Assembly: GCA_964416505.1 (NCBI GenBank)
Contig: CAYQEJ010000002.1
Span: 968 to 64,967 of the forward strand
Length of the DNA: 64,000 nucleotides
Reading direction: 5' to 3'
Source: an uncultured Gammaproteobacteria bacterium
Lineage (GTDB): Bacteria; Patescibacteriota; Microgenomatia; Levybacterales; UBA12049
Part shown: positions 1-64,000 of the stretch, piece after piece
Position numbering within the stretch: the first letter of the stretch is position 1
Layout of the letters: the number at the start of each line of letters is the position of its first letter
Program-made: the position numbers and the translations under genes
The notes under the pieces: model-generated
What the model was told of the DNA's origin: nothing
Database searches by the model: none
Seen by the model: the letters and a program-made list of their open reading frames with translations, nothing else

Positions 1-278
1 TAGTAAGTAAAATTAAGAAATTAAAAAATGATGGAAATAAAGATCTTCAGGTCTATGGAAGCGGCAATTTTATTCAGACACTTCTAAAAAATGATTTGGT
101 GGATGAATTATGGCTTAAAATTTTTCCTCTTACGCTTGGAAATGGAAAAAAATTATTTGAAAAAGGAACAATCCCAGCAGGATTTAAACTAATAAATGCG
201 CAAGTTTCTCCAAGCGGAGTTATTTTTGCCAACTACAAACGCTCCGGTGAAATAAAAACAGGTAACATAGGCGAATAA
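1..278 (+). CDS. dihydrofolate-reductase-family protein (RibD C-terminal domain), 5'-partial at window edge
   Basis: Frame is open from the window edge to the stop at 276-278. The C-terminal sequence ...VYGSGNFIQTLLKNDLVDELWLKIFPLTLGNGKKLF... matches the RibD_C / DHFR-like fold signature. Confidence 0.5.
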   Translation, partial: VSKIKKLKNDGNKDLQVYGSGNFIQTLLKNDLVDELWLKIFPLTLGNGKKLFEKGTIPAGFKLINAQVSPSGVIFANYKRSGEIKTGNIGE

Positions 279-346
279 TAGCCTCTTTTACATCTATCCT
301 ACATTTTTCCAACATCAACATTACATTTTTTTGTCAGAATCAATTA

Positions 347-1048
347 ATGGAATCTGCTCAAACAGGAAATAGATGGTACGTGGACATAAAATTCATCGAA
401 CAGGGAGATATATATTTTTTTTATAAACCCAAGAAAGGCCTAGAAAAAATTTCAGGAAAAGATGACGTCGCAAGATTTTTCTTTGTACTGGACCCAGATG
501 GCACAAATCCTTCAAGATATATAGTTTTAGGCAATAAAAAAATGCCTGAACTTAAAGACGGAGGAAAAACAAATTGGGGATTTATTCAAATAGTAGGTGG
601 CAGAGGATTTAAAACATCAAATAAACCGAAGGCAACTGTTAAAAATGCATCTCGTCCTATTGGAGAAGGCATATATTCGATAATAAACCACAGAAACCAT
701 ACTCATCTTCTTTATTCTCTGGAGCTTCCTAAGAAAATCGGAGAAGTTCAAGAAGAATTTAGCATAAGAGAAGAGGGAAATTATATATTTATGGAACGCT
801 CTATAGAAAACTCTCCACGTACCATCGAAGAACCATTCTCAAATTTTTCTTCCGTTACTATAAAAAATCTAAATAGAAGAGGAACAGAAATATTATTAAT
901 AGGAGTTGGAGCAGATTTAGGTAGGCTTGGAGTTAAAGCTCAAAAGGATGATGAAGATATTGAAAGCGCCGATATATTTTCAAAGCTAGAATTAGATAAA
1001 AGAAGACATCCTACTTACTCACTTATTTCAGGAAAATGGGAACGATAG
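347..1048 (+). CDS. hypothetical protein (233 aa)
   Basis: Long ORF with no recognisable motifs. Coding-like composition. Confidence 0.4.
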   Translation: MESAQTGNRWYVDIKFIEQGDIYFFYKPKKGLEKISGKDDVARFFFVLDPDGTNPSRYIVLGNKKMPELKDGGKTNWGFIQIVGGRGFKTSNKPKATVKNASRPIGEGIYSIINHRNHTHLLYSLELPKKIGEVQEEFSIREEGNYIFMERSIENSPRTIEEPFSNFSSVTIKNLNRRGTEILLIGVGADLGRLGVKAQKDDEDIESADIFSKLELDKRRHPTYSLISGKWER

Positions 1049-1642
1049 TTACTTTCTTTTAGCTCGTGGCTTTCTTTTTGGGGCTGGACTTTCATTAACT
1101 ATTTCCTGTGTATTTGCTTTTGGTCTTGAAAAAAGATAAACAAGCGTAGTAGCGCCTACTCCTAATACCCATGCTGCTAGAGAATACAAAAGAACTATTT
1201 TTTCTCTTTTTTCAATCTCACTTAATGATCTTCCTGCCAAGATATATCCATCTTTGTACTTTATCATCACCACTGCGTTTCTAACGCCTTTTTTTGGTTC
1301 CCAGGTAAATCTGGATTCATTATTATTTTTTACTTTTTCAAAAGCTCCTGATGGGGGAGTCGGAACTTTTTTATCTAGTTGGACTGTACTTCCAGCTACT
1401 TTCTCTTTATTGTCATAAATAATCACAAAAGAGGAAAGTGTATTTGCCATATCTGAAGCTGTAAGAGAAAGTTGAGCTGGCTCTGCGCCCTCATTTAAGG
1501 ATTCTAAAACATCACGAACTATCTGGGTTTGAGGATCATCTGCGGAAAGCCTAAGGCTTTGTTGGGTTGAAGCATAAACTAGTCCACAAAAAAGTGTAAT
1601 TAAGAAAAAAGCTAATAAAAAATATAAATTTTTAGTCTTCAT
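1049..1642 (-). CDS. hypothetical N-terminally membrane-anchored/secreted protein
   Basis: Start moved to internal MKTKNLYFLLAFFLITLFCGLVYA, a signal/TM segment. The rest is hydrophilic. No family recognised. Confidence 0.45.
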   Translation of the reverse strand: MKTKNLYFLLAFFLITLFCGLVYASTQQSLRLSADDPQTQIVRDVLESLNEGAEPAQLSLTASDMANTLSSFVIIYDNKEKVAGSTVQLDKKVPTPPSGAFEKVKNNNESRFTWEPKKGVRNAVVMIKYKDGYILAGRSLSEIEKREKIVLLYSLAAWVLGVGATTLVYLFSRPKANTQEIVNESPAPKRKPRAKRK

Positions 1643-1756
1643 TAGAACTATTATATCATATGCATTTAGCCTCAAAATGATTGACTTTGCGACCAAAACT
1701 TGATACACTGCCGACTCTTAACTGCCAACTAGAAATAGTTGGCTTTTTAAGAATTT

Positions 1757-2416
1757 ATGGAACAAAGTTTACTAGCAGGCGTTCTAACGCTCTCCTTAGT
1801 ACTCCTCAATCCTTCTTCAGCGTCCTCCGCGCAATCATCTCAAATAACTGAGGTTAGAGAGGTGCGGGATTATACTGTAAATCAGGGAGAAAGTCTTTCT
1901 AGTATCGCTGAAAGGGAATATGGTTCAGTTGATTTTTGGACAAATATTTGGATTGAAAATCCTTGGATTCAGAATCCAGACAGCATAGAAAAAGATTGGG
2001 TAATTAAATTATCAAAAAACGAACCTGAAAGACCAGCAACTTTGAGCGCTGATCTCAAGGCAAAACTTACAAAACAACTTCCCCAAGTAGAAAAGTCAAA
2101 CATGTCTGGTAATGAGACTCAAACTCTACCTTCTCAATCAAATTATTCAGGCGGAGTCTTAAATGAAGCTCAAATGTCATTCTTGGGAAATTGTGAATCC
2201 GGAATGACGGCAACGAGAAATAGTGGAAATGGCTATTATGGCGCATTTCAGTTTTCATATGGAACATGGCAAAGAATGAACACAGGATACGAACGAGCAG
2301 ACTTAGCTCCTCTTGAAGTTCAAAAAGATGCTGTTCAGAGACTTTTGTCTAGATCAAGCATATTTACTCAATTTCCTGGTTGTGCAGGAAAAATGCAAAA
2401 CCTCGGCCTCTTATAA
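1757..2416 (+). CDS. secreted LysM-domain protein with Rpf-type transglycosylase-like domain
   Basis: N-terminal signal peptide. LysM block YTVNQGESLSSIAEREYGSVDFW...WVIKL. C-terminal CESGMTATRNSGNGYYGAFQFSYGTWQ closely resembles the resuscitation-promoting-factor transglycosylase-like domain. A TTGACT-N17-TACACT promoter lies upstream. Confidence 0.7.
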   Translation: MEQSLLAGVLTLSLVLLNPSSASSAQSSQITEVREVRDYTVNQGESLSSIAEREYGSVDFWTNIWIENPWIQNPDSIEKDWVIKLSKNEPERPATLSADLKAKLTKQLPQVEKSNMSGNETQTLPSQSNYSGGVLNEAQMSFLGNCESGMTATRNSGNGYYGAFQFSYGTWQRMNTGYERADLAPLEVQKDAVQRLLSRSSIFTQFPGCAGKMQNLGLL

Positions 2417-2473
2417 CACCAAATTACTATAGTTCGTTGACTATACCGGGGGAGGTTGCTAGTATATTTATTC

Positions 2474-3241
2474 ATGGGAGGGATAGTAGCAGGAGCTATG
2501 TTTCTTTTATCGGTTTTAACGCCGATTAGTAAGTCGTCTCATCATGAGACTGCTCATATAAGCCCCTCAAAAGCCCCAACTCCCACGCCCACACAAATTC
2601 CCAAACCAACAGAAAAAATTTATAAAGTAGAATCTGGAGATACTTTATTTACTATCGCTGAAGAAAAACTTGGTGGGCAAAAATACTGGATAAATCTATG
2701 GAATCATAATGATTGGATTGAAGATCCAAGACTCATAAGAAGCGGTTGGGAACTTAAAATCCCTATTTCCAAACCAACCGAAGTTGAAAAACCATTAGAA
2801 AAACTCTCTACTATATATAAAGAGATAACTGATCCAAGTCCCACTCCTTCTCCGGAACCCATCAAAGAAGTGGCAGGAGTTACGGCTCCAGCGGGTTCAT
2901 TTGAAAACATATATAAAGAAGCTGGTTCTAAATATGGAGTGCCTTGGGAAATTCTTTATGGACTCCATTTAACCGAAACAGGTCTTAGGGATGGAGCAAT
3001 TTCTAGCGGTTATGGAACCGGTGCGCAGGGACCTATGCAATTCATGCCTGGAACGTGGTCGCTTTATGGAGTTGACGGAAATGGTGATGGCATAAGCGAT
3101 ATAAATAACGCTTCGGATGCTATATATGGAGCTGCAAACTACTTAGCAGCGCATGGCGGAGTAGACCTAGGGCTTAAATCATATGGAGGAGACACACAGA
3201 GCATCCTGAACGCCGCCCGTTCCCGCGGTTGGAGTCAGTAA
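2474..3241 (+). CDS. membrane-anchored LysM + lytic transglycosylase (MltB/SLT-like) protein
   Basis: TM anchor, Pro/Thr linker, LysM (YKVESGDTLFTIAEEKLGGQKYW...WELKIP), then GVPWEILYGLHLTETG...GAQGPMQFMPGTW...AANYL lytic transglycosylase motifs. ATG at 2474 sits 8 nt after TAGTAT of a TTGACT-N17-TAGTAT promoter, suggesting a leaderless start. The upstream TTG at 2456 was rejected as start. Confidence 0.65.
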   Translation: MGGIVAGAMFLLSVLTPISKSSHHETAHISPSKAPTPTPTQIPKPTEKIYKVESGDTLFTIAEEKLGGQKYWINLWNHNDWIEDPRLIRSGWELKIPISKPTEVEKPLEKLSTIYKEITDPSPTPSPEPIKEVAGVTAPAGSFENIYKEAGSKYGVPWEILYGLHLTETGLRDGAISSGYGTGAQGPMQFMPGTWSLYGVDGNGDGISDINNASDAIYGAANYLAAHGGVDLGLKSYGGDTQSILNAARSRGWSQ

Positions 3242-3242
3242 T

Positions 3243-3620
3243 TTAACTTCGGCTCAATGCTATTTCAACTGCTGCGCTTAGCAAATTATATCTTCTGAGA
3301 TCTTGTTCGCGCTCAAGTATTAGCTCACGACTTCTTTCAATTCCAACCATAAGAGGTGCTCTTCCTTGAAACTGCGCTCTAGTAAAATCTATTTCCCCAT
3401 CAGGCAACCTATTCCAGTAGTGAGATCTCAAATATTCAAAATCTGTTCCTTTAAGAGTAGCTCTTAGAATATCTCCTCCAAAGTAGTCCTGGGCTACCAC
3501 AGATGCCACTGCGCAATGACCAAGCATTGGATTTTCTGGAGTCCATAATTCAGGCGCTGAAGATGTTTCCCTGGCTACACTCACAGCTAAAGCGGTCTTA
3601 AATGCTTCTCTACTTATCAT
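3243..3620 (-). CDS. hypothetical conserved protein (125 aa)
   Basis: The ORF track's N-terminus overlaps tRNA-Gly. Start moved to the internal Met (MISREAFK...). No family assigned. Confidence 0.4.
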   Translation of the reverse strand: MISREAFKTALAVSVARETSSAPELWTPENPMLGHCAVASVVAQDYFGGDILRATLKGTDFEYLRSHYWNRLPDGEIDFTRAQFQGRAPLMVGIERSRELILEREQDLRRYNLLSAAVEIALSRS

Positions 3621-3633
3621 AGATGGGGCGGTG

Positions 3634-3705
3634 AGCGGATGACCGGATTCGAACCGGCGACCTTCTCGTTGGCAACGAGACATTCTACCACTGAACTACA
3701 TCCGC
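3634..3705 (-). tRNA. tRNA-Gly (anticodon GCC)
   Basis: The reverse complement folds as GCGGATG/CATCCGC acceptor, D-arm AGTTCAGTGGTAGAA, anticodon stem-loop CTCGT-TTGCCAA-ACGAG, T-arm GCCGGTTCGAATCCGGT. CCA is not encoded. Confidence 0.85.
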
Positions 3706-3809
3706 GCTTTGCAAGTATAGCAAAATAGCCTCAACTACTCAATTATCAAATAGTTTGAACTACTTTGTTCGGTTGACAGATTCCGTCTAAAAATGCCAAA
3801 ATAAGTTTC

Positions 3810-4382
3810 ATGAAAAAACTCGCTGTCCTTGGAGGTTTTTTTCTAGGTACTCCTCTTTTCCTTTTCCTAACACTTTCTTATCTTTTGCAAATCTCCTCTC
3901 TTAAGGGAAGTGGTGCAGTTCTATCCGAAAGCACTCAAGGAATTGCTTATGCAGCTCTTCCTCCAAACGACAATACTATCGAGGGAACAGTCGTTCAGGA
4001 AGATTCCAAAGTTGAGATCGTAAGACAATTTTTAGCTAAATATGATTCACCCTTAGCTGAATATGCTCCAGATATAATTGCTGCATCCAATCGATATGAT
4101 ATAGATTACAGATTGCTACCAGCCATAGCTATGCAAGAATCTATTGGCTGCAAGAGAATAATAAAAGATTCAAATAATTGCTGGGGTTGGGGAATCTATG
4201 GAGGAAAAGTTACTAAATTCAACAATTTTCCAGAGGCTATAGAAACAATTACAAAAACTCTCTCTACGAAATACAGAGACCATGGACTAGTAACTCCATT
4301 TGAAATAGCCAAACTTTATAATCCCCGAAATACAAATAACTGGGCTGAGAACGTTTCTCATTTTATGAACCTCCAAAAGTAA
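3810..4382 (+). CDS. secreted peptidoglycan-hydrolase-like protein (glucosaminidase-like domain), paralog 1
   Basis: Signal/TM N-terminus. Conserved block FLAKYDSPLAEYAPDIIAASNRYDIDYRLLPAIAMQESIGCK...NCWGWGIYGG shared with the downstream paralog. Family assignment is tentative. Confidence 0.45.
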   Translation: MKKLAVLGGFFLGTPLFLFLTLSYLLQISSLKGSGAVLSESTQGIAYAALPPNDNTIEGTVVQEDSKVEIVRQFLAKYDSPLAEYAPDIIAASNRYDIDYRLLPAIAMQESIGCKRIIKDSNNCWGWGIYGGKVTKFNNFPEAIETITKTLSTKYRDHGLVTPFEIAKLYNPRNTNNWAENVSHFMNLQK

Positions 4383-4523
4383 TCCTATAGTTGGGTATTG
4401 ACAAATCCTATAGTCTTTGATATACTTCGCAATTAGATCCTAAGGTGCGCCTTTCCAAATGCTCACGTTAGGATTTTTTTTGGCCTAAAAACTTAGAAAC
4501 CCTTTTTAAGTAGGCCAAAAAAT

Positions 4524-5072
4524 ATGAAAAAAATCCTAACAATTTCACTAGCTGTAGTTATGCTTTTAATAGGCACTGGGAAATCTTATGCTTATGAAGC
4601 ATCAGCCTCGTCTGCAAAGCTACAACCTACAATAGTGAGTAAACCATACGACAATAGAGCAGAAGTACTCAGGGGGTTCTTAGAATCTTACGATTCACCT
4701 CTTGCTCCTTATGCCGGAGAATTTGTCTATTATGCAGATAAATACAATCTTGATTGGAGATTAGTTGCATCAATTGCAGGCCTTGAATCAACTTTTGGTA
4801 AAAGAATTCCTTACAACTCATATAACGGATGGGGATGGGGTATTTACGGAGATAATATGATCAGATTTAATTCTTGGTCTGAAGGAATCGAAACAATTTC
4901 AAAGGGAATTCGTGATAGATACCTTAAAGAAGGACAATATTCAGATCCATATGTAATTGGCCCAACTTATGCTGCTTCTCCTACATGGGCAGTTAGAGTA
5001 ACATTTTTCATGAATAAAATGGAGCAGTATAGAATAAAAAACGGTAAATCTACCCTTGCCCTTGCTCTATAA
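4524..5072 (+). CDS. secreted peptidoglycan-hydrolase-like protein, paralog 2 (tandem duplicate of 3810-4382)
   Basis: Signal peptide. FLESYDSPLAPYAGEFVYYADKYNLDWRLVASIAGLESTFGK...NGWGWGIYGD is collinear with paralog 1. Confidence 0.45.
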   Translation: MKKILTISLAVVMLLIGTGKSYAYEASASSAKLQPTIVSKPYDNRAEVLRGFLESYDSPLAPYAGEFVYYADKYNLDWRLVASIAGLESTFGKRIPYNSYNGWGWGIYGDNMIRFNSWSEGIETISKGIRDRYLKEGQYSDPYVIGPTYAASPTWAVRVTFFMNKMEQYRIKNGKSTLALAL

Positions 5073-5206
5073 AGCTTGTCCGCAATTTTTAAATAAGTTA
5101 TAATCAAGCATAGAAATTGTGCGAAATCGTTGGCTTTTGAGCTCCGATTTTGCAGTCCCTAAAGGAAAATCGTTGGGAAAAACGCGAGTTTTGTCCCACA
5201 TGACGG

Positions 5207-5290
5207 GCGGATGTGGTGGAATGGTAGACACGCAAGGTTTAGGACCTTGTGCCGTTAAAAGCATGGGGGTTCGAGTCCTCTCATCCGCAC
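5207..5290 (+). tRNA. tRNA-Leu (anticodon TAG)
   Basis: GCGGATG acceptor, GTGGAATGGTAGACAC D-arm, anticodon loop TTTAGGA, long variable arm, GGGGGTTCGAGTCCTCT T-arm, CATCCGC-A 3' end. Confidence 0.85.
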
Positions 5291-5347
5291 TCTTATACTA
5301 CTTGCTTATTTTTAGATAACACGCTAGAATTATAGGCCTAAGTTTAT

Positions 5348-6238
5348 ATGGCAACAAAATCTAAAAAACAAATTAAAAAAGTTGAACCTGTCGCTTCAGA
5401 AAAGGCGGAAAAAGTTGAACCCTTTAAAAAAGGGACTGACGGGACAATTGAATTAAGACTTATTCTTCCATGGGATTTAGTTAAGAAAACCCAAGAAGTT
5501 GTTATGGAAGAAATGTCAAAAGGAGTAACGCTTCCTGGATTCCGAAAAGGAAAAGCCCCAAAAAAATTAGTTGAAGAATCTCTCAATAAATCTAGAGTAA
5601 GAGATGAAGTAATTAGACATTTACTTCCACAAGCATATGCAGAAGCTGTAAAAACCAATAACATAAAACCAATCATTGATCCAAATATTCATGTAGATGA
5701 AGCTCTTGTGGACGGAAAAGACTGGGAATTTCACGCTCTAACTTGCGAAGCTCCAGTTATTGATCTTAAAAATTACAAAGAAGTTGTGGGTAAAATAACA
5801 GCAAAAAGCAAAATTGTTGTGCCTGGGAAGGAATCTGAAGCTCCAAAATTTGAAGAAATCATTAATGCACTTCTGGAAACAGTTGATGTAAATATTCCAA
5901 ATGTATTAGTTGAAAGAGAAGCAGATAGACTTTTGTCTCAAACTCTTGATGAAATTAAAAAGCTAGGAATGACACTTGATCAATATTTAGCTTCAACAAA
6001 AAAGACAGCAGAGCAAATAAGAGCTGACTATTCCCAAAAAGCTATAAGAGATTTGAAGCTTGAATTTATACTTCAAAAAGTTGCGGAAACTGAAAAAATA
6101 TCCGTAGATGATGCTGAAATAAATAAAACTATTGAAAATGCAAAGCCAGAAGAAAAACAAAGTTTAGCAGCAAACAAATACCTTCTTGCCTCTATAATCA
6201 GGCAGCAAAAAACGCTTGATTTCTTGAAGAACCTGTGA
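5348..6238 (+). CDS. tig: trigger factor (short form, no PPIase domain)
   Basis: N-terminal ribosome-binding domain with the GFRKGKAP signature, then a C-terminal arm-domain-like region. 296 aa versus ~430 typical. Confidence 0.65.
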   Translation: MATKSKKQIKKVEPVASEKAEKVEPFKKGTDGTIELRLILPWDLVKKTQEVVMEEMSKGVTLPGFRKGKAPKKLVEESLNKSRVRDEVIRHLLPQAYAEAVKTNNIKPIIDPNIHVDEALVDGKDWEFHALTCEAPVIDLKNYKEVVGKITAKSKIVVPGKESEAPKFEEIINALLETVDVNIPNVLVEREADRLLSQTLDEIKKLGMTLDQYLASTKKTAEQIRADYSQKAIRDLKLEFILQKVAETEKISVDDAEINKTIENAKPEEKQSLAANKYLLASIIRQQKTLDFLKNL

Positions 6239-6246
6239 TAAATTAG

Positions 6247-6894
6247 GTGCGATTTATGCAACATTCAAAGCTAAAAAGCGGCAAAAAAGAGCCGAAACAA
6301 TATATCACCGAAAATCCTTTTGAATCCCTTTTGGGAGTAGGAAAAGGCGTAGTTGATTCACTAAAAGAGCAGGCTGGAAAAGACGCTGTATACGATGCCT
6401 GGGATTCAATTATAAATAAAGCTCCAAGAACACACGAAGGCCATGGCGAGCAGGAAATGCATGCTGGTGAGGAAGTAGACATAAACAATCATGAAAAAAA
6501 TACGCACAAGGAAGCTGGCAACAATTATCATAGAGACATTATTCATACATCTGAGAGAAGCGCCTCCTATGAAAGCCGGGAAGTAGCTGTTAAGGTACAG
6601 GAAATTCTTATTGAAATTAAACAGCTCGCCAACAGCTCAGCTATGCTTAAGAAAAAGATCGATGTTGTGGCTATCGAGCAAATGGGAGAAAATCCCGGAA
6701 AATATCAACTCAATTTCTTGGAGCAAATGCTTACATGGATAAGAGAAGCCAGAATGACCGTAGAGGATTCTTTGGCATGGTTTAGCGCACTTAGAAGCAA
6801 GAAAGCAGCACGCCAGTATGGTTCACTTGCTAAAAAACACGGTGCATCATTTATGCTTTCAGGCGAACGCGCACCAGTTACACAAACAGGCTAA
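6247..6894 (+). CDS. hypothetical protein (215 aa)
   Basis: ORF with charged N-terminus. No motif recognised. Confidence 0.4.
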   Translation: MRFMQHSKLKSGKKEPKQYITENPFESLLGVGKGVVDSLKEQAGKDAVYDAWDSIINKAPRTHEGHGEQEMHAGEEVDINNHEKNTHKEAGNNYHRDIIHTSERSASYESREVAVKVQEILIEIKQLANSSAMLKKKIDVVAIEQMGENPGKYQLNFLEQMLTWIREARMTVEDSLAWFSALRSKKAARQYGSLAKKHGASFMLSGERAPVTQTG

Positions 6895-6938
6895 TTTTCT
6901 TATTGACTGATTAAGTAATAATTGGTAATATTTTATTT

Positions 6939-7056
6939 ATGCAAAAAATTAAAAATCTTATTCTCGTCATTCTTAACTCCTTGAAGGGAGGGAAGTCTGA
7001 CGCGTAAATAAGATAGATACGCAAAAAGACAAGCCTCCCAAACGGGAGGTTTTTTT
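6939..7056 (+). promoter_or_regulatory. leader-peptide + terminator module, copy 1 (candidate attenuator)
   Basis: A TTGACT-N17-TAATAT promoter lies at 6902-6930. A 22-codon ORF MQKIKNLILVILNSLKGGKSDA* (6939-7007) is rich in Ile/Leu/Val. An upstream GGGAGGG could pair with the CCTCCC arm of the downstream terminator GCCTCCC-AAAC-GGGAGGT-T7 (7033-7056). Confidence 0.35.
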
Positions 7057-7069
7057 GTGGTTAAAAATT

Positions 7070-7429
7070 ATGAGAGACATATACGATTCATCAATACATC
7101 ATGCAATAAAAGGTCCGGTTCCTCCTGCTCTTTGGAGAAGTTATGAAATAGGAGATAACGGCAGAGCTGAAATTTACACTCTTGGAGATACGCTTATTAC
7201 CAAAGAAACCCGATTTGTAGGCAGTGAAAGGAGACCAAGTTTTAGGTTCGAAGTAGACGGAGGTACTTTAAAGGATAAATTATCAGCTGCTAATTGGCTA
7301 GCTGAAAGTATTGCGAGAGACAAAGATAGATATAGAATTTCTCAGCCTGGAACTCAGGTTTTCCCAGATAGAGTTGTTTTCAAATCAGGAACATATTTAG
7401 AAGACACTACAGAAGGGGGAGGTGAGTAG
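7070..7429 (+). CDS. hypothetical protein
   Basis: ORF directly after the terminator. ATG at 7070 (MRDIY...). Locally elevated GC. Confidence 0.4.
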   Translation: MRDIYDSSIHHAIKGPVPPALWRSYEIGDNGRAEIYTLGDTLITKETRFVGSERRPSFRFEVDGGTLKDKLSAANWLAESIARDKDRYRISQPGTQVFPDRVVFKSGTYLEDTTEGGGE

Positions 7430-7431
7430 TT

Positions 7432-7641
7432 ATGGAAGGAAATAGAAGATTTGGACAAGACCCAGGATTTAGCGGTGGACCGGGATTCGAAAGGCCTCGG
7501 CCAAAACAACCATTTGCTGGAGATTTAACGATCGGTCCAAACGGAAGAGTAATTCAGCAAGGGCAGGAAAGAAGATCCAGTGGTCCCGTACCCGGAACGT
7601 CAGCCAGAAAACACAGAACATCTGGCCAGCGCGGCAGATAA
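7432..7641 (+). CDS. hypothetical small basic Gly/Pro/Arg-rich protein
   Basis: 69-aa ORF starting 3 nt after the previous stop. GC about 48%. Confidence 0.3.
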   Translation: MEGNRRFGQDPGFSGGPGFERPRPKQPFAGDLTIGPNGRVIQQGQERRSSGPVPGTSARKHRTSGQRGR

Positions 7642-7671
7642 ATATTTTATTAAAAAAGGAGGTGATTAATT

Positions 7672-7899
7672 ATGACACAAAGAACAGTTTTTAGTAGATT
7701 ACAAAGCGTTGCAGAACATCGCGAAGCCCAAGCATTGGGAGTGCAAAGTGCTCATTTAGGAGAAGCAGTATTGCCACCTGCAAATTACTTAAGAGGTCCT
7801 TATTTGGACCAAATAGCAAGAACACATCCCGAAAGACACGAACAAGCAACTCAATTAGTTGAAAAAGTGGTTGGTGGATCCAGGGAAAGAATGGGCTAG
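7672..7899 (+). CDS. hypothetical protein
   Basis: Consensus RBS AAAGGAGGTG, 7 nt spacer, then ATG. Confidence 0.45.
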   Translation: MTQRTVFSRLQSVAEHREAQALGVQSAHLGEAVLPPANYLRGPYLDQIARTHPERHEQATQLVEKVVGGSRERMG

Positions 7900-7934
7900 A
7901 AAAAAATTTTTAAAAAGGAGGTGTATTAACATAG

Positions 7935-8198
7935 TCAAAAGAATTTTTAGATCCAATAAATCAACTTAATAAGGCTAGAACAAATGAGGAGATTAGAGAT
8001 GCTCTCGGTGCAATAAAAGAAGGCAGAAATTCTCTTTATAACCTAGTAGATATTTCCTATGAAATTTTACTAGAGCAGGAACAAATTGAAGTTGAGGTTC
8101 CAGCATATGGAACTCATCCACAGAGAAAAAGATACGCAAGTGGTTTTCCTAAAGGTGAATGGAATCATAATTTTGGAGTAGATAAAGCCAAAGAATAA
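7935..8198 (+). CDS. 88-codon ORF lacking a canonical start (possible frameshifted gene or pseudogene)
   Basis: Consensus RBS GGAGGTG (7917-7923) has the same spacing as the upstream gene but points at ATAG (7931-7934). The coding-like open frame SKEFLDPINQLNKARTNEEIRDALGAIKEGRNS...GVDKAKE* begins right after that TAG. Deleting one base would give ATG TCA. Confidence 0.3.
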   Translation, partial: SKEFLDPINQLNKARTNEEIRDALGAIKEGRNSLYNLVDISYEILLEQEQIEVEVPAYGTHPQRKRYASGFPKGEWNHNFGVDKAKE

Positions 8199-8205
8199 TA
8201 GTTTG

Positions 8206-8279
8206 TGGGCCCGACAAGAGTCGAACTTGTGACCTTTACAATGTCAATGTAACGCTCTAACCAACTGAGCTACGAGCCC
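8206..8279 (-). tRNA. tRNA-Val (anticodon GAC)
   Basis: Reverse complement GGGCTCGTAGCTCAGTTGGTTAGAGCGTTACATTGACATTGTAAAGGTCACAAGTTCGACTCTTGTCGGGCCCA forms a cloverleaf with anticodon loop TTGACAT. Confidence 0.85.
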
Positions 8280-8372
8280 GATGCGCTTATTTTAACAGAA
8301 TGGTATCCTAGGTTCAATTATATATCCTAGAGTATTTGACCTGAAGCTAAAACTAAGCTATAATTCTGCGCT

Positions 8373-9530
8373 ATGACAAGAGATTCTGAAAGACAGATGG
8401 GAATGTATGGTCAGGCGCCATCGGAAATTGGCGCAGTAAGAATCCGTTTTGGAACTGGATTATCAGCTCCAGTTGTTAGAGATGCAGAAATCTATATAAG
8501 AGAATTGGTGGCTGGACAAGCTACACCCGAGCAAAGACCAGATTCTCTTAATACACCAGAAGCAGAAGCTTTCCTAACAGAAGGAAGACCTGAATTTGGT
8601 GGCAGAAGTATTTTTGCAACACTACGGCACATTGTGGGAGAGGAACTTAAAAGAGGCACTTTCACACCAGGCGCAGCAGTTCCTCCTCTAGAGCTTGTGC
8701 AGACCATTTCTCGAAAAAAAGAAGGAAGAAAATCACCTGACGACACATGGGTAGGTAGAAATCATTTTTACGGAATTGGCGTACCCAGGCAAGTACTTAA
8801 TCAAATACTTTCAGAAGTACCCACTCAGCCAAGACAAAAAGGATCAGAAATACTTACTACTTATGATAGGCAAGCAGTGGAGGAACGCTTACAAAAATAC
8901 TTTGCCCAAACACCAAGAGTAAACTCTAGAACAGGACTTTTTGAAGATGAAAGCGGAGTTTGGGTCACGCGTGCGTATTTAACAGCTAGATATGGAATTT
9001 CACATTTTCTTCTAAACACTTACCTTACAGATGTCTTAACCAGACCAGGACTAAACAAAGGAAAAGACGCAACGCTTTATAATTTAAGTCAGGCAAAAGA
9101 AAATCTTAAAGGATTAATTCAAACTCCATCAGAGACAGGCGGAAGAGGAAGCCATGTTGAAAAAGGCGTAGATTGGATAAATGCAGAAGAAATCGCAAGA
9201 AGACTTCATCTTTCTCCCTCAACAGTAAAAGCTGCACTTACTGACGAAAGGTTCAAAACCGTTAGAGGAAAGAATGGAAAAGATTCAAAATGTTATGACT
9301 TTGGTAGAGCCAAGAAATTACTGGAACCTTTAACTTCTCTTCCGGTGGCAAATCCTACAAGTAACGGCAGGATGGTTACTGGAAGCTTTTTAGCAGAAAG
9401 ATACCCTTTAAGCATACCTACAATTGCAAATAGATTAAAAACTATTGGCGTAAGAGGCAGAGGAATTGGCGGAAGACACGCAATCCTTTATCCGCTCCAT
9501 GAAGCAGAAAAAATTCTTGCAGAAAAATAA
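8373..9530 (+). CDS. hypothetical protein with three tandem ~50-aa HTH-like repeats
   Basis: Promoter TTGACC-N17-TATAAT ends 8 nt before the ATG. C-terminal half holds three collinear modules (VWVTRAYLTARYGISHF..., DWINAEEIARRLHLSPSTVKAAL..., RMVTGSFLAERYPLSIPTIANRL...) resembling DNA-binding HTH units. Elevated GC. Confidence 0.5.
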   Translation: MTRDSERQMGMYGQAPSEIGAVRIRFGTGLSAPVVRDAEIYIRELVAGQATPEQRPDSLNTPEAEAFLTEGRPEFGGRSIFATLRHIVGEELKRGTFTPGAAVPPLELVQTISRKKEGRKSPDDTWVGRNHFYGIGVPRQVLNQILSEVPTQPRQKGSEILTTYDRQAVEERLQKYFAQTPRVNSRTGLFEDESGVWVTRAYLTARYGISHFLLNTYLTDVLTRPGLNKGKDATLYNLSQAKENLKGLIQTPSETGGRGSHVEKGVDWINAEEIARRLHLSPSTVKAALTDERFKTVRGKNGKDSKCYDFGRAKKLLEPLTSLPVANPTSNGRMVTGSFLAERYPLSIPTIANRLKTIGVRGRGIGGRHAILYPLHEAEKILAEK

Positions 9531-9548
9531 ACTGATATAATAGTTCAA

Positions 9549-10121
9549 ATGACTAGACAGGAAGCCTGGGAAGAATTAAATAAAAATATTAAAAATCCAA
9601 ATCTAATTAAGCATCATCTCGCATGTGAGGCAATAATGATCTCACTTTGCAAAAAATTAGTTCCGAATGCTGATGAGATTACCATAGGTAAATGGGGACT
9701 GACTGGACTTCTACATGATGTAGATTACGAACTCACCCGTGAGACACCGGAAAAACATGGAATTGTTTCATCAGAAATACTTAAAGATAACATAGACAGC
9801 GATATAATCTATGCAATTCGAGCACATAATTACACTAGAAACGGTGCGGAAGCTCCCAAATCCTTCATGGACTGGAGTATGTATACATGTGACGAATTAT
9901 CAGGTCTTATAATTGCAGCAACTCTAATTCATCCAGATAAAAAATTAGCTTCTATCGACGTCCCATTTATTTTAAAAAGATTTAACGAACCTAGTTTTGC
10001 AAAAGGAGCAGATAGAAACCAAATCAAGATGTGTGAATCAGAGCTTAAAATTCCTCTTGCGGAATTTGTACAAATTGCGCTTTCTGCAATGCAAAAAATT
10101 TCTACCGATTTAAATCTTTGA
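9549..10121 (+). CDS. HD-domain phosphohydrolase-family protein
   Basis: H..H (HHLACEA) and HD (LLHDVD) metal-binding motifs of the HD superfamily. Confidence 0.6.
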   Translation: MTRQEAWEELNKNIKNPNLIKHHLACEAIMISLCKKLVPNADEITIGKWGLTGLLHDVDYELTRETPEKHGIVSSEILKDNIDSDIIYAIRAHNYTRNGAEAPKSFMDWSMYTCDELSGLIIAATLIHPDKKLASIDVPFILKRFNEPSFAKGADRNQIKMCESELKIPLAEFVQIALSAMQKISTDLNL

Positions 10122-10153
10122 CATTTATTCTAAATTTAACCTAAACTAAACTT

Positions 10154-10372
10154 ATGAGCGAAAATAAATACGAGTTGGTTACTAAATCCCGAAAAGACAT
10201 AATTACAAATAATTTTCTAGGTGGCCTTGCGTGGGGAGTGGGAGTCACATTAGGACTTACTATTCTTTTTGGAATCATAGCTTTTGTTTCTTCTCACATT
10301 AATTTCGTACCGATTGTTGGAGAATTTGTCTCGAAAGTTTTGAATTACGTACTTACAAATAGAGTAAGATAG
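10154..10372 (+). CDS. small membrane protein (72 aa)
   Basis: Single hydrophobic segment GGLAWGVGVTLGLTILFGIIAFV. Confidence 0.4.
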   Translation: MSENKYELVTKSRKDIITNNFLGGLAWGVGVTLGLTILFGIIAFVSSHINFVPIVGEFVSKVLNYVLTNRVR

Positions 10373-10418
10373 TCCCAAACAATTGCTAATTTGAGGCTAT
10401 ACTGCTAAAATCCGATTC

Positions 10419-12173
10419 ATGAATAATATTGATCTCTCCAGCATAAGACATTCCACTGCTCATCTTCTGGCAGCTGCTATTTTAAAACTCTATCCTGATA
10501 CGAAATTAACTATTGGCCCAGCAATTGAAAATGGTTTTTATTATGATTTAGATTTTTCAAATCCAATTTCAGAAAATGATCTCCCTAAAATTGAAGAAGA
10601 AATGAGAAGAATACTCCCAAGCTGGAATTCTTTTTCACATAGAGAAGTTTCCGATCAAGAAGCAAAGGAATTCTATAAAAATAATCAATACAAACTAGAG
10701 CTAATAGATGAAATTGTAGAAAAGGGTGAAAAAATAACTTTTTATAAAGCGGGAGAATTTGAAGATCTTTGCCGCGGCGGACATAGCGAGAACCCCTCAG
10801 AAGAAATTGGCGCATTTAAGCTTCTTTCTATCGCTGGTGCCTATTGGAGAGGAAGCGAAAAAAACAAAATGCTCACTCGTATTTACGGAACTGCTTTTTC
10901 AACTCAGAAAGAACTAGATGAGTACTTAGTAATGCTCGAAGAAGCAAAGAAAAGAGATCATAAAAAATTAGGTTTAGAATTAGATCTTTTCATGTTTCAT
11001 GAAACATCTCCAGGAATGCCATACTGGCTACCTAAAGGATTTGCTCTATATAATTCGCTTCTTAATTTTTCAAGAGAAGTTCACAAGAAATATAGATATC
11101 AAGAAATCGCAACTCCAATTCTAAACAAAAAAGATCTATATATGACTTCAGGTCACTGGTCTCATTATAGAGATGATATGTTCCTGTCTCCAATGTCTTT
11201 CATAAGAGATGATTCAAAAGAACTTCTGGAGGGTGGAGAAGTATTCGGCATCAAACCAATGAACTGTCCAAATGCTATGAATGTATTTTCGATGACAATT
11301 AGATCTTATAAAAATCTGCCTCTTCGTTTTTCAGAAACTTCAGCTCTCCATAGATTTGAGCCTTCAGGCACACTAAATGGACTTTTCAGAGCAAGAGAAT
11401 TCCACCAAGACGACGCTCATATTTTCCTCATGACTTCTCAAGTAGAAGATGAATTTCAAAAAATAATGGAGATGATCGAAGAACTCTATGGCGCATTCAA
11501 TCTTTCATATAGGCTTAGATTTGGTACAAGACCTGAAAACTTCATGGGCGAAAGTAAAGATTGGGACGAAGCCGAAGATGCATTAAAATCAGTGCTTGAT
11601 AAATCGGGCAAAGAATACGTAACTGAAGAAGGAGAAGGAGCATTCTACGGACCAAAGATAGATATTCTTATGAAAGATTCACTAGGACGTGAATGGCAAA
11701 CAGGAACAATTCAATTAGATTTCCAACAACCCAAAAATTTCAAACTAGAATATATTGATGAAAGCGGAAAAACTACTACCCCTGTTGTTCTTCATAGAGC
11801 CCTATTTGGCTCATTTGAAAGATTTCTAGGAATTCTTTTAGAACATTTTGCAGGTATACTCCCAATTTGGCTTTCTCCTATTCAAGTAATAATTCTACCA
11901 ATAGCAGATAAGCATAATGATTTCTCTCAAAATTTAGTAAATGAGCTTAGAAAAAATGGTATCCGAGCAGAGGTTGATTCTCGAAGTGAGAGACTTCAAC
12001 TTAAAATAAGAGAAGCGACTTTGCAAAAGATTCCATATTTAGGTATAATAGGGGACAAAGAAATTGAAAAAAATTCAGTTTCAGTTAGAGCTTTAGATGG
12101 GGAAGATTTAGGAAGTTTAAATCTTTCTCATTTTTTAGAAAAGCTAAAAGATCAAATTGATAAAAAAGTCTAA
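10419..12173 (+). CDS. thrS: threonyl-tRNA synthetase (short form, no N-terminal TGS domain)
   Basis: Class II aaRS core with ThrRS editing/catalytic motifs (HSTAHLLAAAI..., FHQDDAHIF, anticodon-binding C-terminus). Confidence 0.9.
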   Translation: MNNIDLSSIRHSTAHLLAAAILKLYPDTKLTIGPAIENGFYYDLDFSNPISENDLPKIEEEMRRILPSWNSFSHREVSDQEAKEFYKNNQYKLELIDEIVEKGEKITFYKAGEFEDLCRGGHSENPSEEIGAFKLLSIAGAYWRGSEKNKMLTRIYGTAFSTQKELDEYLVMLEEAKKRDHKKLGLELDLFMFHETSPGMPYWLPKGFALYNSLLNFSREVHKKYRYQEIATPILNKKDLYMTSGHWSHYRDDMFLSPMSFIRDDSKELLEGGEVFGIKPMNCPNAMNVFSMTIRSYKNLPLRFSETSALHRFEPSGTLNGLFRAREFHQDDAHIFLMTSQVEDEFQKIMEMIEELYGAFNLSYRLRFGTRPENFMGESKDWDEAEDALKSVLDKSGKEYVTEEGEGAFYGPKIDILMKDSLGREWQTGTIQLDFQQPKNFKLEYIDESGKTTTPVVLHRALFGSFERFLGILLEHFAGILPIWLSPIQVIILPIADKHNDFSQNLVNELRKNGIRAEVDSRSERLQLKIREATLQKIPYLGIIGDKEIEKNSVSVRALDGEDLGSLNLSHFLEKLKDQIDKKV

Positions 12174-12747
12174 CAAAAATAACAATAAATTTTACAGAAT
12201 TAACGAGCGAATATTTGCAAACGAACTTCGAGTAATTGACAGTGAAGCTAAGCAAATAGGGATATTAAGTAAGTCTGAAGCACTTGAAAAAGCAAGAGAA
12301 TTGGGAATGGATTTAGTAGAAATTGCCCCAACTGCTAAACCACCAGTTGCTAGAATTATTGATTTTAAGAAATTTCTTTACCAGGAAGAAAAGAAGAAAA
12401 GAGAAGAAAAGAAAAAATCAAAAAATTCTGAAACGAAAGAAATTAGATTAGGACCTTTCATGAATGATCATGATTTGGAAACAATGGTCAAGAGAGCAAG
12501 AGAATTTCTTGAAGGGAACGATAAAGTAAGATTAGTTGTTAGATTTAAAGGTCGCCAGATGGGACATCCGGAATTCGGCCATCAAGTACTTGGAAAAGCT
12601 ATAGCAAGCCTTTCCGATATATCAAAAGTTGATAAACAGGCACATTTTGAAGGGAGATCGCTTATTTCAATGCTTTCTCCAGAAAGGAAGAAAAACAATG
12701 ACGAAGAACAAAAAGAAAATAAAGAAATCGATAGCAACTCGCTTTAA
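12157..12747 (+). CDS. infC: translation initiation factor IF-3
   Basis: INERIFANELRVIDSEAKQIGI...RLGPFMNDHDLETMVKRAREFLEGNDKVRLVVRFKGRQM is typical IF-3. Non-ATG start (TTG at 12157, or ATA/ATT nearby) overlaps the thrS 3' end. Confidence 0.75.
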   Translation: MIKKSNKNNNKFYRINERIFANELRVIDSEAKQIGILSKSEALEKARELGMDLVEIAPTAKPPVARIIDFKKFLYQEEKKKREEKKKSKNSETKEIRLGPFMNDHDLETMVKRAREFLEGNDKVRLVVRFKGRQMGHPEFGHQVLGKAIASLSDISKVDKQAHFEGRSLISMLSPERKKNNDEEQKENKEIDSNSL

Positions 12748-12898
12748 GGTTACAAAAACCGGAAAAGTGATGTTTTCGCATCAAAACAATCAGCACCGTT
12801 TTTCTCACAAAAACAAAAGACAAAAAAGAAGAAATAACGTAGATGGAGTATTAAATAATGATTTTGCTAAAAAAATTAAATCATTATTAGGAGAATAA
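12698..12898 (+). CDS. rpmI: 50S ribosomal protein L35
   Basis: MTKNKKKIKKSIATRFKVTKTGKV...HKNKRQKRR. AGGAAG RBS. Start moved to an internal Met of the track ORF. Confidence 0.85.
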   Translation: MTKNKKKIKKSIATRFKVTKTGKVMFSHQNNQHRFSHKNKRQKRRNNVDGVLNNDFAKKIKSLLGE

Positions 12899-12899
12899 T

Positions 12900-13241
12900 A
12901 TGAGAGTAAAAAGAGGAGTAGTATCCAAAAGAAGACATAATAAATTATTTGATAGAAATAAAGGCTTTAAAGGCACAAAAAATAGACTTATTAAAGATGC
13001 CAAAGAAGCAGATTTACATGCAGGTGCATATGCGTATCATGGAAGAAAACTTAGAAAAAGAGACAATAGAGCTCTTTGGATTACTCGCATTTCAGAAGCT
13101 TCAAAAAAAGAAGGAATGTCTTATTCAGTCTTAATTAATAAACTTAAAAATGCTCAAATTACACTTGATAGAAAAATCTTAAATGATTTAGTTCAAAACG
13201 ATCCAGAAACATTTAAAGAAGTAGTATCCTCAGTTAAATAA
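12900..13241 (+). CDS. rplT: 50S ribosomal protein L20
   Basis: MRVKRGVVSKRRHNKL...AYAYHGRKLRKRDNRALWITRI matches the L20 signature. Standard infC-rpmI-rplT order. Confidence 0.9.
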   Translation: MRVKRGVVSKRRHNKLFDRNKGFKGTKNRLIKDAKEADLHAGAYAYHGRKLRKRDNRALWITRISEASKKEGMSYSVLINKLKNAQITLDRKILNDLVQNDPETFKEVVSSVK

Positions 13242-13251
13242 CTTCTAAAAT

Positions 13252-13536
13252 ATGCCCTACCTCTTTACCCAAGAAGGCTACGAAAAATTAAAAAAAGACC
13301 TAGATGAATCAGAAAAAAGAAGACCTGAAGTAGTAGCTACTCTTTCTAAAGCTCGCGCCATGGGAGATCTTTCGGAAAATGGATTTTATAAAGGAGCAAA
13401 ATTCGAGCTAAATGACTTAGATAGGAAAATAAGGCATCTTAAGCATCTTATAAAGGAGGCTAGAATAATAGAAAAACCTACACAAAATGAATTTGTACAA
13501 ATTGGCCACACTGTAAAACTTAAAAGAATTAATTGA
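13252..13536 (+). CDS. greA: transcription elongation factor GreA, N-terminal domain only (short/truncated)
   Basis: Coiled-coil GreA N-domain (LSKARAMGDLSENGFYKGAKFELNDLDRKIRHLKHLI) then the first ~20 aa of the C-domain. Stop TGA is embedded in the TTGACA of the downstream promoter. Confidence 0.55.
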   Translation: MPYLFTQEGYEKLKKDLDESEKRRPEVVATLSKARAMGDLSENGFYKGAKFELNDLDRKIRHLKHLIKEARIIEKPTQNEFVQIGHTVKLKRIN

Positions 13537-13571
13537 CACCATTTAGTTTTTTCTGCTAAAATCACCATCAT

Positions 13572-14372
13572 ATGCTTCCCCCTGATAGAAGACCTGGAGT
13601 ACAATATACTGGAATAGGAATTATAACACCCGATCAAAGATTAACCGTCGATAAACCTGATATTTTTGCACCTCAAGTAGTAAAAGACGCATTAGCCAGA
13701 ATAAGAAGCATAGATACTGATATGCAGGGATTTAGACAAAGCTCTGATTTAATTTTTAATATGCAAGGAGTTAGGCTTGCAGAAGAACTTCCAAAACGAA
13801 GAATATCCGTAGAGACTCCAGTTGGAACTCTTAGTACAGAAGTTAGCGACTCCCGCGGAGTACTACTTATTGGAATTCTTAGATCAGGACTTCCAGCAGC
13901 CCAAGGAATCAGAACAGCAATGCCTGACGCAACAATTGGAGTCGTTGACATAAAAAGAGACGAAGAAACAGCGCAGCCTTCTATGTTCTACGATGGAATT
14001 TCAGGATTGGACTTATCAGGATTTAATCAGGTTATAGTTCCAGATCCAATGCTTGCAACTGGAGGATCAGCATCAATGGCTATCGATTTATTAAAAGATA
14101 GAGGAGCAAGTAATATTCACTTAGTTTCTTTAGTAGCAGCTCCTGAAGGAGTAGAACGTATTCAAAAAGATCACCCAGATGTAAAAATAACTACAACAGC
14201 CATGGACGAAAGATTAAATGACAGAAGCTACATTGTTCCAGGACTCGGTGATTTTGGAGATAGATATTTCGGTAGAGATCCAATGGATATTAGAGACGAA
14301 ATCCAAGATGTAACTCTTCATTATGAAAATGGAAGATTATTTGTTCCAGGTCCAAAAGGAAGTCTTTTCTAA
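13572..14372 (+). CDS. uracil phosphoribosyltransferase-like protein with ~60-aa N-terminal extension
   Basis: C-terminal PRTase motifs VIVPDPMLATGGSASMAIDLLKDRGA and YIVPGLGDFGDRYFG. Promoter TTGACAcc-N17-TAAAAT overlaps the greA stop. Elevated GC. Confidence 0.6.
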   Translation: MLPPDRRPGVQYTGIGIITPDQRLTVDKPDIFAPQVVKDALARIRSIDTDMQGFRQSSDLIFNMQGVRLAEELPKRRISVETPVGTLSTEVSDSRGVLLIGILRSGLPAAQGIRTAMPDATIGVVDIKRDEETAQPSMFYDGISGLDLSGFNQVIVPDPMLATGGSASMAIDLLKDRGASNIHLVSLVAAPEGVERIQKDHPDVKITTTAMDERLNDRSYIVPGLGDFGDRYFGRDPMDIRDEIQDVTLHYENGRLFVPGPKGSLF

Positions 14373-14400
14373 ATTGTAATTTCTTTTCTTATTTGCTATT

Positions 14401-14513
14401 ATGTTTTTTATGATTAAAGGTTTGAATTTTGGTTTTTACTTTACACACCCTACGGGGAGGTAACGTATTGCCAAAATAAAAGGCAATAAGCCTCCCAAAC
14501 GGGAGGTTTTTTT
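14401..14513 (+). promoter_or_regulatory. Phe-rich leader peptide + rho-independent terminator (candidate pheA attenuator), module copy 2
   Basis: Leader ORF atg ttt ttt atg att aaa ggt ttg aat ttt ggt ttt tac ttt aca cac cct acg ggg agg taa (MFFMIKGLNFGFYFTHPTGR*, 5 Phe). GGGGAGG just before the stop can pair with the CCTCCC arm of terminator GCCTCCC-AAAC-GGGAGG-T7 (14490-14513). A hairpin TTGCC-aaaataaaa-GGCAA lies between. The terminator segment is identical to the 7033-7056 copy. Confidence 0.45.
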
Positions 14514-14521
14514 GTGTTTAT

Positions 14522-15727
14522 ATGGGAAGTTTAGAACGAAGAATACAACAAAAAAAATTAGGAACCAGAGAAATAGTACAGCCAAGAATGATTGCATGGC
14601 TTGGTCCTCGCGGAAATTTCACCCAACTCGCCCTAGAACAATTAGCTACTAGGGGCTCTCGGTATGATGATGCAATTCCCATGGAGGCAAGATCAATTGG
14701 AGAAATGTTTGATCTCGTAGAATCCGGGGCCTGTGAACTAGCTCTTGTTCCTTACGAAAACTCATCTGATGGACCAGTAGGCGAATCGCACAGAAATTTG
14801 CACGATAGATCTGTTCAGATTGTCGATGAAACTGTACTTGGGATAGAACAAGTGCTTTATATGAAGCGCGGCGTATTCGTAGGAGATATACAAGTTGTTG
14901 CATCTAAAGACTCTGCACTTGGCCAATGCGATTCACATATTTCTCAAGTTTTCGGAGAACATATCAAAAGACTTCCTACAAAAAGCACAGGTGAAGCAGT
15001 TGCAATGGCCGCAGAGGATCCAAGAATTGCCGCAATCGGCAGCAGTATTTCTGCCACAGCTCAGGGCTTAGACAAACTTTTAATAGCAACTAGAAATTTC
15101 CAAGACAATCCAGGAAACGCAACTACATTTACGATTATTCAAAAACCTGGCGAATTGCCGGCGCCTACTGGAAACGACAAAACCACATTTATCTTAACTA
15201 TTCCTGATCAAACAGGCAGTCTTCACAAAGCGCTTATGGAACTTTCGGCAAGAGGAGTAAATCTTAACAAAATTAAGTCTATGCAGAAAGCAGATGGAGG
15301 AATGAGATTCTTGATGTCTATAGACGGTCATATTACTGATCCAAATGTACACTCAATTCTTATGACTCTTAGAGCTCAGGAAATGAAAATTCTAGGTTCA
15401 TACCCGAGAGCAGATTATACACCCGCGAGAACAGGAAGAGCTTACGCTATGGATTATGCGGTTAAAAGAATTAAGGATGAAGCACAAAACGGAGATCAGG
15501 CAACGGATCAAAGAACCTTAGTCTTTACCGTAAAAAACGAGCCTGGATCTTTATTTAAAGCGCTTGGAGTATTTGCAGAAGCAGGAGTAAGTCTGAAAAA
15601 AATTGATTCCCAGCCAAGCGGAGAATTCGAAGAATACATCTTTTATGTAGCATTTAAGCAATCTCTAACATCCGATGACTTAATTACCCAATTAGGAAAA
15701 CACACTGATTATTTAAAACAAATTTAA
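14522..15727 (+). CDS. pheA: prephenate dehydratase with two C-terminal ACT domains
   Basis: PDT-domain motifs IAWLGPRGNFTQLA and LALVPYENSSDGPV, followed by two ACT-like modules (TFILTIPDQTGSLHKALMEL...; LVFTVKNEPGSLFKALGVFAEAGVSL...). Confidence 0.75.
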   Translation: MGSLERRIQQKKLGTREIVQPRMIAWLGPRGNFTQLALEQLATRGSRYDDAIPMEARSIGEMFDLVESGACELALVPYENSSDGPVGESHRNLHDRSVQIVDETVLGIEQVLYMKRGVFVGDIQVVASKDSALGQCDSHISQVFGEHIKRLPTKSTGEAVAMAAEDPRIAAIGSSISATAQGLDKLLIATRNFQDNPGNATTFTIIQKPGELPAPTGNDKTTFILTIPDQTGSLHKALMELSARGVNLNKIKSMQKADGGMRFLMSIDGHITDPNVHSILMTLRAQEMKILGSYPRADYTPARTGRAYAMDYAVKRIKDEAQNGDQATDQRTLVFTVKNEPGSLFKALGVFAEAGVSLKKIDSQPSGEFEEYIFYVAFKQSLTSDDLITQLGKHTDYLKQI

Positions 15728-15740
15728 GGAGGTGATTAGT

Positions 15741-15983
15741 ATGACAGAAAGAATAGATTTAGATTATAAATCTTTACCAATAGCAGATCCGCATGCGGGT
15801 ATAGCTCCTGAGAGAAAATTAGTTGTCTTAAGTACAAATCCGTCAGCTCATGCACTCTATACAGCTGAGAGAGAAAGAGCGGAAAGAATTCGAATAAATG
15901 AGATTACAGCTAAAGTGAAGGGATGGATACGCGACCAACGCTCGATAGGCATGGGGGAACAACTTGATTTAATTGCTAAATAA
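15741..15983 (+). CDS. hypothetical protein
   Basis: Consensus RBS AAGGAGGTG then ATG 6 nt later. Elevated GC. Confidence 0.4.
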   Translation: MTERIDLDYKSLPIADPHAGIAPERKLVVLSTNPSAHALYTAERERAERIRINEITAKVKGWIRDQRSIGMGEQLDLIAK

Positions 15984-16020
15984 TTGACATTAAAAATTTC
16001 AAATGTTATCATCCCAGGCA

Positions 16021-16526
16021 TGCAAGATAGATATAGACCTGCTGCAACACCGGCAGAAATTAGAGAAGGTGCTGACCAAACAATTGCAAGACTCAGGTCA
16101 TTAACTGCGGAATATCAGTCAAAAGGAATAGCGCTTACTAGATGGCATGTAGATCCTATTGCAGGATCCCATGCAAATCTTGATGTTGCTCAGGATTTAT
16201 TGGATACGACAAATCCATTAAGACAATTAACTCGAAGAGATTTGACCCTTGATAGACTTGGAGAATATCCATCTATCAAAATCTTTCCTAGTGGGGACGG
16301 AAGTAAAATCGGCCTTATTACCCCACATTTTACATATCAATTTAGTCATCAGAGAATAGAAACAGTTTTTAATGGAGGGTTTGATGTTCCAAGAAGAGTA
16401 AGACTTTTAGAAAGATTTGGAAGACAAACTCCAGGACAATTAATTTTAAAGGCAATGGAAGAAGCCCAAGAAGAAGCAAGATATGGAAGAACAATTTTTT
16501 CTAGATTTACAGGTAGAAATAAATAA
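16021..16526 (+). CDS. hypothetical protein
   Basis: TTGACA-N17-TATCAT promoter ends 7 nt before ATG (MQDRYRP...). The TTG at 15984 belongs to the -35 hexamer and is not a start. Confidence 0.4.
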
Positions 16527-16571
16527 ACCAGATTCTCCCAATTTGCCCACAAATTAGATATACTTATTTAG

Positions 16572-17606
16572 ATGGAAAATGATCTTATAAATATTAAAAA
16601 CACAGCTCTTTCTATGATTTTGGATACAAGTGATCCAAAGGAGTTAGAGGAGTTAAAGCTACAATTTCTTGGAAGAAGCGGTCAGCTTACCATAGCCATG
16701 AAAGAACTTCCTAAGATAGATCCAGAAAAAAGAAAAGAAGTGGGTATACTAGCAAATGAAGTAAAAACTACAATAGAGGATGCTTTGAAGGAAAAAGGAA
16801 GAGATATAAAACATGGAGAAACAAAATTAAAAATTGAAAAAATAGATGTAACAAATCCAGGAATCAGACCTCCACTTGGCCATCATCATTTAATTACTCA
16901 AGCAATTTCAGAAATAACAGATATATTTGGAAGAATCGGGTTTACTCGAGTCAGATATCCAGAAGTGGAGTGGGACTGGTATGCATTCGGGGCACTAAAT
17001 TTTCCAGAAGGTCATCCAGCAAGAGATGATTGGGAGACTTTTTTCATAGATGCTCCTGTTAACAAGAAATATGGCCCTATGCTATTAACTCCTCATACAT
17101 CTAGCGGTCAAATTAGAGAAATGGAAGCAAATAAACCACCCATCAAGATGCTTAACATTGCTAAATGCTACAGACGCCAATCTGACATTTCACATACTCC
17201 TATGTTTCATCAATTTGAAGGATTAGCGGTAGATAAAAATCTTTCAATTGTAAACTTAAAAGGGGTTCTAGACTTTTTTGTAAAATCCTATTTTGGAGAA
17301 AAAAGAAGTGCCAGAATAAGACCTTATCATTTTGAATTTACAGAACCATCTTTTGAAGTTGATGTAAGCTGCGGAGTTTGCAACGGCAAAGGGTGTAAGC
17401 TTTGTAAGGAAGGATGGCTTGAAATGGGAGGCGCTGGAATGGTTCATCCAAACGTTTTAAAAAACTGCGGAATTGACCCCGAAGAATATAACGGATTTGC
17501 ATTCGGGTGGGGAGTAGAAAGAGTTCTAATGATGAAAGAAGGAATTGAAATTGATGATCTAAGACTTTTATATAACAATAAACTTGAATTTTTGGAGCAA
17601 TTCTAA
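16572..17606 (+). CDS. pheS: phenylalanyl-tRNA synthetase alpha subunit
   Basis: Class II motifs FPEGHPARDDWETFFI..., HTSSGQIR, GWGVERVLM. Confidence 0.9.
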   Translation: MENDLINIKNTALSMILDTSDPKELEELKLQFLGRSGQLTIAMKELPKIDPEKRKEVGILANEVKTTIEDALKEKGRDIKHGETKLKIEKIDVTNPGIRPPLGHHHLITQAISEITDIFGRIGFTRVRYPEVEWDWYAFGALNFPEGHPARDDWETFFIDAPVNKKYGPMLLTPHTSSGQIREMEANKPPIKMLNIAKCYRRQSDISHTPMFHQFEGLAVDKNLSIVNLKGVLDFFVKSYFGEKRSARIRPYHFEFTEPSFEVDVSCGVCNGKGCKLCKEGWLEMGGAGMVHPNVLKNCGIDPEEYNGFAFGWGVERVLMMKEGIEIDDLRLLYNNKLEFLEQF

Positions 17607-19549
17607 TGAATATAAAAATAATTGATTCTTGGTTAAGAGAATTTCTGAAAACGAAGGCGAATGCTAATGAAATAGCTAAAGAACTTTCTTTAACATCGGT
17701 TTCAGTAGAACGTGTCGAAAAAAAAGGGAATGATTATATTTACGACATTGAGGTTACAACTAACAGAGCAGACCTTATGTGTGTTGAAGGTATTGCCCGA
17801 GAAGCATCTGCCGTCTTACCCCAGCAAGGCACTGCGGCAGAATATATTTCTCATAAATCTCCAAAGGTTGAAGGCGGAAATATTTCTTTTCCTATCGAAA
17901 TAATAAATGATCCAAAACTAGTTAACAGAATAATGGCAGTAGTTATGGAAGTTGAAATTGGAGAAAGCCCTAAGGAAATTAAGGAAAGATTGGAAACTAG
18001 CGGAATTAGAAGCTTAAATAATGTGATCGATGTCACAAATTATATTATGCGAGAAGTAGGTCACCCGGCGCATGTTTTTGATTATGATCTTCTAGATACT
18101 AAGAAAATGATTATAAGAGAATCTAAAGATGGAGAAGAACTAACAACTTTAGATGGCAAAAAATACAGATTAAGCGGCGGAGATATAGTAGCGGACAATT
18201 CGCGCGGAGAAATCATAGATCTTCTAGGAGTAATGGGAACAAAAAATTCTGTAGTTCAAAACAGCACTAAAAGAATATTATTTTTCTTAGATAATAATAA
18301 TCCTAAAAAAATTAGAAACACTTCTATGAATCTTGGAATAAGAACTGAAGCAGCAATAATAAATGAAAAGGGAATTGACCCCGAGCTAATGGAAGAAGCA
18401 TTCAAAAGAGGTGTTGAGCTTTATAAAAAAATCGCAAAAGGAAAAGTTGTTTCAAAAGTTTTGGATATTTATCCAAACAAATCAAAAACTCATATCATTA
18501 AAGTTTCAATAGAAAAGATAAACAAAATAATAGGCGTAGAAGTTCCTGTTAATAAATCAGTAGAGATTTTAAAAAACTTGGGGTTTGAGACAAAGAAAAC
18601 TGATAGATATTTAGAGGTAGTTGTACCAACCGTTAGATCCAGTGAAGTATTGATCGAAGAAGATGTCATAGAAGAGATAGCAAGAGTTTATGGATATCAT
18701 AAATTACCAAGTATAATTCCAACATTTTTAAACAATAAAAATAAAACTTATTTAGATAATTTTTTTATTGAAGAAAGAATTAAAAATTCATTAAAATATT
18801 GGGGATATACTGAAGTTTACAATTATTCACTTATTTCAGAAGATCTATTTGACGGACCCATAGAGAAAGCGGTAAAAATTAAAAATCCACTATCTTCCGA
18901 TATGGAATATTTAAGGAATAGTCTCATTCCAGGAATGCTTCAGGTTATAGAAAATAACAAAAGCAGAGACGTAATAAAAATTTTTGAACTTTCAAATACT
19001 TACCAGAAAACAGACTTACTCCCACAGGAAAAATTAATGCTTGGTGGAATTTTAAAAAAACCAAATGTATCTTTTTTTGAAATAAAAGGTGTTATCGAAG
19101 TTTTATTAGAAGATTTAGGAATAAAAAATTATAAATTTAAAGAAAGAAAAGATGAAGTAGGTGCATATATACATATTGGAACTGACGAATTAGGATATAT
19201 AGAAGTTTTAAGCGGGAATGTTTTAGATTTTGAACTTTCTATGGATGTAATAATCAAACATGCAACTCTTAAAAAAATATACAAACCTATCGCTAAATTT
19301 CCTCCCGTTGTTGAAGATATTACATTTGTTCTTAACGAAACATCCAATACGGAAGAGGTCATAGAAGAAATAAAACTTCAGAGTTTTTTAATATCTGACG
19401 TAACCCTTAAAGACCAATATGAAAATGCAAAAACATTCCATATCGTTTACCAAGCACCTGACAAAAACTTAACTAGCGAAGATGTAAAAGAGATTAGGGA
19501 ACAAATTATAAAATCAATTACCAATAAATTTAAGGCGATTGTGAAATAG
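17606..19549 (+). CDS. pheT: phenylalanyl-tRNA synthetase beta subunit (short form)
   Basis: Immediately follows pheS with ATGA overlap. tRNA-binding, B3/B4 and B5 core regions are recognisable. 647 aa. Confidence 0.85.
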   Translation: MNIKIIDSWLREFLKTKANANEIAKELSLTSVSVERVEKKGNDYIYDIEVTTNRADLMCVEGIAREASAVLPQQGTAAEYISHKSPKVEGGNISFPIEIINDPKLVNRIMAVVMEVEIGESPKEIKERLETSGIRSLNNVIDVTNYIMREVGHPAHVFDYDLLDTKKMIIRESKDGEELTTLDGKKYRLSGGDIVADNSRGEIIDLLGVMGTKNSVVQNSTKRILFFLDNNNPKKIRNTSMNLGIRTEAAIINEKGIDPELMEEAFKRGVELYKKIAKGKVVSKVLDIYPNKSKTHIIKVSIEKINKIIGVEVPVNKSVEILKNLGFETKKTDRYLEVVVPTVRSSEVLIEEDVIEEIARVYGYHKLPSIIPTFLNNKNKTYLDNFFIEERIKNSLKYWGYTEVYNYSLISEDLFDGPIEKAVKIKNPLSSDMEYLRNSLIPGMLQVIENNKSRDVIKIFELSNTYQKTDLLPQEKLMLGGILKKPNVSFFEIKGVIEVLLEDLGIKNYKFKERKDEVGAYIHIGTDELGYIEVLSGNVLDFELSMDVIIKHATLKKIYKPIAKFPPVVEDITFVLNETSNTEEVIEEIKLQSFLISDVTLKDQYENAKTFHIVYQAPDKNLTSEDVKEIREQIIKSITNKFKAIVK

Positions 19550-21785
19550 TTGGAGAGTTTCCGCTATCCCCAGATCCTGTAATTTCAGAAGGTGGATGAT
19601 ATAAAGAGTCATCTTTATGATTTTGCTCAATCCAAGCATCAATTCCTTGCTGCCATCTGTTAATTCCATCTGTCGAAACTGGATCTGATTCTCTTATCCA
19701 AAGATAGACTTTATCATCCTTTTTCTTATAAATTGGTGACTCCGAAGTTGGCTCAGTTCCCTTAACGAAATACTCTGATCTTGTTGGCTTCCCGGATGTA
19801 GGCATTCCTCCACCTACAGTATCTACCTGTACAGCAACCACATTATCTGGTTTTTTAAATTCTTCCTTTTTCTTTACTTCCAACGCTTCAAGCATTATTT
19901 TTCTCCAAATAGGGGAGGCTCCAGTTACACCCGATGCAATCGCAGGATTCATGGGGCTGTTATCGTTATTTCCAACCCATACTCCAACTACGACTCCAGG
20001 AGTATATCCAATTGTCCAATTATCTCTTTTTTCATCAGTTGTTCCTGTCTTTACTGCAACTCCAGGAATATTTAATGCTGAATTTGGACCAAATGCATCG
20101 CTTCTGGCATTATTATCTAAGAGAATATGAGATATCAAAAATGCTATTTCTTCAGATAAAACCTTTTGCCCTTTCTTTTCCTTATACTTATATAAAGTTT
20201 TACCTTTTGCGTCCTTTACTTCAAGGATAGTTACCGGCTCCTGCTTTATCCCTTTGTTAGCAAAAACACTATACGCTGTAACTTCATCCATCAGAGAAAC
20301 TTCACGTCCTCCAAGAACTAAAGAAAGCCCTACATTCTGCATGTTTGCGTTAGTCGGTTCCCAATTATCGAGACCCATTTCATATCCTTTCTCCATCACA
20401 TCTTTTATCCCAACTTTTGCAAGCATTTTTACAGCGGGTATGTTAAGAGAATTTCCCAATGCAAATCTTACCTGAACTGGACCTCTAAATTTCCCATCAT
20501 AATTAACGGGAGTATACATACCACCACTTCCATTTGGAAACTCAGTTTTTACATCCATAAGCATAGTAGAAGGTGAGTAACCTTTTTCAAAAGATGCTGC
20601 ATACACAACTGGCTTCAGAGAAGAACCTGGCTGACGATTAGCTAAAGCAACATTAAAATTCCCGTCAGATTTTTCGTCAAAATAATCTTTACTTCCTACC
20701 ATCGTAAGAACCTCGCCTGTTTTTGGATCTATTACCATTGCCGCTCCATTTCCCACTTTATAACCCTTTAGTTTTTCTATTTCTGTTTTTACGATATCTT
20801 CAGATTTTTGCTGAAGCTCATAATCCAACGTAGTTTTTACTTGAAGACCACCTGTCTCAACCAACGATTCGCCAAATTGAGAAGCCAATATTTGCTTTAC
20901 ATAAATTACGAAATGTGGCGCTTTCATAGAAACTGCATCTCTTTTTGTGAATTTCATTTTCTTAATTTCTTCAAGAGCTTTAGTTTCTTGATCCTTACTG
21001 ATATATCCCTGCTCGCGCATACTTTTCAGCACGACACGGCTTCTAGCAATATAGTAATCATTTCCTGAAAATGGTGAATATGCACTAGGACTCTGGGGAA
21101 GACCGGCTAGAAGTGCACTTTGTGCTAAGTTGAGATCTTTAACTTTTTTTCCAAAATATGATTCTGATGCAGCTTCTACGCCAATTGCTGTTCCTCCATA
21201 AGGCACATCATTTAGATACATTTCCAAAACCTCTTCTTTTGTATATCTCTTATCTACTTGAATAGACAAGACAAGTTCTTTAACTTTTCTAGGAAGTGAT
21301 CTTTCTGAAGTTAACAAAACATTTTTAACAAGCTGCTGAGTAATTGTGGATCCTCCCGTAACACGCCTTCTAAAAATTGGATCAATTACTAATCCTCTAA
21401 AATAACCAGTTATAGAAAATCCCTTGTTCTTATAAAAATTTTTATCTTCAACTGCTATTGTTGCTTCTTGAAGATATTTTGGAATCTCTGGAAGCTCTAC
21501 ATAAGTTCTATTTATATTTTCATAAACAGAATAAAGGGGGACGTCATTCCTATCATAAATTCTCGTAGAATTTTCTGCTTGGGCCTCAATTAATTTTCCA
21601 GGTTCTGGTAGATCACGACTAAACCAGAAAAACATGAGAACCATCATGATAATTCCCCCGACTAGTGCAATTAATGCATAACGAGATAATTTTGAGTAGA
21701 GGACTATTTTATTTGGAAGGCGACTACCACTTCGAGACCTTATTCGGGTTCTTTGCCTTCTGGAACGAGATCCATAATCGACCAT
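19530..21785 (-). CDS. class A penicillin-binding protein (glycosyltransferase + transpeptidase, PBP1A-like)
   Basis: N-terminal TM. GT51 motifs EDKNFYKNKGF, GGSTITQQLVKN. Transpeptidase STMLM-type SxxK, SxN, KTGT. Gly/Ser-rich C-terminal tail. Confidence 0.85.
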   Translation of the reverse strand: MVDYGSRSRRQRTRIRSRSGSRLPNKIVLYSKLSRYALIALVGGIIMMVLMFFWFSRDLPEPGKLIEAQAENSTRIYDRNDVPLYSVYENINRTYVELPEIPKYLQEATIAVEDKNFYKNKGFSITGYFRGLVIDPIFRRRVTGGSTITQQLVKNVLLTSERSLPRKVKELVLSIQVDKRYTKEEVLEMYLNDVPYGGTAIGVEAASESYFGKKVKDLNLAQSALLAGLPQSPSAYSPFSGNDYYIARSRVVLKSMREQGYISKDQETKALEEIKKMKFTKRDAVSMKAPHFVIYVKQILASQFGESLVETGGLQVKTTLDYELQQKSEDIVKTEIEKLKGYKVGNGAAMVIDPKTGEVLTMVGSKDYFDEKSDGNFNVALANRQPGSSLKPVVYAASFEKGYSPSTMLMDVKTEFPNGSGGMYTPVNYDGKFRGPVQVRFALGNSLNIPAVKMLAKVGIKDVMEKGYEMGLDNWEPTNANMQNVGLSLVLGGREVSLMDEVTAYSVFANKGIKQEPVTILEVKDAKGKTLYKYKEKKGQKVLSEEIAFLISHILLDNNARSDAFGPNSALNIPGVAVKTGTTDEKRDNWTIGYTPGVVVGVWVGNNDNSPMNPAIASGVTGASPIWRKIMLEALEVKKKEEFKKPDNVVAVQVDTVGGGMPTSGKPTRSEYFVKGTEPTSESPIYKKKDDKVYLWIRESDPVSTDGINRWQQGIDAWIEQNHKDDSLYHPPSEITGSGDSGNSPTISQSP

Positions 21786-21840
21786 TTTGTATCATTAATT
21801 ATATCAAACTTCAAATAATTTATGCTATACTCAAGCCTAT

Positions 21841-22986
21841 ATGGACGATCTATTAACGAGGGGCGTAGCGAATATAATTCCAGGTCAAAATGAACTTGAA
21901 AAGGTATTAAAAACAGGCAAAAAACTAAACATATACATCGGCATAGATCCAACAGCAACAAAAATCCATTTAGGCCATGCATTGCCACTAAGAAAACTTC
22001 AGGAATTCGCAAAATTAGGACACAATATTACTTTTTTAATCGGTGATTTCACTGCTCTTATTGGAGACACATCGGATAAAGATTCAGAAAGACCTTCTCT
22101 AACCAGTGAAGAAATTAAAGAAAATTTTCAGTCTTACAAAGAACAAGCTGAGAAAATTCTGGATTTTTCAAAAATAAAAGTAAGATTTAATAGCGAGTGG
22201 CTTTCAAAACTCTCATTTGAAGAAATAATAAAACTTTCTCAAAATTTTTCCGTAGGTGATTTTGTTGGAAGAGAACTGATCAAAAAAAGACTTGCTGAAG
22301 GGAAAAGGGTAGGACTTCATGAATTTATGTATCCGGTAATGCAGGGCTATGATAGTTATTTTATGGATACAGACATACAGATAGGCGGAGCCGATCAAAT
22401 CTTTAATATGCAGGCGGGTAGAATACTCCAAAAGAATTTAAGAAATAAAGACAGTTTTGTATTATGCACTGATTACCTCTTGGGAACAGATGGGAGAAAA
22501 ATGAGCAAAAGCTGGGGTAATGCAATTTGGCTTAGCGATGAACCTAAAGATATGTACAGAAAAGTTATGGCAATAAACGATGATCAAATAAAAAATTATT
22601 TTGTCCTTGCTACCAACTTACCATTGTCAGAAATTCCATCAGATGAAGAAATAAAAAATAATCCTCTAGAAATTAAGAAAAAATTGGCAAACATAATAGT
22701 TTCCGATCTTCATTCAACAAAAGATGCAGAAATCGCAAGGAATTTTTTTGAAGGAAGAACAGAAGAAGAAATTCGAACTGTAAAATTTGATTCAAACCTA
22801 AATTCATCAGTTCTGGACGTAATTATAAACGCTGGATTATTAAATAGCTCTTCCGAAGTAAAAAGAAAGTTTTCTGAAAAAGGAATAAAAATAAATGATG
22901 AAATTCCAGAAAACTTGAAGACAATTCCACTCGAAGGAGATATAATTAGCGTAGGAAGAAATAAAATAAAACTTATAAAAAGCTAA
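21841..22986 (+). CDS. tyrS: tyrosyl-tRNA synthetase
   Basis: HLGH (IHLGHALPL), LIGDTSDK and KMSKS motifs, plus a C-terminal S4-like domain. Confidence 0.85.
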   Translation: MDDLLTRGVANIIPGQNELEKVLKTGKKLNIYIGIDPTATKIHLGHALPLRKLQEFAKLGHNITFLIGDFTALIGDTSDKDSERPSLTSEEIKENFQSYKEQAEKILDFSKIKVRFNSEWLSKLSFEEIIKLSQNFSVGDFVGRELIKKRLAEGKRVGLHEFMYPVMQGYDSYFMDTDIQIGGADQIFNMQAGRILQKNLRNKDSFVLCTDYLLGTDGRKMSKSWGNAIWLSDEPKDMYRKVMAINDDQIKNYFVLATNLPLSEIPSDEEIKNNPLEIKKKLANIIVSDLHSTKDAEIARNFFEGRTEEEIRTVKFDSNLNSSVLDVIINAGLLNSSSEVKRKFSEKGIKINDEIPENLKTIPLEGDIISVGRNKIKLIKS

Positions 22987-23092
22987 TATGGACTTGGAAA
23001 GAAAACATAGAGTGATCCTTATAATAATTACATCGTTTGTAGTAATTTCTCTTATTGCATCCTCAATTCTTCCTTTTATAATTCAATAATCT

Positions 23093-25111
23093 ATGTCAGG
23101 GCTTCAAACAAATATTCGCTCCCTGGGAGGAGTTTATAAAAGATATTCAACACTTCTTGAGAAACTGGGAATAATAAAACTGGAAGATTTTTTATATCAT
23201 ATTCCTTTTAGATATGACGATTATTCTTTAATTTCTAAAATCTCAGATATTCAAGCCGGAGAGATTGTAACGATAAGAGGGGAAGTAATTGACATAAAAA
23301 ATCAATATACTAGACGAGGCTTTACTCTTCAAAAAGCAAAAATAAAAGACGAAACAGGAACTATAAATGCCACTTGGTTTAATCAACCCTATATACCCAA
23401 AAGCATCTCGGAAGGGGATAAGATTTCGCTATCTGGAAAAGTAGATTTTAACGCGGGAAAACTTGAATTAAAATCTCCGGATTACGAAATTGGTGAAAAA
23501 GATTTTATTCACACAGGAAGACTTGTTCCCATTTATCCTGAAACCAGAGGACTAACTTCTAAATGGATACGAAGACAGGTCTTTAAAATTTTAAATGAAA
23601 GTAAAAATGATTTATCTGATTTTTTACCAAAAGAGATAAAAGAAAGAAATAATCTCGAGGATCTTTATGATTCTTTTAGAATGACTCATTTTCCAGAGAA
23701 TTTTGAAGAAGCAAAATTAGGAAAACAAAGACTTTCTTTTGATGAACTTTTTTTAACCCAAACTTCAGGTCTTTTAAAAAAAGAAGAATGGCAAAAAAAT
23801 TTAAAAGGTTATAAATTTAACTTTTTAAAACACAAAGAAAATATCGATAAACTTATAGAAGGTCTGCCTTTCGAATTAACAAACGCTCAAAAAAGAACGA
23901 TCGAAGAAATTTTCAAAGATTTGTCTCTGGAAAAACCAATGAACAGACTTCTTGAAGGAGATGTAGGTAGTGGAAAGACAGTCGTAGCTGCTATATCAAT
24001 TTATTTGGCATATTTAAACGGATTCCAATCTGTTCTAATGGCTCCAACGGAAATACTTGCAAACCAACACCTAAAGACTATTTCAAATTTATTATCTCCA
24101 TTAAAAATAAAGATTGGATTTGCAACAGGTGCAAAAAAAGAAAACATAGAAGACTTTGATATCCTAATTGGAACTCACGCAGTAATAGTAGAAAAAATTA
24201 AATTTAAAAAACTTGGACTTGTGGTAATTGATGAACAACAACGATTCGGAGTAGAGCAGAGGGGCATTTTAAGAAAAAAAGGGAGCAATCCTCATCTCCT
24301 AACAATGACTGCAACACCTATTCCTAGAACCATAGCTCTAACAATGTATGGTGAACTTTCGCTTTCAATTCTTGATGAAATGCCAAAAGGTAGAAAAATC
24401 ATAAAAACTTGGTTGGTTCCAAAAGAAAAAAGACTAAATGCTTACGAATGGATAAAAAAAGAAATAAAAGGGAAGGGAAGTCAGGTTTTTATTGTTTGTC
24501 CTTTTATTGAAGAATCTGAAACCATGCAGACAGTTAAGGCAGCAACTAAAGAATTTGAAGTTTTGAAAAAAAGTATTTTTAAAGATTTTAAACTAGCGCT
24601 CCTACATGGAAAATTAAAATCTAAAGAAAAACAGGAAGTTCTGACAGATTTTAGAAATAAAAAATTTGATATTTTAGTAGCTACTCCAGTTGTAGAAGTC
24701 GGAATTGATATCCCCAATGCAGACATAATCCTAATTGAGGCTTCTGAAAGATTTGGCTTATCGCAGCTTCATCAGTTAAGAGGACGTGTTGGCAGAAATG
24801 ATAGGCAAGCATATTGTCTTCTTTTTACAGAAAGCCTAAATCCTATGACCATAGAAAGATTGAAGGCGATGGAAAAAACAAACGTTGGAGCGGTTTTAGC
24901 TGAGCTAGATTTAAAATTAAGAGGCCCGGGGGAAATTTTTGGAACAGAACAATCAGGCAGAAAATTTTTAAAGATCGCTAATTTTTCTGATTTTGAACTT
25001 ATTAAAAAAACTAAAAAAGAAGCTGATAAAATTGTGAAAGAAATTGACAAATACGCACTTCTTAAAGAAAAAGTCTTAAAAATAAGCGGCAAAGAAGTCA
25101 GCCCTGATTAG
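23093..25111 (+). CDS. recG: ATP-dependent DNA helicase RecG
   Basis: N-terminal wedge/OB domain. Helicase motifs GDVGSGKT, DEQQRFGV, TATPIPRT, QLHQLRGRVGR. Confidence 0.85.
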   Translation: MSGLQTNIRSLGGVYKRYSTLLEKLGIIKLEDFLYHIPFRYDDYSLISKISDIQAGEIVTIRGEVIDIKNQYTRRGFTLQKAKIKDETGTINATWFNQPYIPKSISEGDKISLSGKVDFNAGKLELKSPDYEIGEKDFIHTGRLVPIYPETRGLTSKWIRRQVFKILNESKNDLSDFLPKEIKERNNLEDLYDSFRMTHFPENFEEAKLGKQRLSFDELFLTQTSGLLKKEEWQKNLKGYKFNFLKHKENIDKLIEGLPFELTNAQKRTIEEIFKDLSLEKPMNRLLEGDVGSGKTVVAAISIYLAYLNGFQSVLMAPTEILANQHLKTISNLLSPLKIKIGFATGAKKENIEDFDILIGTHAVIVEKIKFKKLGLVVIDEQQRFGVEQRGILRKKGSNPHLLTMTATPIPRTIALTMYGELSLSILDEMPKGRKIIKTWLVPKEKRLNAYEWIKKEIKGKGSQVFIVCPFIEESETMQTVKAATKEFEVLKKSIFKDFKLALLHGKLKSKEKQEVLTDFRNKKFDILVATPVVEVGIDIPNADIILIEASERFGLSQLHQLRGRVGRNDRQAYCLLFTESLNPMTIERLKAMEKTNVGAVLAELDLKLRGPGEIFGTEQSGRKFLKIANFSDFELIKKTKKEADKIVKEIDKYALLKEKVLKISGKEVSPD

Positions 25112-25150
25112 ATCTTTGCAAATAGCCGTGATTTAAGGTAAAATACGCAT

Positions 25151-25357
25151 ATGGCTGGTGAACCAAAAAGAAGACATTCTAGACAAAGGAAAGGAAAAAG
25201 AAGAGCGAGTATTTCGCTTAGCATTCCTAACGCAGTTGTTTGCCCAAATTGTGGCGTCATGAACGTAGCGCATGCAATTTGCAAGAATTGTGGTTTTTAC
25301 AAAGGAAAAGAATATATTTCTAAGTCAGAAAAGAAAACAGAAGTTGCCAATTCATAA
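25151..25357 (+). CDS. rpmF: 50S ribosomal protein L32
   Basis: MAGEPKRRHSRQRKGKRRA... N-terminus and CPNCG...CKNCG zinc-ribbon. Confidence 0.8.
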   Translation: MAGEPKRRHSRQRKGKRRASISLSIPNAVVCPNCGVMNVAHAICKNCGFYKGKEYISKSEKKTEVANS

Positions 25358-25723
25358 ATGAAAACTGCGCTTGACCCTCGCCACAGGAGAAGGCAAAAAA
25401 TAGTTGAGGACCTCTTTAAAGTTGAATTTCACAAACAGCCAATTACAGCTCCCTCAAAAGAAGTCATGAACGAATTAAAACTGATTGATGAGAAAATCAC
25501 AGTTGCTGCACCTGAATTTCCAATTGATAAAATTAATAAGGTTGATTTAGCAATTTTAAGATTAGCAATATACGAACTTCTAATCTCGAAAAAAGAACCA
25601 CCAAAAGTTATAATTGATGAAGCCATAGAACTTGCAAAAGAATATGGTGGAGAAACAAGCCCTGCATTTATAAATGGTGCATTGGGTAAGATAATAGAAA
25701 ATGACAAATCTTCCAAAAATTAA
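25358..25723 (+). CDS. nusB: transcription antitermination factor NusB
   Basis: [11 protein letters not shown]..., [40 protein letters not shown] are NusB family hallmarks. Confidence 0.75.
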
Positions 25724-26363
25724 TAATCAAATTCTTTTCGAAGAATCTCTAACTCATCGTTCTTATTTAAACGAATCGAAAATAAAAGTTAATTCTAATG
25801 AAAGATTAGAATTTTTAGGAGATAGTATTTTATCGCTTATAGTTTCAACTTATCTTTTTAAAAATTACCCTGAATACAACGAAGGAAAATTAACAAATTT
25901 AAGATCTCTTCTCGTCAACACAAAAACGCTTGCGGAAATCGCTTTAGAGTATGATTTAGGCAGCAGATTAAGACTTTCAAAAGGAGAAGAAGAATCTGGA
26001 GGAAGAAAAAATCAAAGCTTACTAGCTGATGCACTGGAAGCATTTATAGGTGCACTATTTTTAGATCAGGGGATTGAAGAAGCTGGAAAGTTTATTGAAA
26101 CAGCAGTAATTCCAAGAACTGAAGCATTTATTGAAAAGAATATGCTTAAAGATCCCAAGAGCTTACTCCAAGAATATATTCAATCAAAAAAACAAGGTTC
26201 TCCCTTATATAAAGTCTTGGTCGAAGATGGTCCGGCGCATGCACGAATATTTACAGTTGGTGTGTATGTAGGAGAAAAATTAATTGGTCAAGGACTGGGA
26301 AAATCAAAGCAAGAAGCAGAGGAAAAATCAGCAGAAAAAGCTTTAGCAGATCTAAAGAAATAG
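25701..26363 (+). CDS. rnc: ribonuclease III
   Basis: LTHRSY...[11 protein letters not shown] catalytic signature plus C-terminal dsRBD. Confidence 0.85.
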
Positions 26364-26403
26364 ATTCTTTTCAAAAAGTTTAAAAAATGGTACAATTGAG
26401 CCT

Positions 26404-26634
26404 ATGTCATTAGTAATAAGACTCTCAAGAACGGGAAAAAGAGGAGAAAGAAAATTTAGAATTGTGGTTGCAGAAAAAAGATCGCGAAGAGAAGGCGATC
26501 CTATTGAGATGCTTGGATCTTTTGAAAAAGGAGCAAAAACATCTCCATCAAATCTTAAAAAAGACAGATTTGATTACTGGGTTTCTCAAGGCGCAAGACC
26601 AACTCCAACAGTTTCAGCTATCTTCAAAAAATGA
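26404..26634 (+). CDS. rpsP: 30S ribosomal protein S16
   Basis: MSLVIRLSRTGKRGERKFRIVVAEKRSRREGDPIE is a typical S16. Confidence 0.85.
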   Translation: MSLVIRLSRTGKRGERKFRIVVAEKRSRREGDPIEMLGSFEKGAKTSPSNLKKDRFDYWVSQGARPTPTVSAIFKK

Positions 26635-26864
26635 ATAAAACACTAACAGAAATTATCAAAGGAATAGTAGACAAACCAGAAGAAGTCATTGTCAACGAAG
26701 AAGAAAATCAGGGAATTGTAAATTTGACAATAAAAGTTTCTCCGGAAGATATGGGAAAAGTAATTGGCAAAGAAGGAAAAGTAATAAAAGCTATTAGAAA
26801 TTTAATGAGAATTCCTGGTGTCTTAGAAGGCAAAAAAATTTATATAAATCTTGCAGAAAATTAA
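26631..26864 (+). CDS. KH-domain RNA-binding protein (YlqC/UPF0109-like)
   Basis: Conserved rpsP-KH-trmD synteny. GKVIGKEGKVIKAIRNLMRI is a KH GXXG loop. Confidence 0.65.
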   Translation: MNKTLTEIIKGIVDKPEEVIVNEEENQGIVNLTIKVSPEDMGKVIGKEGKVIKAIRNLMRIPGVLEGKKIYINLAEN

Positions 26865-26884
26865 TTTTATTTTCTTAAGATTTT

Positions 26885-27550
26885 ATGAAAATTTCCATAC
26901 TCACATTATTCCCCCAAATGTTTCAAGGTCCCTTTGACTATTCCATCATTAAACGCGCCATAGACAAGGAACAAGTAGAGATAAATTTCATTGATATAAG
27001 AAATTTTGGAATCGGAAAACATAAAATAGTCGATGACAAACCATATGGTGGGGGAGTTGGTATGGTTCTAAAAATTGACGTTTTGGTAAATGCCCTAAAA
27101 AGCGTATTGGATAAAGATCTAGAAAAAGAGGAGCAAAAAATTATTTTAATGAGTGCCTCAGGAAAAACCTACAATCAAAGCAAAGCTAGGGAGTATTCAC
27201 AATTAAAACATTTAATTATTATTTGCGGGCATTACGAAGGAGTAGATGAAAGAATTTTAGAGTATATTGATGAAGAGATTTCGATAGGAGACTTCGTACT
27301 AACGGGTGGGGAGATTCCAGCCATGCTAATAATCGACAGTGTTACAAGGTTAATTCCTGAAGTACTTAAAGAAAATGCAACAAAATATGAATCCTTTTCT
27401 GAAGATCTTCTAGAACATCCTCAGTACACACGTCCTGAAGAATTTAACGGTCAAAAAGTTCCTGAAATTCTACTTTCAGGAAATCATAAAGAAATTGATA
27501 ATTGGAAAAAAGAAGAATCGATAAGAAAAACTAAGAAAAATAAATCCTAA
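26885..27550 (+). CDS. trmD: tRNA (guanine37-N1)-methyltransferase
   Basis: ILTLFPQMF, YGGGVGMVLKIDVL, IICGHYEGVDERI, VLTGGEIPAMLIIDSVTRLIP match TrmD SPOUT motifs. Confidence 0.9.
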   Translation: MKISILTLFPQMFQGPFDYSIIKRAIDKEQVEINFIDIRNFGIGKHKIVDDKPYGGGVGMVLKIDVLVNALKSVLDKDLEKEEQKIILMSASGKTYNQSKAREYSQLKHLIIICGHYEGVDERILEYIDEEISIGDFVLTGGEIPAMLIIDSVTRLIPEVLKENATKYESFSEDLLEHPQYTRPEEFNGQKVPEILLSGNHKEIDNWKKEESIRKTKKNKS

Positions 27551-28260
27551 AAAGGTGACCCTGAAGTTCTCGCAGAAGAGGAAGCATTTTCTTCAAAAAT
27601 TATTTCCCCGGTATTTGACTCATTCCAGTTTTTAATTTCGTTTAAAACTTTGCTTTGCTCAATAGTTAATGCCTTAAGTAGATTTCTGCTCTCTCCCTCT
27701 ACGATAGGAAAGGGTTTATAAAAAAAACTAATAGTGATTGTTGAATCACCCAAATCACTCTGAATACCTGTAACTTCGGAGATTGGAAATGTCTTATATA
27801 ATTCTTTGATAAAAGGAGTTGTCTCTCTAGCATCTCCTAAAATTGTTACCCTAAAATCAATTTTTAAATATTTCGAAGGTGTAGTACCGGAAACATCTAA
27901 ATTTTGAAATTGATAATTTTCTATTTGAGTTCCAGATAGTGCTGCCGCAGTTGAAATACCATTCAAAATCTCTTCAAATGATTTTGTCACAGGAAGTGTT
28001 TTCGTAACTAATTTAAGATTGGAATCTAGCTCATCATTGTCTTGTGATACTATAATTTGCTCTGTTTCTTTTATTTTATTTAATTTTTCATTTTCCAAAT
28101 CAACAGATTGTTTTTTTGCGGGAAAAGAAATCAATTGGGGTAGAATAAAAATAAAAAATAATACTATTGATACACCAATCGCGACAAAAGGAATTAGGTA
28201 ATCCTTATTTTCATAATATGCTAACTGCAAACTTTCTTTATTTATTTTATTTATATTCAT
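27547..28260 (-). CDS. pilO: type IV pilus assembly protein PilO-like
   Basis: Single N-terminal TM then coiled-coil. Position after pilM-pilN. Confidence 0.5.
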   Translation of the reverse strand: MNINKINKESLQLAYYENKDYLIPFVAIGVSIVLFFIFILPQLISFPAKKQSVDLENEKLNKIKETEQIIVSQDNDELDSNLKLVTKTLPVTKSFEEILNGISTAAALSGTQIENYQFQNLDVSGTTPSKYLKIDFRVTILGDARETTPFIKELYKTFPISEVTGIQSDLGDSTITISFFYKPFPIVEGESRNLLKALTIEQSKVLNEIKNWNESNTGEIIFEENASSSARTSGSPF

Positions 28261-28779
28261 TTAATTGATCGTTAATGCTACTGTGTAACCATCCGAACCC
28301 GACGTAAGTTGATTTAGCGTAACGGAATTTATTTTTCTAGATTTTGAAAGCTTTAATAAATAATTAATATAATTATTCATATCTAACAGCGACCTAGAAG
28401 TTACGGTCATTGCCGCTGAAGAATTATCAATTTTATATTCTTGTATAGAAATCACGCTTGGCATTTCTTGAAATATTAATTCCGTCTTTTCATGATATTT
28501 TTTTCTTTGAGAAATTATGCTCGTAATATCCGTTACTCTTTGGTTGAGTAGAAAAATCTTAGAAGCTGTTTCATCATAGGTAGACAACTCTTGAATTAAT
28601 TTATTTTGCTGATTCTTTACATAGTTTACTGAAAATCTTAAATTTATTAAAAATAAGATTACAGATAAAAGCGCAGTTATAATAAGAGCACTAAAAGAAA
28701 TTGCTTTTATCTTTTTTAATCTTTCGTCTCTAGATCCTTCGGAAGTCTTCTTTGTAACTAAGTTAATATCAATGCTCAT
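28261..28779 (-). CDS. pilN: type IV pilus assembly protein PilN-like
   Basis: Short cytoplasmic N-terminus, TM (ISFSALIITALLSVILFLI), periplasmic domain. Overlaps the pilM 3' end. Confidence 0.5.
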   Translation of the reverse strand: MSIDINLVTKKTSEGSRDERLKKIKAISFSALIITALLSVILFLINLRFSVNYVKNQQNKLIQELSTYDETASKIFLLNQRVTDITSIISQRKKYHEKTELIFQEMPSVISIQEYKIDNSSAAMTVTSRSLLDMNNYINYLLKLSKSRKINSVTLNQLTSGSDGYTVALTIN

Positions 28780-29812
28780 AGTCCCGTAGGCTTAACCCAA
28801 CAGCAATTGAGTAATCCGGAGCTTTATCAAGTATTTCTTTCGGGACTTGAGTTGGATTTAAAAATTTCCAGGGATTTGCGATTACTGATTCTATTCCAGA
28901 GCTATTTGCAAAATAAGTATCAATCCCAGGAAGTTTTGCGCTTTCCCCAGAAAGAATTATTTGCTCAATTCTACTATCTTTATATTTTTGCGAATAATAT
29001 ATAACTGCTTTTTTAACTTCAGAAAGAATAGAAGACATTATGGGTTCTGTTGCAGCTCCGATTCTTTGTCCCAATGGTCCTTTTGAAATACCATAAGTTT
29101 TTTTATACTCTTCCGCCTGAACACTAGAAAGTCCAAAATCAGCAGATATAGCCCTATTTATAGCGGAACCACCAATAGGAAGAGAGTAGGTAAATACAAG
29201 ATTATTTCCTATAACTATGGCAAGAGAGGTGGTGATGGCTCCAATACTTACAATAATTGTTGGTGTTATAGAATTTGTCGGCATGAATGCAGTAAGAGCT
29301 CTTACGCATGAAATTATTTCTGTTTCCATAGCATTCACGCTTAGCCCTGCCATTCCAAGAACTTTTTGATATTTTTTAACTATCAAGCTTGGTGCGCCCA
29401 CCATAAGCACTTCCATTTTTTCACTTGACTTATTATTTGCAGATCTTTTAATCACGTTCCATGAAAGCGAAATATTAGCAAGGGGAATTGGAATATATTG
29501 CTCTGCCTCCCAGTAAATTGCGGATGCTAATTCTCTGTCTGAGAGATATGGCATTTCAACTACTTTTGTATATACCTGATTTTCGGGAAGCGCAACGTTT
29601 ACGCTTTTTGTTGAAATTCCAGCATCAGAAACAGCTTTTTTAATTGCCTGAGCCATCTCCTCCTCATCAACTGGAGACTCAGAAAGCATTCCCTTAGGTG
29701 GGGTGGGGACCACAATACACGCGCTTAGCTTAAAGCTTTCTTTATCAGCTCCTAATTCCACAGCCTTTATGGTTGACGTACCTAAATCTAATCCGAAGGA
29801 TTTTTTATTCAT
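28769..29812 (-). CDS. pilM: type IV pilus assembly ATPase-fold protein PilM
   Basis: Actin-like fold motifs FGLDLGTSTIKAVEL, VNAMETEIISCVRAL. Confidence 0.8.
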   Translation of the reverse strand: MNKKSFGLDLGTSTIKAVELGADKESFKLSACIVVPTPPKGMLSESPVDEEEMAQAIKKAVSDAGISTKSVNVALPENQVYTKVVEMPYLSDRELASAIYWEAEQYIPIPLANISLSWNVIKRSANNKSSEKMEVLMVGAPSLIVKKYQKVLGMAGLSVNAMETEIISCVRALTAFMPTNSITPTIIVSIGAITTSLAIVIGNNLVFTYSLPIGGSAINRAISADFGLSSVQAEEYKKTYGISKGPLGQRIGAATEPIMSSILSEVKKAVIYYSQKYKDSRIEQIILSGESAKLPGIDTYFANSSGIESVIANPWKFLNPTQVPKEILDKAPDYSIAVGLSLRDYEH

Positions 29813-29814
29813 AA

Positions 29815-30624
29815 TTATGGAAGGAATAAGTTATAAGGAAAATATTCAACAGGGACTTTGGGAAATCCCTTAAACACCCTTACTCTTCTTTTAGTATTTC
29901 CTGATGTTCCTACAGAGTCAATAACATAACCCTGAATAGGAAAATTTGCGCTTCCTCTCACCCCAATAAAAGTGTTTGCAAACAAAGGAATAATTCTTGC
30001 TATATAACCTTGAGAAATATTTATACGAGTTCCTCTGTCATACGTAACTCCATCTACAGTGAGCGATCCTGGAGGTGCACTAGGTGTAGAAAAACCACTT
30101 CTTCCGCATCTATCTACTACTGTTCTCGTCATATTAGGACTATTCCTATTCGCTCCACTTATAATTACTATTTCCAAAGCTGGATCAGGATCCTCATCAG
30201 CCGGTGGATTACAACCATTATTATCCTTCCAGTAAATATCTAAATTCCCAGTCCAGGGAGTTCCGCCAAAATTTGGATGTGTTGTAAGCCAAAGATCCAC
30301 TCCGTCATCTTTCAATACTTCTCCTTTTCCATTTAAATTAACTTCCAGTCCGTTTTGAGGATCCACTGTAGCATCAAATCCAGTATTTGAGGAAAAATCT
30401 GGCTTAGATAAATTAGCAGGAGTGGAATCTTTAATAAGCTCTTCTACTCCTGCTTCAGCTGCAGATAAAGCTTTTTGAGAATTTGCTTCTTCAGTCGTTA
30501 CGCTCGTATTTGTAATTGTTCGCGATACAGCGGATAAACCAACTGTTAAGGATACTACAGCAGCTAAAACAACAATGAGGAGAATTTGCCCTTTTTGGCT
30601 ATTTTTTGGACGGAAAAGCCCCAT
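29815..30624 (-). CDS. pilus-associated membrane-anchored protein (possible PilX/minor-pilin-like)
   Basis: N-terminal hydrophobic anchor QILLIVVLAAVVSLTVGLSA without the G|FTLIE cleavage motif. Lies between pilM and the prepilin genes. Confidence 0.35.
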   Translation of the reverse strand: MGLFRPKNSQKGQILLIVVLAAVVSLTVGLSAVSRTITNTSVTTEEANSQKALSAAEAGVEELIKDSTPANLSKPDFSSNTGFDATVDPQNGLEVNLNGKGEVLKDDGVDLWLTTHPNFGGTPWTGNLDIYWKDNNGCNPPADEDPDPALEIVIISGANRNSPNMTRTVVDRCGRSGFSTPSAPPGSLTVDGVTYDRGTRINISQGYIARIIPLFANTFIGVRGSANFPIQGYVIDSVGTSGNTKRRVRVFKGFPKVPVEYFPYNLFLP

Positions 30625-30664
30625 ACTTTAAGACTAACAATGCCAAAGCTTGATGTCAACACGC

Positions 30665-31210
30665 TTAAAGATTGCGCATTTTTATCGATGTGGAGAAATA
30701 ATTTGATTTCGTTTTATTTGAATCAGGTGCTCCTAAACGAGTTAAACCAAAACTCACCCCAATTACTGGTGGGGTAGAATCATCTTTTCTTACGCAGGTA
30801 ATCTGGCAGGAATCTGGAATAACTTGAACTCTTGATTTATCCAAATAGGTAACAGTATCAATTGCTATATCTTCATCCGTACAAGAAATCATTCTCGTAG
30901 CTCCTCCGCTTTTTATTTTTACGTACTTATAATAAAGTCCGCTTACAGTATCAGAGCATGAAGTTATATATGAGTCGGCTTCTCCTGTTTCACTTACTCC
31001 TTCAAAACCCTCTGCGAACTGAATTGACCGAGAAATTCTGGTTAGGGCACTTGTACCATTTTGCCTAACTTCTTCTGAGACAGTAGACTTTGTAACACCT
31101 GTGAAAGATGAAGCGAGAATAGAAACAACAACCGTAGTTGTAGTTATGATAATCGCCATCGAAACAAGCATCTCGATTAATGTAAATCCAAAATTTAATT
31201 TATTTTTCAT
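30665..31210 (-). CDS. type IV prepilin/pseudopilin
   Basis: Class III signal MKNKLNFG|FTLIEMLVSMAIII. Confidence 0.7.
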   Translation of the reverse strand: MKNKLNFGFTLIEMLVSMAIIITTTTVVVSILASSFTGVTKSTVSEEVRQNGTSALTRISRSIQFAEGFEGVSETGEADSYITSCSDTVSGLYYKYVKIKSGGATRMISCTDEDIAIDTVTYLDKSRVQVIPDSCQITCVRKDDSTPPVIGVSFGLTRLGAPDSNKTKSNYFSTSIKMRNL

Positions 31211-31211
31211 A

Positions 31212-31718
31212 TTAAGGATTATTTAACTTATCTAAATCTGATAGGCAAGTATCTAAGGCCACCTTATGACAAAAATCTCCATTTGTACATTTAGGATCAG
31301 TCCAACTAGCAGTAGAGGAAACAAATGATGAACCCACCTCGCATTGACTTACGCCAGTTTTATCCCTACCTCCAGACAAAGCGGTTCCATGATCAATATA
31401 AATCTCTATTAAGAATTGATCTTTTGTACAAACATCAGAAATCTCGAGGATTCCATCCTGCGTTGGACAATACAACGGTCCTCCACCAAAAGAAGTCGCA
31501 AGAGAAATAAACGAATCATAGTCAGAAGACTTCATATATCTGGCGATATCAATTCCTTCTTGAGCATATTGAGTAGCTGCATTCTGACTTTTGGTATAAG
31601 TTGCATTATTCAAACTACTAGTCACTGCTACTACTACCGCAGTAATTATAGCCACTGCAAAAGTTAACGCCAAAAGCGCTTCAATCAATGTACTTCCTCT
31701 TTGTAATTTATTACTCAT
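31212..31718 (-). CDS. prepilin-like protein
   Basis: MSNKLQRGSTLIEALLALTFAV is a degenerate prepilin leader. Confidence 0.55.
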   Translation of the reverse strand: MSNKLQRGSTLIEALLALTFAVAIITAVVVAVTSSLNNATYTKSQNAATQYAQEGIDIARYMKSSDYDSFISLATSFGGGPLYCPTQDGILEISDVCTKDQFLIEIYIDHGTALSGGRDKTGVSQCEVGSSFVSSTASWTDPKCTNGDFCHKVALDTCLSDLDKLNNP

Positions 31719-32211
31719 TTTCAGTTATGATTCCTGAAGTATCGACGCCAATTGATCTATATGAAGAACCACTTGTAATTCTAATTACAGCATTATTATT
31801 TGCTTCTCCAGATAATATATAAAATCTAATGGGGGAAGAGGAAGATGGCGTCGGAGGAGATTCAAAATTTACTCCAGTCGGAAGACTAATCGTTTTAACA
31901 ATAGGGAAATTAGTTACACCACTACAAACCTCTTGTAAAAAATATCTGTCTGGATCAGTTGAAAAATCAAAACTTACTTGATATCCGACCAATGCTCTAC
32001 CGGTTTGATTGCAAGCTGCTGTTGCCACTACCTGTGAAAGCGCTTTTGCTTTTGCTTCATTAAGAGTATTTAAAAGCGTATCTCTGGCTATGTTTAAGTT
32101 TTGATTTGCACTAAACCGTCTAAATCCCACTAAAGAGCCAATTGACACCAAAAGAATAATTGCCATAACTAATAGAATTTCAAGAAGCGTAAAGCCTTTA
32201 TTGAAGTTCAT
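31711..32211 (-). CDS. type IV prepilin/pseudopilin
   Basis: MNFNKG|FTLLEILLVMAIIL. ATGA overlap with the upstream pilin stop. Confidence 0.6.
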   Translation of the reverse strand: MNFNKGFTLLEILLVMAIILLVSIGSLVGFRRFSANQNLNIARDTLLNTLNEAKAKALSQVVATAACNQTGRALVGYQVSFDFSTDPDRYFLQEVCSGVTNFPIVKTISLPTGVNFESPPTPSSSSPIRFYILSGEANNNAVIRITSGSSYRSIGVDTSGIITENE

Positions 32212-32798
32212 GGATTTTGTACAAAATAATAATACCCACTTGCGCATCCTAGATAGGCAGGGGGAGTTCCTGTTGCCCTTTCGCTATCATTTCTTTCCAA
32301 ACAAGCATAAAGCCTATATCCTCCAGTTGTCGCTCCGCATCCTGGATCAGTGCAGTAATAATAATTATTTGATGATTTAGGATCCTTTGGAACAGATTGT
32401 AGATAAGTTACCTGAGGAGCAGAACAATCATCCTTCATGGATGTATTGGAATCGCAATTCGCTACAGTATTACTTATTCCTTGATCAGGATAAACACCTT
32501 GATCTGATCTATAAAGCTCGAGTGCTGCCTGAATTTGTTTCATATCTGATTTTCTCTTTGAATCTCTCGAATGCTTAAGCTGATTCGCAGGATTAATTAT
32601 AGTTATTAGTCCTGCGGCAAATATGCCAAGCAAGGCTACTACTATAACAAGCTCTACTAACGTAAAACCCAATTTTGAAGTGCGAGAAGAGTTGTAATTT
32701 TTGGTATCAAAATTTCTGAAAAAAACAAAACTACGATTGCTCCGAAAACTAAAAAAGGACCGAATGGTACGGCAAATTTCATGGATTTTTTCTTCCAT
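32208..32798 (-). CDS. type IV pilin with unusually long (43-aa) leader. Start uncertain.
   Basis: SKLG|FTLVELVIVVALLGIFAAG pilin N-domain. The only in-frame ATG is 43 codons upstream and overlaps the pilD 3' end by ~140 nt. No nearer ATG/GTG/TTG. Confidence 0.5.
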   Translation of the reverse strand: MEEKIHEICRTIRSFFSFRSNRSFVFFRNFDTKNYNSSRTSKLGFTLVELVIVVALLGIFAAGLITIINPANQLKHSRDSKRKSDMKQIQAALELYRSDQGVYPDQGISNTVANCDSNTSMKDDCSAPQVTYLQSVPKDPKSSNNYYYCTDPGCGATTGGYRLYACLERNDSERATGTPPAYLGCASGYYYFVQNP

Positions 32799-33472
32799 AA
32801 AATTAGTATGATGCCCACAATTCCTCCTGTCAAGAACGCTACGTAAAGCGATAAAACAATTCCCGGGAAGCCAAGTATCAATCCTAAAACAAAAGCAAAT
32901 TTCACATCCCCAAAGCCCATCCCTTTTCCTTTTGTTAATAAAAATATTAAAAGAAAAAATAAAAAAGTACCTAAACCAGTAAATAGATTTATTACTAATA
33001 AATTTGGATTTATAAAAATATTAAATATCAAACCTAGGATAACTAAAAAAATTAAAACTTTATCTGGGATGATTCCGAATTTCAGATCTACAAAAAATAT
33101 TACAATCAGACTTGAGACTATCAATAAATTGTATGAAGTAAGCAGAATATCAGGATAACTCGCCAAATAGATAAACATAAAAAACAGACCAGTTACAATT
33201 TCCAATAACAAATATTGGTAAGAAAGCTTTATCCTGCAATATCTACATCTTCCTTTTAGCACTAAAAAGGAGAGGAGGGGAATAAGATCAATCCACTTTA
33301 GAGTTTTTTTACAGTTTTCGCAGTAAGACCTTCCAAGCAAAGTTTCATTTCTAGGAAGTCTGTCTATGAGAACATTAAGAAAAGAACCAACAAATGTTCC
33401 CAGTATAAAAAAAATTAAGCCGAAAAAAATGCTCACCAAAGTGAGCATAATAAAATACGAAGACAAGGTCAA
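32657..33472 (-). CDS. pilD: prepilin peptidase (A24 family)
   Basis: N-terminal Cys-box CENCKKTLKWIDLIPLLSFLVLKGRCRYCR, polytopic membrane core, catalytic Asp region GFGDVKF. Confidence 0.8.
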   Translation of the reverse strand: MTLSSYFIMLTLVSIFFGLIFFILGTFVGSFLNVLIDRLPRNETLLGRSYCENCKKTLKWIDLIPLLSFLVLKGRCRYCRIKLSYQYLLLEIVTGLFFMFIYLASYPDILLTSYNLLIVSSLIVIFFVDLKFGIIPDKVLIFLVILGLIFNIFINPNLLVINLFTGLGTFLFFLLIFLLTKGKGMGFGDVKFAFVLGLILGFPGIVLSLYVAFLTGGIVGIILILWKKKSMKFAVPFGPFLVFGAIVVLFFSEILIPKITTLLALQNWVLR

Positions 33473-33473
33473 G

Positions 33474-33962
33474 TTAGTTGCATGCGCTTGCTGAAGTTGG
33501 AGCTGATGCTACAAAACATGACTTTCCAGTTTGAGAAGAATACATAAAATATGGGTTTGAAGTATATTTCTTAGATTTTACAGTTCCATATACTACAAAA
33601 TTATTATTTGTAGTATCTACTAAGTAGTCCATTGTCCATCCACTTGGAACACTGCTCAAATTAATTTTCATAGTTGTTAAATTTGCCGAAGTATTCGTTA
33701 AATAAGTTCCATTGTTGCTTTGTATAGCATACTGTTCAGCTCTATTAGCATACTCTCTAACTGAATTCATAACATTTTGATCATTTGCTTGTTTTATTTT
33801 ATCTGCTGGATCTATTGCGAGAAGAAGTCCTGCAGCTAAAATACCTAAAATTGCTATAACTATTAAAAGCTCTACCAATGTAAAACCTGAAGAACTAGAA
33901 GAATCTGATGAACTCGAAGAACCGCCGAGAAGCTTCTTAAGTAATTCGAGCAGTTTTTTCAT
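33474..33962 (-). CDS. type IV pilin (candidate major pilin)
   Basis: Ser-rich leader then G|FTLVELLIVIAILGILAAGLLLAI. First structural gene after pilC. Confidence 0.7.
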   Translation of the reverse strand: MKKLLELLKKLLGGSSSSSDSSSSSGFTLVELLIVIAILGILAAGLLLAIDPADKIKQANDQNVMNSVREYANRAEQYAIQSNNGTYLTNTSANLTTMKINLSSVPSGWTMDYLVDTTNNNFVVYGTVKSKKYTSNPYFMYSSQTGKSCFVASAPTSASACN

Positions 33963-34015
33963 ACTAACTTATATTAGTCACAGCAAAACTCTCTTGTCAA
34001 TAGCCTCTATAGAAA

Positions 34016-35221
34016 CTATTGAACAGCGTTAAGAATGCTATAAATTGGAGTAATAACTGAGAAAACCAAGAAGCCTACGCCGACGCCCAAAACAATCATA
34101 ATGAAAGGTTCCATTGCAGTAGTAAGTGTTTTTACAGATTGACCAACTTCGTCTTCAAAATACTCAGATGCCTTGAGCAGATTTTCATCCATTTTTCCTG
34201 TTTCTTCTCCAACTTTCACTAATTGTATTAGAAGAGGAGGGAATATTGCGTAATAGGAAAGCGCTTCACCTACAGGTACTCCTTTTTCTACTCTTTTCGC
34301 AACATCCATTACGGCTTTTTCATAAAGAATATTTCCTGTAACCCCAGCGCTCTGATTTAAAGCATCTACTATAAGCGTTCCTGTCCCAACTAGAAGGCCA
34401 AAGGTTCTGGAAAATTCAGTAAGAATTGTTTCCTTCATAATCCTCCCAAAAAGAGGAAGCTTCAAAATATTTTTATCGTAAATCTCTCTTCCCGTAGGTG
34501 TTCTTTTCCATCTTATAAAACCATATATAAATACTCCAAAGAATCCCACAAGGAGAAACCAGATTTTTCCTATCATACTTGAAACACCCACCACTATTCG
34601 GGTCACTAAAGGCAAGGTTACCCCCAGACTGTCATACAACCTACTTAGCTGAGGAATAACAAATATCATTAAAATAAATATCACGACAAACATAAGTGTT
34701 ATAACGATGGCAGGATACATAAGCGCCCCTTTGACAGTACTTCTCAACTTATGTTGTTTTTCTAAATTTGTGGCTAGACGAAGAAAAACCTTATCCAAGA
34801 GTCCTGAGGATTCTCCTGCTCTAACCAAAGAGACATAAATTACTGGAAAAACATCTGGATATTTAGAAATTGATTCTGAAAAAGATTTTCCCTCTTCGAT
34901 ATCCAGCAAAACTCCTCCTATCGTTTCCTGAAGATATTTATTAGCAGTTTGCTCTTTTAATATTTCTAGAGCTTTTACAAGAGTGAGACCTGAAGCAAGC
35001 ATGGAAGATAATTGTCTTGTAAAAAGAATTAAATCTTTAGACTTAACTTTGCCGGTTCCCGGAAGTTTTTTTAGAAGTTCATACTCTGCTTCTTTTGATA
35101 TCTGAATAGGAATAAGGTTTCTTTGTCTTAAATAATAAGCTGCGTCTTTAATTTCTTTTGCTTCTACAAATCCTCTTACTTTTTTTCCATCCTGAGAAAC
35201 TGCTTTATATCTTAATCTCAT
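34016..35221 (-). CDS. pilC: type IV pilus platform protein PilC (GspF family)
   Basis: Two GspF repeats with TM segments. Lies between pilT and the pilin. Confidence 0.85.
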   Translation of the reverse strand: MRLRYKAVSQDGKKVRGFVEAKEIKDAAYYLRQRNLIPIQISKEAEYELLKKLPGTGKVKSKDLILFTRQLSSMLASGLTLVKALEILKEQTANKYLQETIGGVLLDIEEGKSFSESISKYPDVFPVIYVSLVRAGESSGLLDKVFLRLATNLEKQHKLRSTVKGALMYPAIVITLMFVVIFILMIFVIPQLSRLYDSLGVTLPLVTRIVVGVSSMIGKIWFLLVGFFGVFIYGFIRWKRTPTGREIYDKNILKLPLFGRIMKETILTEFSRTFGLLVGTGTLIVDALNQSAGVTGNILYEKAVMDVAKRVEKGVPVGEALSYYAIFPPLLIQLVKVGEETGKMDENLLKASEYFEDEVGQSVKTLTTAMEPFIMIVLGVGVGFLVFSVITPIYSILNAVQ

Positions 35222-35223
35222 AA

Positions 35224-36291
35224 TTAAACAACCATTCTAAGAAGATCGTCAGGTCTAGCTGCGTAGCTTTTTGCAGTCTCTAGACTAATAGTTCCACTCA
35301 TTACCAGAGAAGAAAGTGAGGACTCAAGACTTATCATTCCAATATCCTGAGAAGTTTCTATTATCGAATCAATTAGATGTGTTTTTCCTTCACGAATATT
35401 TGTAGCAACAGCATTGTTCCCAATAAGAACTTCTGCTGAAGGAACTCTTCCGCCATTTATTTGAGGCAAAAGTCTTTGAGAAATAATTCCTTTAAGAGTA
35501 GATGCAAGCTGAATTCTTACTTGGGCTTGCTGACTTGGCGGGAATGAATCAATAATTCTATCAATTGTTTGCGATGCTGAGTTAGTATGAAGAGTAGAAA
35601 AGACCAAATGTCCTGTTTCGGCGATTGTAATAGCAGCAGAAATTGTTTCTGGGTCTCTCATTTCTCCGACCAAAACTACATCTGGATCTTCACGAAGAGC
35701 AGAACGTAGCGCATAATTCCATGAATGTGAATCTTGTCCCATCTCTCGCTGAGACACGATACTTTTTCCCACAGGATAGACATATTCGATAGGATCTTCG
35801 ATTGTTAAAATATGCATTGACCGATTAACATTTATCTCGTTTATCATTGCGGCAAGCGTGGTCGATTTTCCATGACCAGTTGGGCCTGTCACTAAAATAA
35901 AACCCTGTTTAAGTTTGGCAAATTCATTACAAATCTTAGGAAGCCTTAGCTCCTCAATAGTTCTAATTCTTGGCTCCAAAAACCTAAATGCACCAGAAAT
36001 ATAACCTCTTTGATAATAAATATTTACCCTAAATCTTCCTTCAGAGCCGCTTTCATCTTTAGAATAACCAAATGAAAAATCCAATTCTTTATTTGCAAGT
36101 AAAAGCTCTTTTTGATGTGGACTTAAAATGGAAAAAATCATCATTTCCAAAACTTCACTTGTTAAAGGTGGATAATTTGATAAAGGAATCAAGACCCCGT
36201 CAATTCTCAGAGTGGGAACAATTCCCACTAAAAGATGTAAATCTGATGCTTTATTTTTTACTGTTAAACTTAAAAGTTCTTTAATATCCAT
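35224..36291 (-). CDS. pilT: twitching-motility retraction ATPase PilT
   Basis: Walker A GPTGHGKST, Asp box, Walker B, His box. PilT-size protein of 355 aa. Confidence 0.85.
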   Translation of the reverse strand: MDIKELLSLTVKNKASDLHLLVGIVPTLRIDGVLIPLSNYPPLTSEVLEMMIFSILSPHQKELLLANKELDFSFGYSKDESGSEGRFRVNIYYQRGYISGAFRFLEPRIRTIEELRLPKICNEFAKLKQGFILVTGPTGHGKSTTLAAMINEINVNRSMHILTIEDPIEYVYPVGKSIVSQREMGQDSHSWNYALRSALREDPDVVLVGEMRDPETISAAITIAETGHLVFSTLHTNSASQTIDRIIDSFPPSQQAQVRIQLASTLKGIISQRLLPQINGGRVPSAEVLIGNNAVATNIREGKTHLIDSIIETSQDIGMISLESSLSSLVMSGTISLETAKSYAARPDDLLRMVV

Positions 36292-36312
36292 AAAAATATA
36301 TAACTAAAATAA

Positions 36313-38025
36313 CTATTCCTGCGCAACGCGCAAAACTTCTTCTACCGTAGTGACTCCTTTTAGCACTTTAATATATCCATCCTGCTTCATAGTAATCATT
36401 CCTTCAGCGACAGCTTCTTTTTCCAAAGAAATACTATCTGACCTTTTTAAAATCATTTCCGCAATTTTTGTAGTTATGGGCAATACCTCAAAAATTCCAA
36501 CTCTTCCTTTATATCCTGAATTATCACATTCGACGCAACCTTTAGTCCTAAAGAACTTTGCTTCACCAGGAGGGAAAAGTGGTCCAAGCTCTTTTTTCAT
36601 AGTCTCTAAAAGCTGTGGTGGGGGAGGATATCCTGTTTTGCATGTCTGACAAAGCCTTCTAACAATTCTTTGTCCAACAATTGCATTCATAGAAGAAGAT
36701 AAGAGAAATGTTTCTGCTCCTAAATCCAAAAGTCTTGGTAACGCACCAGAAGCGTTGGAAGTATGTAGAGTAGAGAAGACCAAATGTCCTGTTAGCGCAG
36801 CTTGTATTGCCAGATCTGTGGTTTCTTTATCACGAATTTCTCCTACAAGTATAATATTTGGATCCTGTCTCAAAAATGCTCTAAGACCCGTAGCAAAAGA
36901 AAGCCCCACTCCGCTATTAACCTGAACCTGATTTATTCCTGGCATTTCATACTCAACGGGATCTTCCAAGGTCATAATATTTACCTTAGGACTATTCAGC
37001 TTGTTCAAGACTGAATAGAGCGTAGTTGTTTTTCCAGATCCCGTAGGTCCACAGACAAGTATTATTCCATGGGGTCTTAGCATATTTGTCTCTAAATTCC
37101 TAAGAGAAGTTCCTACAAGCCCAAGCTCTTCCAGAGTTGGTATACCTCCGCTTTTTCGTAAAAGTCTCATTACAATTTTTTCTCCATGAGCAGCAGGAAG
37201 GACTGAAATACGAAGATCAACTTCTTTATCATCCACTTTAAAATTAAATCTTCCATCCTGAGGTGTTCTATGCTCATCAATTTTCATTTCTGAAAGAATT
37301 TTAATTCTTGAAACTACTGCTTCTTGTACAGTTTTTGGAAGACTAAGTCTGTCATACAAAATTCCGTCAATTCTGTATCTGACTCTTACTCTTTCTTCCT
37401 GAGGCTCTATGTGAACATCTGAAGCTCTACTTTTTACAGCATATTCGAGAATAGTTGATACAATCTTGGCAATCGGAGCTTCTTTAATTATTTGAGCAAT
37501 CTGAGTAGAATCTACTGTCTTTGTTTTTGGAGCCTCTTCTGTCTCTTTAAGCGCTTCTCCAACTTGACCCACCAAAGCTTGCTTGTACTGCATATCAATT
37601 GCTTGCTTAACAGCAGTTGGCGCAGCAGCGAATGCTTTGATATTAAGTCCGGTTTTTTGTCTTACAAATGAAATCGCATCAAGATCCACTGGATTTCCCA
37701 TAGCAATCGAAAGCGTTTTTGTCCTATCGTCATAAGCGAAGGGAATAAGATTAAATCTTTGAACTACCGCTTCAGGCACAAGACCAAGTGCTTGGGGAGA
37801 AAAGGAAGTAGCATCAATCGAAATATATGGAATTCCTAAAAGCTTAGCTTTTACTTCTGAAAGCTTGTCTTCACTCACATATCTTAGAGTGTTAAGAGCA
37901 TCTTCTTCTGAAATTCCCTGAGTTACAACGCGAAGTTTTATGTCATTATATTGAACAGGCGACAGAAGTCTCTGTGCATAAAGCGCGTCGGAAATAGCTG
38001 TTTGAGTAACAGGATTTATGGGCAT
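36313..38025 (-). CDS. pilB: type IV pilus assembly ATPase PilB (GspE family)
   Basis: N-terminal GSPII domain, Walker A GPTGSGKTTTL, tetracysteine motif. Start set at MPINPV... because the upstream ATG would overlap the divergent holB start. Confidence 0.85.
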   Translation of the reverse strand: MPINPVTQTAISDALYAQRLLSPVQYNDIKLRVVTQGISEEDALNTLRYVSEDKLSEVKAKLLGIPYISIDATSFSPQALGLVPEAVVQRFNLIPFAYDDRTKTLSIAMGNPVDLDAISFVRQKTGLNIKAFAAAPTAVKQAIDMQYKQALVGQVGEALKETEEAPKTKTVDSTQIAQIIKEAPIAKIVSTILEYAVKSRASDVHIEPQEERVRVRYRIDGILYDRLSLPKTVQEAVVSRIKILSEMKIDEHRTPQDGRFNFKVDDKEVDLRISVLPAAHGEKIVMRLLRKSGGIPTLEELGLVGTSLRNLETNMLRPHGIILVCGPTGSGKTTTLYSVLNKLNSPKVNIMTLEDPVEYEMPGINQVQVNSGVGLSFATGLRAFLRQDPNIILVGEIRDKETTDLAIQAALTGHLVFSTLHTSNASGALPRLLDLGAETFLLSSSMNAIVGQRIVRRLCQTCKTGYPPPPQLLETMKKELGPLFPPGEAKFFRTKGCVECDNSGYKGRVGIFEVLPITTKIAEMILKRSDSISLEKEAVAEGMITMKQDGYIKVLKGVTTVEEVLRVAQE

Positions 38026-38068
38026 TACTATAATAGTATGTAAAAGTGTGGTATAAATCAAGAAAAAC

Positions 38069-38710
38069 ATGAATACATTTATCATTTCTTCAAAAAATTT
38101 AGAAAAGGGAATAGGGGAGAGTGAAAAATTAATTAAGGGATATAAAATTGACGCTTTTGATATTCAAAAATTAGAATTTGAAAAAGCGCTGGGAATTGAA
38201 GACGTAAGGAAAATTCAGGAAAAAATTTATCTAAAACCTTTCAAAAGTGAAAAAAAAGCAGTAGTCATTATTATGAAAAATGGCGCTACAGTAGATGCTC
38301 AAAATTCCATGTTAAAACTTCTAGAAGAACCCCCAACCACAACGCTTATTTATTTGATTACGGATAATTTCCAATCTTTTCTTCCTACTATTTTATCTCG
38401 CGCAAAAATTATAGAACTTAGAGAAGAATTAGAAGCAAATATAGAAAATCTGGAAAAAATTTTGACATTAGATAAGACAGGAGACAGGCTTTATCTCGCA
38501 CAAGAAGTTTCTAAGGAAAAAGGGGATGCCATCAAATGGCTTGAAGGAGCTATACTAGCGGGTCGTGAAGAAATGTTAAAAACTTCAGATAAAGAAGAGG
38601 CCTTAAAATTCAGGAAGTTAATACACAAACTCGAACTAACTCATTATGATTTAAAAACCACCAACGCCAATCCTCGCCTCGCATTAGAAAACCTATTTCT
38701 AAACCTATAG
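38069..38710 (+). CDS. holB: DNA polymerase III delta-prime-like subunit (small AAA+ lid-type)
   Basis: LKLLEEPP and ILSRA motifs. 213 aa. C-terminal 15 codons (ANPRLALENLFLNL*) are the source of the downstream repeats. Confidence 0.6.
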   Translation: MNTFIISSKNLEKGIGESEKLIKGYKIDAFDIQKLEFEKALGIEDVRKIQEKIYLKPFKSEKKAVVIIMKNGATVDAQNSMLKLLEEPPTTTLIYLITDNFQSFLPTILSRAKIIELREELEANIENLEKILTLDKTGDRLYLAQEVSKEKGDAIKWLEGAILAGREEMLKTSDKEEALKFRKLIHKLELTHYDLKTTNANPRLALENLFLNL

Positions 38711-38721
38711 AAATTTACGCA

Positions 38722-38746
38722 CGCAAGGCCTGGCCTTGCGAGGCTA
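38722..38746. repeat. palindromic hairpin element H1 (CGCAAGGCC-t-GGCCTTGCG + AGGCTA)
   Basis: Perfect 9-bp inverted repeat with 1-nt spacer and no T-run. Related copies at 41312-41342 and 42246-42270. Confidence 0.6.
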
Positions 38747-38771
38747 GAGAACTCATAGTATAATCCGCGCC

Positions 38772-39323
38772 ATGAGTAAAGAAAATTTATTGCACCAAGA
38801 AGATGACTTTAGAAGTGAATTCCGAAGACATTTTCCGTCAGGAACAATAATTCCATTAGAAGCTTCACAAATTAGAGATAGAAGGGTAAGACGTTATTTT
38901 AGAATGGACGACCCAACGGAAGGTGGAGGAGATTTAAATTTTGCAGTTCGACATCCAGATGAAAGCACAACTTATGCTTTTGCAACATATGACCCTGACA
39001 CAACCGTAGTGGGCGAAATGGGTTTTATAGATATAAGTCCCCGTGGACTAGTAGCAGGTTATGGATCAATGATGTTTGGCTGGATAGGTGAAAACGCTGA
39101 GCAACTAATAGCAGAAGTAAGGTGGACAGACACCGTAAGACACATGAGAAGAAGGGGACTTGGAACCAGAAGGCTAGAACTGATGAATGCGTTCGCAAGA
39201 ACTTTTCGCGGTGTTCCTCTTCAATCCGATTGGCCAACTGAATCAGCAACTGGAGTATGGCAAAAACTTGTTAATCAGGAAAGAGCCACAACTACAGAAC
39301 ATGGAGATTTTATTTTCCGCTAG
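38772..39323 (+). CDS. GNAT-family N-acetyltransferase-like protein (cassette 1)
   Basis: Acetyl-CoA-binding motif HMRRRGLGTRRLELMNAFAR (R/Q-x-x-G-x-G/A). TATAAT 7 nt before ATG. GC about 42%. Confidence 0.45.
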   Translation: MSKENLLHQEDDFRSEFRRHFPSGTIIPLEASQIRDRRVRRYFRMDDPTEGGGDLNFAVRHPDESTTYAFATYDPDTTVVGEMGFIDISPRGLVAGYGSMMFGWIGENAEQLIAEVRWTDTVRHMRRRGLGTRRLELMNAFARTFRGVPLQSDWPTESATGVWQKLVNQERATTTEHGDFIFR

Positions 39324-39374
39324 ATATACGCCAACCCCCGCCTCGCATTAGAGAACTTATTTCTAAACCTATAG
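39324..39374 (+). repeat. holB 3'-tail copy B (encodes IYANPRLALENLFLNL* in frame after the cassette-1 stop)
   Basis: 43/47 nt identical to holB 38663-38710. Followed by TTTAGCCTCA and a TATAAT box. Confidence 0.7.
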
Positions 39375-39409
39375 TTTATTTTTAGCCTCACTTCTGATAT
39401 AATTTCGCG

Positions 39410-40036
39410 ATGCATGAACTTGGCCCACGTCCAGGAGTAGACCAGAGATCTCAACAGAGCAGAAGAGACTTTCTCAAAAACGCTGCAAGATTTTCTACTG
39501 GTATAGTTATCGCAAGTGCGCTTCCGGAAATCGAAAAACCGGCTTTTGGTGAATTGAGCAGAATAACTGCTGATGTTACAAGAAAACAAACAGGAAATTC
39601 TGGATTTAGAGATAACATTCTTGAACAGTGTAAAAATAGCCCTGATATACAACAGTGCAGTACGGATTATTTACGCTCACCTGACACTCAGCTATTAACT
39701 GTAGTTTTTGCGCCGATAAATGAAGAATTTCAATACAGAGCGGTGCCATCTTTATTGGTCAGTGCAACTGACAAAAACACAAAAAATCCCTTTAAGGATT
39801 TAGCTGTTGGAACTGGAGGCTTTAAATTTAGCAGAAGAGAACTCGTGGCGGGTGCCATAACTACATTAACTTTCGGATTTTTACATAACGTAACAAATAA
39901 GGGCTTCGACACAAATACAATTCCTGTATCTCAGCTAGCTCTAGGAGCTGTAAATTGGGTATTACAAAGAAGATTTGGAGCACTGGCTCCGATAATTAAT
40001 CATGCTCGATGGAATTATAAGTTTAACAACGAATAA
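39410..40036 (+). CDS. Tat-signal secreted hypothetical protein (cassette 2)
   Basis: Twin-arginine signal SRRDFLKNAARFSTGIVIASALP. Hydrophobic C-terminal region. Confidence 0.45.
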   Translation: MHELGPRPGVDQRSQQSRRDFLKNAARFSTGIVIASALPEIEKPAFGELSRITADVTRKQTGNSGFRDNILEQCKNSPDIQQCSTDYLRSPDTQLLTVVFAPINEEFQYRAVPSLLVSATDKNTKNPFKDLAVGTGGFKFSRRELVAGAITTLTFGFLHNVTNKGFDTNTIPVSQLALGAVNWVLQRRFGALAPIINHARWNYKFNNE

Positions 40037-40045
40037 ACTTATTCC

Positions 40046-40093
40046 TACGCCAATCCTCGCCTCGCCCTCGAAAACCTTTTCCTAAATATTTGA
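40046..40093 (+). repeat. holB 3'-tail copy C (YANPRLALENLFLNI*) fused to TTGACA-N17-TATAAT promoter
   Basis: Differs from holB mostly at synonymous positions (gca tta to gcc ctc, cta ttt cta to ctt ttc cta). Its TGA stop is the TGA of TTGACA (40090-40095). TATAAT at 40113-40118 lies 5 nt before the ATG at 40124. Confidence 0.7.
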
Positions 40094-40123
40094 CACCTAA
40101 TTATCCTGTAGTATAATTACGCT

Positions 40124-41281
40124 ATGGGAAACGAGGGGAACATAAGACCTATTAATCCTAAGGATGCAGCATTTATCTCAAGATTAAGAACTATCGCATC
40201 TCCAACTCCTGTTGTAATTGAGCCATCAATAACTCCTAAAAATCCAGATGCTCCCGATAGAGAAAGGGCAATAAAAGCAACTTTCGAAGCAGCAAATCAA
40301 GCTGTGGGCACTATGCGTCTTGCAGAAGAAATAAGAGACCATCTACTCCCAGGCTGGAGCGTTGAAACGATAGACTCTACCTCTTTAGGATATCAAACAA
40401 GCTATCGTTTTAGTGAACATTCCCCACGTCATGAAGGAGAAGAAATGAGATTTTCTTTTTTTGGAGCAATATTAAAAAATTCCATGGAAGGAAAAGTCAT
40501 CGCAGTAGGATTCGCAGGAGATCCATTCAGTGATTATATATTTGGTCCAGAAGATATCGATAGGGGATTTACTGGTTTATCTTTTGGAGTTTCCTATGCG
40601 GAAGGTAAACCAAATTCAGATACAAATACACTCGCCGAAGCAATAAATGCAATTAGAGGAATAGGGATTGAAGATGTGCGTCATGAACCAGAGCCTAGAT
40701 ATAGATATTTTGACACAACATCGAGGGTAGTCCTTGGTAAAAGATCAAGACAAAGCATAAAATCTAATGAAGAAACTCCGACTGAAGATCAAAGTGATTT
40801 TAATCCTGAAAGTGGAGCTATATTAAAAGACTATTACCCAGCAGAAGGAATGTATGTAGAAAAATTAAGACAAGTTATGGAAGATGGACTCGCAGCAGTT
40901 TTTGAACTACAACCTAATTTACCAGTCCAAGAAAGAAATCGAGAGCTTACACCACATATAATAGACGTTATTAGACAGACCATGTCTCATTATGCTAGCC
41001 TAGGAGCAATGAATGATCGACCCTATGGAGATATTGGAGGCCAATATATAGCTGCAACCGAACGGGGCTACGGAAATTATTTGTCATCCATAACTAGCCT
41101 TCAAGAAGTTGTAACAAAATGGTGGATGGAGGGAGCAGCAAGAATTAGATCTCTTAGAGAGAGCAGGCCTTTGATAATTCCATCAGGAGGAGGAAGATAC
41201 CATACGCCTCCTTCTCCTACATTCCTAGGTCAACCCATAATTCATATTGAAAGACCCTTTGATCCGGATTCTGCCGACTAA
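40124..41281 (+). CDS. hypothetical protein (385 aa, cassette 3)
   Basis: Long ORF with a leaderless-type promoter. No family recognised. Confidence 0.4.
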   Translation: MGNEGNIRPINPKDAAFISRLRTIASPTPVVIEPSITPKNPDAPDRERAIKATFEAANQAVGTMRLAEEIRDHLLPGWSVETIDSTSLGYQTSYRFSEHSPRHEGEEMRFSFFGAILKNSMEGKVIAVGFAGDPFSDYIFGPEDIDRGFTGLSFGVSYAEGKPNSDTNTLAEAINAIRGIGIEDVRHEPEPRYRYFDTTSRVVLGKRSRQSIKSNEETPTEDQSDFNPESGAILKDYYPAEGMYVEKLRQVMEDGLAAVFELQPNLPVQERNRELTPHIIDVIRQTMSHYASLGAMNDRPYGDIGGQYIAATERGYGNYLSSITSLQEVVTKWWMEGAARIRSLRESRPLIIPSGGGRYHTPPSPTFLGQPIIHIERPFDPDSAD

Positions 41282-41311
41282 TCAAAAATTGCTTAAATTC
41301 CCTTTAAATAT

Positions 41312-41342
41312 TAGCCTCGCAAGGCCAGACCTTGCGAGGCTA
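41312..41342. repeat. palindromic hairpin element H2 (TAGCCTCGCAAGG-ccaga-CCTTGCGAGGCTA)
   Basis: 12-bp perfect inverted repeat with 5-nt loop. Contains the TAGCCTC motif in both arms. Confidence 0.6.
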
Positions 41343-41385
41343 TTTGATAATTGAAATAGGGAGATGTATACTACAGGACAATAAA

Positions 41386-42165
41386 ATGTCCAGAGATATT
41401 TACGATCAATTTAGAGCTGCTCAAGAAGCATTAGCTGTAAAAGCAGCAGAAGAAGCAAGAAGATTAAATGAAGCTGCACAAAGAGCAGCTGACGTAGAGG
41501 CTGCAAAAAAAGCTGAAGTAATTAGGGCAGCCAATGAAAAACAACGCTTAAGAGATGAAAAAGTAGCCGCGCAAAGAAAAGAACTAGAACCTGTTGCCCA
41601 ACAACTTCAGGAAATTTTGGAAGCCATTAAAAATCATGATCCAAGGATTCAGGCAGCAAGAGAAAAAGATGTTGCACTAACAACTGCAATTATTGGACAA
41701 ATTGATGATCCTAGATTGTTATTTGTTCTATTCCTAAGATGGGGAAATAAATTTGGGTTATCCCCACAGGAAGTACATCAACTAGAACATCCTAAAAAAG
41801 GACTCATAGCAAAATATTTAGGAGAAGAAACTCCAGACAAAATAATCGGTGAAGATTTCCAGCAGGTAACAGTAACTCTAGGCGTTGACTGGATAAGCAC
41901 TGTGTCCGAACATGGCTTAGCTCCTAGACTAAAAACAGAAGACTTTATTGGAGACAATTCGTTAGTTTTTCCTACGCTGGCTACTGCTATCGAACATCCT
42001 ATGAGTAGATTTGAGTCTTTTGAACTTTTTAACAACAAATATTCAGATACAAAACATTATCAACGAAGAGATAGACAGGGTAGAGGATGGGATATGAGTT
42101 CTGTAGATTTATTTGGAAGAAGAGAATTTGAAAATCAACCTCAAGATCCTGGTGATTCATGGTAA
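41386..42165 (+). CDS. hypothetical coiled-coil protein (cassette 4)
   Basis: Start taken at MSRDIY. A 6-codon uORF, MYTTGQ*, precedes it. N-terminal Ala/Glu/Lys-rich coiled coil. Confidence 0.4.
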   Translation: MSRDIYDQFRAAQEALAVKAAEEARRLNEAAQRAADVEAAKKAEVIRAANEKQRLRDEKVAAQRKELEPVAQQLQEILEAIKNHDPRIQAAREKDVALTTAIIGQIDDPRLLFVLFLRWGNKFGLSPQEVHQLEHPKKGLIAKYLGEETPDKIIGEDFQQVTVTLGVDWISTVSEHGLAPRLKTEDFIGDNSLVFPTLATAIEHPMSRFESFELFNNKYSDTKHYQRRDRQGRGWDMSSVDLFGRREFENQPQDPGDSW

Positions 42166-42178
42166 AACTTTCTTTTCC

Positions 42179-42223
42179 GCCAACCCCCGCCTCACCCTCG
42201 AAAATCTATTTCCAATTATTTGA
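42179..42223 (+). repeat. holB 3'-tail copy D (ANPRLTLENLFPII*) fused to a TTGACAcc -35 element
   Basis: More diverged copy. Again ends in the TGA of TTGACA (42220-42225), followed by hairpin H3 (42246-42270, CGCAAGG-tctgg-CCTTGCG + AGGCTA). Confidence 0.65.
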
Positions 42224-42287
42224 CACCTAAATATCCTGTAGCCACGCAAGGTCTGGCCTTGCGAGGCTAAGAAAAATGTAAAAATTC

Positions 42288-42887
42288 CTAGACTCGGAAG
42301 CCTTCGCTTCTTAAAGCCACTTTGTTTAATTCTACCGTAGCTCGATCGGTTGTAAAATATGGCCGATTAACTGTAATTATCGCACTTCCTCGTGCATGAT
42401 GTTCATAACCTCGGGTTAATTCATGCCAAGTAGTAACATGAGGAACTAGAGGAGACCTGATTGGGACAAGATCGTATATAGTAGCCTGCTCATACCCAGA
42501 GGGATCCTCAAAAATTAAGGTATCAGGAGAAGTTCTTGGAAAAACCCCAAGCTGAAAACCGAGATCAAGTACTACATCTGAGGTAAAACCTCTTTCTCCT
42601 GTAATCTCGGGTATTACTTTTCTGAATGTATCGCTAAATTCTCCCTCTCCCCAAATTAGCTTAGCGCCAGAGACCAGAAGGGCTCCTGGTTTCTTAGTGG
42701 CTGCTAGTTCCCTTATTCTTCTTAAAGCTTCTTCAACTGTAACTCCTAGTTCGTATGAACCCCATCCGTCAATTGCGCCTTCATATCCGGGTCTTCCTTC
42801 CCTCATCGCTTCAAGGTCGCGTCTCCTCCAATCAATGTCGAACTCTAAAGAGCCTTGAAATCTTGGGCCACTTTCTACTTGACTCAT
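42288..42887 (-). CDS. hypothetical protein (199 aa)
   Basis: ORF with elevated GC. No motif recognised. Confidence 0.4.
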   Translation of the reverse strand: MSQVESGPRFQGSLEFDIDWRRRDLEAMREGRPGYEGAIDGWGSYELGVTVEEALRRIRELAATKKPGALLVSGAKLIWGEGEFSDTFRKVIPEITGERGFTSDVVLDLGFQLGVFPRTSPDTLIFEDPSGYEQATIYDLVPIRSPLVPHVTTWHELTRGYEHHARGSAIITVNRPYFTTDRATVELNKVALRSEGFRV

Positions 42888-42963
42888 CCTATAATTATAC
42901 CACCGAAAGCCAAATTAGCCTTTTAAATTGACACTAAAGCTGATTTTTGAAACTATCAGATTG

Positions 42964-43344
42964 GTGAATAATTGTAAGTTTTGTAAAAGTCCCACTCAGG
43001 AGAGTTTTTATTTCTGTCCTAATTGTGGAAAGAAAATAAAAGAACCTCCATTTAAGTTTTCGGTGGGGAAGTCTATTACTATTATAATAGGGGCGATTCT
43101 TCTACCTCCTTTTGGAATAATTCCGGGAATTCGATATTTCCTGAAAGATGACAGACGGGCGCAATTTGTGGGAGTAACTACAATTGTTGTTACTATAATT
43201 ATGTCAGTCTTAGCAGTTTTGTTTACGATAAATTTAGTTAATGGATTTTCAAAATCATACAACGATATTCTAAAACTCCAAGGAGGCGCACCAGCATCCA
43301 CAAATCAAAAAGATATCTTAAATCAAATCCAAGATCTTCAATAG
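42964..43344 (+). CDS. zinc-ribbon membrane protein. GTG start inferred.
   Basis: CKFCKSP...CPNCGKK zinc ribbon followed by two TM helices. The track's TTG start is the -35 TTGACA. Start low confidence. Confidence 0.4.
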   Translation: MNNCKFCKSPTQESFYFCPNCGKKIKEPPFKFSVGKSITIIIGAILLPPFGIIPGIRYFLKDDRRAQFVGVTTIVVTIIMSVLAVLFTINLVNGFSKSYNDILKLQGGAPASTNQKDILNQIQDLQ

Positions 43345-43375
43345 CTTCTTATATTCATTTGGTATAATATCAGGC

Positions 43376-43603
43376 ATGGAAAGACCTGTTTGGATCAGTA
43401 GATCAACGATTAGAAGAACCGACGCTCCCAGATGGGAACCAAAACGAGTAGAACCTATAAATGACATAATTCATAATCATGCAATTCATGAAATCAAAGA
43501 AGAAATGATGCATGAACTATGGGGGAGATATGGGAATGATAGAACTTTTGGAAGATTTGTCGATAGAATAAAAACACAAGAAGGACTTGAAGATCATAGA
43601 TAA
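43376..43603 (+). CDS. hypothetical protein (75 aa)
   Basis: TATAAT 7 nt before the ATG, a leaderless pattern. Confidence 0.4.
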   Translation: MERPVWISRSTIRRTDAPRWEPKRVEPINDIIHNHAIHEIKEEMMHELWGRYGNDRTFGRFVDRIKTQEGLEDHR

Positions 43604-43645
43604 GATCTGGAAACCATTCGTTTTTTTTGCTAAGATAGTCTATAA

Positions 43646-45652
<2,007 letters not shown>

Positions 45653-45709
45653 AAGAATTTGAATAATAATCATTGAGGAGTCAAGCTAAAATTGCTATAA
45701 TATCTTTTT

Positions 45710-47749
45710 ATGGATTTATCTTTCATAATCAGTAATGCCCTAAACCTCTGCTTAGGAGCTGGATTTTTATCCATTCTTTATGGCGCGTATTTAAGCTTTG
45801 TAATCATCAGGAATCCTCGCGGTGATGAAAAAATGAACGCAATAGCAGATGCTATCTCTCAAGGAGCAAATGCTTTTATGAGAAAGCAATATATTGTTAT
45901 CTCTATAATAGGAATTGTTATTCTCGCAGGATTATATTTAATTCTTGGTTCATATACAGCAATTGGTTTTGCAATCGGAGCAATATTTTCTGCACTAGCA
46001 GGAATTTTCGGAATGAGTATTGCCGTAAAAAGCAATATTAGGACTGCGGAAGCTGCAAAATCCGGATTATCAAAAGCATTTGGGATGGCATTTAAAGGCG
46101 GAGCAGTCACAGGACTATTAGTTTGTGGACTTGCTCTTATATCTGTAGCAGGCTTCTATATGTTTCTTAGCTCACAAGATTCCACACCAAACCTACAACC
46201 TTTAGTTGCGCTCGGTTTTGGTGGATCACTTATTTCTGTTTTCGCTAGACTCGGTGGAGGAATATTTACAAAATCTGCTGACGTAGGAACAGATATGGTA
46301 GGAAAGATCGAAAAGGGAATTCCAGAAGATGATCCTAGAAATCCAGGAGTAATCGCTGATTTAGTAGGGGATAACGTTGGAGATGATGCAGGAATGGCAG
46401 CAGATCTATTCGAAACTTATGTAATCACTGCAGTTGCAACAATGATTCTTGGAGATTTAGCATTTAGAGGAAATCAATCAGTTCTACTTTACCCATTATT
46501 AATTGGTGCAATTTCTATAGTTACAAGTATTGTTGGTACTTGGTTTGTAAGAGTCAGAGGAAAATCTATTATGGCAGCTTTATATCAAGGGCTCTTAGTA
46601 TCAGCAGGGCTCGCTTTGGTAGGATTTTACTTCTTAACCAATCTCTTCTTCCCAAATGGACTAGGTGGAATTAGTTCAATGTCTATTTTTATTTCTTCCA
46701 TCATCGGACTCGTTATTACGCTTGGAATGGTAGCAATTACTGAATTCTATACCTCCAAAAAATTTAGTCCTGTTAGAACAATTGCAAATGCTTCGACAAC
46801 TGGACACGGAACAAATGTAATCGCCGGACTAGCAGTATCTATGAAATCTACTCTTCTCCCAATTCTTTTAATCTCAGCTGGAACACTCTTAGCTTACCAA
46901 TTAGCAGGTCTTTATGGAATTGCTATAGCTGCAATGTCTATGCTTTCTCTTACTGGAATCGTTGTGGCAATCGATGCATTCGGACCCATCACAGATAACG
47001 CAGGAGGAATCGTAGAAATGTCAGGCCTTCCTGAAAAAGTAAGAAATGTTACAGATCCGCTTGATGCCGTAGGAAATACTACAAAAGCAGTTACCAAAGC
47101 ATACGCGATTGGTTCTGCAGGACTTGCTGCATTAGTTTTATTTGCAAGCTACACAGAAGAGTTAGTTCATCTTGGAGGAGAAATTACTTCGGCTGCATTC
47201 ACTCTTTCTGATCCAAGAGTAATCATTGGACTTTTCATCGGAGGAGCATTACCTTATTTCTTCGGAGCATTAGCAATGGAAGCAGTTGGAAAAGCTTCAG
47301 TAGCAGTAGTAGATGAAGTAAGACGTCAGTTCAAAGAGATCAAAGGAATTATGACTGGAAAAGCAAAACCAGAATATGCAAAAGCTGTAGATATCGTTAC
47401 AACCGCTGCAATAAAACAGATGATTGTTCCAGCGCTTATTCCAGTAGTTGCCCCTATCTTAGTTGGATTCTTATTGGGACCAAAAGCACTCGGTGGACTT
47501 CTTATCGGATCCATCATAACAGGACTGTTTGTAGGAATTTCAATGACTACAGGTGGAGCTGCATGGGATAATACGAAAAAATACATCGAAGAAGGAAAAC
47601 TAGGTGGAAAAGGAAGCTTTGCTCATCAAGCAGCAGTCACCGGAGACACAGTAGGAGATCCATACAAAGACACAGCCGGACCAGCAATCAACCCAATGAT
47701 TAAAGTACTAAACATCGTAGCATTATTAATTGCTTCATTTTTAGTTTAA
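45710..47749 (+). CDS. hppA: membrane-bound proton-translocating pyrophosphatase
   Basis: About 15 TM helices with signature [21 protein letters not shown] and [18 protein letters not shown]. Confidence 0.9.
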
Positions 47750-47833
47750 TTACTAATCTTTCCTCAAAATCAAACAAATTTTGAAGGAATGAAACGGCCG
47801 AAAAGCCGAAGGCAATAACCTTATTTCGACGAC

Positions 47834-50296
47834 ATGGCTGACATAGGAAAACTTCACCAGACAGAAATCACCAGCGAGATGAAAAGAGCGTATTTAGATT
47901 ACGCTATGTCAGTTATCGTCTCCCGCGCACTCCCAGATGTCAGAGACGGCCTAAAACCAGTACATAGAAGAATTCTCTTTGCTATGGATGAGCTGGGCCT
48001 TTCTCATAGTGCAAAATATTCCAAGAGTGCAAAAATAGTTGGAGAAGTAATGGGAAAATATCATCCGCATGGAGATATGGCTATTTATGATGCACTCGTA
48101 CGTCTTGCTCAAGATTTTTCTATGAGATATCCACTTATCGACGGGCAGGGAAATTTTGGCTCCATGGATGGAGATCCACCTGCTGCTATGCGTTACACAG
48201 AAGCCAGAATGTCATCGATTACAGCTGAAATGCTTCATGACATTGAAAAAGAAACGGTAGAATTTATAAATAACTTCGATGCTACACTTCAGGAACCAAA
48301 CTATCTCCCTGCAAAGCTTCCAAATCTTTTATTAATGGGTTCAGAGGGAATTGCTGTAGGAATGGCCACAAAAATTCCACCACATAATCTTGGAGAAATA
48401 ATCGATGCCGTAAATTACATGATAGGAAAAACCAAGGTAAATCCAGATCCAATTTCCGTCACCTCAGATGTTACAGTTGATGAGCTTCTAGAATTTATAA
48501 AAGGTCCAGATTTTCCAACGGCAGGAAGTATCTATGACATAACTGAAATTAAAAATGTCTACACAACAGGACGCGGGAAGATTCTAATTCGAGGAAAAGC
48601 AGATATCGAAGAAATCGGTCAGGGAAAATCCGCAATTATAATCACGGAACTTCCATATCAGGTTAATAAGGCCCTTTTAGTAGCAAGAATTGCAGAGCTA
48701 GTAAGAGAAAAAAAGATTGAAGGAATTTCCGACCTTAGAGACGAATCAGATCGACATGGAATCAGAGTTGTAGTTGAACTTAAAAGAGACTCTTCACCCA
48801 AGAGAGTACTTAATAATTTGTTTAAGTACACAAGTCTTCAAACTACATTTCCAGCAAATATTGTGGCACTTGTAGACAACACACCACAAACATTAAATCT
48901 TAAAACGATTCTTGAAGAATACATAAAACACAGATATATAGTTGTTAAAAAACGCTCTGAATTTGAACTCAAACAGGCAAAAGCACGCCTTCATATTTTA
49001 GAAGGACTCAAAATCGCTGTTGACAATTTAGATGCAGTAATTAAAACAATAAGAGAGTCTAAGACTCAAGATGATGCTAAGGAAAACTTAATGAAAAAAT
49101 TCAAGCTATCTGAGCTTCAGGCAGTAGCAATACTCGACCTTCAACTTCGTCGACTTGCAGCTCTTGAAAGACAAAAAATAGAGGACGAATATCAGATGGT
49201 TAAAGAAACTATCGCATACCTGGAAGATCTTTTAGCACATCCTGAGAAAATCTTAAAAGTCATAAAAGATGAATGCGACTATCTTAAGGAAAAGTATGCG
49301 GATGAAAGAAGAACAAAAGTTTATAAAGGAAAAGTTGGAGAATTCTCCGAAGAAGATCTTATTCCAAATGAACCAACAGTTATAACGCTTACTACTACTG
49401 GATACATAAAAAGACAAAGCTTAACCAGCTTCAGAACTCAACAAAGGGGAGGGAAGGGAGTTAAAGGCATGACCACTAAGGATGAGGATGGAATTATGAA
49501 TATCAGATCTACTATGACACATGATAATATACTATTCTTTACAAATAGAGGCAAAGTTTATCAAACAAAAGCTTATGAAATAGATGAATCTTCAAGAACA
49601 AGTAAAGGAACTGCAGTAGTGAATTTAATCAACATTGAATCCGGAGAAAAAGTAGAATCATTTATTACATACAATAAGGATGATCAATTCAAATATATTT
49701 TCCTAACTACCAGAAATGGTACTGTTAAAAAAACTGCAAAATCAGAATTTGAAAATATCAGAAAATCAGGAATCGTAGCAATAAAACTTGATAAAGGAGA
49801 CGAGCTTGCATGGAGCAATCCTACAACAGGCGCAGATGACATATTAGTCTATACAAGAAACGGAAAGTGCATCAGGTTTGACGAGAAATCAATTAGACCT
49901 CTAGGAAGAGCCACTATGGGTGTTCGAGGAATTAAGCTGTCAGGAGATGACATGGTAGTAGGAATGGACGTAGTTACCAAAGATGCAAATCCAGAGCTTT
50001 TAACTATCATGGAAAATGGGTACGGAAAGAGAACCTTAGTTAAAGAGTTCAACGCGCAAAGTAGAGGAGGAATGGGAGTAAAAATCGCTGAAGTAACTAC
50101 AAAAACAGGGAAAGTAGCATCCTCTCAAATTATTCCAACGAATGCAAAAGAAGTTATTATCACTTCTATCAAAGGTCAGGTCGTAAGACTAGAAATAAAT
50201 TCAATACCAAAACTTTCACGCGCGACTCAAGGAGTAATTCTTATGAGATTTTCTAAACAAGACGATAAAATCGCAGCCATAACTTGCGTAGAATGA
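47834..50296 (+). CDS. gyrA: DNA gyrase subunit A
   Basis: [16 protein letters not shown], active-site Tyr region [11 protein letters not shown]-terminal beta-pinwheel repeats. Confidence 0.95.
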
Positions 50297-51135
50297 AACT
50301 AGACGGTAAAACAATTTCTTCCAATATACTAATTGAACTAGAAAAGCGTGTAGAAGTTCTCAAGAAAAAAAACACAGTGCCCACAATGGCCATAATCCTT
50401 ATGGGAGACAATGAGGCTTCTAAGATCTATGTCAACCAAAAAAGATTAAAAGCAGAAGCAATAGGAGCTAAAGTAGATATTTATCCAACATCAAACGAAA
50501 CCACGCAAGAAGAATTGGAAAAACTTATCAAGAAGCTTGATAAAAATCCTAAAATACATGGAATAATCATTCAACGTCCAGCTGGACCAAATGTCGATGC
50601 TGATAAGTTGACTGAATTAATTTCAGGAAAAAAGGAAATTGACGGATTTGGTTCACACTCAGAATACCCAGTTCCAGTTGCCGAAGCTTCACTTCTTATG
50701 ATTCAGGAAGCGTTCGAGACGAATAAACAAAAGAAAGGTTTTTCCAGTTGGCTTAAAAATCAAAAAATCGCTGTAATTGGAAAGGGAGAAACAGCAGGAA
50801 AACCTATTATCAATTTGCTTGAAAAGAATGGAGTCATTCCTACAGTTATTGATTCAAAAACAGAAAACAAAGAAAAAAAACTCAAAGAAGCAGATATTAT
50901 TATCACCGCTGTCGGAAAAACTATTCTTTCAACTAAGCAATTTAAAAAGGGCGCAATTCTTATCGGAGTCGGCCTCTACACTGATGAAAATGGAAAACTA
51001 AGAGGCGACTACAATAATTCTGACGTTGAAAATGTGGCAAGCTTTTACTCCCCAACCCCTGGTGGAGTAGGACCTGTAAATGTTGCATGCCTTTTAGAAA
51101 ATTTAATCAAAGCTGCAGAAAATCAATCCAAATAA
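50284..51135 (+). CDS. folD: bifunctional methylenetetrahydrofolate dehydrogenase/cyclohydrolase
   Basis: [15 protein letters not shown]..., [37 protein letters not shown]. Confidence 0.85.
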
Positions 51136-51227
51136 CCTCTAGTTAGACTTTATAGTTGATAAACATTGATCTATCAATCTAATTTTTATTGACATCATAA
51201 CTTATAGTGTGCTAGAATCCGCAAACA

Positions 51228-51647
51228 ATGAAAAACACTGATAATTTTGAAATAAACTACTGGGGGAAAGACTTCCAAAATATTTACACAGAAGAGGATT
51301 ATTTACCCAAAAGAACTTTTAAACAAAAGCTTTTAATAGTAGTTTCATTCATTTCTGTTTTAGCAATCTTACCAACAACTATATTTACGATCACCACAAT
51401 TAATCAGAATAACGGCGAAAAAATTTCTAGCGCGATCGAAGCTCCAATCCCATCTCCAACTAAAGACGCGGAAATTACTCCAAAAATCGCGAGACCTGAT
51501 GCAGTGGAGATAATTAATAATGATAGTTATTGGAAAATAAGTAAGCGCGCTTGTGGAACAGGTAAATATTACCTTTCTATTCAAGAACAAAATGAAGGAA
51601 AAGCATTATATAAAGGTGAATTTGTAAAAGTAGATTGCTCCCTGTAA
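51228..51647 (+). CDS. hypothetical membrane-anchored protein
   Basis: One TM (LLIVVSFISVLAILPTTIFTI). Confidence 0.4.
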   Translation: MKNTDNFEINYWGKDFQNIYTEEDYLPKRTFKQKLLIVVSFISVLAILPTTIFTITTINQNNGEKISSAIEAPIPSPTKDAEITPKIARPDAVEIINNDSYWKISKRACGTGKYYLSIQEQNEGKALYKGEFVKVDCSL

Positions 51648-51704
51648 GTTAGATTGTCCTCTCTTGACAAACTCCTCCTCAATGTTTCAAGATAAATGTA
51701 TACC

Positions 51705-52487
51705 ATGGAAAGATCTAAAGGGATAGACCTTATTGGTGCTATTGTCGTTTTTTTTGTTCTTCTTTTTGTTTATACCAAATTTATTGGCCCAATTCCTTTT
51801 GCTATAAATAGCACAAACACTGCTACCACAGACGTCTTCCAGTCTCAAGGTAGCGGAAAAGCCTCCGCTGCTCCCGATGAAGCATTGATAAATCTTGGTG
51901 TAACATCTCAAGGATCCAATGTAGAACTAGCACAAAACCAGGCAAATGAAGCCTCCAAAAAAATAATTGACTCACTAAAAAAACAGGGAATTAGCGAAGA
52001 TGAAATTAAAACTACTAATTATTCTATTAACCCAAATTATAGTTTTTCTGGAGAATCCCAAAAAATAATAGGATATTCTGTTTCCCAGAATTTCGAAGTA
52101 AAATCTCCTATTGGAAAGACAAATCAGATTGTAGATTCTGCAACAAGTGCCGGAGCAAATATGATAGGGAATATAATATTTAAATTAAATGATGAAAAAG
52201 AAAAAGAATTAAAAAACCAAGCAAGAAAAGAAGCAGTGGATAATGCAAAAACGTCTGCCGAAGGCCTCGCAAAATCTGCAGGAATGAAATTAGGGAAAAT
52301 AATCAACATAACTGAAACAAACGGAACATCTGGTGTTCCTATGCCATTTGCGGTCGCAACAAAAGCACTAGATTCTTCTCAAGGTGGAGAAATATCATTA
52401 CAAAACTCAACAAGAGAAGTATCAAGTATCACTCCTGGGGAAAGCAATGTCGAGGTAACTGTGATACTAACTTACCAAACAAATTAA
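51705..52487 (+). CDS. SIMPL-domain (DUF541/YggE-like) membrane-anchored protein
   Basis: N-terminal TM then two-lobed SIMPL pattern (LINLGVTSQGS...IIGYSVSQNFEVK...NAKTSAEGLAKSAGMKLGKII). Confidence 0.55.
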   Translation: MERSKGIDLIGAIVVFFVLLFVYTKFIGPIPFAINSTNTATTDVFQSQGSGKASAAPDEALINLGVTSQGSNVELAQNQANEASKKIIDSLKKQGISEDEIKTTNYSINPNYSFSGESQKIIGYSVSQNFEVKSPIGKTNQIVDSATSAGANMIGNIIFKLNDEKEKELKNQARKEAVDNAKTSAEGLAKSAGMKLGKIINITETNGTSGVPMPFAVATKALDSSQGGEISLQNSTREVSSITPGESNVEVTVILTYQTN

Positions 52488-52629
52488 AATGTCCAAGGAC
52501 GAAGTTAAGTTTCAAAAAGCGTTTTTATTACAAATGAAAGCTTCTTTAAAAGGAGATTCCACAGAAGCAAGTAAAGCTCGCTCAATAGTAAATTTCTACA
52601 GAAAAAGAATAGAAGGAAAGAATTAAATA

Positions 52630-53565
52630 TTACTTATCATTTCCACTATGAAATGATCTATGTACCTCTCTTAGCTGCTTGTTTGTTATATGTGTGTAAA
52701 TTTGAGTAGTTGCAATATTTTTATGCCCCAACATTTCCTGAACACTTCTCAAATCTGCTCCATTCGTTAGAAGATCTGTTGCAAAACTGTGTCTTAATGT
52801 ATGAACGGTAGCATCCACCGGAATCCTAGTTTGGCGAACATATTTCTTAACAATCCTTTCCACACTTCTAGCAGTGAGTCTCATTCTTTCCCCATTATTT
52901 TCTTCACTTATTGCACCAGAGTAACGAATAAACATTGGTTTAAAAGGATCTTTTCGATGATTGAGGTATTTTTGTATCCAATCTGCAGCTCTATCTGAAA
53001 CGAACACAATTCTTGATCGTCTACCTTTTCCTATAATTCCAAACTCTTTTCTATCCAGATTAATCTGATCGCGATTAAGACTCACTAACTCAGACACGCG
53101 AAGTCCAGTAGAAAATAAAAGCTCCATTATAGCCCTATCCCTAACACCTTCTTCTTTAGATGTATCGGGTGCTGTAACGAGTCTCTCAACCTGATCTCTT
53201 TCCAAAAACTTAAGAGACCTACTTTCCGTTTTAGGTAAATCTATCTTTGAAGGCTCGAGAGTTTTCTGATCATTTTTTATAAGAAATCTTAAGAACGAGC
53301 GGAGCGCTATTATGTAATAATTCTGAGTAACCCTCTTAAGACCTGCGCCTTTTTCATCTGTCTTATTTGAAAGAAATACTCTGTATTTTCTTATATCAGA
53401 AAGCTCTATATTTTCAAGATTTTTATTTGGTATGTTATCCAAATACCACAGCTTAAATATTTCTAGGTAATGCCTGTAGTCTCTAATAGTAAGCTTGCTG
53501 CAGTTTTTTTCTATTTCTAAATATTCTAGAAAATCTTGAGTTAGCTTTGTAAGTTTTTCATCCAT
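52630..53565 (-). CDS. tyrosine site-specific recombinase (XerC/XerD-like)
   Basis: Core-binding N-domain. Catalytic R...HxxR...Y with RHSFATDLLTNGADLRSVQEMLGHKNIATTQIYTHI. A TTAGCCTC motif lies 19 nt upstream of the start. Confidence 0.8.
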   Translation of the reverse strand: MDEKLTKLTQDFLEYLEIEKNCSKLTIRDYRHYLEIFKLWYLDNIPNKNLENIELSDIRKYRVFLSNKTDEKGAGLKRVTQNYYIIALRSFLRFLIKNDQKTLEPSKIDLPKTESRSLKFLERDQVERLVTAPDTSKEEGVRDRAIMELLFSTGLRVSELVSLNRDQINLDRKEFGIIGKGRRSRIVFVSDRAADWIQKYLNHRKDPFKPMFIRYSGAISEENNGERMRLTARSVERIVKKYVRQTRIPVDATVHTLRHSFATDLLTNGADLRSVQEMLGHKNIATTQIYTHITNKQLREVHRSFHSGNDK

Positions 53566-53848
53566 AATAAATTAATTTAAATTCGAGGCTAATTTTTTAA
53601 AAAAAGAGTCATTAGCAGAAGGAAGGGGAGAGTGCCACGTTTGAAATTTTTCTATATCGAAGTGGATCAAAGAATATCTGATTTTTTTAAACATTTGGAC
53701 AGAGAATAAAAATTAAAAAGTTCAGTGATGCCAATCCATTTTACGACATACACGCGTCGTAAAATAAAATGAATAAAGCAACATTATAAATTTATTATAC
53801 GACGTGAATAATTGATAAGTCAACTGATTTTATTTATAATATGCGACT

Positions 53849-54214
53849 ATGTCATTAGAAGCAATGAATCCAACAGATAAAAAGATAAACCCAAAAATCT
53901 TATCTAGAGCAATTGATGCTTCCATAGCAAGATTAACCGGAAGTCAAATAGTAGAGCCCGGAACAACAATTCATTTTAACGGGAGATACTTTGGAAGCCA
54001 TAAAATTGATTCATCAGGTGAAACTGCACATTTCTATGAAGGACCAGATTTCTCTGATTTTAGGACAAGAAGAGGCTTCATCGTTCAGGGAAAAAAACTG
54101 GAAGGATACTCATACCAAACAGGAACTGACATATTAACCAAATATCCTATTCGTCCAATTGATGCAATACGGATGCTTGATACTATCCCAAACATGACCC
54201 CTAAATCGCGTTAA
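53849..54214 (+). CDS. hypothetical protein (121 aa)
   Basis: ORF inside the candidate element. GC above local background. Confidence 0.35.
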   Translation: MSLEAMNPTDKKINPKILSRAIDASIARLTGSQIVEPGTTIHFNGRYFGSHKIDSSGETAHFYEGPDFSDFRTRRGFIVQGKKLEGYSYQTGTDILTKYPIRPIDAIRMLDTIPNMTPKSR

Positions 54215-54254
54215 TTTGTTTGCATTATAAAAATTGTAATGTTATAAATTATGC

Positions 54255-54938
54255 ATGGAACATTCTGGCGACAGACCCATACCAAACATAAGAGAAAGCT
54301 CTTCGAGCTCAGGAACTACGGGTGAAGTAATACCTCCTCAGCAAGTCCCGACTGCAAAATCAGTAAATCAAGATTTATCCTCAGTTAGAGGCAATTTATC
54401 GAGCCTACAAGCCCCTACGATTAGTTTAGAGGGGTTTAATTTTAGATTTACTACTGATACTCCTTCTAAAGTTGATCAACCTAAAGGATTCGCTGGAAAA
54501 GTTGTTAGTTCTCTAAGAAAATTAAAGGACATATTAGTTGTTAACGATAAACCGGTTCCAATCGAACAGTTAGACGAAAGAACTGTTGCTTACTTGATAC
54601 TGACTAATCAAAGAAATGTTCTCAGAGGATCCAACCCAACACTAATACAACCGTTTAATGCTGCTGATATTCTCAGAGATGCTGGATATATTGCTTTAAA
54701 TCCAAACGCAGATTATGAATCCAAATGGCCAGCTCCCTATACAAGAGCCCTACATGTCCTACGATCTCTTCGGGATAATGGTGCTATAGAATTTCTAGAA
54801 CCTGATCAAGATCATGCCCACCGAAATCCAGGATACCGAGTACTTCCTGAGCAAGCTCCACTCCTTATGGAGCTAGCTAAAACAGCCAGCCAGACAGATA
54901 AAAGATTTGATCCTAAAAGCCTAACACCTTTAAAATAG
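54255..54938 (+). CDS. hypothetical protein (227 aa)
   Basis: ORF inside the candidate element. Confidence 0.35.
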   Translation: MEHSGDRPIPNIRESSSSSGTTGEVIPPQQVPTAKSVNQDLSSVRGNLSSLQAPTISLEGFNFRFTTDTPSKVDQPKGFAGKVVSSLRKLKDILVVNDKPVPIEQLDERTVAYLILTNQRNVLRGSNPTLIQPFNAADILRDAGYIALNPNADYESKWPAPYTRALHVLRSLRDNGAIEFLEPDQDHAHRNPGYRVLPEQAPLLMELAKTASQTDKRFDPKSLTPLK

Positions 54939-55886
54939 ACCTCTCCATGCGTAGATGAGTACGATAGTATTCAAATTTTAGCTTCATTTAGCCTCAAAAT
55001 AATTTATTTCATAAAACCTATAGCGGGGGATAGCAGAAAAATTAAGCAATTGGAAAATATAGAGAGAAATCCATGCCAATAATAAAACGAAATTTAAAAA
55101 TTTAAATAAAATGGAGAAAAAAATTGGTAAGGAAAATGGGTCTTCTCCGGGAATTTAGCCTCCGTGACGTCGTAAAAGTATTATTCTACGACATAATCAA
55201 TCTATACTTCCTAGTGCCTAATTTGTCCAAATTTTGTTATAGAAAGACATCTAGAGGAACGTAGTAAATATTCCTACTCTTATTGCTTAAGTAATACCTC
55301 TTCCTTTCCTAAGTAAACGATAATATCTATAAATTAGCCTATGTTACAAAGCCCCTCCTCTGAGTTATCCACATGTGTTTTATTTAGCTTGTTAAATCAA
55401 TCTAATCGCATTATTTTAGCCTCAAAATATAACAAGAAATAACGTTCGTATTTTTTTCGATTTGAAAACAACAAGGTATTAAAACGAGGAGGAAGTACTA
55501 GCGCATGAAGTATAATCTTAGGGATAATTACCGAGATTCAGCTCCGTGTCAATTAACCATACACCACTCTCCATAAGAGATATGAGCGTGTCCACAGGCT
55601 CGTGAAAATTTACTTAAAAGCTCGTGAAATTACGACATGAGACCATTTTTTACCCATAAATATGTCCTATAATATTTAACTAAATATATCAAACTATATC
55701 ATCACTACCTGTATCAAACTATATCATTTAGCCACAACACCCTCTCCTCTTCCCTGTCTTCAGTTGACCATTTTTTTATAAACAAATTTAGCCTCAAATT
55801 ATGCGTAAATAATTAATTCCCACTTAGCCTCTAAATCAATTTAAATATAAGGGTTTGTAGCTTAAAATCTCTTCTCCACTTTCCTA

Positions 55887-56690
55887 TTATGTCCAGGAGG
55901 TAAAAAACACAAGAACGATAAAAACAAATACAGCTACCCAAATGTACTCCCAAAGCACAGATTTGAATAATCTCTTTTCAAACCATAAGTGAGACAAACC
56001 AACAATTATATAAAAAAATCCAGTTAGAAAAAGAGATATAACTAATGGTTTACTTGGCCAAAACCATAAAAGAAAAGACATCTCGGTAAGAGTGATACTT
56101 AAAAATGCGCTCCAAATGATTTCGTTTTTTATTTTCTTTTCTAAGGTATAAGTCCATAACGAATGAACAATTAAAAAGAAAGAGTATGAAAATATCAATG
56201 GAAGTATTATGAAAAAGCTCAACTGAGAACTAAAAATAGTATTTGTGAAAAAGGCATAGATAAAAATAGATAACACGAACGATACTGTTCTCGCACTAGA
56301 TAAAAGTGCAATAGTTCTAACAGATGAAACCGTGAAAATGTTCTGACTTAAGTATGCAGAATATAACCCAACTGCATATAAAACAGTCAAAAATGATTGC
56401 ACTAAAAGCCGTGGGGGTAGTGAAAAGTAAAACAAACCAAAAGCCAATGTAAAAGCAAAAGGAAGTATCAAAACCTGCGGTGAAAAATTTTCTTTAAATT
56501 CTTTTTTAAGTGCCCAATAAAGAAAAACATCTGTCAGAAAAGATAAGAAAACTACGAAGTATATACCGAGACTTGTTAAGAAATGTTCAACTAAAAAAAG
56601 ACTAACTGATAAAATTATTACACCTGTAACGAATCTTTGTCTTTTAGTTAGGAAGTTTTTTCTAAAAGAAGACAAAAATTTAATTTTCAT
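55887..56690 (-). CDS. polytopic membrane protein (hypothetical)
   Basis: At least 8 predicted TM helices. Co-directional with yebC. Confidence 0.45.
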   Translation of the reverse strand: MKIKFLSSFRKNFLTKRQRFVTGVIILSVSLFLVEHFLTSLGIYFVVFLSFLTDVFLYWALKKEFKENFSPQVLILPFAFTLAFGLFYFSLPPRLLVQSFLTVLYAVGLYSAYLSQNIFTVSSVRTIALLSSARTVSFVLSIFIYAFFTNTIFSSQLSFFIILPLIFSYSFFLIVHSLWTYTLEKKIKNEIIWSAFLSITLTEMSFLLWFWPSKPLVISLFLTGFFYIIVGLSHLWFEKRLFKSVLWEYIWVAVFVFIVLVFFTSWT

Positions 56691-57431
56691 TTAAAGACTA
56701 ATATTTGAGTATACCTTTTGCACGTCATCCATATCTTCGAGAGCAGATAAGAAATTAATAATTTTTTCCTTTTCTTCCTCGCCTACACTTACTGTGTTTT
56801 TTGGTTTTCTGGAAATTTCCGCTCCTGTAATTTCAAACCCAAGCTTTGATAATTCTTCCTTTATTCTCGCTAGATCAGAAATCTCCGTATAAATCGATGC
56901 CTCTTCCCCATTATCTTCAACGTCCAATGCTCCAAGCTCTGCGGAAGCCATAAAAATATCATCTATTGATTTATCGTTTTTTTTAATAGTTATCTCACCT
57001 TTCTGATCAAACTGATAAGCTACAGATCCAGGCCCAGCGAAACTTGCTCCTGACTTATTGAATAAACTTTTTACCTCAGAGGTAGTTCTATTAGTATTAT
57101 CCGTTACCGCTTCCACCATTACAGAAACTCCCCCAGGAGCAAAACCCTCGTAAGTAAGCTCAGTCAAATCCCCTGCTTCTTTACTTGTAGCTCTAGCAAT
57201 TGCTCTTTCTATATTGTCTTTCGGCATGTTAGCGCCTCTCGCTAATTCAATTGCTAGTCTAAGCCTTGGATTCTGATCTGGATCACCTACTCCTCCACCC
57301 TGCTTAACGGCAATTGTGATAGCGTTTGAAATTTTTGTAAAAGTAGCTCCTCGCTTTGCATCTGCTACTCCTTTTTGTCTTTTAATTGTCGACCATTTAG
57401 AATGACCACTCATAGGCATATATTTTACCAT
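56691..57431 (-). CDS. yebC: YebC/PmpR-family transcriptional regulator
   Basis: MSGHSKWSTIKRQKGVADAKRGATFTK N-terminus is the family signature. Confidence 0.85.
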   Translation of the reverse strand: MVKYMPMSGHSKWSTIKRQKGVADAKRGATFTKISNAITIAVKQGGGVGDPDQNPRLRLAIELARGANMPKDNIERAIARATSKEAGDLTELTYEGFAPGGVSVMVEAVTDNTNRTTSEVKSLFNKSGASFAGPGSVAYQFDQKGEITIKKNDKSIDDIFMASAELGALDVEDNGEEASIYTEISDLARIKEELSKLGFEITGAEISRKPKNTVSVGEEEKEKIINFLSALEDMDDVQKVYSNISL

Positions 57432-57485
57432 TTGATTATTGACTTTTGCAATTTGTAATAGTAAAATTTTTCAATTAAATCCTCA

Positions 57486-58169
57486 ATGAAAATTACTTCT
57501 AATGATGCAATTCAAGCCACGCTTAACGGTAATTGGGACGAAGCTATAAAACTTAATAAAAGTCTTCTGGAAGATAATCCTAAAGATGTTGCAGCCCTTA
57601 ATAGAATGGGACTAGCTTATGTGATTCTTGGGAAAAGTAAGTCCGCGAAGGATGTATTTAGTAAAGTTTTGGAAATTGACCCTCTGAATTCAATTGCAAT
57701 AAAAAACTTAAGTAAAATCAAATCAGACTCTTCAGATGATGGAGAAACAATAACAGTGAATGTAAATAACATATTTATTGAAGAGACTGGAAAAACAAAA
57801 GTAGTAGAATTAATAAATCTAGCTCAAGCTGAAATTCTCGTATCCCTGAGAACAGGACAATCACTTGACCTATCAACGAAAAGATTAAAAGTATTCATCT
57901 CTCAAGGAAAAAAATATATAGGAGTTTTACCTGATGACATAGGAAAAAGACTAATTAAATTTATTAATGGCGGAAATAAATATGAAGCATTTGTAAAATC
58001 AGCAAATCATCAAAACGTAACTATATTTCTTAGAGAATTAAAAAGAGCCACTAAATTTAAAGATCAACCATCATTTCTTCACGCGATTGAAAAAAAGCTT
58101 AGTATCAAAAAAACAAACAAGAAAAGTAAAGATGATTACGATGATGAATCTGGTGAATCAGAGGAATAA
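57486..58169 (+). CDS. TPR-repeat protein
   Basis: N-terminal TPR-like helices (AIKLNKSLLEDNPKDVAALNRMGLAYVILGKSKSAKDVFSKVLEIDPLNSIAI). Acidic C-terminus. Confidence 0.5.
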   Translation: MKITSNDAIQATLNGNWDEAIKLNKSLLEDNPKDVAALNRMGLAYVILGKSKSAKDVFSKVLEIDPLNSIAIKNLSKIKSDSSDDGETITVNVNNIFIEETGKTKVVELINLAQAEILVSLRTGQSLDLSTKRLKVFISQGKKYIGVLPDDIGKRLIKFINGGNKYEAFVKSANHQNVTIFLRELKRATKFKDQPSFLHAIEKKLSIKKTNKKSKDDYDDESGESEE

Positions 58170-58300
58170 TAAATCACTTTTCCTTTTTTTAAATCATCTC
58201 TAACTTCCTTCACTTCTTTTTTATTTTTTTCTTTTTTTAACGAAATCATGGCTAATATGACTGATATTAAAAAAATAGCAGCAACAAAAACGTAAATCAT
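58136..58300 (-). CDS. small membrane protein (54 aa), translationally coupled
   Basis: GGGGGAGG then ATG with 4-nt spacer. ATGA overlap with the upstream gene stop. MIYVFVAAIFLISVILAMISL TM. Confidence 0.3.
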   Translation of the reverse strand: MIYVFVAAIFLISVILAMISLKKEKNKKEVKEVRDDLKKGKVIYYSSDSPDSSS

Positions 58301-59082
58301 AAATCCTCCCCCTTATCCTTCCCTATTACTATCACTATTTGAGCAATTGAGCTAGCTTTTTTCTTTTCTGTTTTCATTTTCAAAATCTTTGACAATTTTC
58401 TTACTGTGTAACTATCATTTTCAAAATAAATTATCGATTCGGTTTGCTGGTCTTTCGAATTGTTCACCAATACCACTGCTCCTCCTAGATTTGAAACCAT
58501 TGAGGCAACTCTATTCCCCAATCCTCCTATCTGAGTAGAATTAGTAATCTGAATATCTATTTTTTCCTTTGCTAACTCTTGATCTTCAAATTTCTCTGAA
58601 GAAATATTTGCCAGACTCTGAACTTCATCTTTTTCTATTTTTTCCCTCTCAAACTTATCGCTCCCCACTCCAAGCGAATACATACTTAATTTGAATAAAT
58701 CCCAAACATTAATATCACCATTAATTTTTCTTTTATTTATCAACATTCTCAAGAAGATTAATTTCGAATCTGGTGAAAAATGAGATTTTGTTTTTACATA
58801 AGAATCAATCGGTATGGAATATGCCTTTGTGGGATCATTTAAGATCTCGCCTTCAATATTAATATTTAGCTGCTGTCCTTCGCTAGGTAAAACAGTGTAG
58901 ATGTCCCAATCATTATTATTTACAACAGCAACAGTAAATCGGTGCTTACTATCAAATTTACTTTTTCGCACCAAGTCAAAAGCTTTAAATAAAACTGAAA
59001 TTATTATTATTAGAAGTACTAAAAGACCAAAGTATAAAGCTAAATTTATACTCTTCACTTCTCCATTCTTCGATTTTCTCAT
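58297..59082 (-). CDS. membrane-anchored LytR_C-domain (LCP-associated) protein
   Basis: TM anchor. C-terminal IQITNSTQIGGLGNRVASMVSNLGGAVV resembles the LytR C-terminal domain. Start ATG at 59082 overlaps the upstream stop (TAATG). Confidence 0.5.
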   Translation of the reverse strand: MRKSKNGEVKSINLALYFGLLVLLIIIISVLFKAFDLVRKSKFDSKHRFTVAVVNNNDWDIYTVLPSEGQQLNINIEGEILNDPTKAYSIPIDSYVKTKSHFSPDSKLIFLRMLINKRKINGDINVWDLFKLSMYSLGVGSDKFEREKIEKDEVQSLANISSEKFEDQELAKEKIDIQITNSTQIGGLGNRVASMVSNLGGAVVLVNNSKDQQTESIIYFENDSYTVRKLSKILKMKTEKKKASSIAQIVIVIGKDKGEDL

Positions 59083-59216
59083 TACCAATCTTTCTTTTTC
59101 TTGGAGATTAATTCGGGCATAACATATGTTGGAGCTGTTGAGATTCCTCCTTTATTGTCCTTGCCCTTTTTAGGTTTTTTCTTCTCTCCTTTATAAAATC
59201 CACCAAATCCTGGCAT
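59082..59216 (-). CDS. small basic protein (44 aa) with consensus RBS
   Basis: AAGGAGGTG, 5-nt spacer, ATG. MPGFGGFYKGEKKKPKKGKDNKGG... Stop overlaps the next start. Confidence 0.35.
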   Translation of the reverse strand: MPGFGGFYKGEKKKPKKGKDNKGGISTAPTYVMPELISKKKKDW

Positions 59217-59240
59217 AATTTCACCTCCTTAATTAGTTTA

Positions 59241-59969
59241 TCAATTAGATGTTGTTGAAATCAACTTTAAAAATTTCTCTAGTTCTGGACTTAATTCACT
59301 TTTATAATGAACCTTCTCATTTGTTTTTGGATCCAAAAAATCTATTTGCTCCGCATGAAGAAATATCCTACCCAAGTTCTTTCTATCATCACGAGAAACT
59401 TTTCTCCCTCCATACAAAGGATCCGAATAAATCGGGTAATTTAAATGTTTTAAATGTACTCTTATCTGATGCGTTCTACCTGTTTTAGGAAATAACCTAA
59501 CAAGACTTAAAATTTCATTTTTGAATTTGTAATATTTGATAACCTCGTATTTAGTTAACGCCTCCCTACCACCAGCCAAAACTCCAAACCTCATTCTATT
59601 CCAAGGAAGTCTACCAATTGGAGCATTTACTTCTCCATTTTTTGGTTTAATTTCTCCATGCGCTAAAGCTACATATGATTTACCAACTAATCTATCTTTA
59701 AATTGCTTCTGAATTGCTCTAAAAGAAAAAGAGTTTTTAGCAATTATTAATATTCCTGATGTTTCTTTATCAAGCCTATGAACAATTCCGGATCTATCTA
59801 TAAACTCAGCATCCTCACTATTTGTATCAATTTTTTTTGAATGATTTATTAAATCTTGTAAAGTTTCTTCGTTATTTGTAGTATCGGATTTATTAACAGT
59901 AATCCCAGCTTGTTTTTCAATGATAAAATAATCATCATTTTCAAACAAAATTTTTAATTTATTTTCCAT
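59241..59969 (-). CDS. RluA-family pseudouridine synthase
   Basis: Catalytic HRLDKETSGILIIAKN motif with Asp. Confidence 0.8.
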   Translation of the reverse strand: MENKLKILFENDDYFIIEKQAGITVNKSDTTNNEETLQDLINHSKKIDTNSEDAEFIDRSGIVHRLDKETSGILIIAKNSFSFRAIQKQFKDRLVGKSYVALAHGEIKPKNGEVNAPIGRLPWNRMRFGVLAGGREALTKYEVIKYYKFKNEILSLVRLFPKTGRTHQIRVHLKHLNYPIYSDPLYGGRKVSRDDRKNLGRIFLHAEQIDFLDPKTNEKVHYKSELSPELEKFLKLISTTSN

Positions 59970-60657
59970 TTTTTATAGATATTCTCCCGGTTAATTCTTG
60001 CTTAATTATTGTGATTATCGAAACTATTAAAATCCCCAATAGAATAAAATTTTCTTTATGATTTATAAAATAATTTACTCCCGGATTATCGATTGCCATA
60101 GAGAGAAGCGAAATTAATGAAAAGAATGCGAGAAACAGCGCTCCGGTAGTACCATCTTTTATTTCAAGTGAACGAGCTTTAGGATACAGGTATATATTTG
60201 ACGCTATTAATATTAAGCAATACAAAACAAACTTTACATTGGTCCCAAGAGAAAAATTTTGAGAAAGAAGAAAATATCCTAAAAATCCAAAAGGAATTAC
60301 AAAAATAAATGAAATTGAGAAAAAATCAAATATCCTTCCCATAGATATTTTTTTTCGCCTACAAAAAAGGTAAATTGAAATTATTCCTCCAATTACCGCG
60401 CCGGTCATAGAAAGCCCTGGAAAATATGGAAATAATATAAAACCTAAAGGGTTTAAAAAAACTTGACTCGGATTCATAAAAACAAAAAATATTCTTGATA
60501 CGATCAATGATATAAATGCTGTTACGAATACTGCATTAAAAACATCTTCAACAGAAATATTTTTTTTAACTAAAAAAGAATCGTCTATGGCAAGATGATA
60601 AATTCTATACAAATATAAAACTATACAAATTAACAAAACAAAAATAAAAAACTGCAT
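59959..60657 (-). CDS. prolipoprotein diacylglyceryl transferase-like membrane protein (short)
   Basis: Polytopic. SMTGAVIGGIISIYLFCRRKKISMGRIFDF resembles the Lgt G-box region. The GNFINGE-like motif was not clearly found. Confidence 0.45.
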   Translation of the reverse strand: MQFFIFVLLICIVLYLYRIYHLAIDDSFLVKKNISVEDVFNAVFVTAFISLIVSRIFFVFMNPSQVFLNPLGFILFPYFPGLSMTGAVIGGIISIYLFCRRKKISMGRIFDFFSISFIFVIPFGFLGYFLLSQNFSLGTNVKFVLYCLILIASNIYLYPKARSLEIKDGTTGALFLAFFSLISLLSMAIDNPGVNYFINHKENFILLGILIVSIITIIKQELTGRISIKNGK

Positions 60658-60658
60658 A

Positions 60659-61909
60659 TTACTTATATTTAAGTATTCTTAAGAGCGCTACTGCGATAAC
60701 ACTCATCCCTATTAATGTAATTACCCTAGAAATCCCAATAAAATCAGCAAGGGCACCAACTCCTAAAACAGGAATTATCGACACAATTCCAACTAACGTA
60801 TTCAATGATCCGTAAATTTTACCACGTTGTTTATCTGTAGTCTCTTCCTGAATAAGTGTATTCGAAGGAACAAAAACCAAAGAAAATGCAAAACCAACAA
60901 TCACAGCTAAGGTAACCATAATATGAATATCAGTAATGTGTAGAAAAACTGGAACTAAGGAATTTATTTTTTGAACAAACTCTCTTGAGGTTACCAAATA
61001 GCCATAAGGAAAAAGAAGAATCACAAAACCTATAATTAAAAGTCCGATTTTAGCTAATGTTTGTTTGGACTTTTTATGCCAGAAATTACCAATAAGAACT
61101 GCCCCTATGCTCATTCCTATCACTGCGGGGGTAACAAAAAGTATTGGAAATTTTTCTACTTCAATATGCAAAATGTTTTCAGCATAACCAGGACCTATAA
61201 CTGCTATTATCAATATTAAAGTTTGAAGAAGAGTTAACAAAAACAAAGAATGATATACATTATTTTTCTTTGCCATTAACGAAAAAGCATCCCTCACCTC
61301 TTCAAGAATATTTATCTTAACTTTCTCTGAATTATTTTTTTTAAATTTAATCAAATATGCAAAGAGTGCGGAAAGAAAAAATAGAATCGTAATTAATCCG
61401 AATACATTCTTCTCCCCTAACACCAATAGAAGCGGGCCAGATAATGCATAAGCAACTATAATTGATCCAAATATTCCCATACTAAAAAGTGCATTTGCAC
61501 TTATTAAATTTCGCTTAGGTACCAAAAGAGGAATTATTGGTGTCTCTGCAGGAATAAAAAATTGAGTTATTAAAGAAATTAAAAAGCTTAAAAAATACAC
61601 AAGAAAAAGTTCACCAGAAATAAAAATCAATGGAAAACTTGCTAAAGCACGCAGAAGATTTGTATAAACTAAAACATGTTTTTTATTCCATTTATCAACA
61701 TAAACACCTGCAATTATTCCAAATAATATTGACGGCAGAGTGAAAGATAAAACTACGCCTGCAACAGCAACATTTGATTTAGATAACTGAAAAACCACAA
61801 TTAACAAAATGAAATTCAATAAATTCATTGCAAACTGTGAGAAAAATTCAGAAATAAGAAGATACAAAAAGGATGGAATAGAAAGAACCTTTAAAAAGGG
61901 GTTGGACAT
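60659..61909 (-). CDS. MFS-family transporter
   Basis: 12 predicted TM helices in a 6+6 arrangement with a central loop. Confidence 0.65.
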   Translation of the reverse strand: MSNPFLKVLSIPSFLYLLISEFFSQFAMNLLNFILLIVVFQLSKSNVAVAGVVLSFTLPSILFGIIAGVYVDKWNKKHVLVYTNLLRALASFPLIFISGELFLVYFLSFLISLITQFFIPAETPIIPLLVPKRNLISANALFSMGIFGSIIVAYALSGPLLLVLGEKNVFGLITILFFLSALFAYLIKFKKNNSEKVKINILEEVRDAFSLMAKKNNVYHSLFLLTLLQTLILIIAVIGPGYAENILHIEVEKFPILFVTPAVIGMSIGAVLIGNFWHKKSKQTLAKIGLLIIGFVILLFPYGYLVTSREFVQKINSLVPVFLHITDIHIMVTLAVIVGFAFSLVFVPSNTLIQEETTDKQRGKIYGSLNTLVGIVSIIPVLGVGALADFIGISRVITLIGMSVIAVALLRILKYK

Positions 61910-61912
61910 AAA

Positions 61913-62473
61913 TTAATTAACTTTTTGCGAATATTCTCCGGTTCTAGTATCAATCTTAACCTTGTCCCCTACTTTTATAAAGAGAGGTACTCTAGTCTTT
62001 AATCCATTATCTAAAGTTGCATCTTTGTAAATATTTGAAGCAGAATTGCCTTTTACACCCGGGTCCGCTTCTTCTACTTCAAAATCCATTTTTGGAGGCA
62101 AGTTAAGAGCTAAAACTTCATTATCTAAAACTGAAATATTAAAACTCTCTCCCTCTTTCAGATACGCTCCATCCGTTCCAACCAAACTTAAAGGAACAGA
62201 AATCTGCTCAAATGTACCAGGATCCATAAAAAAAGCATTTTCCGAATCTTTATAAAGATATTGGACATCCTTCTTAAAAACCTGAACATTATTCACTTTT
62301 GCATTATTAGTAAATCCTTTTTCTGTGGTAGAGCCTTGTCTTATGTTTTTAACTTTTACTTTAATATTTGCTGATCCTCTACCCATTTTTATGTGCTCAT
62401 ATGACAAAACTTGATAGAGTTGTCCATTCTCTTCAAAGATTGTCCCAGCACGAAGTTCTTGTACGCCTATCAT
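61913..62473 (-). CDS. efp: elongation factor P
   Basis: KOW-like N-domain. C-terminal KVPLFIKVGDKVKIDTRTGEYSQKV is EF-P-like. Confidence 0.85.
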   Translation of the reverse strand: MIGVQELRAGTIFEENGQLYQVLSYEHIKMGRGSANIKVKVKNIRQGSTTEKGFTNNAKVNNVQVFKKDVQYLYKDSENAFFMDPGTFEQISVPLSLVGTDGAYLKEGESFNISVLDNEVLALNLPPKMDFEVEEADPGVKGNSASNIYKDATLDNGLKTRVPLFIKVGDKVKIDTRTGEYSQKVN

Positions 62474-63426
62474 TTATTTCTTCTTACTCGGATCAGTCCA
62501 GATCCGGCAATAATCTCTACTCCTTTCTTTTCTATTAAATCTAAAAATATATTCGCTCCAATTGAATCTGAGGCCATATGTCCTGCATTAATTACATTTA
62601 CATGAAGTTTTTTTAATTCTTTCAATGCGTCTTCTGGGATATGCATGTCAACAAGTGTACCAACTCCTGCTTTAGCAAGTTCTGCATATACCTCTTTTGA
62701 AGGATTTGTTCCTCCTGTAAAGAAAATCGCTACTTTTCCAGCTCTAGACTTGGAACTTCCAGACACAATCTCAGGACCATTCTTGCCCCTCATAGCTTCC
62801 TGATATTCAGGAAGTTCCATGAGATAATCGACTATCTCCCCTACTGTGTCAAATTTCTTCTTTGATAAATAATTTTTCATAAACTCGTCACCAATATTGT
62901 CCCAAGTAGTATGCAGATTCATCAAAGGCATTTCCAAAAGTCTTGCTGTATCAACTATTTGATTGTGATTACTTGGGTGAATCCTTCTTTTTATATCATT
63001 CATTCTTTCCCCCATTAAGGCATCTACAACATTTATAGGGACTCCAGCTTGAGCATAAGCATCTACTTGAAGATCCATAACATCATGAAGTGCTGCAAGA
63101 GAAATTCCAACTGGATGATGTCCAACTACTGCGTCAATTTTTGCACCTTTTTGGTTAAGCCTATCTGCTAATAAAATCTCTGTTGCGTCAGGATCGATCC
63201 CTACTAATATTTTCTTAATCGGTGTCTTAGGGTCACCAAATAGAATTCTTGTGTCAGAATATGGATTCGTAAGCGCTTCCTTATCAAAATACTTTTTCTT
63301 TGACTCTGGAAGCTCTTCAAATTCTTTTTTTATTCTTTTAAGAAGCGACAAAACCCCCGATTTACCTCTTGGATCCGCATTTATACCCATTTCGAGAGCT
63401 AAATCATAAATTTCTTGAAGTGTCAT
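62470..63426 (-). CDS. Nif3-family dinuclear-metal-centre protein
   Basis: VVGHHP and AGHMASDSIG motifs. Longer than typical because of a central insert. Confidence 0.65.
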   Translation of the reverse strand: MTLQEIYDLALEMGINADPRGKSGVLSLLKRIKKEFEELPESKKKYFDKEALTNPYSDTRILFGDPKTPIKKILVGIDPDATEILLADRLNQKGAKIDAVVGHHPVGISLAALHDVMDLQVDAYAQAGVPINVVDALMGERMNDIKRRIHPSNHNQIVDTARLLEMPLMNLHTTWDNIGDEFMKNYLSKKKFDTVGEIVDYLMELPEYQEAMRGKNGPEIVSGSSKSRAGKVAIFFTGGTNPSKEVYAELAKAGVGTLVDMHIPEDALKELKKLHVNVINAGHMASDSIGANIFLDLIEKKGVEIIAGSGLIRVRRNK

Positions 63427-63473
63427 ATGGGAAAGTATATAATATTCGAAGCTAAAAATAAAGATTTAAACGA

Positions 63474-63557
63474 GGCGCGGTGGTGGAATGGTAGACACGA
63501 AGGTCTCAAAAACCTTTGAGCTTTAAACTCATGTGGGTTCGACTCCCTCCCGCGCTA
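63474..63557 (+). tRNA. tRNA-Leu (anticodon CAA)
   Basis: GGCGCGG acceptor (G1-U72 wobble), GTGGAATGGTAGACAC D-arm, anticodon loop CTCAAAA, long variable arm, TTCGACT T-loop, CCGCGCT-A 3' end. Confidence 0.8.
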
Positions 63558-63637
63558 CTTAATATAAAAAAATTAGACTAGCTTCCAAATGTTGCTAGTC
63601 TAATTTTGTTTCGAAACAAATTACTCAAAGAAAAAAC

Positions 63638-63943
63638 TTAAACAGTTCCTCCTTGACCAGATGTTCCTTGATCTCCACCCCCCATTCCTGGATCTTGAGG
63701 TGGCATTCCACCTGCATTTGGGTCTGGTGTTGGAGTAGGTGCTGGAGGTGGTGGCGTCCAACCTTGATTTGGATCAACTACTGGAGCCTCTTGTCCTACA
63801 CCTGGATCAGCTGGAGGTGGAGTTGTTCCACCAACGTTTGGATCTTGTGCTGGCATTCCCCCTCCCATTCCTGGATCTACGGGTGGCATTCCACCTGCAT
63901 TTGGGTCTGGTGTTCCTACTGTTGGGTTATTTTGGTCGTCCAT
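63638..63943 (-). CDS. Pro/Gly-rich low-complexity repeat protein
   Basis: GGGAGGTG RBS, 5-nt spacer, ATG. Internal repeats DPNAGGMPP(V/Q)DPGMGGG. Chosen over the complementary W/C-rich shadow ORF because of the RBS. Confidence 0.5.
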   Translation of the reverse strand: MDDQNNPTVGTPDPNAGGMPPVDPGMGGGMPAQDPNVGGTTPPPADPGVGQEAPVVDPNQGWTPPPPAPTPTPDPNAGGMPPQDPGMGGGDQGTSGQGGTV

Positions 63944-64000
63944 ATAATCACCTCCCTCTTGCCTGGGTAACCAGGACTTTGTCTTATCATATCGGTCTTA

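Follow-up and report, generated by a model that had tools for sequence, protein, structure and literature searches.

Several tyrosine-recombinase cores are accompanied by accessory sites that shape the synapse: cer and psi (with ArgR/PepA and ArcA), the arms of lambda attP (IHF, Xis and Fis) and the DR1 and DR2 repeats of integron attI. At cer and psi the accessory DNA spans about 180 bp, on one side only. The Bacillus subtilis terminus has XerD-binding sites (XDS) that unload SMC, and XerD-only sites lie near it. The single-gene modules XerS/difSL of streptococci and lactococci and XerH/difH of the Campylobacterales place one Xer-family gene beside a highly conserved site in the terminus region, in which two imperfect inverted repeats enclose an AT-rich centre of 6 bp (PMC1914069, PMC3325230). 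For difSL, 31 bp suffice (PMC1914069); difH reads GTATTGAAAA-CTATAA-TTTTCAAAC, with a left arm that ends in AAAA (PMC1914069, PMC3325230), as does that of the core site described below. The DNA analysed here (the window, a contiguous stretch of 64 kb from an uncultured CPR bacterium) resembles these modules in gene, site and site architecture, and surrounds its core with a repeated box whose placement is the subject of this analysis.

Two elements behind an over-represented heptamer

The heptamer TAGCCTC, read on either strand, occurs 18 times in the window, compared with 6.3 ± 2.2 in dinucleotide shuffles (maximum 11; none of 100 shuffles reaches 18) and 4.1 expected from an order-2 Markov model, by which it ranks first among the over-represented 7-mers of the whole window. 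Fifteen copies (or 16, should the ORF start at 41332 be misplaced) are intergenic, in a window of which 12% is intergenic DNA (binomial P = 9e-12). Both the over-representation (18 against 4-6 expected) and the mostly intergenic placement that the original prediction had claimed are borne out; the copies at 279, 4233, 13456, 34001 and 10393 were absent from its list. Three to four of the 18 (279, 4233, 13456 and perhaps 34001) have no special context, and the looser pattern TTAGCCTCAAA (up to 2 mismatches) is not enriched in the window (35 observed, 37 expected), so that only the near-exact box is meaningful. These are the observations that would favour a chance or compositional artefact, such as anti-Shine-Dalgarno-like CCTC in AT-rich spacers. 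The probability of that explanation is negligible: it is contradicted by the window statistics and by positional conservation in about 100 independent genomes, and for the tract copies it is ruled out by the position peaks and tract density in related loci that are given below.

The heptamer mixes two elements, a stable palindromic hairpin repeat found three times behind holB and an A/T-flanked 9-bp box, TTAGCYTCA. One non-coding tract (54939-55886) has nine copies of the box, exact or degenerate, and five exact copies of the heptamer itself (54989, 55156, 55417, 55789 and 55825) rather than the four first counted. Exact copies of the extended 14-mer, TTTAGCCTCAAAAT, lie at 1665-1678, 54987-55000 and 55415-55428; the copy at 55787-55800 has one mismatch, and those at 55823-55836 and 10388-10401 (minus strand) have two. 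The third exact copy had originally been put at 55426-55439, and the first, given as 1666-1679, was one off.

The hairpins belong to the holB cassette array. Copy 2 (41311-41342), TTAGCCTCGCAAGG-CCAGA-CCTTGCGAGGCTA, has a perfect 13-bp stem (-24.5 kcal/mol, z = -7.0); copy 3 (42238-42269; -20.7 kcal/mol) is its reverse complement with one arm mismatch; and copy 1 (38719-38746; -16.3 kcal/mol) has one exact GAGGCTA arm, its 3' arm overlapping the gene 38772 promoter at its -35. The proposal that the heptamer forms the outer arms is exact for copy 2, but holds for one arm only of copies 1 and 3. These hairpins are a separate palindromic repeat that has only the 8-mer TTAGCCTC in common with the box; their arms may happen to carry that 8-mer or may have captured it. 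As an inverted repeat, the arms TTAGCCTC...GAGGCTAA resemble, minus one base, those of the CIRCE operator of HrcA, TTAGCACTC-N9-GAGTGCTAA. They differ from it in having 17 nt of G+C-rich stem as spacer instead of 9 nt and no chaperone gene downstream, and most boxes are single or direct repeats. Integron attC sites also come to mind, since palindromic hairpins lie between cassettes of one gene each and the window has a tyrosine recombinase gene. However, no attC-like features are seen in the three hairpins, whose stems are perfect and lack extrahelical bases and R/L boxes; only three of the five cassette junctions have a hairpin, repeats of the holB 3' end form the cassette boundaries, and the recombinase scores 113 bits as an integron integrase, for which the cut-off is 265.

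The dif-like palindrome and its syntenic tract

The tract extends from a hypothetical gene (54255-54938, plus strand) to a DUF5656 gene (55887-56690, minus strand); it has no ORF of 80 aa or more, and no conserved small ORF was found in it. Its highest-information block is a 28-bp palindrome, ACGTCGTAAAA-GTATTA-TTCTACGACAT (55167-55194, plus strand), an 11-6-11 inverted repeat that is unique in the window. This core is nearly invariant across related loci, with a single copy at each of 103 non-redundant loci, and at least 120 metagenome contigs contain an identical copy of its 18-mer. Synteny of the tract extends to L001, L002 and L003 and to about 100 or more metagenomic contigs, the gene order at related loci being SIMPL, Xer-like recombinase, tract, DUF5656 and YebC. 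The tract aligns with locus L002 over its entire length (72%), with L001 over the first 280 bp and with L003 in blocks. These ~950 bp are a deeply conserved, syntenic region and not an island boundary.

The recombinase (52630-53565, minus strand; 311 aa) is a Xer-family tyrosine recombinase (Pfam Phage_integrase, 150 bits, and SAM_1). Its NCBIfam scores are 258 bits for XerC, 257 for XerD and 214 for XerA, all under the equivalog cut-offs. Copies that are 52-87% identical lie beside the core in 60 loci, and a YebC/PmpR-family protein is the only other annotated DNA-binding neighbour of the tract. The palindrome is probably the core site of this recombinase, and probably a chromosome-dimer-resolution (dif-like) site. 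Three half-sites of the core arm, TTTTACGACAT-ACAC-GCGTCGTAAAA (53739-53764) and TTATACGACGT (53795-53805), sit in the variable segment that separates the recombinase gene from the tract, and a further TRCGAC half-site is at 55631-55638; in most related genomes it is such half-sites, and not TAGCCTC, that overlap the recombinase promoter. At related loci genes point toward the tract (convergent orientation 91% on each side). At four-fold degenerate sites the GC skew keeps its sign across the tract, so that the putative assignment to the terminus draws on gene orientation and the Xer/dif-like module only.

Placement of the box around the core

Left of the core, tandem boxes TTAGCTTCA-T-TTAGCCTCA (54978-54996, plus strand), 10 bp apart and about 180-190 bp away, are conserved in L001, L002 and L003, and box positions in related loci peak at -191 to -188 and at -183 to -178. 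Box TTAGCCTCC (55155-55163, plus strand) is 3 bp from the left arm; the homologous position reads (G/T)AGCCTG in other lineages, most of which have a box-like AGCCT adjoining that arm. On the right, at about +250, a palindrome TTTAGCTTG-N6-CAATCTAA is followed by box TTAGCCTCA (55416-55424; the whole 55383-55424, plus strand), and in 25 loci a box peak falls at +244 to +253 despite unalignable DNA between (random-level identity, 0.31). Farther out lie the variant TTAGCCACA (55728-55736, plus strand), directly after ACTATATCA, at the position where other lineages carry GAGGCTAA in the opposite orientation, and two distal boxes (55788-55832, plus strand), TTAGCCTCA (55788-55796) and TTAGCCTCT (55824-55832), the first of which L002 retains as TTAGCTTCA. 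The degenerate copies in the tract are those at 54978 and 55728 together with TTAGCCTAT at 55334 and TTAGCTTGT at 55384. Over the 103 loci, box density is 1.22/kb in the tract and 0.075/kb in 600 kb of flanks, a 16-fold difference; 84 loci have the box, and about 19, in distant lineages, have the core without one, which counts against the reading proposed below. Box orientation at homologous positions differs between lineages, while the distance to the core is kept within about 2-4 nt on both sides, even across unalignable DNA. The box is thus enriched, deeply conserved, tract-specific, held at a fixed distance from the palindrome and usable either way.

Because its sequence is conserved without covariation, in either orientation and at fixed distances from a recombination-type palindrome, the box is most likely a protein-binding site. 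Tentatively, and with somewhat less than even confidence, we assign TTAGCYTCA, usually A/T-flanked as in AAATTTTAGCCTCAAAAA, as a candidate DNA-level recognition box of a sequence-specific DNA-binding protein. What survives of the original prediction of a site for a DNA-binding protein or for the recombinase is a putative protein-binding cis-element clustered beside the recombinase gene; as recombinase core site, the heptamer gives way to the palindrome at 55167-55194. It is highly improbable that the tract is instead transcribed into one or several non-coding RNAs in which the boxes are conserved single-stranded motifs. Conserved block lengths with variable sequence between them, T-runs and promoter-like sequences near the core, and CU-rich stretches would suit such RNAs, but RNAalifold finds no shared structure on either strand beyond the invariant palindrome (alignments of the variable parts are poor, which makes this exclusion not a strong one), Rfam has no match to the tract even at E <= 10, and the flipping of box orientation among lineages counts against an RNA motif.

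The recombinase itself might recognize the box as an accessory or degenerate half-site, the tract then being a multi-site recombinase-binding region and the box comparable to the additional direct repeats of attI or to the XerD-only sites of B. subtilis. The box at 55155-55163 abuts the left arm, which starts at 55167; L002 has a core-arm half-site next to a reverse box (TTGCGACGTCGAGGCTAAAA); and the two motifs are exchanged at two places. One is upstream of the recombinase, where the window has box TTAGCCTCG (53584-53592, minus strand; the TAGCCTC at 53585-53591 is, as predicted, 19 nt from the ATG) and most other lineages have the half-site ATTGTRCGAC; the other is +460, where others have GAGGCTAA and the window TTACGACAT. 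Compared directly, TAGCCTCAAAA and the arm ACGTCGTAAAA have 6 of 11 positions in common. Yet box and arm differ at positions 1, 2, 4, 6 and 7 (TC in the box and GT in the arm at 6-7), of the conserved GTCG core the box has just G3 and C5, each motif is stably and separately conserved across lineages, and the recombinase is a standard two-domain protein with no additional DNA-binding domain; we consider this account unlikely.

Less probable still is that the box is a divergent DnaA box and the tract a DnaA-assembly region, whether replication origin or datA-like titration locus. TTAGCCTCA is identical to the DnaA box TTATCCACA at 7 of 9 positions, TTAGCCACA at 55728 and TTATCCTCA at 54375 are intermediate between the two, and a single perfect canonical copy lies in the window's tract (55365-55373, plus strand); perfect DnaA boxes, 66 in all, occur in the tracts of 61 of the 103 loci, always on the plus strand and never outside the tract. 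But with up to one mismatch there is a mean of only 1.0 per tract (exactly one in 42 of 74 complete tracts), and G4 and T7, the positions at which the tract box deviates, are themselves conserved, as they would not be in a loose DnaA box. Moreover, the boxes flip between lineages and the DnaA box never does, convergence of genes on the tract is the opposite of what marks an origin, and neither dnaA nor dnaN is within the 64-kb window.

Promoter boxes, a possible accessory role and known systems

Elsewhere in the window the box is found at putative promoters. Box TTAGCCTCA (1666-1674, plus strand), part of the exact 14-mer between divergent genes, is 7 nt upstream of the -35 TTGACT of gene 1757 (plus strand), so that the heptamer copy at 1667 precedes the -35 as originally described; it also overlaps the -35/spacer region of a promoter of the leaderless type, that of a minus-strand gene that probably starts at 1642. 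ATAGCCTCA lies within the 17-nt spacer of the thrS promoter (10392-10400, minus strand; TTGCTA-N17-TAAAAT, ATG 7 nt downstream) and again at 3725-3733 (plus strand) in the spacer of TTGAGT-N17-TATACT, the putative minus-strand promoter of tRNA-Gly, and cassette gene 39410 (Rce1-like) has another TTAGCCTCA (39382-39390, plus strand), 8 nt before its extended -10 TGATATAAT. The offset to -35 or -10 varies, the box being upstream of -35 or in the spacer and in both orientations, which disposes of a fixed promoter element.

An operator of a global transcription factor would fit the window boxes, which occur in both orientations in the spacers or beside the -35 of eight or more putative promoters. 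On that view the tract would be a regulatory hub (the xer promoter and those of unannotated small RNAs) and the box would play no part in recombination or chromosome processing. Ancestrally the xer start codon follows the tandem pair by about 85-150 nt, and there are promoter-like TATAAT/TATAGT elements inside the tract. We nevertheless find this doubtful: an independent operator would not need the conserved spacing between box and core, and in relatives box density outside the tract is at background. There, 11 of 45 heptamer matches are intergenic (16% of the DNA is), which is little enrichment; use at promoters may thus be particular to one lineage or owe something to chance.

The best reading is that the box is part of a Xer/dif nucleoprotein region and is reused at promoters in this genome. 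Proteins bound to the tandem pair near -185, to the left-arm box and to the box near +250 might bend or bridge the DNA, and the DNA so shaped might build or control the Xer synaptic complex, an accessory-site role that we infer purely from the arrangement. Bound boxes could also govern how active the adjacent xer promoter is, like accessory sequences at other tyrosine-recombinase sites, and this genome may have recruited the box as an operator-like site at tRNA-Gly, thrS, an Rpf-like gene, cassette genes and xer.

Compared with difSL and difH, the window core is unrelated in sequence. The recombinase scores as a generic XerC/XerD protein (about 257 bits) and reaches only 141 bits on the XerS profile, and its gene is 0.24-5.5 kb from the core across loci, with variable genes between. 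Here conservation extends to about 1 kb of DNA around the core, with its repeated boxes. Isolated recombinase half-sites scattered round dif are what the locus has in common with the B. subtilis XDS, the resemblance residing in the TRCGAC half-sites (53739-53805 and 55631-55638) and not in the TAGCCTC box. In layout it resembles cer and psi, lambda attP and attI, where sites for other proteins, or additional recombinase-binding repeats, stand at set distances from a core; the box sequence matches the sites of none of those factors and, in contrast to the arrangement at cer and psi, the window boxes stand to the left and right of the core and reach out to about 650 bp.

Two elements behind one heptamer

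The heptamer TAGCCTC or its complement GAGGCTA occurs 18 times on the two strands of the 64-kb window, against 6.3 ± 2.2 (maximum 11) in dinucleotide-preserving shuffles and 4.1 expected under an order-2 Markov model. The over-representation put forward in the original prediction thus holds against shuffled controls; moreover, the heptamer ranks first among all 7-mers, which argues that it was not picked after the fact. The claimed preference for intergenic DNA is equally clear: 15 of the 18 copies fall within the 12% of the window that is free of genes (P about 9e-12). A 14-mer, TTTAGCCTCAAAAT, is present exactly three times (1665, 54987 and 55415) and near-exactly three further times. Some of the coordinates first reported were slightly off, the exact copies in the conserved non-coding tract at 54939-55886 number five rather than four, and a looser form of the motif shows no enrichment in the window.

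The 18 copies mix two things. Five belong to a hairpin repeat, and the other element is a 9-bp box, TTAGCYTCA, set in A/T-rich flanks, of which the tract has nine copies, exact or degenerate, each on the + strand; three or four heptamers (279, 4233, 13456 and perhaps 34001) look incidental. The hairpin is a stable palindrome, TTAGCCTCGCAAGG-N5-CCTTGCGAGGCTA, in three copies (38719-38746, 41311-41342 and 42238-42269; fold energies of -16 to -24.5 kcal/mol), the third of which is the reverse complement of the second. It is found in an array of single-gene cassettes behind holB (DNA polymerase III delta'; window 38069-42270), each cassette ending in a repeat of the holB 3' end. Although hairpin and promoter-proximal copies had been taken for one element, the hairpins form a repeat family of their own. 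Measured against integron attC sites (imperfect palindromes with extrahelical bases, R''/L''-L'/R' boxes and an IntI-type integrase), their stems are perfect or near-perfect and have no extrahelical bases, and the recombinase encoded in the window at 52630-53565(-) scores 113 bits with the integron-integrase model, for which the cut-off is 265; the integron reading was rejected.

The array has features of its own. The sequence of the holB 3' end (coding for ...ANPRLALENLFLNL*) recurs as a direct repeat of 47-77 nt at 38664, 39328, 40047 and 42177, its copies differing from one another only synonymously in that frame; copies 2 and 3 share the reading frame of the ORF before them, yet lie behind a stop codon. 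After each repeat come a promoter and then a single gene (183 aa; Rce1-like, 208 aa; 385 aa plus 277 aa). As read from the DNA, the arrangement looks like serial insertion of genes into the 3' end of holB, with the gene end regenerated each time. Pfam and PHROGs searches of the cassette genes and of the genes between the recombinase gene and the tract yield only an SH3 domain. Elsewhere in the window an intrinsic-terminator hairpin with its T-run, AAGCCTCCCAAACGGGAGGTTTTTTTGTG, is present as two 33-nt copies, 97% alike, at two gene ends (7031-7063 and 14488-14520), and at the right edge (63638-63970) a Pro/Gly-rich coding region contains two internal repeats, one of 58 nt (63674 and 63857; 91%) and one of 44 nt (63741 and 63810).

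The conserved tract, its dif-like core and the recombinase

The window has a G+C content of 30-42% (2-kb windows; mostly 33-39%), single, scattered tRNA genes, and Pfam families that include DUF5656 and DUF5660. A search with the YebC protein found as its closest relatives two MAGs (L001, CAYORA010000001.1, and L002, CAZMGC010000002.1) in which the protein is 85-86% identical, followed by a Candidatus Levybacteria MAG at 57%. L001 and L002 bear the title 'uncultured Gammaproteobacteria', yet agree with the CPR-type window in gene content and synteny, so that the bins are probably mislabelled. On this evidence the window is tentatively assigned to the CPR/Patescibacteria (Microgenomates-type); public assemblies contained no record with the exact sequence of its ThrRS. 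Heptamers cluster in the homologous non-coding tract of both (two of three matches in one, four of four in the other). The tract aligns to these MAGs at ~72%, on a par with the neighbouring genes, and its blocks are still recognisable in the Levybacteria MAG; in L001 a run of N comes directly after the core that is described below. At least 120 metagenome contigs contain an exact copy of an 18-mer from the best-conserved block, CGTCGTAAAAGTATTATT; an extended signature around it is present in 107 contigs among the matches listed. Long contigs with the site include CAWBPM010000002.1 (751 kb), Ga0209515_10000002 (725 kb) and Ga0209514_10000016 (721 kb). The gene order is constant: SIMPL comes first, then the Xer-like recombinase (on the minus strand; 52-87% identity), which variable DNA of 0.24-5.5 kb separates from the element; 0.3-1.6 kb beyond the element follow DUF5656, YebC (56691-57431 in the window), TPR and LytR_C. 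At least one TTAGCYTS box is found in the tract of 84 of 103 non-redundant loci, and the density of TAGCCTC from -350 to +700 of the core is 1.22 per kb, 16 times the 0.075 per kb of 600 kb of flanks. The motif is a genuine, evolutionarily old cis-element.

At the center of the tract (55167-55194) is a 28-bp palindrome, ACGTCGTAAAA-GTATTA-TTCTACGACAT (consensus of related loci, ...TTGTGCGACAT), whose arms are identical in inverted orientation at 9 of 11 positions in the window and at 8 of 11 in the consensus. Its length and architecture are those of dif sites (~28-31 bp, two ~11-bp arms, a 6-8-bp center), and both arms agree at 10 of 11 positions with the XerC-arm part of the general dif consensus. 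It occurs once in the 64-kb window and once per locus across the 103 loci, where a search for a second core at up to eight mismatches returned nothing but one weak match. The 11-6-11 geometry is shared with tyrosine-recombinase core sites such as dif, difSL and difH (PMC1914069, PMC3325230). A mobile element of the IMEX type with two flanking dif copies does not fit: in none of the loci was a second full site found, and the variable genes are located away from the core, in the stretch from the recombinase promoter to the box pair.

The tyrosine recombinase gene at 52630-53565(-) supplies the cognate enzyme expected of a dif module, and in 60 loci it adjoins the core. It is a member of the Xer family: the XerC and XerD models give it nearly the same score (258 and 257 bits), which in neither case reaches the equivalog cut-off (335 and 330, respectively), and with XerA it comes near the cut-off. 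The -10 element of its promoter is overlapped, in most lineages, by a core-arm half-site, ATTGTRCGAC (GTCGYACAAT on the strand of the gene), shortly before a leaderless-type start. This overlap suggests autoregulation and ties the half-site sequence to the recombinase. The palindrome is probably the recombinase's own core site, a sequence different from TAGCCTC. Isolated half-sites (TRCGACRT) are scattered beyond the core, in the window at 53739-53805 and 55631-55638 and upstream of the recombinase in the metagenome loci L081-L200; some related loci have two or three in tandem units of ~35 nt, and the variable segment of the window (53679-54942) has three, two of them back to back (TTTTACGACAT-ACAC-GCGTCGTAAAA).

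That segment between the recombinase promoter and the box pair (11809-13528 in L001) measures 0-5 kb, differs between lineages and consists mostly of uncharacterised genes. An SH3-domain protein is encoded there in L001 and L002; of the window's genes, hyp121 has a weak homologue in L001 (28% match) and hyp227 none. It is possibly an insertion hot spot; a second full core site was not found in it.

Two other ways of accounting for a conserved non-coding tract were considered. Searches against Rfam, for which the whole window was run at the gathering threshold and the tract at E <= 10, returned only tRNAs, located elsewhere. RNAalifold, within the limits set by alignment quality, predicted no base pairs for +20 to +262 of the core (26-27 sequences, both strands) and, with 100 sequences over -60 to +95, recovered only the invariant palindrome; a structured non-coding RNA was rejected. 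A hidden small ORF at the core (minus-strand ATG-TCG-...) was likewise rejected, since many lineages have ACG there, and no conserved ORF of at least 20 aa was found downstream.

Position and orientation of the box

The related loci share a fixed layout around the core. Upstream are a tandem pair of boxes, 10 bp apart (-191 to -188 and -183 to -178), a conserved CCYATAGT(AGGGGA) (-153 to -149) and a box-like AGCCT abutting the left arm; downstream are a palindrome, TTTAGATTG-N6-CAATCTAAA, accompanied by a box (+244 to +253), and further boxes, mostly reversed, at +375 to +650. The spacing of the +250 box is constant within a few nucleotides, the DNA in between being at random-level identity (0.31). 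The box faces opposite ways in different lineages at three homologous positions, namely behind the palindrome, behind the second GTGAAA and behind ACTATATCA. A sequence that is conserved without covariation, that occurs in either orientation and whose distance to a recombination-type core is constrained behaves like a DNA site bound by protein within a stereospecific complex, not like an RNA motif, a polar Ter or KOPS element, or a -35 element. Ter and KOPS sites have a fixed polarity toward the terminus and are inverted on its two sides, whereas the box takes either orientation at homologous positions and its -185 and +250 copies have the same one.

The recombinase itself, as the binding protein, ranks second. 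The box adjoins the left arm, half-site and box are adjacent in L002, and at two homologous positions the window has box and half-site exchanged. Against this, box and arm differ at five of 11 positions (1, 2, 4, 6 and 7), among them two bases of the conserved GTCG core, and it is these differences that determine the ranking. Most likely, to judge from position and sequence, the box is the predicted binding site of a DNA-binding protein and part of a nucleoprotein region around the dif-like Xer site. What survives of the original prediction is a motif of the protein-recognition type tied to the recombinase locus; the probable core site of the recombinase is another sequence, and the hairpins are another repeat. 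Enrichment, conservation and synteny, the placing and orientation of the box, the architecture of the core and the Xer-family membership of the recombinase are established by this analysis; dif function, a location at the terminus, binding of a protein and an accessory or regulatory role are inferred.

Boxes also lie in or next to putative promoters of the window, in both orientations. The box occupies the 17-nt spacer of the putative thrS promoter and, by our own reading, that of the putative tRNA-Gly promoter, as well as the spacer of the recombinase promoter. The -10 elements of the cassette genes at 38772 and 39410 and of a minus-strand gene with a probable start at 1642 each have a copy 8-12 nt upstream, and copies directly abut -35 hexamers at 34001(-), 41336 and 1667. 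These positions fit the operator of a repressor or architectural protein. The box was rejected as a -35 element in its own right: copies in both orientations stand at varying distances (6 to 16 nt) from -10-like hexamers. Resemblances to CIRCE, the KorB operator and a parS half-site do not extend to spacing and context, and a T-box leader was not detectable at thrS. In the limited flanks available for the related loci only 11 of 45 heptamer matches outside the tract are intergenic, so that regulon-like use may be lineage-specific; most likely, use of the box at promoters of this genome is secondary.

Two observations concern these genes themselves. The GTG-start ORF at 1049-1708(-) probably begins at an ATG at 1642 (MKTKNLYFLLAFF..., signal-peptide-like), which leaves 1643-1756 as a divergent promoter region holding the motif. 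In many genes, thrS, the recombinase gene and the cassette genes among them, a good -10 element precedes the ATG by as little as 6-10 nt and a Shine-Dalgarno sequence is lacking (10381-10421, 38736-38774, 39392-39412, 40090-40126 and 53565-53600), and leaderless mRNAs therefore seem common in this genome.

Origin or probable terminus, and possible Xer resolution

The tract also contains a perfect DnaA box, TTATCCACA (55365-55373 in the window), in 61 of the 103 loci; its strand is the same in all of them, and the flanks have none. Its usual neighbours are two GTGAAAA repeats and a CCTATAAT(TATAGG) palindrome, and genes converge here. The TTAGCYTCA box is itself identical to the perfect DnaA box at 7 of 9 positions; judged against TTATNCACA with at most one mismatch, however, TTAGCCTCA has two, T4G and A7T, both conserved in the box logo, and it was rejected as a DnaA box. 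DnaA boxes with at most one mismatch average 1.0 per tract. The tract is accordingly not read as oriC: there is about one canonical DnaA box rather than a cluster, the deviating bases of the TTAGCYTCA box are conserved, genes converge rather than diverge, and neither dnaA nor dnaN was found within the 64-kb window. Convergent gene orientation is what is expected at a replication terminus, and beyond the conserved gene block 91% of the coding DNA on the left points right and 91% of that on the right points left; the tract is, by this token, a probable terminus.

At four-fold degenerate sites of the pooled loci, plus-strand genes have C in excess of G and minus-strand genes G equal to or in excess of C on both sides of the tract (GC skew of -0.23 and +0.04 on the left, -0.24 and +0.09 on the right), with no switch at the tract; the window likewise has none. 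The GC4 and TA4 skews fit a 'no switch' model of strand-constant values, a pattern probably driven by codon selection. The skew neither supports nor refutes assignment as a terminus, and we have entered it as evidence against.

To our knowledge, there is no experimental information on replication termination, dimer resolution or gene regulation in the CPR/Patescibacteria, with their tiny genomes and few regulators; a literature search found no paper pairing 'Candidate Phyla Radiation' with Xer, and none with the 18-mer. What the motif has led to is an 18-bp sequence that does not vary across more than 100 environmental genomes, a candidate dif/Xer pair defined well enough for direct tests in E. 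coli or in vitro, and a short box usable as bait for its binding protein; the core 18-mer and its synteny also make a marker for orienting and checking assemblies of these genomes. A more ambitious reading, which we consider rather unlikely, is that the terminus of Microgenomates-type CPR bacteria is a compact, previously undescribed nucleoprotein region of ~1 kb that combines a palindromic dif, a single Xer recombinase, orientation-independent TTAGCYTCA boxes for an accessory protein at fixed distances, and one canonical DnaA box. Were it true, it would point to control of dimer resolution by topology or by accessory factors, possibly with a link to DnaA and, through it, to the cell cycle, instead of guidance purely by FtsK and KOPS. 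If the box is indeed an accessory site, this would be, as far as we know, the first chromosomal Xer site with a conserved accessory architecture on both sides.

Follow-up and report, generated by a model that had tools for sequence, protein, structure and literature searches.

A predicted Leu/Ile/Val-sensing transcription attenuator from a modular leader-peptide family of Microgenomates-type CPR bacteria

A string of DNA that occurs twice in one genomic region may be a regulatory module used more than once, a common terminator or the boundary of a mobile element, and the locus considered here raises this question for the string AAGCCTCCCAAACGGGAGGTTTTTTTGTG. This string is found on the + strand at positions 7031–7059 and 14488–14516, that is, in exactly two copies within the window (the whole 64-kb stretch of DNA that was analysed), with zero occurrences expected from 100 shuffles. 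The identity stops at the ends of the string, and the flanks differ. A first-pass annotation had described a repeat of 27 nt; the identical pair is indeed present, but its length is 29 nt, so that the first copy ends at 7059 and not at 7057. The same annotation had placed a short ORF, a G-rich tract and a TTGACT-N17-TAATAT promoter ahead of the first copy, and all three were found at this locus, referred to below as site 1 (6903–7059), the locus of the second copy being site 2. Site 1 is best explained, with a high degree of confidence, as a ribosome-mediated transcription attenuator that would sense how much charged tRNA is available for Leu, Ile and Val.

All features described below lie on the + strand. 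A sigma-70-type promoter (TTGACT-N17-TAATAT, 6903–6931; 9/12 match with TG) has its −10 box ending 7 nt 5′ of an ATG at 6939, which opens a leader ORF of 22 codons, MQKIKNLILVILNSLKGGKSDA, closed by a TAA at 7007 (6939–7007). No Shine–Dalgarno (SD) sequence was found before this ATG and, given also the short distance to the −10 box, the transcript that carries the leader ORF is probably leaderless. Ile, Leu and Val account for 8 of its 22 residues; codons 7–12 (CUU AUU CUC GUC AUU CUU, for Leu Ile Leu Val Ile Leu; 6957–6974) are the regulatory codons and proposed ribosome stall site, and the G-tract GAAGGGAGGGAAG (6983–6995) also falls within the ORF. Region 1 (6955–6981), the 5′ strand of the 1:2 hairpin, overlaps the regulatory codons, while region 2 (6986–7014), its 3′ strand, contains the leader stop codon (7005–7007) and a core GGGAGG (6986–6991) that duplicates the 3′ arm of the terminator. 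The terminator is hairpin 3:4, AAGCCUCCC-AAAC-GGGAGGUUU (7031–7052), scored as intrinsic on the basis of nine pairs, a 4-nt loop and a U-tract. The tract itself, U7 (7050–7056), is the predicted termination point and doubles as a 7-nt spacer between GGGAGG and the next start codon, a GTG (7057–7059) that opens only a 30-codon ORF, out of frame with the first downstream gene (ORF1). ORF1 shares its reading frame with a TTG at 7055. In the alternative 2:3 antiterminator (6986–7039), GGGAGG 6986–6991 pairs with CCUCCC 7034–7039 and encloses the helices GUCU 6995–6998 : AGAC 7027–7030 and GCGUA 7002–7006 : UACGC 7018–7022. The hallmarks of a ribosome-mediated attenuator, namely a codon cluster, an intrinsic terminator, a mutually exclusive antiterminator and an overlap of region 1 with the codons, are thus all present at the sequence level.

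Folding of each leader with its terminator agreed with the earlier suggestion of a duplicated module, since a mini-ORF, a GGGAGG copy of the terminator 3′ arm that lies upstream and could form an antiterminator, and a 1:2 hairpin occur at both window copies. At site 1, the minimum free energy (MFE) fold of 6939–7060 reaches −43.5 kcal/mol (z = −5.9) and pairs 6955–6981 with 6986–7014 as the 1:2 helix; the geometry of the ribosome footprint was judged by inspection. With region 1 masked and region 4 not yet transcribed, the antiterminator forms at −22.4 to −22.6 kcal/mol. When the full terminator is present and region 1 is masked, equilibrium folding gives the antiterminator as the MFE structure in 19 of 39 family members and the terminator in the other 20, and at site 1 the antiterminator is not clearly favoured (−23.4 versus −23.7 kcal/mol). 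These equilibrium folds being ambiguous, the switch must be kinetic, and the order of co-transcriptional synthesis was used as the basis of the model instead.

The model draws on anatomy, conservation, covariation and the match between leaders and cargo; from these we infer the transcription start, stalling, termination and read-through. Transcription would start at or adjoining the ATG at 6939, and a ribosome would translate the 22-codon leader. With ample Leu, Ile and Val, it would reach the stop codon (7005–7007) and cover region 2, so that CCUCCC 7034–7039 would pair with GGGAGG 7044–7049 and RNA polymerase would terminate in U7. If one of the three amino acids is scarce, the ribosome would stall on codons 7–12 and cover region 1; GGGAGG 6986–6991 would then capture CCUCCC ahead of the synthesis of region 4, and the 2:3 pairing would block the terminator and let transcription run on into ORF1–ORF3. 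With zero translation, 1:2 and 3:4 would both form and lead to termination. The terminator 3′ arm is in addition a perfect SD, 7 U ahead of a start codon, and the hairpin probably also blocks the translation of transcripts that have leaked through, as a second layer of control.

The design of site 1 is conserved in at least nine related loci (L037, L161, L162, L011, L005, L039, L046, L069 and L098), which keep the leader ORF, the position of its stop and the Ile/Leu/Val run, with the order of Leu, Ile and Val permuted and the composition constant. The leader lies between a DUF5660 gene and an HD-protein/thrS/infC block in the first five of these; in L039, L069 and L098, which are short contigs, a DUF5660-type gene lies directly 5′ of it. 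Its mean column identity is 77%, while the neighbouring DUF5660 protein is merely 31–63% identical. In five orthologues, the promoter keeps TTGACA or TTGACT and a distance of 6–7 nt from the −10 box to the start codon. Across 10 site-1 orthologues, 81% of the cells of the 1:2 helix are paired; its pair 21–78 changes from C–G to U–A in a 4:4 split, a compensatory change whose covariation score is beaten by only 1 of 500 shuffles. The 3:4 terminator is 97% paired in the site-1 orthologues and the 2:3 antiterminator 95% paired in the same 10, the core of the latter showing no variation and hence being uninformative for covariation in this set. Across the family, regions 2, 3 and 4 vary together: most members have GGGAGG/CCUCCC, and variant cores are GGCGGG/CCCGCC in L027 and L014, GCGGGG/CCCCGC in L003 and CGGAGG/CCUCCG in L033. 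The extension of the 2:3 helix past its 6-bp core is exceeded by only 1 of 2000 permutations of the family, a significance that single-position covariation adjoining the core does not reach alone (Fisher p = 0.16). RNAalifold recovered the terminator alone from the family alignment, because spacer lengths differ among members.

By its sequence, site 1 belongs to a large family of switches, nearly identical to one another, that is found in Microgenomates-type CPR bacteria and in which only the codon run changes. Two pattern scans returned at least about 150 distinct leaders of the site-1 design; both were run with the conserved core as query, so that the invariance of the core in the scanned sets is partly built in. 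Covariance model R1, trained on 97 metagenome members that include no window sequence and no site-1 orthologue, hits site 1 with 65.8 bits (6971–7060, E = 3.6e-11) and site 2 with 59.3 bits (14439–14517), the only two sites in the window, where the next, unrelated match scores 18 bits. Site 1 conforms to the common traits of the family: a −10 box 6–9 nt ahead of a leader start without SD (20/35 members; 7 nt at site 1), a U-tract of exactly T7 (109/122) and an ATG or GTG right after U7 (92/122; GTG at site 1). The first cargo gene truly begins at this post-U7 codon in 19 of 79 cases, and in most members the codon opens an ORF of 2–43 codons only. Two further regularities were considered for this position and rejected: translational coupling, with the post-U7 mini-ORF ending at the first real gene start (20/44 versus 27/87 control frames, p = 0.12), and a preference for the TTG that closes the U-tract as in-frame cargo start, for which there is no enrichment (10/44, as in the control frame, 10/44).

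The codon runs of the family comprise Phe/Tyr/Trp, Ile, Leu, Cys, Met, Thr and Lys and generally match the function of the cargo. Ile leaders precede RidA and threonine dehydratase, Leu/Val leaders a TPP-dependent enzyme of the acetolactate-synthase type, and Cys leaders pyridoxal-phosphate (PALP) enzymes; aromatic leaders are found ahead of DAHP synthase, dehydroquinate synthase, prephenate dehydrogenase, prephenate dehydratase and PheRS, Met leaders ahead of MetRS, Lys leaders ahead of LysRS and Thr leaders ahead of an amino-acid kinase. Mismatches also occur, with an Ile leader before prephenate dehydratase (L027) and other leaders before a racemase, a methyltransferase or a nucleoside hydrolase. 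Over the family, the type of residue sensed by the leader is under-represented in the first cargo ORFs (p = 9e-4 for aromatic residues and p = 0.008 for Ile). Taken with the shared anatomy and the contexts of the core 23-mer considered below, the correspondence between codon run and cargo bears out the initial proposal of a modular leader/terminator attenuator with varied amino-acid bias.

The cargo of site 1 is made up of small proteins with no recognisable link to Leu/Ile/Val metabolism, so that the sensed amino acids are read from the leader alone. ORF1 (7070–7429; 119 aa) is hypothetical, and its homologues P0002 (51% identity) and P0003 (35%) follow this leader in L037 and L039; no Pfam family matched it, its predicted structure has four β-strands followed by a helix (pLDDT 63), and a fold search with this model gave no significant match. 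ORF2 (7432–7641; 69 aa), preceded by its own SD, GGAGGTGA, is basic, Gly/Arg/Pro-rich and contains only five Ile/Leu/Val residues. It is the most conserved cargo of the site-1 attenuator, with five homologues at 63–93% identity, and its homologue stands immediately behind the leader in L161 and L162; its sequence has no match in the PDB, and its model is essentially disordered (pTM 0.17). ORF3 (7672–7899; 75 aa) has a strong SD, AAGGAGGTGA, and a homologue search returned no match for it. Taken as a whole, the site-1 cargo contains 15.6% Ile/Leu/Val against a background of 25.1% (p = 1.3e-4). Farther downstream, a 385-aa ORF (8373–9530) has the appearance of an insertion.

Site 2 (14401–14516) carries a Phe-type leader, MFFMIKGLNFGFYFTHPTGR, closed by a stop and probably starting at ATG 14410 (MIKGLNF...). 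Its region 2 core, GGGAGG 14455–14460, is followed by a terminator identical to that of site 1, U7 and GTG, and the genes found downstream are one for prephenate dehydratase-ACT, two small ORFs and pheS-pheT. The exact 29-mer occurs in 3 of 119 family members, and two random members are identical over 29 nt with P ~0.002; family constraint alone is therefore insufficient to account for the identity of the two window copies. The exact 29-mer recurs at site 2 of L011, and its first 26 nt, up to the end of U7, recur at site 1 of L005. The identity is either the retained ancestral form of the clade or the outcome of gene conversion.

The first-pass annotation had also placed both copies at the entry to GC islands and had offered, as an alternative, the boundary of a mobile regulatory cassette. 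The rise in GC at 7.07–9.53 kb is real but modest (bins 7001–9500 at 0.39–0.43, window mean 0.357); the second island begins at ~13.5 kb, ~950 nt upstream of the second copy, which is therefore away from its entry, and the GC-island description holds only in part. The downstream ORFs have a third-position GC of 0.16–0.33, against a background of 0.24 ± 0.035, a native value from which it follows that the rise stems from proteins rich in Gly, Ala, Arg and Pro and poor in Ile, Lys and Asn, and not from foreign DNA; foreign ‘GC islands’ are rejected on this ground. That the repeat borders a mobile cassette or repeat element importing foreign cargo is hardly credible at all: related genomes do carry different cargo, a tRNA-Val gene (a typical integration site) is always beside the block and the 385-aa ORF looks inserted, but there are just two copies in 64 kb, the scan of the ORFs brought up no recognisable mobility gene, relatives have the element at the same syntenic place, ORF1 and ORF2 are kept behind the same leader and the cargo has background third-position GC. 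It is, for its part, very improbable that the hairpin is a mere intrinsic terminator of the upstream DUF5660 gene to which mini-ORF, promoter match and upstream GGGAGG have been added by coincidence. The hairpin is the sole terminator-like one after that gene, promoter-like matches are no commoner than in shuffles, and the identical 23-mer, judging by sequence context, acts as a plain terminator with neither mini-ORF nor G-tract in Bacteroidota and other non-CPR loci. However, the CPR copies of the core 23-mer, counted where the upstream DNA was within the fetched locus, stand behind a mini-ORF and a G-tract with the sole exception of L033, an outcome that does not bear out the refuting case named in the first-pass annotation, a common terminator devoid of these features. 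Of the strict terminator hairpins, 52 lie in CPR-like loci, and 35 of these have a copy of their 3′ arm upstream; the corresponding counts are 2 of 96 for control windows and 0 of 16 for hairpins in non-CPR loci. This copy co-changes with variant terminators, and the nine relatives retain the promoter, the ORF with its stop position, the 1:2 helix and region 2. The site-1 hairpin may also end read-through from the DUF5660 gene, which is compatible with an attenuator role.

Purely translational control, in which the hairpin would hide the SD-like GGGAGG before GTG or TTG without regulated termination, is quite unlikely. GGGAGG-U7-(A/G)UG is a perfect ribosome-binding site, kept at the frequency given above and at times a real gene start, but the 9-bp GC-rich stem with its exact U7 is a canonical intrinsic terminator, the GTG at site 1 is not in the reading frame of ORF1, an SD of its own precedes each of ORF2 and ORF3, and the post-U7 codon mostly opens a very short ORF. 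SD sequestration is accordingly regarded as a second layer, not as a substitute for attenuation. An extremely doubtful reading is that the mini-ORF encodes a functional small hydrophobic peptide, such as a membrane peptide or type I toxin, with the structures merely stabilising the mRNA. The LILVIL core is hydrophobic and the peptide is fairly well kept among orthologues; against this, the Leu/Ile/Val order permutes between orthologues, the C-terminal half is encoded by the conserved RNA switch, and in sister elements built on this RNA platform the run consists of Cys, Met, Thr, Lys or aromatic residues and follows the function of the cargo.

As a leader-peptide attenuator, site 1 has well-known counterparts. 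The ilvGMEDA and ilvBN operons of enterobacteria are governed by leader-peptide attenuators with multivalent Leu/Val/Ile control. Site 1 shares with them a short leader ORF with mixed Leu/Ile/Val codons, the 1:2, 2:3 and 3:4 hairpins and an intrinsic terminator ahead of the first structural gene. It differs in being unrelated in sequence and apparently leaderless with no SD, in having a GGGAGG/CCUCCC (SD-like/anti-SD-like) core common to attenuators for many amino acids, and in preceding small hypothetical proteins instead of ilv enzymes. In T-box riboswitches, a conserved terminator/antiterminator platform is combined with an interchangeable specificity element, and tRNA charging is the signal by which aminoacyl-tRNA synthetase genes and amino-acid genes are controlled. 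The likeness to them is at the system level, a constant platform with an exchangeable specificity element, but the proposed sensor is here a ribosome translating the mini-ORF and not direct tRNA binding; Rfam detected no T-box at gathering threshold in the window and none at E ≤ 10 in either leader. At gathering thresholds, Rfam found four tRNAs in the whole window and nothing else. The best Rfam match of both copies is RF01859 (Phe_leader), over the full model length, with 36.4 bits (6945–7059) and 36.7 bits (14406–14516), scores below the gathering threshold of 55, so that the copies are not RF01859 members by the Rfam criterion. Like the gammaproteobacterial Phe_leader of pheA and pheST, and as in E. 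coli, site 2 stands ahead of pheST and a gene for prephenate dehydratase, whereas site 1 has Ile/Leu/Val codons in place of Phe. Outside these systems, leaderless polycysteine short ORFs of mycobacteria are reported as Cys-responsive attenuators (bioRxiv 10.1101/834739); they resemble site 1 in having the sensing ORF at the 5′ end of a leaderless transcript with a codon run that sets specificity, and differ in belonging to another phylum and responding to a single amino acid. Branched-chain leader peptides outside Proteobacteria are likewise reported as uORF/leader attenuators of Corynebacterium ilvBNC (PMC10272879, PMC11857589) and as a Leu-rich attenuator peptide of Staphylococcus aureus ilv (PMC5794164), which are reported to govern ilv biosynthesis genes, unlike site 1, and are lineage-specific single elements.

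Leader-peptide attenuation being a textbook mechanism, the site-1 element does not represent a new principle. No description of a GGGAGG/CCUCCC attenuator family in CPR bacteria came up in searches of full-text literature, and Rfam 15 holds no such family, which appears to be very common in these organisms. On balance, we lean towards the broader view that Microgenomates-type CPR bacteria use one standardised leader-peptide attenuator platform as a general amino-acid sensor, comparable to the T-boxes of Firmicutes. Such a platform may consist of a leaderless mini-ORF, a GGGAGG/CCUCCC switch, U7 and a start codon that uses the terminator arm as its ribosome-binding site; swaps of the codon run may give it specificity for at least ten amino acids; and it may drive aminoacyl-tRNA synthetases, the remaining biosynthetic genes and fast-evolving small proteins poor in the sensed amino acid. 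If true, it would be a compact, re-targetable part for synthetic biology. The family puts aminoacyl-tRNA synthetases (Met, Lys, Phe and Thr) under predicted ribosome-mediated control, and its modularity would provide a simple sequence rule by which the amino acid that controls a given gene could be predicted in uncultivated bacteria. Many members of the family, site 1 included, would control small hypothetical proteins that are poor in the sensed amino acid, and these genes gain a testable context, namely expression under starvation for a named amino acid. Such proteins may belong to a starvation response, ORF1 and ORF2 being a possible example.

The string AAGCCTCCCAAACGGGAGGTTTTTTTGTG occurs exactly twice in the window, both times on the plus strand (7031-7059 and 14488-14516; expected by chance: 0). 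The first-pass annotation had described an identical 27-nt repeat; the repeat stands, its length is corrected to 29 nt, and identity between the two copies ends at the edges of this string. Terminator scoring classes it as intrinsic: the stem has 9 bp, the loop is AAAC and a U-tract follows. At site 1, upstream of the first copy, both the promoter and the Ile/Leu/Val-rich mini-ORF that had been claimed are present: a sequence match to TTGACT-N17-TAATAT at 6903-6931 and, at 6939-7007, the 22-codon leader ORF MQKIKNLILVILNSLKGGKSDA (plus stop) with eight Ile/Leu/Val residues. Within this ORF, a GGGAGG starting at 6986 repeats the 3′ arm of the terminator exactly. At site 2, of Phe type, the terminator is preceded by the reading frame MFFMIKGLNFGFYFTHPTGR (plus stop; 14401-14463) and by a GGGAGG starting at 14455. 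The site-2 leader probably begins at the second ATG, 14410 (MIKGLNF...), because a −10 box, TATTAT, lies 7 nt upstream of it (last base 14402) and the orthologous leader of locus L037 begins MIKIINFGFYF...; two Phe codons counted from a start at 14401 may lie outside the translated leader. Transcription start, stalling, termination and read-through are all predicted here from sequence.

Site 1 is predicted to be an attenuator of the standard design, with alternative pairings 1:2, 2:3 (antiterminator) and 3:4 (terminator) among four strands. The full leader folds at −43.5 kcal/mol (z = −5.9) into two elements, the terminator and an extended 1:2 hairpin in which 6955-6981 pairs with 6986-7014 and which takes in the Ile/Leu/Val codons; region 2 contains the leader stop codon (7005-7007). 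With region 1 masked and region 4 absent, GGGAGG 6986-6991 pairs with CCUCCC 7034-7039 in the predicted fold (−22.4 kcal/mol). When the terminator has been transcribed in full, antiterminator and terminator states are near-equal in energy, so that the decision would have to fall during transcription: a ribosome stalled on codons 7-12 would mask region 1 and permit 2:3 pairing before region 4 is made, the choice being co-transcriptional, as in classical attenuators.

The site-1 leader is also found between the DUF5660 gene and the HD-protein/thrS block in five relatives' loci (L037 and L161, both MQAIKNLILVILKSLKGGKSDA; L162, MQAVKNLILVILKSLKGGKSDA; L011, MVEKIKNLILVLINSLRGGKSDA; L005, MFRNVNLIIVLLNSREGAKFDA), after a DUF5660-type gene on three short contigs (L039, VNRNLNIILVLLNSFRGAKFLG; L069, VKRSFNLIITVLNSLTGGRSS; L098, VRRNVLITVILNFPSGGKFLA) and in L046 (MNRKLNLIIVLLNSLKGGKSDA). 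These orthologous peptides arrange Leu, Ile and Val in different orders and retain the mix, a pattern more in line with multivalent sensing than with a functional peptide. Leader columns are on average 77% identical, the flanking DUF5660 protein being 31-63% identical. In the aligned orthologues, pairing in the terminated-state structure reaches 83%, versus 45-54% with partners slid; in the 1:2 helix one pair exchanges C-G for U-A in a 4:4 split, with a covariation score above all but 1 of 500 shuffles, and the 2:3 core is 95% paired and invariant.

Whether the repeat is merely a common terminator was addressed by scanning species-representative genomes with its core 23-mer, which gave 34 loci. 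In the non-CPR loci (CPR, candidate phyla radiation; mostly Bacteroidota, for example Flavobacterium, Chitinophagaceae and Puia) the 23-mer follows a gene as an ordinary terminator; in Levybacteria, Daviesbacteria, Roizmanbacteria and their relatives it stands behind a mini-ORF and GGGAGG, with L033 as the sole exception among loci with readable upstream DNA (L030, matched at the locus edge, was excluded). The proposal of a reused module is thus supported for the CPR loci. An upstream copy of their own 3′ arm accompanies 35 of 52 strict terminator hairpins in CPR-like loci, versus 2/96 control windows and 0/16 in non-CPR loci. Independently of the 23-mer pattern, a generic hairpin scan combined with synteny yielded 18 more attenuators, of which 14 have CCUCCC/GGGAGG with other loops and four have other cores (CCCGCC, CCCCGC, CCUCCG), region 2 being altered to match in each of the four. 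A metagenome scan allowing any loop (GGGAGG, 22-52 nt, CCTCCC, 4 nt, GGGAGG, T7) gave at least 120 loci. Together the scans, the two collection scans both being seeded with the conserved core, provide at least about 150 distinct leaders, which a heuristic classifier assigned to aromatic (at least 58), Leu (at least 26), mixed Ile/Leu/Val (at least 15), Cys (at least 12), Ile (at least 9), other (at least 8), Met (at least 7), His (at least 6), Ser (at least 4), Thr (at least 3) and Lys (at least 2) classes. In a test independent of the search pattern, the extension of the 2:3 helix beyond its 6-bp core was reached in only 1 of 2000 permutations. A covariance model (R1), built from 97 metagenome members without the window sequence or site-1 orthologues, scores 65.8 bits at 6971-7060 and 59.3 bits at 14439-14517, the next, unrelated match over 64 kb and both strands reaching 18 bits; the family therefore has exactly two representatives in the window.

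In Actinomarina (Actinobacteria), the 23-mer terminator (L026, 996-1018; L029, 4824-4846) stands behind the Leu/Val mini-ORF MKNIKVLVLDLVLLLK (plus stop), followed by an acetolactate-synthase-type gene (Pfam-confirmed in L026) and three ORFs resembling a predicted ilvN-ilvC-leuA block. No GGGAGG copy was found upstream of these two terminators, and the elements look like attenuators of a different design ending in the same hairpin.

Under family constraint, the terminator is fixed in its stem, its U7 tract and much of its flanks, with the loop left free. Among the metagenome matches listed, the AAAC loop occurs in 30/122 members and the exact 29-mer in 3/119, two random members being identical over 29 nt with P ~0.002. 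In related genomes, sites 1 and 2 differ slightly from each other; L011 carries the exact 29-mer at site 2, and site 1 of L005 agrees with this 29-mer over its first 26 nt, up to the end of the U7 tract. The identity of the window copies may reflect either retention of the clade's ancestral form or gene conversion.

The distance from the end of the −10 box to the leader start is 6-9 nt, with no Shine-Dalgarno (SD) sequence, in 20/35 members and in each of the five site-1 orthologues inspected, which points to leaderless translation of the leader ORFs. At the other end of the element, among the matches listed, the U-tract is exactly 7 nt long in 109/122 members and is immediately followed by ATG or GTG in 92/122 (~3% by a rough base-composition estimate); from this spacing, the GGGAGG of the terminator's 3′ arm is predicted to double as an ideally placed SD, and hence as a ribosome-binding site. 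The first cargo gene truly starts at this codon in 19/79 members; in the remainder the codon opens an ORF of 2-43 codons, for which coupling to the first real gene was not significant (p = 0.12). At site 1, GTG 7057, out of frame with ORF1, and TTG 7055, in frame, are both candidate starts.

Upstream of site 1 lie a short trigger-factor gene and then the DUF5660 gene. Its cargo consists of three small ORFs with strong SDs (ORF1-ORF3; 7070-7429, 7432-7641 and 7672-7899), for which no Pfam family was found. ORF2, the conserved core (69 aa; basic, Gly/Arg/Pro-rich, five Ile/Leu/Val, predicted disordered), has five homologues at 63-93% identity and directly follows the leader in L161 and L162. ORF1, modelled as four beta-strands and a helix with no significant structural match, has two true homologues, each behind the same leader; no homologue of ORF3 was found among the loci compared. 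The higher-GC island claimed here exists as a modest elevation and is due to amino-acid composition: at third codon positions the small ORFs have a GC of 0.16-0.33, in line with the background of 0.24 ± 0.035. An 88-codon open frame (7935-8199) without ATG, GTG or TTG follows a strong SD, AAGGAGGTG (7915-7923); the sequence reads ...TATTAAC ATAG TCA AAA..., and were ATAG (7931-7934) one A shorter, an in-frame ATG would stand 7 nt behind the SD. The frame looks disrupted by a 1-nt insertion, either assembly error or fresh pseudogene; no homologue was found in the loci compared.

Beyond the cargo follow a convergent tRNA-Val(GAC), a 385-aa ORF, an ORF (9549-10121) whose homologues in relatives have a weak HD-domain match, a thrS-like ORF, infC, rpmI and rplT. 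tRNA-Val(GAC) invariably lies at the far end of the cargo block behind the Leu/Ile/Val-type attenuator, convergent in the window (8205-8279, minus strand), L037 (6876-6950), L161 (2059-2135) and L005 (3583-3655), where read-through would enter it antisense, and co-directional in L011 (6050-6122), L014 (3412-3486) and L033 (3509-3583). The 385-aa ORF (within 8336-9530), with weak helix-turn-helix matches and its own near-consensus promoter (TTGACC-N17-TATAAT, 8336-8364), is probably an insertion beside the tRNA gene, since it is absent at syntenic L037, L005 and L011. The loci closest to the window belong to Levybacteria/Levyibacteriota (Microgenomates group, Patescibacteria). Records titled 'uncultured Gammaproteobacteria' (L004, L005, L009, L010, L012, L015, L016, L019, L020, L025, L030-L033, L035; GC 35-46%) look mistitled, because L005, L010 and L033 share gene order and 41-84% protein identity (tblastn) with the window, like Levybacteria loci. 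Close relatives with this title include metagenome-assembled genomes that are syntenic with the window at 50-85% protein identity.

Site 2 is followed by a prephenate dehydratase-ACT gene, two small ORFs and pheS-pheT. These two ORFs (15732-16526), of no Pfam family and the first with zero Phe, recur in L037 (11859-12366; 59% and 42% identity) directly behind the Phe leader, with no intervening prephenate dehydratase gene.

The claim of different amino-acid bias for different cargo is supported across the family: judged from codon runs and a Pfam scan of a subset of cargo genes, cargo function is tracked by predicted leader specificity, with some mismatches. Thus, an Ile leader precedes RidA and threonine dehydratase (L025); Leu/Val leaders, a TPP enzyme of acetolactate-synthase type (L009, L018); Cys leaders, pyridoxal-phosphate (PALP) enzymes (L021, L072, L094, L051); aromatic leaders, DAHP and dehydroquinate synthases (L010, L018) or prephenate dehydrogenase (L013); the site-2 Phe leader, prephenate dehydratase and pheST; a Phe/Tyr leader, two small ORFs and a PheS-like ORF similar to the window's pheS (L003); and Met, Lys, Thr and Thr-like leaders, MetRS (L095), LysRS (L105), an amino-acid kinase (L153) and ThrRS (L010), respectively. 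Mismatches include an Ile leader before prephenate dehydratase (L027); other mismatched leaders stand ahead of a racemase, of a methyltransferase and of a hydrolase paired with a nucleoside hydrolase. A leader of Trp/His type (MTSIITSTWHHEAPRR..., ...NHWHLL...) is found twice (L031, 5679-7318; L116, 244-2981), each time ahead of the same two genes, for a hydrolase of haloacid-dehalogenase type and an inosine-uridine nucleoside hydrolase, with no obvious amino-acid link.

The mechanism predicted here is the one used by the ilv, pheA and pheST leaders of enterobacteria, and mycobacterial Cys attenuators (10.1101/834739) provide a precedent for leaderless sensing ORFs. The best Rfam match of the window copies, Phe_leader, scores ~36 bits against a threshold of 55, so they are not members of it. 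No account of such attenuators in CPR was found in Rfam 15 or the literature searched, an absence that does not prove novelty; they represent a variant of a known mechanism. The platform resembles T-boxes, none of which was detected by Rfam search of the window and both leaders, in its swappable specificity and tRNA synthetase cargo, but differs in that the sensor would be the ribosome.

The first cargo gene is often a small ORF without Pfam match, and such first ORFs are depleted in the sensed residue in the aromatic (0.045 vs 0.069, p = 9e-4) and Ile classes (0.030 vs 0.073, p = 0.008), with a trend only in the Leu and mixed Ile/Leu/Val classes. Site-1 cargo is likewise depleted (41/263 Ile/Leu/Val vs 25.1% for long ORFs of the window; p = 1.3e-4), as would be expected of proteins made under scarcity of the sensed amino acid.

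What the first reader, a model, noticed from the sequence alone, without database searches (positions are those of the whole stretch)
7070..9530. Higher-GC island of unknown small proteins with perfect GGAGGTG ribosome-binding sites, a tRNA-Val and a triple-HTH-repeat protein
GC rises to roughly 45-48% against ~33% background. Four consecutive small ORFs (7070, 7432, 7672, 7935) lack recognisable domains. Two carry the identical RBS and spacer architecture AAAGGAGGTG-N7-start, in contrast to the leaderless TATAAT-ATG pattern of neighbouring housekeeping genes. The island also embeds tRNA-Val(GAC). It ends with a 385-aa protein whose C-terminal half is three tandem ~50-aa HTH-like modules, a phage regulator or antirepressor flavour. 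This is a candidate integrated element or a small system of unknown function.
Basis: seen in the sequence. Interest (0 to 1): 0.6.

Follow-up and report, generated by a model that had tools for sequence, protein, structure and literature searches.

The report
Starvation-switched small-protein operon, not an island
The flagged "island" is a native but fast-changing stretch of a Levybacteria (CPR) chromosome: four tiny genes that appear to be switched on by a classical leader-peptide attenuator sensing leucine/isoleucine/valine shortage, next to a conserved tRNA-Val gene and a separately transcribed DNA-binding protein built from four repeated winged-helix modules.

Summary
GC is 40% against 36% background, not 45-48 against 33. 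ORFs at 7070, 7432 and 7672 are real. The 7935 frame has no start codon. The 385-aa protein has four ~70-aa winged-helix repeats, not three ~50-aa ones.

The integrated-element reading fails. Synonymous codon usage and GC3 match the genome, so the extra GC comes from amino-acid composition. tRNA-Val(GAC) holds this position across Levybacteria. There is no integrase and no att repeat.

It has a promoter, a leaderless 22-codon mini-ORF (MQKIKNLILVILNSLKGGKSDA), a hairpin with covariation, and an intrinsic terminator with a predicted alternative antiterminator. An identical terminator follows a Phe/Tyr-rich mini-ORF in front of prephenate dehydratase at 14410. In relatives, aromatic-rich leaders precede DAHP synthase and shikimate kinase. 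The small ORFs are therefore most likely an attenuator-controlled operon induced by branched-chain amino-acid (BCAA) starvation.

ORF2 is conserved at this position in every related locus examined that carries it; 10 related clusters were found in 5.8 billion. The other small ORFs and the repeat protein turn over quickly. What the proteins do biochemically is unknown.

The parts
6903..6931 (+). Promoter of the leader transcript: TTGACT, 17 nt, TAATAT (TG-extended). The -10 box ends 7 nt before ATG 6939, which is the genome's usual leaderless geometry.
   Evidence: 9/12 match. The -35 box, the -10 box and the start codon are aligned in 9 relatives.
6939..7007 (+). Leaderless 22-codon leader ORF, MQKIKNLILVILNSLKGGKSDA*. 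Six consecutive Leu/Ile/Val codons lie at 6957-6974.
   Evidence: The 15 orthologous leader sequences are all exactly 22 codons long and carry L-I-[ILV]-V-[IL]-L.
6955..7014 (+). Hairpin P1 (anti-antiterminator). It lies entirely inside the leader ORF. Its apical stem is CUCC/GGAG, with loops that vary between lineages.
   Evidence: Minimum free energy (MFE) -43.5 kcal/mol for 6939-7060, z -5.9. On 16 sequences 95% of cells are paired and 4 pairs show compensatory changes; 0/500 shuffles reach the observed covariation (the alignment was fitted to the model).
6986..7039 (+). Predicted antiterminator: GGGAGG (6986-6991) pairs with CCUCCC (7034-7039) and encloses a middle hairpin.
   Evidence: This is the MFE fold of the nascent RNA when nt 1-36/42 are masked to mimic a stalled ribosome. 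It appears in all 5 BCAA-type leaders tested and in the pheA leader. The core helix is 92% paired but invariant, so there is no covariation.
7031..7057 (+). Intrinsic terminator: a 9-bp stem (AAGCCUCCC / GGGAGGUUU), loop AAAC, and a U7 run.
   Evidence: The 29-nt sequence is identical at 14489-14517, upstream of prephenate dehydratase.
7070..7429 (+). ORF1, 119 aa, acidic. Predicted core is four beta strands plus a helix. Known relatives are few.
   Evidence: 51% identical homolog at the same place in L002. Only 2 database hits. AlphaFold2 (AF2) core pLDDT is about 80 and the overall mean is 63; no significant fold match. dN/dS 0.32 against strain L084, where it carries a premature TGA.
7432..7641 (+). 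ORF2, 69 aa, pI 11.9. Gly+Arg+Pro+Ala make up 51% and Leu+Ile+Val only 7%. It is the conserved core gene of the locus.
   Evidence: 63-80% identical in L001, L002, L003 and L030 at the same position. 10 related clusters in 5.8 billion proteins. Found directly after DUF5660 plus the leader in L078 and L079. dN/dS 0.02-0.26. Composition.
7672..7899 (+). ORF3, 75 aa. It is preceded by AAAGGAGGTGAT, which by my recollection of the 16S rRNA 3' tail is a 12-nt complement to it; the tail is not in the window and this was not tested.
   Evidence: No homolog in genus-level relatives. Intact in the 94%-identical strain L084, dN/dS 0.33.
7914..8197 (+). ORF4 remnant or atypical gene. SD AAAGGAGGTG at 7914-7923, then an 87-codon open frame (7935-8197) with no canonical start codon.
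   Evidence: The same start-less junction is present in strain L084. The C-terminal 47 aa are 68% identical (E 4e-25) to a 70-aa ORF with a normal SD and ATG at the same position in L099.
8205..8279 (-). tRNA-Val(GAC). It is convergent with the small-ORF operon and lies 7 nt after the ORF4 stop.
   Evidence: Found between DUF5660 and HD/ThrRS in 23 of the 24 related loci scanned.
8336..8364 (+). Own promoter of the 385-aa gene: TTGACC, 17 nt, TATAAT, then a leaderless ATG at 8373.
   Evidence: 11/12 match. L080 has the same TTGACC-17-TATAAT architecture upstream of its ortholog.
8373..8732 (+). 385-aa protein, N-terminal helical domain (residues 1-120; residues 108-122 form a disordered linker).
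   Evidence: AF2 model, mean pLDDT 86.9. Residues 11-111 are 43-47% identical to P0039 and P0042, which carry other HTH arrays and are solitary chromosomal CPR genes.
8733..9530 (+). 385-aa protein, four tandem ~70-aa modules (residues 121-186, 187-257, 258-325, 326-385). Each is a beta-hairpin, a helix-turn-helix, a beta-hairpin wing and a helix.
   Evidence: Internal BLAST between repeats: E 1e-4, 7e-4 and 0.012. AF2 secondary structure. 86 homologs with 2-11 repeats. Local Foldseek matches to BldC, Xis, the pSK1 Par DNA-binding domain and AlpA-like proteins reach TM 0.55-0.64, but E > 1.

Best explanation
The segment is a native, rapidly evolving part of a Candidatus Levybacteria (CPR/Microgenomates) chromosome. 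It is not an inserted element. It holds two independent units that flank a conserved tRNA-Val gene.

Unit 1, 6903-8197. A promoter starts a leaderless transcript whose first 22 codons encode a leader peptide with six consecutive Leu/Ile/Val codons. When charged Leu/Ile/Val tRNAs are plentiful, or when the leader is not translated, hairpin P1 or the ribosome sitting at the stop codon keeps GGGAGG (6986-6991) unavailable. The terminator at 7031-7057 then forms and transcription stops after about 118 nt. When those tRNAs are scarce, the ribosome stalls on the LILVIL codons and opens P1. GGGAGG pairs with CCUCCC (7034-7039), the terminator cannot form, and RNA polymerase reads into ORF1-ORF4. Three of the four small ORFs carry unusually long Shine-Dalgarno sequences, so each is translated independently. 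Their products are small, hydrophilic and poor in branched-chain amino acids. ORF2, the conserved core, is a very basic, probably disordered protein. My best guess is that it binds nucleic acid or the ribosome during starvation. ORF4 has lost its start codon and may be decaying.

Unit 2, 8336-9530. This gene has its own strong leaderless promoter. It encodes a DNA-binding protein with an N-terminal helical domain and four covalently linked Xis/MerR-like winged-helix modules. It probably reads an array of direct repeats head-to-tail.

Shown: the anatomy, conservation, synteny, codon usage, RNA covariation in P1, and the match between leader composition and downstream gene in sister elements. 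Inferred: regulation by stalling, and every protein function.
For: Native origin:
- GC3 and synonymous codon usage equal the background.
- The order TF, DUF5660, [gap], tRNA-Val, HD, DUF5665, ThrRS is shared by Levybacteria loci.
- No att repeats.

Attenuator:
- The promoter, the leaderless ATG and a mini-ORF of exactly 22 codons with an invariant BCAA run are present in the 15 orthologous leaders.
- The RNA is strongly structured, z -5.9.
- P1 has 4 covarying pairs and 95% pairing; 0/500 shuffles reach this.
- An antiterminator fold is predicted in all six leaders once the 5' arm is masked.
- A sister element at 14410-14517 has a Phe/Tyr-rich leader (MIKGLNFGFYFTHPTGR) and the identical terminator directly before prephenate dehydratase.
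- The covariance model finds about 45 further elements in relatives at E < 1e-3, nearly all on the coding strand.
- Aromatic-rich leaders precede DAHP synthase, shikimate kinase and pheA. A BCAA-rich leader precedes an M20 peptidase. A class IV (BCAT-like) aminotransferase lies in the same gap in L009 and L074.
- First ORFs after BCAA leaders have 14.8% LIV and 6.3% FYW. Those after aromatic leaders have 20.9% LIV and 2.5% FYW (p 0.007 and 0.001). The window background is 24.5% LIV.

Operon: gaps between the ORFs are 2, 30 and 35 nt. There is no terminator and no excess of promoter-like sites inside.

Real genes: dN/dS is 0.02-0.33. ORF2 has 36 invariant columns among 5 sequences.

Repeat protein.
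Against: - No expression data exist. Stalling-dependent read-through is inferred only from sequence and folding.
- The antiterminator helix is invariant, so it has no covariation support. Its inner helices differ between lineages.
- The P1 covariation was counted on an alignment fitted to the model.
- The BCAA codons themselves form the 5' arm of P1, so RNA pairing alone could explain their conservation.
- The regulated genes have no demonstrable link to branched-chain amino-acid metabolism.
- ORF1 has no Shine-Dalgarno sequence.
- ORF4 lacks a start codon, and ORF1 is truncated in a sister strain. That fits weak selection.
- The composition test uses homologous, non-independent sequences. Many were truncated to their first 70 residues, and one leader was misclassified.
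- Most internal cistrons in the window have no SD. 'Internal cistron' therefore does not by itself explain the strong SDs.
Confidence: 0.6

Rival explanations
1. Integrated mobile element or prophage remnant inserted at tRNA-Val. On this reading the small ORFs and the repeat protein are foreign cargo, which would explain the higher GC and the different RBS style.
For: Gene content next to the tRNA differs between close relatives. The 385-aa gene is absent from L001, L002, L003 and L030, and L006 has an IS200/RAYT-like gene at that spot. Distant relatives of the repeat protein lie in one-directional ORFan arrays with SNF2/methyltransferase giants, and some are fused to FokI or HindVP nuclease domains.
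Against: GC3 and codon usage are native. There is no integrase, no direct repeat of the tRNA end and no terminal inverted repeats. The 385-aa protein has no hit in 50,697 phage records, and there are no PHROG or PADLOC hits. The tRNA, the leader and ORF2 are syntenic across the genus. The 385-aa gene has a positional ortholog in L080 at only 33% identity, which points to long residence with fast divergence rather than recent arrival. It also uses the host's leaderless promoter style.
Confidence: 0.06
2. The conserved 6939-7057 element is a stand-alone gene: either a trans-acting small RNA or a 22-aa peptide with its own terminator. It would not be a switch. The small ORFs downstream would be expressed by leaky read-through or from undetected promoters.
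For: The element has its own promoter and terminator and a fixed length of 118-123 nt. Its structure is conserved with covariation. Attenuator-derived RNAs and leader peptides can act in trans in Sinorhizobium (abstracts of PMC6614838 and PMC7298713, listed).
Against: No promoter is evident between the terminator and the first structural gene, which starts 13-45 nt after the U-run in the relatives. Leader amino-acid composition tracks the pathway of the downstream gene in sister elements. The alternative antiterminator pairing is available in every copy. The two readings do not exclude each other.
Confidence: 0.15
3. The locus is an arms-race locus (defence, counter-defence or host interaction). 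The small proteins and the multi-HTH protein would evolve fast because they meet phage or host molecules, and the attenuator would be incidental.
For: Divergence is extreme relative to the neighbours. The positional ortholog of the 385-aa protein is 33% identical, whereas the housekeeping neighbours in the closest loci (L001-L006, L030) are much more conserved: ThrRS 81-83%, TF about 70%. Small ORFs are gained and lost between species of one genus. The repeat family associates with restriction/modification-type domains.
Against: No match to any PADLOC model apart from one marginal HTH hit. There is no enzymatic or toxin-like domain. dN/dS is below 1 with no sign of positive selection. ORF2 is well conserved.
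Confidence: 0.12
4. Most of the small ORFs are decaying or non-functional reading frames in a plastic intergenic zone, and only tRNA-Val and the flanking genes matter.
For: ORF4 has no start codon in two strains. ORF1 has a premature stop in strain L084. ORF1, ORF3 and ORF4 have almost no relatives.
Against: All four frames have strong codon periodicity. By rough arithmetic from base composition, an 87-codon frame with no stop is unlikely by chance at 36% GC (about 0.002). dN/dS is 0.15-0.33 between strains. ORF2 is conserved in 15 genomes. ORF4 has a 68%-identical homolog with a proper start. The long SDs are conserved in front of non-homologous ORFs.
Confidence: 0.07

Closest known systems
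Leader-peptide (ribosome-mediated) transcription attenuator of the Corynebacterium glutamicum ilvBNC operon (PMC11857589; Morbach et al. 2000 as cited there)
   Same: A leader ORF that starts at or next to the transcription start without a ribosome-binding site. A leader peptide rich in Ile/Val/Leu (MTIIRLVVVTARRLP there, MQKIKNLILVILNSLKGGKSDA here). Three competing hairpins: anti-antiterminator, antiterminator and terminator.
   Different: Here the controlled genes are small ORFan proteins rather than BCAA biosynthesis enzymes. The element is compact (about 118 nt against 292 nt). The host is a CPR bacterium. Nothing has been tested experimentally.
Enterobacterial pheA/pheL attenuator (Rfam RF01859, Phe_leader)
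   Same: This is the best Rfam match for 6945-7059: 36.4 bits, full model length, with a nearly identical terminator AAGCCUCCC-loop-GGGAGG-U run. The window's second element, at 14410, does carry Phe/Tyr codons and does precede pheA (prephenate dehydratase).
   Different: The score is below the family's gathering threshold (55 bits), and most of the upstream helix pairs are non-canonical in the alignment. The regulatory codons are Leu/Ile/Val. The leader is leaderless. The similarity is most likely convergent and driven by the terminator.
Leaderless polycysteine short ORFs acting as cysteine-responsive attenuators in mycobacteria (bioRxiv 10.1101/834739; title and abstract seen)
   Same: [quoted passage not shown]
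   Different: Different amino acid and different phylum. Here an intrinsic terminator with an alternative antiterminator is evident. I did not read that paper's mechanism in detail.
Xis / BldC / MerR-N / AlpA-type winged helix-turn-helix proteins (Pfam HTH_17, HTH_36)
   Same: Each repeat of the 385-aa protein is predicted as HTH plus a beta-hairpin wing plus a helix. Local structural matches are BldC, mycobacteriophage Pukovnik Xis, the pSK1 Par DNA-binding domain and AlpA-like phage proteins (TM 0.55-0.64). From my own knowledge, Xis and BldC bind DNA as head-to-tail arrays of monomers.
   Different: Here four modules are covalently linked in one chain, each preceded by an extra beta-hairpin (consensus LPxVDxxtGxYxDxxGxxW), behind a separate N-terminal domain. 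Pfam scores for this protein are below threshold. Foldseek E-values are not significant.
tRNA-linked genomic islands and integrative elements
   Same: Variable gene content directly next to a tRNA gene.
   Different: No integrase, no att repeat, native codon usage, and the variable genes lie on both sides of the tRNA.

Membership tests
Leader-peptide transcription attenuator | Short ORF at the 5' end of the transcript, upstream of the structural genes | tested here: met
   ORF 6939-7007 starts 7 nt after the -10 box. It is 22 codons long in the 15 orthologous leaders.
Leader-peptide transcription attenuator | Run of codons for the sensed amino acid(s) in the leader ORF | tested here: met
   Six consecutive Leu/Ile/Val codons at 6957-6974; the pattern L-I-[ILV]-V-[IL]-L is invariant.
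Leader-peptide transcription attenuator | Intrinsic terminator between the leader ORF and the first structural gene | tested here: met
   Terminator at 7031-7057: 9-bp stem plus U7. It is conserved in all copies.
Leader-peptide transcription attenuator | Mutually exclusive antiterminator whose formation depends on ribosome position | tested here: inconclusive
   It is the predicted MFE fold in 6 of 6 leaders when the 5' arm is masked. The core helix is 92% paired but invariant, so there is no covariation.
Leader-peptide transcription attenuator | Downstream genes are functionally tied to the sensed amino acid | tested here: inconclusive
   Not shown for ORF1-4, whose function is unknown; they are only LIV-poor. 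Met for sister elements: aromatic leaders precede pheA, DAHP synthase and shikimate kinase.
Leader-peptide transcription attenuator | Read-through increases when the cognate charged tRNA is limiting | not testable with these tools
   This needs transcript mapping or reporter assays.
Rfam RF01859 Phe_leader | Score at or above the gathering threshold (55 bits) | tested here: not met
   36.4 bits.
tRNA-targeting integrative element / genomic island | Integrase or recombinase gene | tested here: not met
   No such ORF or domain in 6895-9548.
tRNA-targeting integrative element / genomic island | Direct repeat of the tRNA 3' end (attL/attR) bounding the segment | tested here: not met
   The repeat finder on 6000-10500 shows no repeat involving 8205-8279.
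tRNA-targeting integrative element / genomic island | Composition or codon usage deviating from the host | tested here: not met
   GC3 is 0.16-0.33, like the background. Codon-usage distance lies inside the random-set distribution.
tRNA-targeting integrative element / genomic island | Variable presence among close relatives | tested here: met
   ORF1, ORF3, ORF4 and the 385-aa gene are patchy. The leader, ORF2 and the tRNA are stable.
Xis/MerR/AlpA-type winged HTH (Pfam HTH_17 / HTH_36) | Profile match above the curated cut-off | tested here: not met
   For this protein the best scores are 11-18 bits, against cut-offs of 20-30. HTH_36 is matched at E <= 0.001 by 10 of 40 homologs.
Xis/MerR/AlpA-type winged HTH (Pfam HTH_17 / HTH_36) | Fold: helix-turn-helix followed by a beta-hairpin wing | tested here: met
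   AF2 model, pLDDT 86.9, shows this in each repeat. Local matches to BldC, Xis, Par and AlpA have E > 1.
Phage antirepressor (Ant / P22_AR_N / Bro-N) | Antirepressor N- or C-terminal domain | tested here: not met
   No hit in this protein. P22_AR_N is found in 1 of 40 homologs only, below cut-off.
Known anti-phage defence systems (PADLOC) | Match to a system component model | tested here: not met
   Only a marginal HTH-type hit (mad1, E 0.004, residues 268-301); nothing for the four small ORFs.

The most novel reading that the evidence does not exclude
Levybacteria, and perhaps other CPR bacteria, run a regulon of compact, leaderless leader-peptide attenuators with aromatic, branched-chain and Thr-rich classes. 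These switch on the few retained amino-acid genes. They also switch on families of fast-evolving, strongly translated small proteins that are depleted in the sensed amino acid. ORF2 and its neighbours would then be a lineage-specific starvation response of an auxotrophic symbiont, for example ribosome- or nucleic-acid-binding factors or effectors aimed at the host. Separately, the 385-aa protein would define an undescribed family of covalently linked Xis-like winged-helix arrays. Relatives of that family are fused to FokI-type nuclease, methyltransferase and SNF2 domains, which suggests modular recognition of long DNA sites.
Probability: 0.3. Interest if true: 0.7.

Novelty: new variant of a known kind. 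Interest (0 to 1): 0.5.

Why it matters
CPR bacteria are uncultivated, mostly auxotrophic symbionts, and a large share of their genes are small ORFans with no clue to function. A readable regulatory tag changes that. A leader peptide whose codon run names the amino acid being sensed lets ORFan proteins be assigned to a physiological condition from sequence alone. The proposal is directly testable with metatranscriptomes or reporter fusions.

In a genome where first genes are leaderless, these small genes sit behind a translated leader and carry long Shine-Dalgarno sequences. That is not a full explanation, because most other internal genes in the window have no SD.

I found no paper linking leader-peptide attenuation with the Candidate Phyla Radiation in the searchable library. 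That library is incomplete.

The repeat protein adds a documented tandem winged-helix array family: 86 representatives among 1.84 billion proteins.

Tried and rejected
- Domain searches of the four small ORFs gave nothing in Pfam, PHROGs, PADLOC or NCBIfam. The PDB sequence search with the ORF2 profile gave only chance hits.
- The 385-aa protein: the word-indexed search found only itself. The exact-contig look-up found nothing. PDB sequence search gave nothing. tblastn against phages gave no match. A profile scan of viral contigs could not be run because no stretch was conserved enough.
- I suspected the other 385-aa ORF at 40124-41281 might be a paralog. It is not; BLASTP E is 5.7.
- I considered the conserved GGAGGTGATTAATT-ATG motif as a recombination or cassette junction. 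I rejected this because, by my recollection of the 16S rRNA 3' tail (not tested), AAAGGAGGTGAT is its 12-nt complement, which would make the motif an extended Shine-Dalgarno plus an AT-rich spacer.
- I considered 'internal cistrons need an SD' as a full explanation of the RBS contrast. It is only partly tenable, since most internal genes in the window have no SD.
- The ORF1 structure has a moderate-confidence beta-4 plus alpha core. The weak PUR/Whirly/PC4/PprA-like matches (E 0.2-0.9) are too weak to use.
- There are no tandem DNA repeats that could serve as an obvious binding array for the repeat protein. Two ATCCTAG copies at about 8305 and 8325 were read by eye and not followed up.
- An Rfam search of the other GC-rich patch (2400-4500) found only tRNA-Gly. 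No 16S start is present at the window end.

Full report
**Where the window comes from.**
- The genes around the finding are trigger factor (5348-6238), a DUF5660 protein (6247-6894), an HD-domain protein (9549-10121), a DUF5665 protein (10154-10372) and threonyl-tRNA synthetase (10419-12173).
- A ThrRS-anchored scan of one genome per species returned 77 loci. The closest are 81-83% identical in ThrRS. Those with informative titles are labelled Candidatus Levyibacteriota, Microgenomates or Patescibacteria.
- The order glucosaminidase, tRNA-Leu, TF, DUF5660, [gap], HD, DUF5665, ThrRS recurs in these loci. The window is therefore an ordinary chromosomal stretch of a Levybacteria (CPR) genome.

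**Checking the observation.**
- GC of 7070-9530 is 40.2%, against 35.7% for the window. 400-nt peaks reach 44-45% and there is a dip to 34% around 7801-8200. Only 3% of windows of equal size are as GC-rich.
- Three small ORFs with ATG starts exist at 7070, 7432 and 7672.
- The fourth, '7935', is an 87-codon open frame. It begins right after a TAG and has no in-frame ATG, GTG or TTG.
- None of the four matches any Pfam, PHROG, PADLOC or NCBIfam model.
- AAAGGAGGTG occurs twice. After 7 nt it is followed once by ATG 7672 and once by ATA 7931, which is out of frame.
- tRNA-Val(GAC) is at 8205-8279 on the minus strand.
- The 385-aa protein has four tandem repeats of about 70 residues. Repeat-to-repeat BLAST E-values are 1e-4, 7e-4 and 0.012.

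**Is it foreign DNA?** The evidence says no.
- All five reading frames have GC3 of 0.16-0.33, the same as housekeeping neighbours (0.20-0.25). Codon positions 1 and 2 are GC-rich instead. The island is GC-rich because its proteins are rich in Gly, Arg, Pro and Ala and poor in hydrophobic residues.
- The synonymous codon-usage distance of the island to the rest of the window is 0.051. Random gene sets of the same size give 0.058 +/- 0.010, and 74% of them are at least as far.
- tRNA-Val(GAC) lies between DUF5660 and HD/ThrRS in 23 of the 24 related loci scanned, on either strand; the one exception is a short contig with Ns in this stretch.
- There is no integrase, no repeat of the tRNA end and no terminal inverted repeat.
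- The 385-aa protein has no tblastn hit in 50,697 phage records.

**What is conserved and what is not.** tblastn of the island proteins against the related loci gave the following.
- ORF2 is at the same position in L001, L002, L003 and L030 at 63-80% identity.
- ORF1 is found only in L002, at 51% identity.
- ORF3, ORF4 and the 385-aa protein are found in none of them.
- The gap between DUF5660 and HD ranges from 0.55 to 6.3 kb across the phylum.

Wider searches added more.
- A profile search with ORF2 found 10 related clusters among 5.8 billion, all 63-70 aa. In the two whose context I fetched, the gene directly follows DUF5660.
- Between genomes ORF2 has dN/dS 0.02-0.26. ORF1 and ORF3 give 0.32 and 0.33 against a 94%-identical strain, L084. 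These are real genes under purifying selection.
- In L084, ORF1 carries a premature TGA. The ORF4 start region lacks an ATG there too.
- The C-terminal 47 residues of ORF4 are 68% identical (E 4e-25) to a 70-aa ORF with a normal SD and ATG at the same position, just before tRNA-Val, in metagenome locus L099. ORF4 therefore belongs to a real family, and its copy here has lost its canonical start.
- Every small ORF in the equivalent region of relatives has an extended SD of the type AAAGGAGGTGA plus 5-6 A/T plus ATG. This holds even where the coding sequences are unrelated. From my own recollection of the 16S rRNA 3' end, AAAGGAGGTGAT is a 12-nt complement to it. That would explain why the 'spacer' looks conserved. 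I did not test this against a 16S sequence.

The 175 nt between DUF5660 and ORF1 are more conserved than the flanking genes. They contain:
- a promoter, TTGACT-17-TAATAT at 6903-6931;
- an ATG exactly 7 nt after the -10 box, the same leaderless geometry seen at about 26 of 72 gene starts in the window;
- a 22-codon ORF (6939-7007), MQKIKNLILVILNSLKGGKSDA;
- a long hairpin, P1 (6955-7014);
- an intrinsic terminator (7031-7057).

The supporting evidence is as follows.
- The RNA folds at -43.5 kcal/mol, z = -5.9 against shuffles.
- In nine related loci plus six metagenome loci retrieved with a DNA pattern, the ORF is always exactly 22 codons. It always has six consecutive Leu/Ile/Val codons, while the first six codons vary freely.
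- On 16 sequences aligned to a covariance model, 95% of cells in P1 and the terminator are paired. Four pairs show compensatory changes, for example U-A in 8 sequences and C-G in 6. None of 500 shuffles reaches the observed covariation. The caveat is that the alignment was fitted to the model.
- I masked the first 36-42 nt to mimic a ribosome stalled on the LILVIL codons and left the 3' terminator arm untranscribed. The minimum-energy fold then pairs GGGAGG (6986-6991) with CCUCCC (7034-7039), the 5' arm of the terminator. This happens in all five BCAA-type leaders tested and in the pheA leader.
- That helix is invariant, so it has no covariation support.

**Independent support from sister elements.**
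- The same 29-nt terminator sequence occurs at 14489-14517. It is preceded by a leaderless mini-ORF, MIKGLNFGFYFTHPTGR, and followed 5 nt later by a gene that NCBIfam scores as prephenate dehydratase.
- The covariance model built from the BCAA leaders finds this element at 50 bits. It also finds about 45 more elements (E < 1e-3) in the related loci, nearly all on the coding strand.
- Their mini-ORFs fall into classes.
  - Aromatic-rich leaders (for example ..NYFWFYFTS..) lie upstream of DAHP synthase (L010, L025, L057), shikimate kinase (L008) and prephenate dehydratase (the window).
  - A Thr-rich leader (MKKYIFIIETTTTTQFFWEC) lies upstream of a HAD phosphatase, which is followed by ThrRS.
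  - BCAA-rich leaders follow DUF5660; in L023 one precedes an M20 peptidase.
- A class IV (BCAT-like) aminotransferase lies in the same DUF5660-tRNA-Val gap in L009 and L074.
- This match between leader composition and downstream pathway is the signature of ribosome-mediated attenuation.
- The best Rfam match of 6945-7059 is the enterobacterial Phe leader: 36.4 bits, below the 55-bit threshold, and driven by the terminator.

**A further consistency check.**
- First ORFs behind BCAA-type leaders contain 14.8% Leu+Ile+Val and 6.3% Phe+Tyr+Trp.
- First ORFs behind aromatic-type leaders contain 20.9% and 2.5% (Mann-Whitney p 0.007 and 0.001).
- The window average is 24.5% Leu+Ile+Val. ORF2 has 7% (z = -3.5).
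- Proteins made during shortage of an amino acid being poor in that amino acid fits the model.
- The samples include homologs, many were truncated to their first 70 residues, and one leader was misclassified, so this is supportive only.

**Operon structure.** ORF1-ORF4 are separated by 2, 30 and 35 nt. There is no terminator-like site and no excess of promoter-like sites inside. ORF1 begins 13 nt after the U-run. Extended SDs of 8 nt or more are rare in the window. They occur at ORF2, ORF3, the ORF4 remnant, the 80-aa ORF after pheA (15741-15983), and a Gly/Pro-rich ORF at the window end. Most other internal genes have no SD. The strong SDs therefore mark this class of small genes rather than internal cistrons in general.

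**The 385-aa protein.**
- It has its own promoter (TTGACC-17-TATAAT, 11/12 match) and a leaderless start.
- The word-indexed search found only itself. An exhaustive HMMER search of 1.84 billion representatives found 86 relatives at E <= 1e-3. They are 264-1967 aa long and have 1-11 matched stretches.
- The repeat consensus is LPxVDxxtGxYxDxxGxxW, then an HTH, then GRxxxGxxxxLY, then a helix.
- Among the top 40 relatives, the repeats weakly match HTH_36. Partner domains include SNF2/Helicase_C, methyltransferases, ResIII, a FokI cleavage domain and HindVP.
- A full-length ortholog, P0012 (414 aa, 33% identity, E 9e-66), sits in locus L080 in the same place: TF, DUF5660, five small SD-led ORFs, tRNA-Val on the minus strand, P0012, DUF5665, ThrRS. 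It has the same promoter architecture. The gene is therefore old at this site and diverging very fast. It is missing in L001, L002, L003 and L030. In L006 an IS200/RAYT-like gene (identified by eye from its sequence) sits in its place.
- The N-terminal domain (residues 11-111) is 43-47% identical to solitary chromosomal CPR proteins that carry other HTH arrays.
- More distant repeat relatives lie in one-directional ORFan arrays with methyltransferase/SNF2 giants, which look like mobile elements.
- AlphaFold2 with 16 sequences gives mean pLDDT 86.9. It shows a helical N-domain, a disordered linker (108-122) and four modules, each a beta-hairpin, HTH, wing hairpin and helix.
- Foldseek finds only single-module local matches to BldC, Pukovnik Xis, the pSK1 Par DNA-binding domain and AlpA/Tor-inhibitor-like phage proteins (TM 0.55-0.64, E > 1).
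The gene itself behaves as a resident chromosomal gene.

**Mechanism proposed.** Unit 1 (6903-8197) is an operon controlled by a ribosome-mediated attenuator that responds to charged Leu/Ile/Val tRNA. Unit 2 (8336-9530) is an independently transcribed multi-winged-helix DNA-binding protein. tRNA-Val between them is native. The operon has no terminator before the convergent tRNA gene, and the ORF4 stop is 7 nt from the tRNA 3' end. The same arrangement occurs in L002, L003, L006, L030 and L080. Read-through would therefore run antisense into tRNA-Val. Whether that matters is unknown.

The biochemical roles of ORF1-4 remain unknown. ORF2 is very basic (pI 11.9), and 51% of it is Gly, Arg, Pro or Ala. 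My best guess is a nucleic-acid- or ribosome-binding starvation protein. The ORF1 model (core pLDDT about 80) has only insignificant matches to beta-4 plus alpha nucleic-acid binders.

**Comparison with what is known.** Leader-peptide attenuation is textbook. Leaderless leader ORFs are documented in Corynebacterium, where the ilvBNC leader is MTIIRLVVVTARRLP (PMC11857589), and in mycobacteria (bioRxiv 10.1101/834739). This is therefore a variant of a known kind. What differs is the host lineage; no paper linking leader-peptide attenuation and the Candidate Phyla Radiation was found in the searchable library. The element is also compact, and its cargo is fast-evolving ORFan small proteins rather than biosynthetic enzymes.

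**Verdict.** The finding as an 'integrated element' is not supported. The locus is a native, plastic, probably starvation-regulated small-protein operon plus a tandem winged-helix protein. Interest is moderate (0.5).

Noticed in passing
window 14410-14517 (and 14522-15727, 15741-15983): A second attenuator-like element. It has a leaderless mini-ORF, MIKGLNFGFYFTHPTGR, and a terminator identical to the one at 7031-7057, directly before prephenate dehydratase. An 80-aa ORF with an 11-nt SD follows pheA. Its homolog directly follows the aromatic leader in L002 (13898-14164), where the leader is not followed by pheA.
   Followed up: partly
related loci L004-L057 (e.g. L010:7760-7877, L025:20610-20726, L008:12989-13100, L026:4106-4227, L028:9522-9620): A family of about 45 leader-plus-terminator elements in Levybacteria. 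The mini-ORFs are aromatic-, BCAA- or Thr-rich and match the downstream genes (DAHP synthase, shikimate kinase, a HAD phosphatase before ThrRS, M20 peptidase).
   Followed up: partly
window 38772-42887: A cluster of four ORFan proteins (183, 208, 385 and 199 aa) with the same GC1/GC2-rich, Leu/Ile/Val-poor composition as the island. Each has its own TATAAT-N6/7-ATG leaderless promoter. The three scanned had no significant NCBIfam match (the 199-aa ORF was not scanned). The 385-aa ORF there is unrelated to the one at 8373.
   Followed up: partly
window 63638-63943 (-): A 101-aa Gly/Pro-rich low-complexity ORF (MDDQNNPTVGTPDPNAGGMPP...) on the minus strand, preceded by the extended SD GGGAGGTGATTAT-ATG. 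This local patch has 53% GC.
   Followed up: no
window, all gene starts: About 26 of 72 gene starts have a -10 box ending 5-10 nt before the start codon, i.e. leaderless mRNAs. Only 4-5 have an SD of 8 nt or more. Most operon-internal genes have neither signal.
   Followed up: partly
L084:1-901 (Logan SRR32548951), aligned to window 7040-7940: A 94%-identical strain in which ORF1 carries TGG to TGA at codon 76. The ORF4 start region reads CTAG instead of ATAG, so neither strain has an ATG there.
   Followed up: yes
L006:5389-6063 (-): A 224-aa IS200/RAYT-like (Y1 transposase-like, judged by eye from the sequence) gene sits between tRNA-Val and the HD gene, exactly where the window has the 385-aa gene. 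This suggests the spot is an insertion hot spot.
   Followed up: no
window 8297-8335: Two copies of ATCCTAG about 20 nt apart lie between the divergent tRNA-Val and 385-aa-gene promoters. They could be an operator. They are not obviously conserved in L080.
   Followed up: no
L100:6001-8862 and L101:1685-4012: Distant relatives of the tandem winged-helix repeat protein lie in long one-directional arrays of ORFans next to 1,270-1,280-aa methyltransferase or SNF2 proteins. These contigs look like phage or plasmid DNA.
   Followed up: partly
window 2801-3800: Another patch at 44-46% GC around tRNA-Gly (3633-3705, minus strand). A 146-aa minus-strand ORF overlaps the tRNA. A permissive Rfam search found nothing besides the tRNA.
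   Followed up: partly
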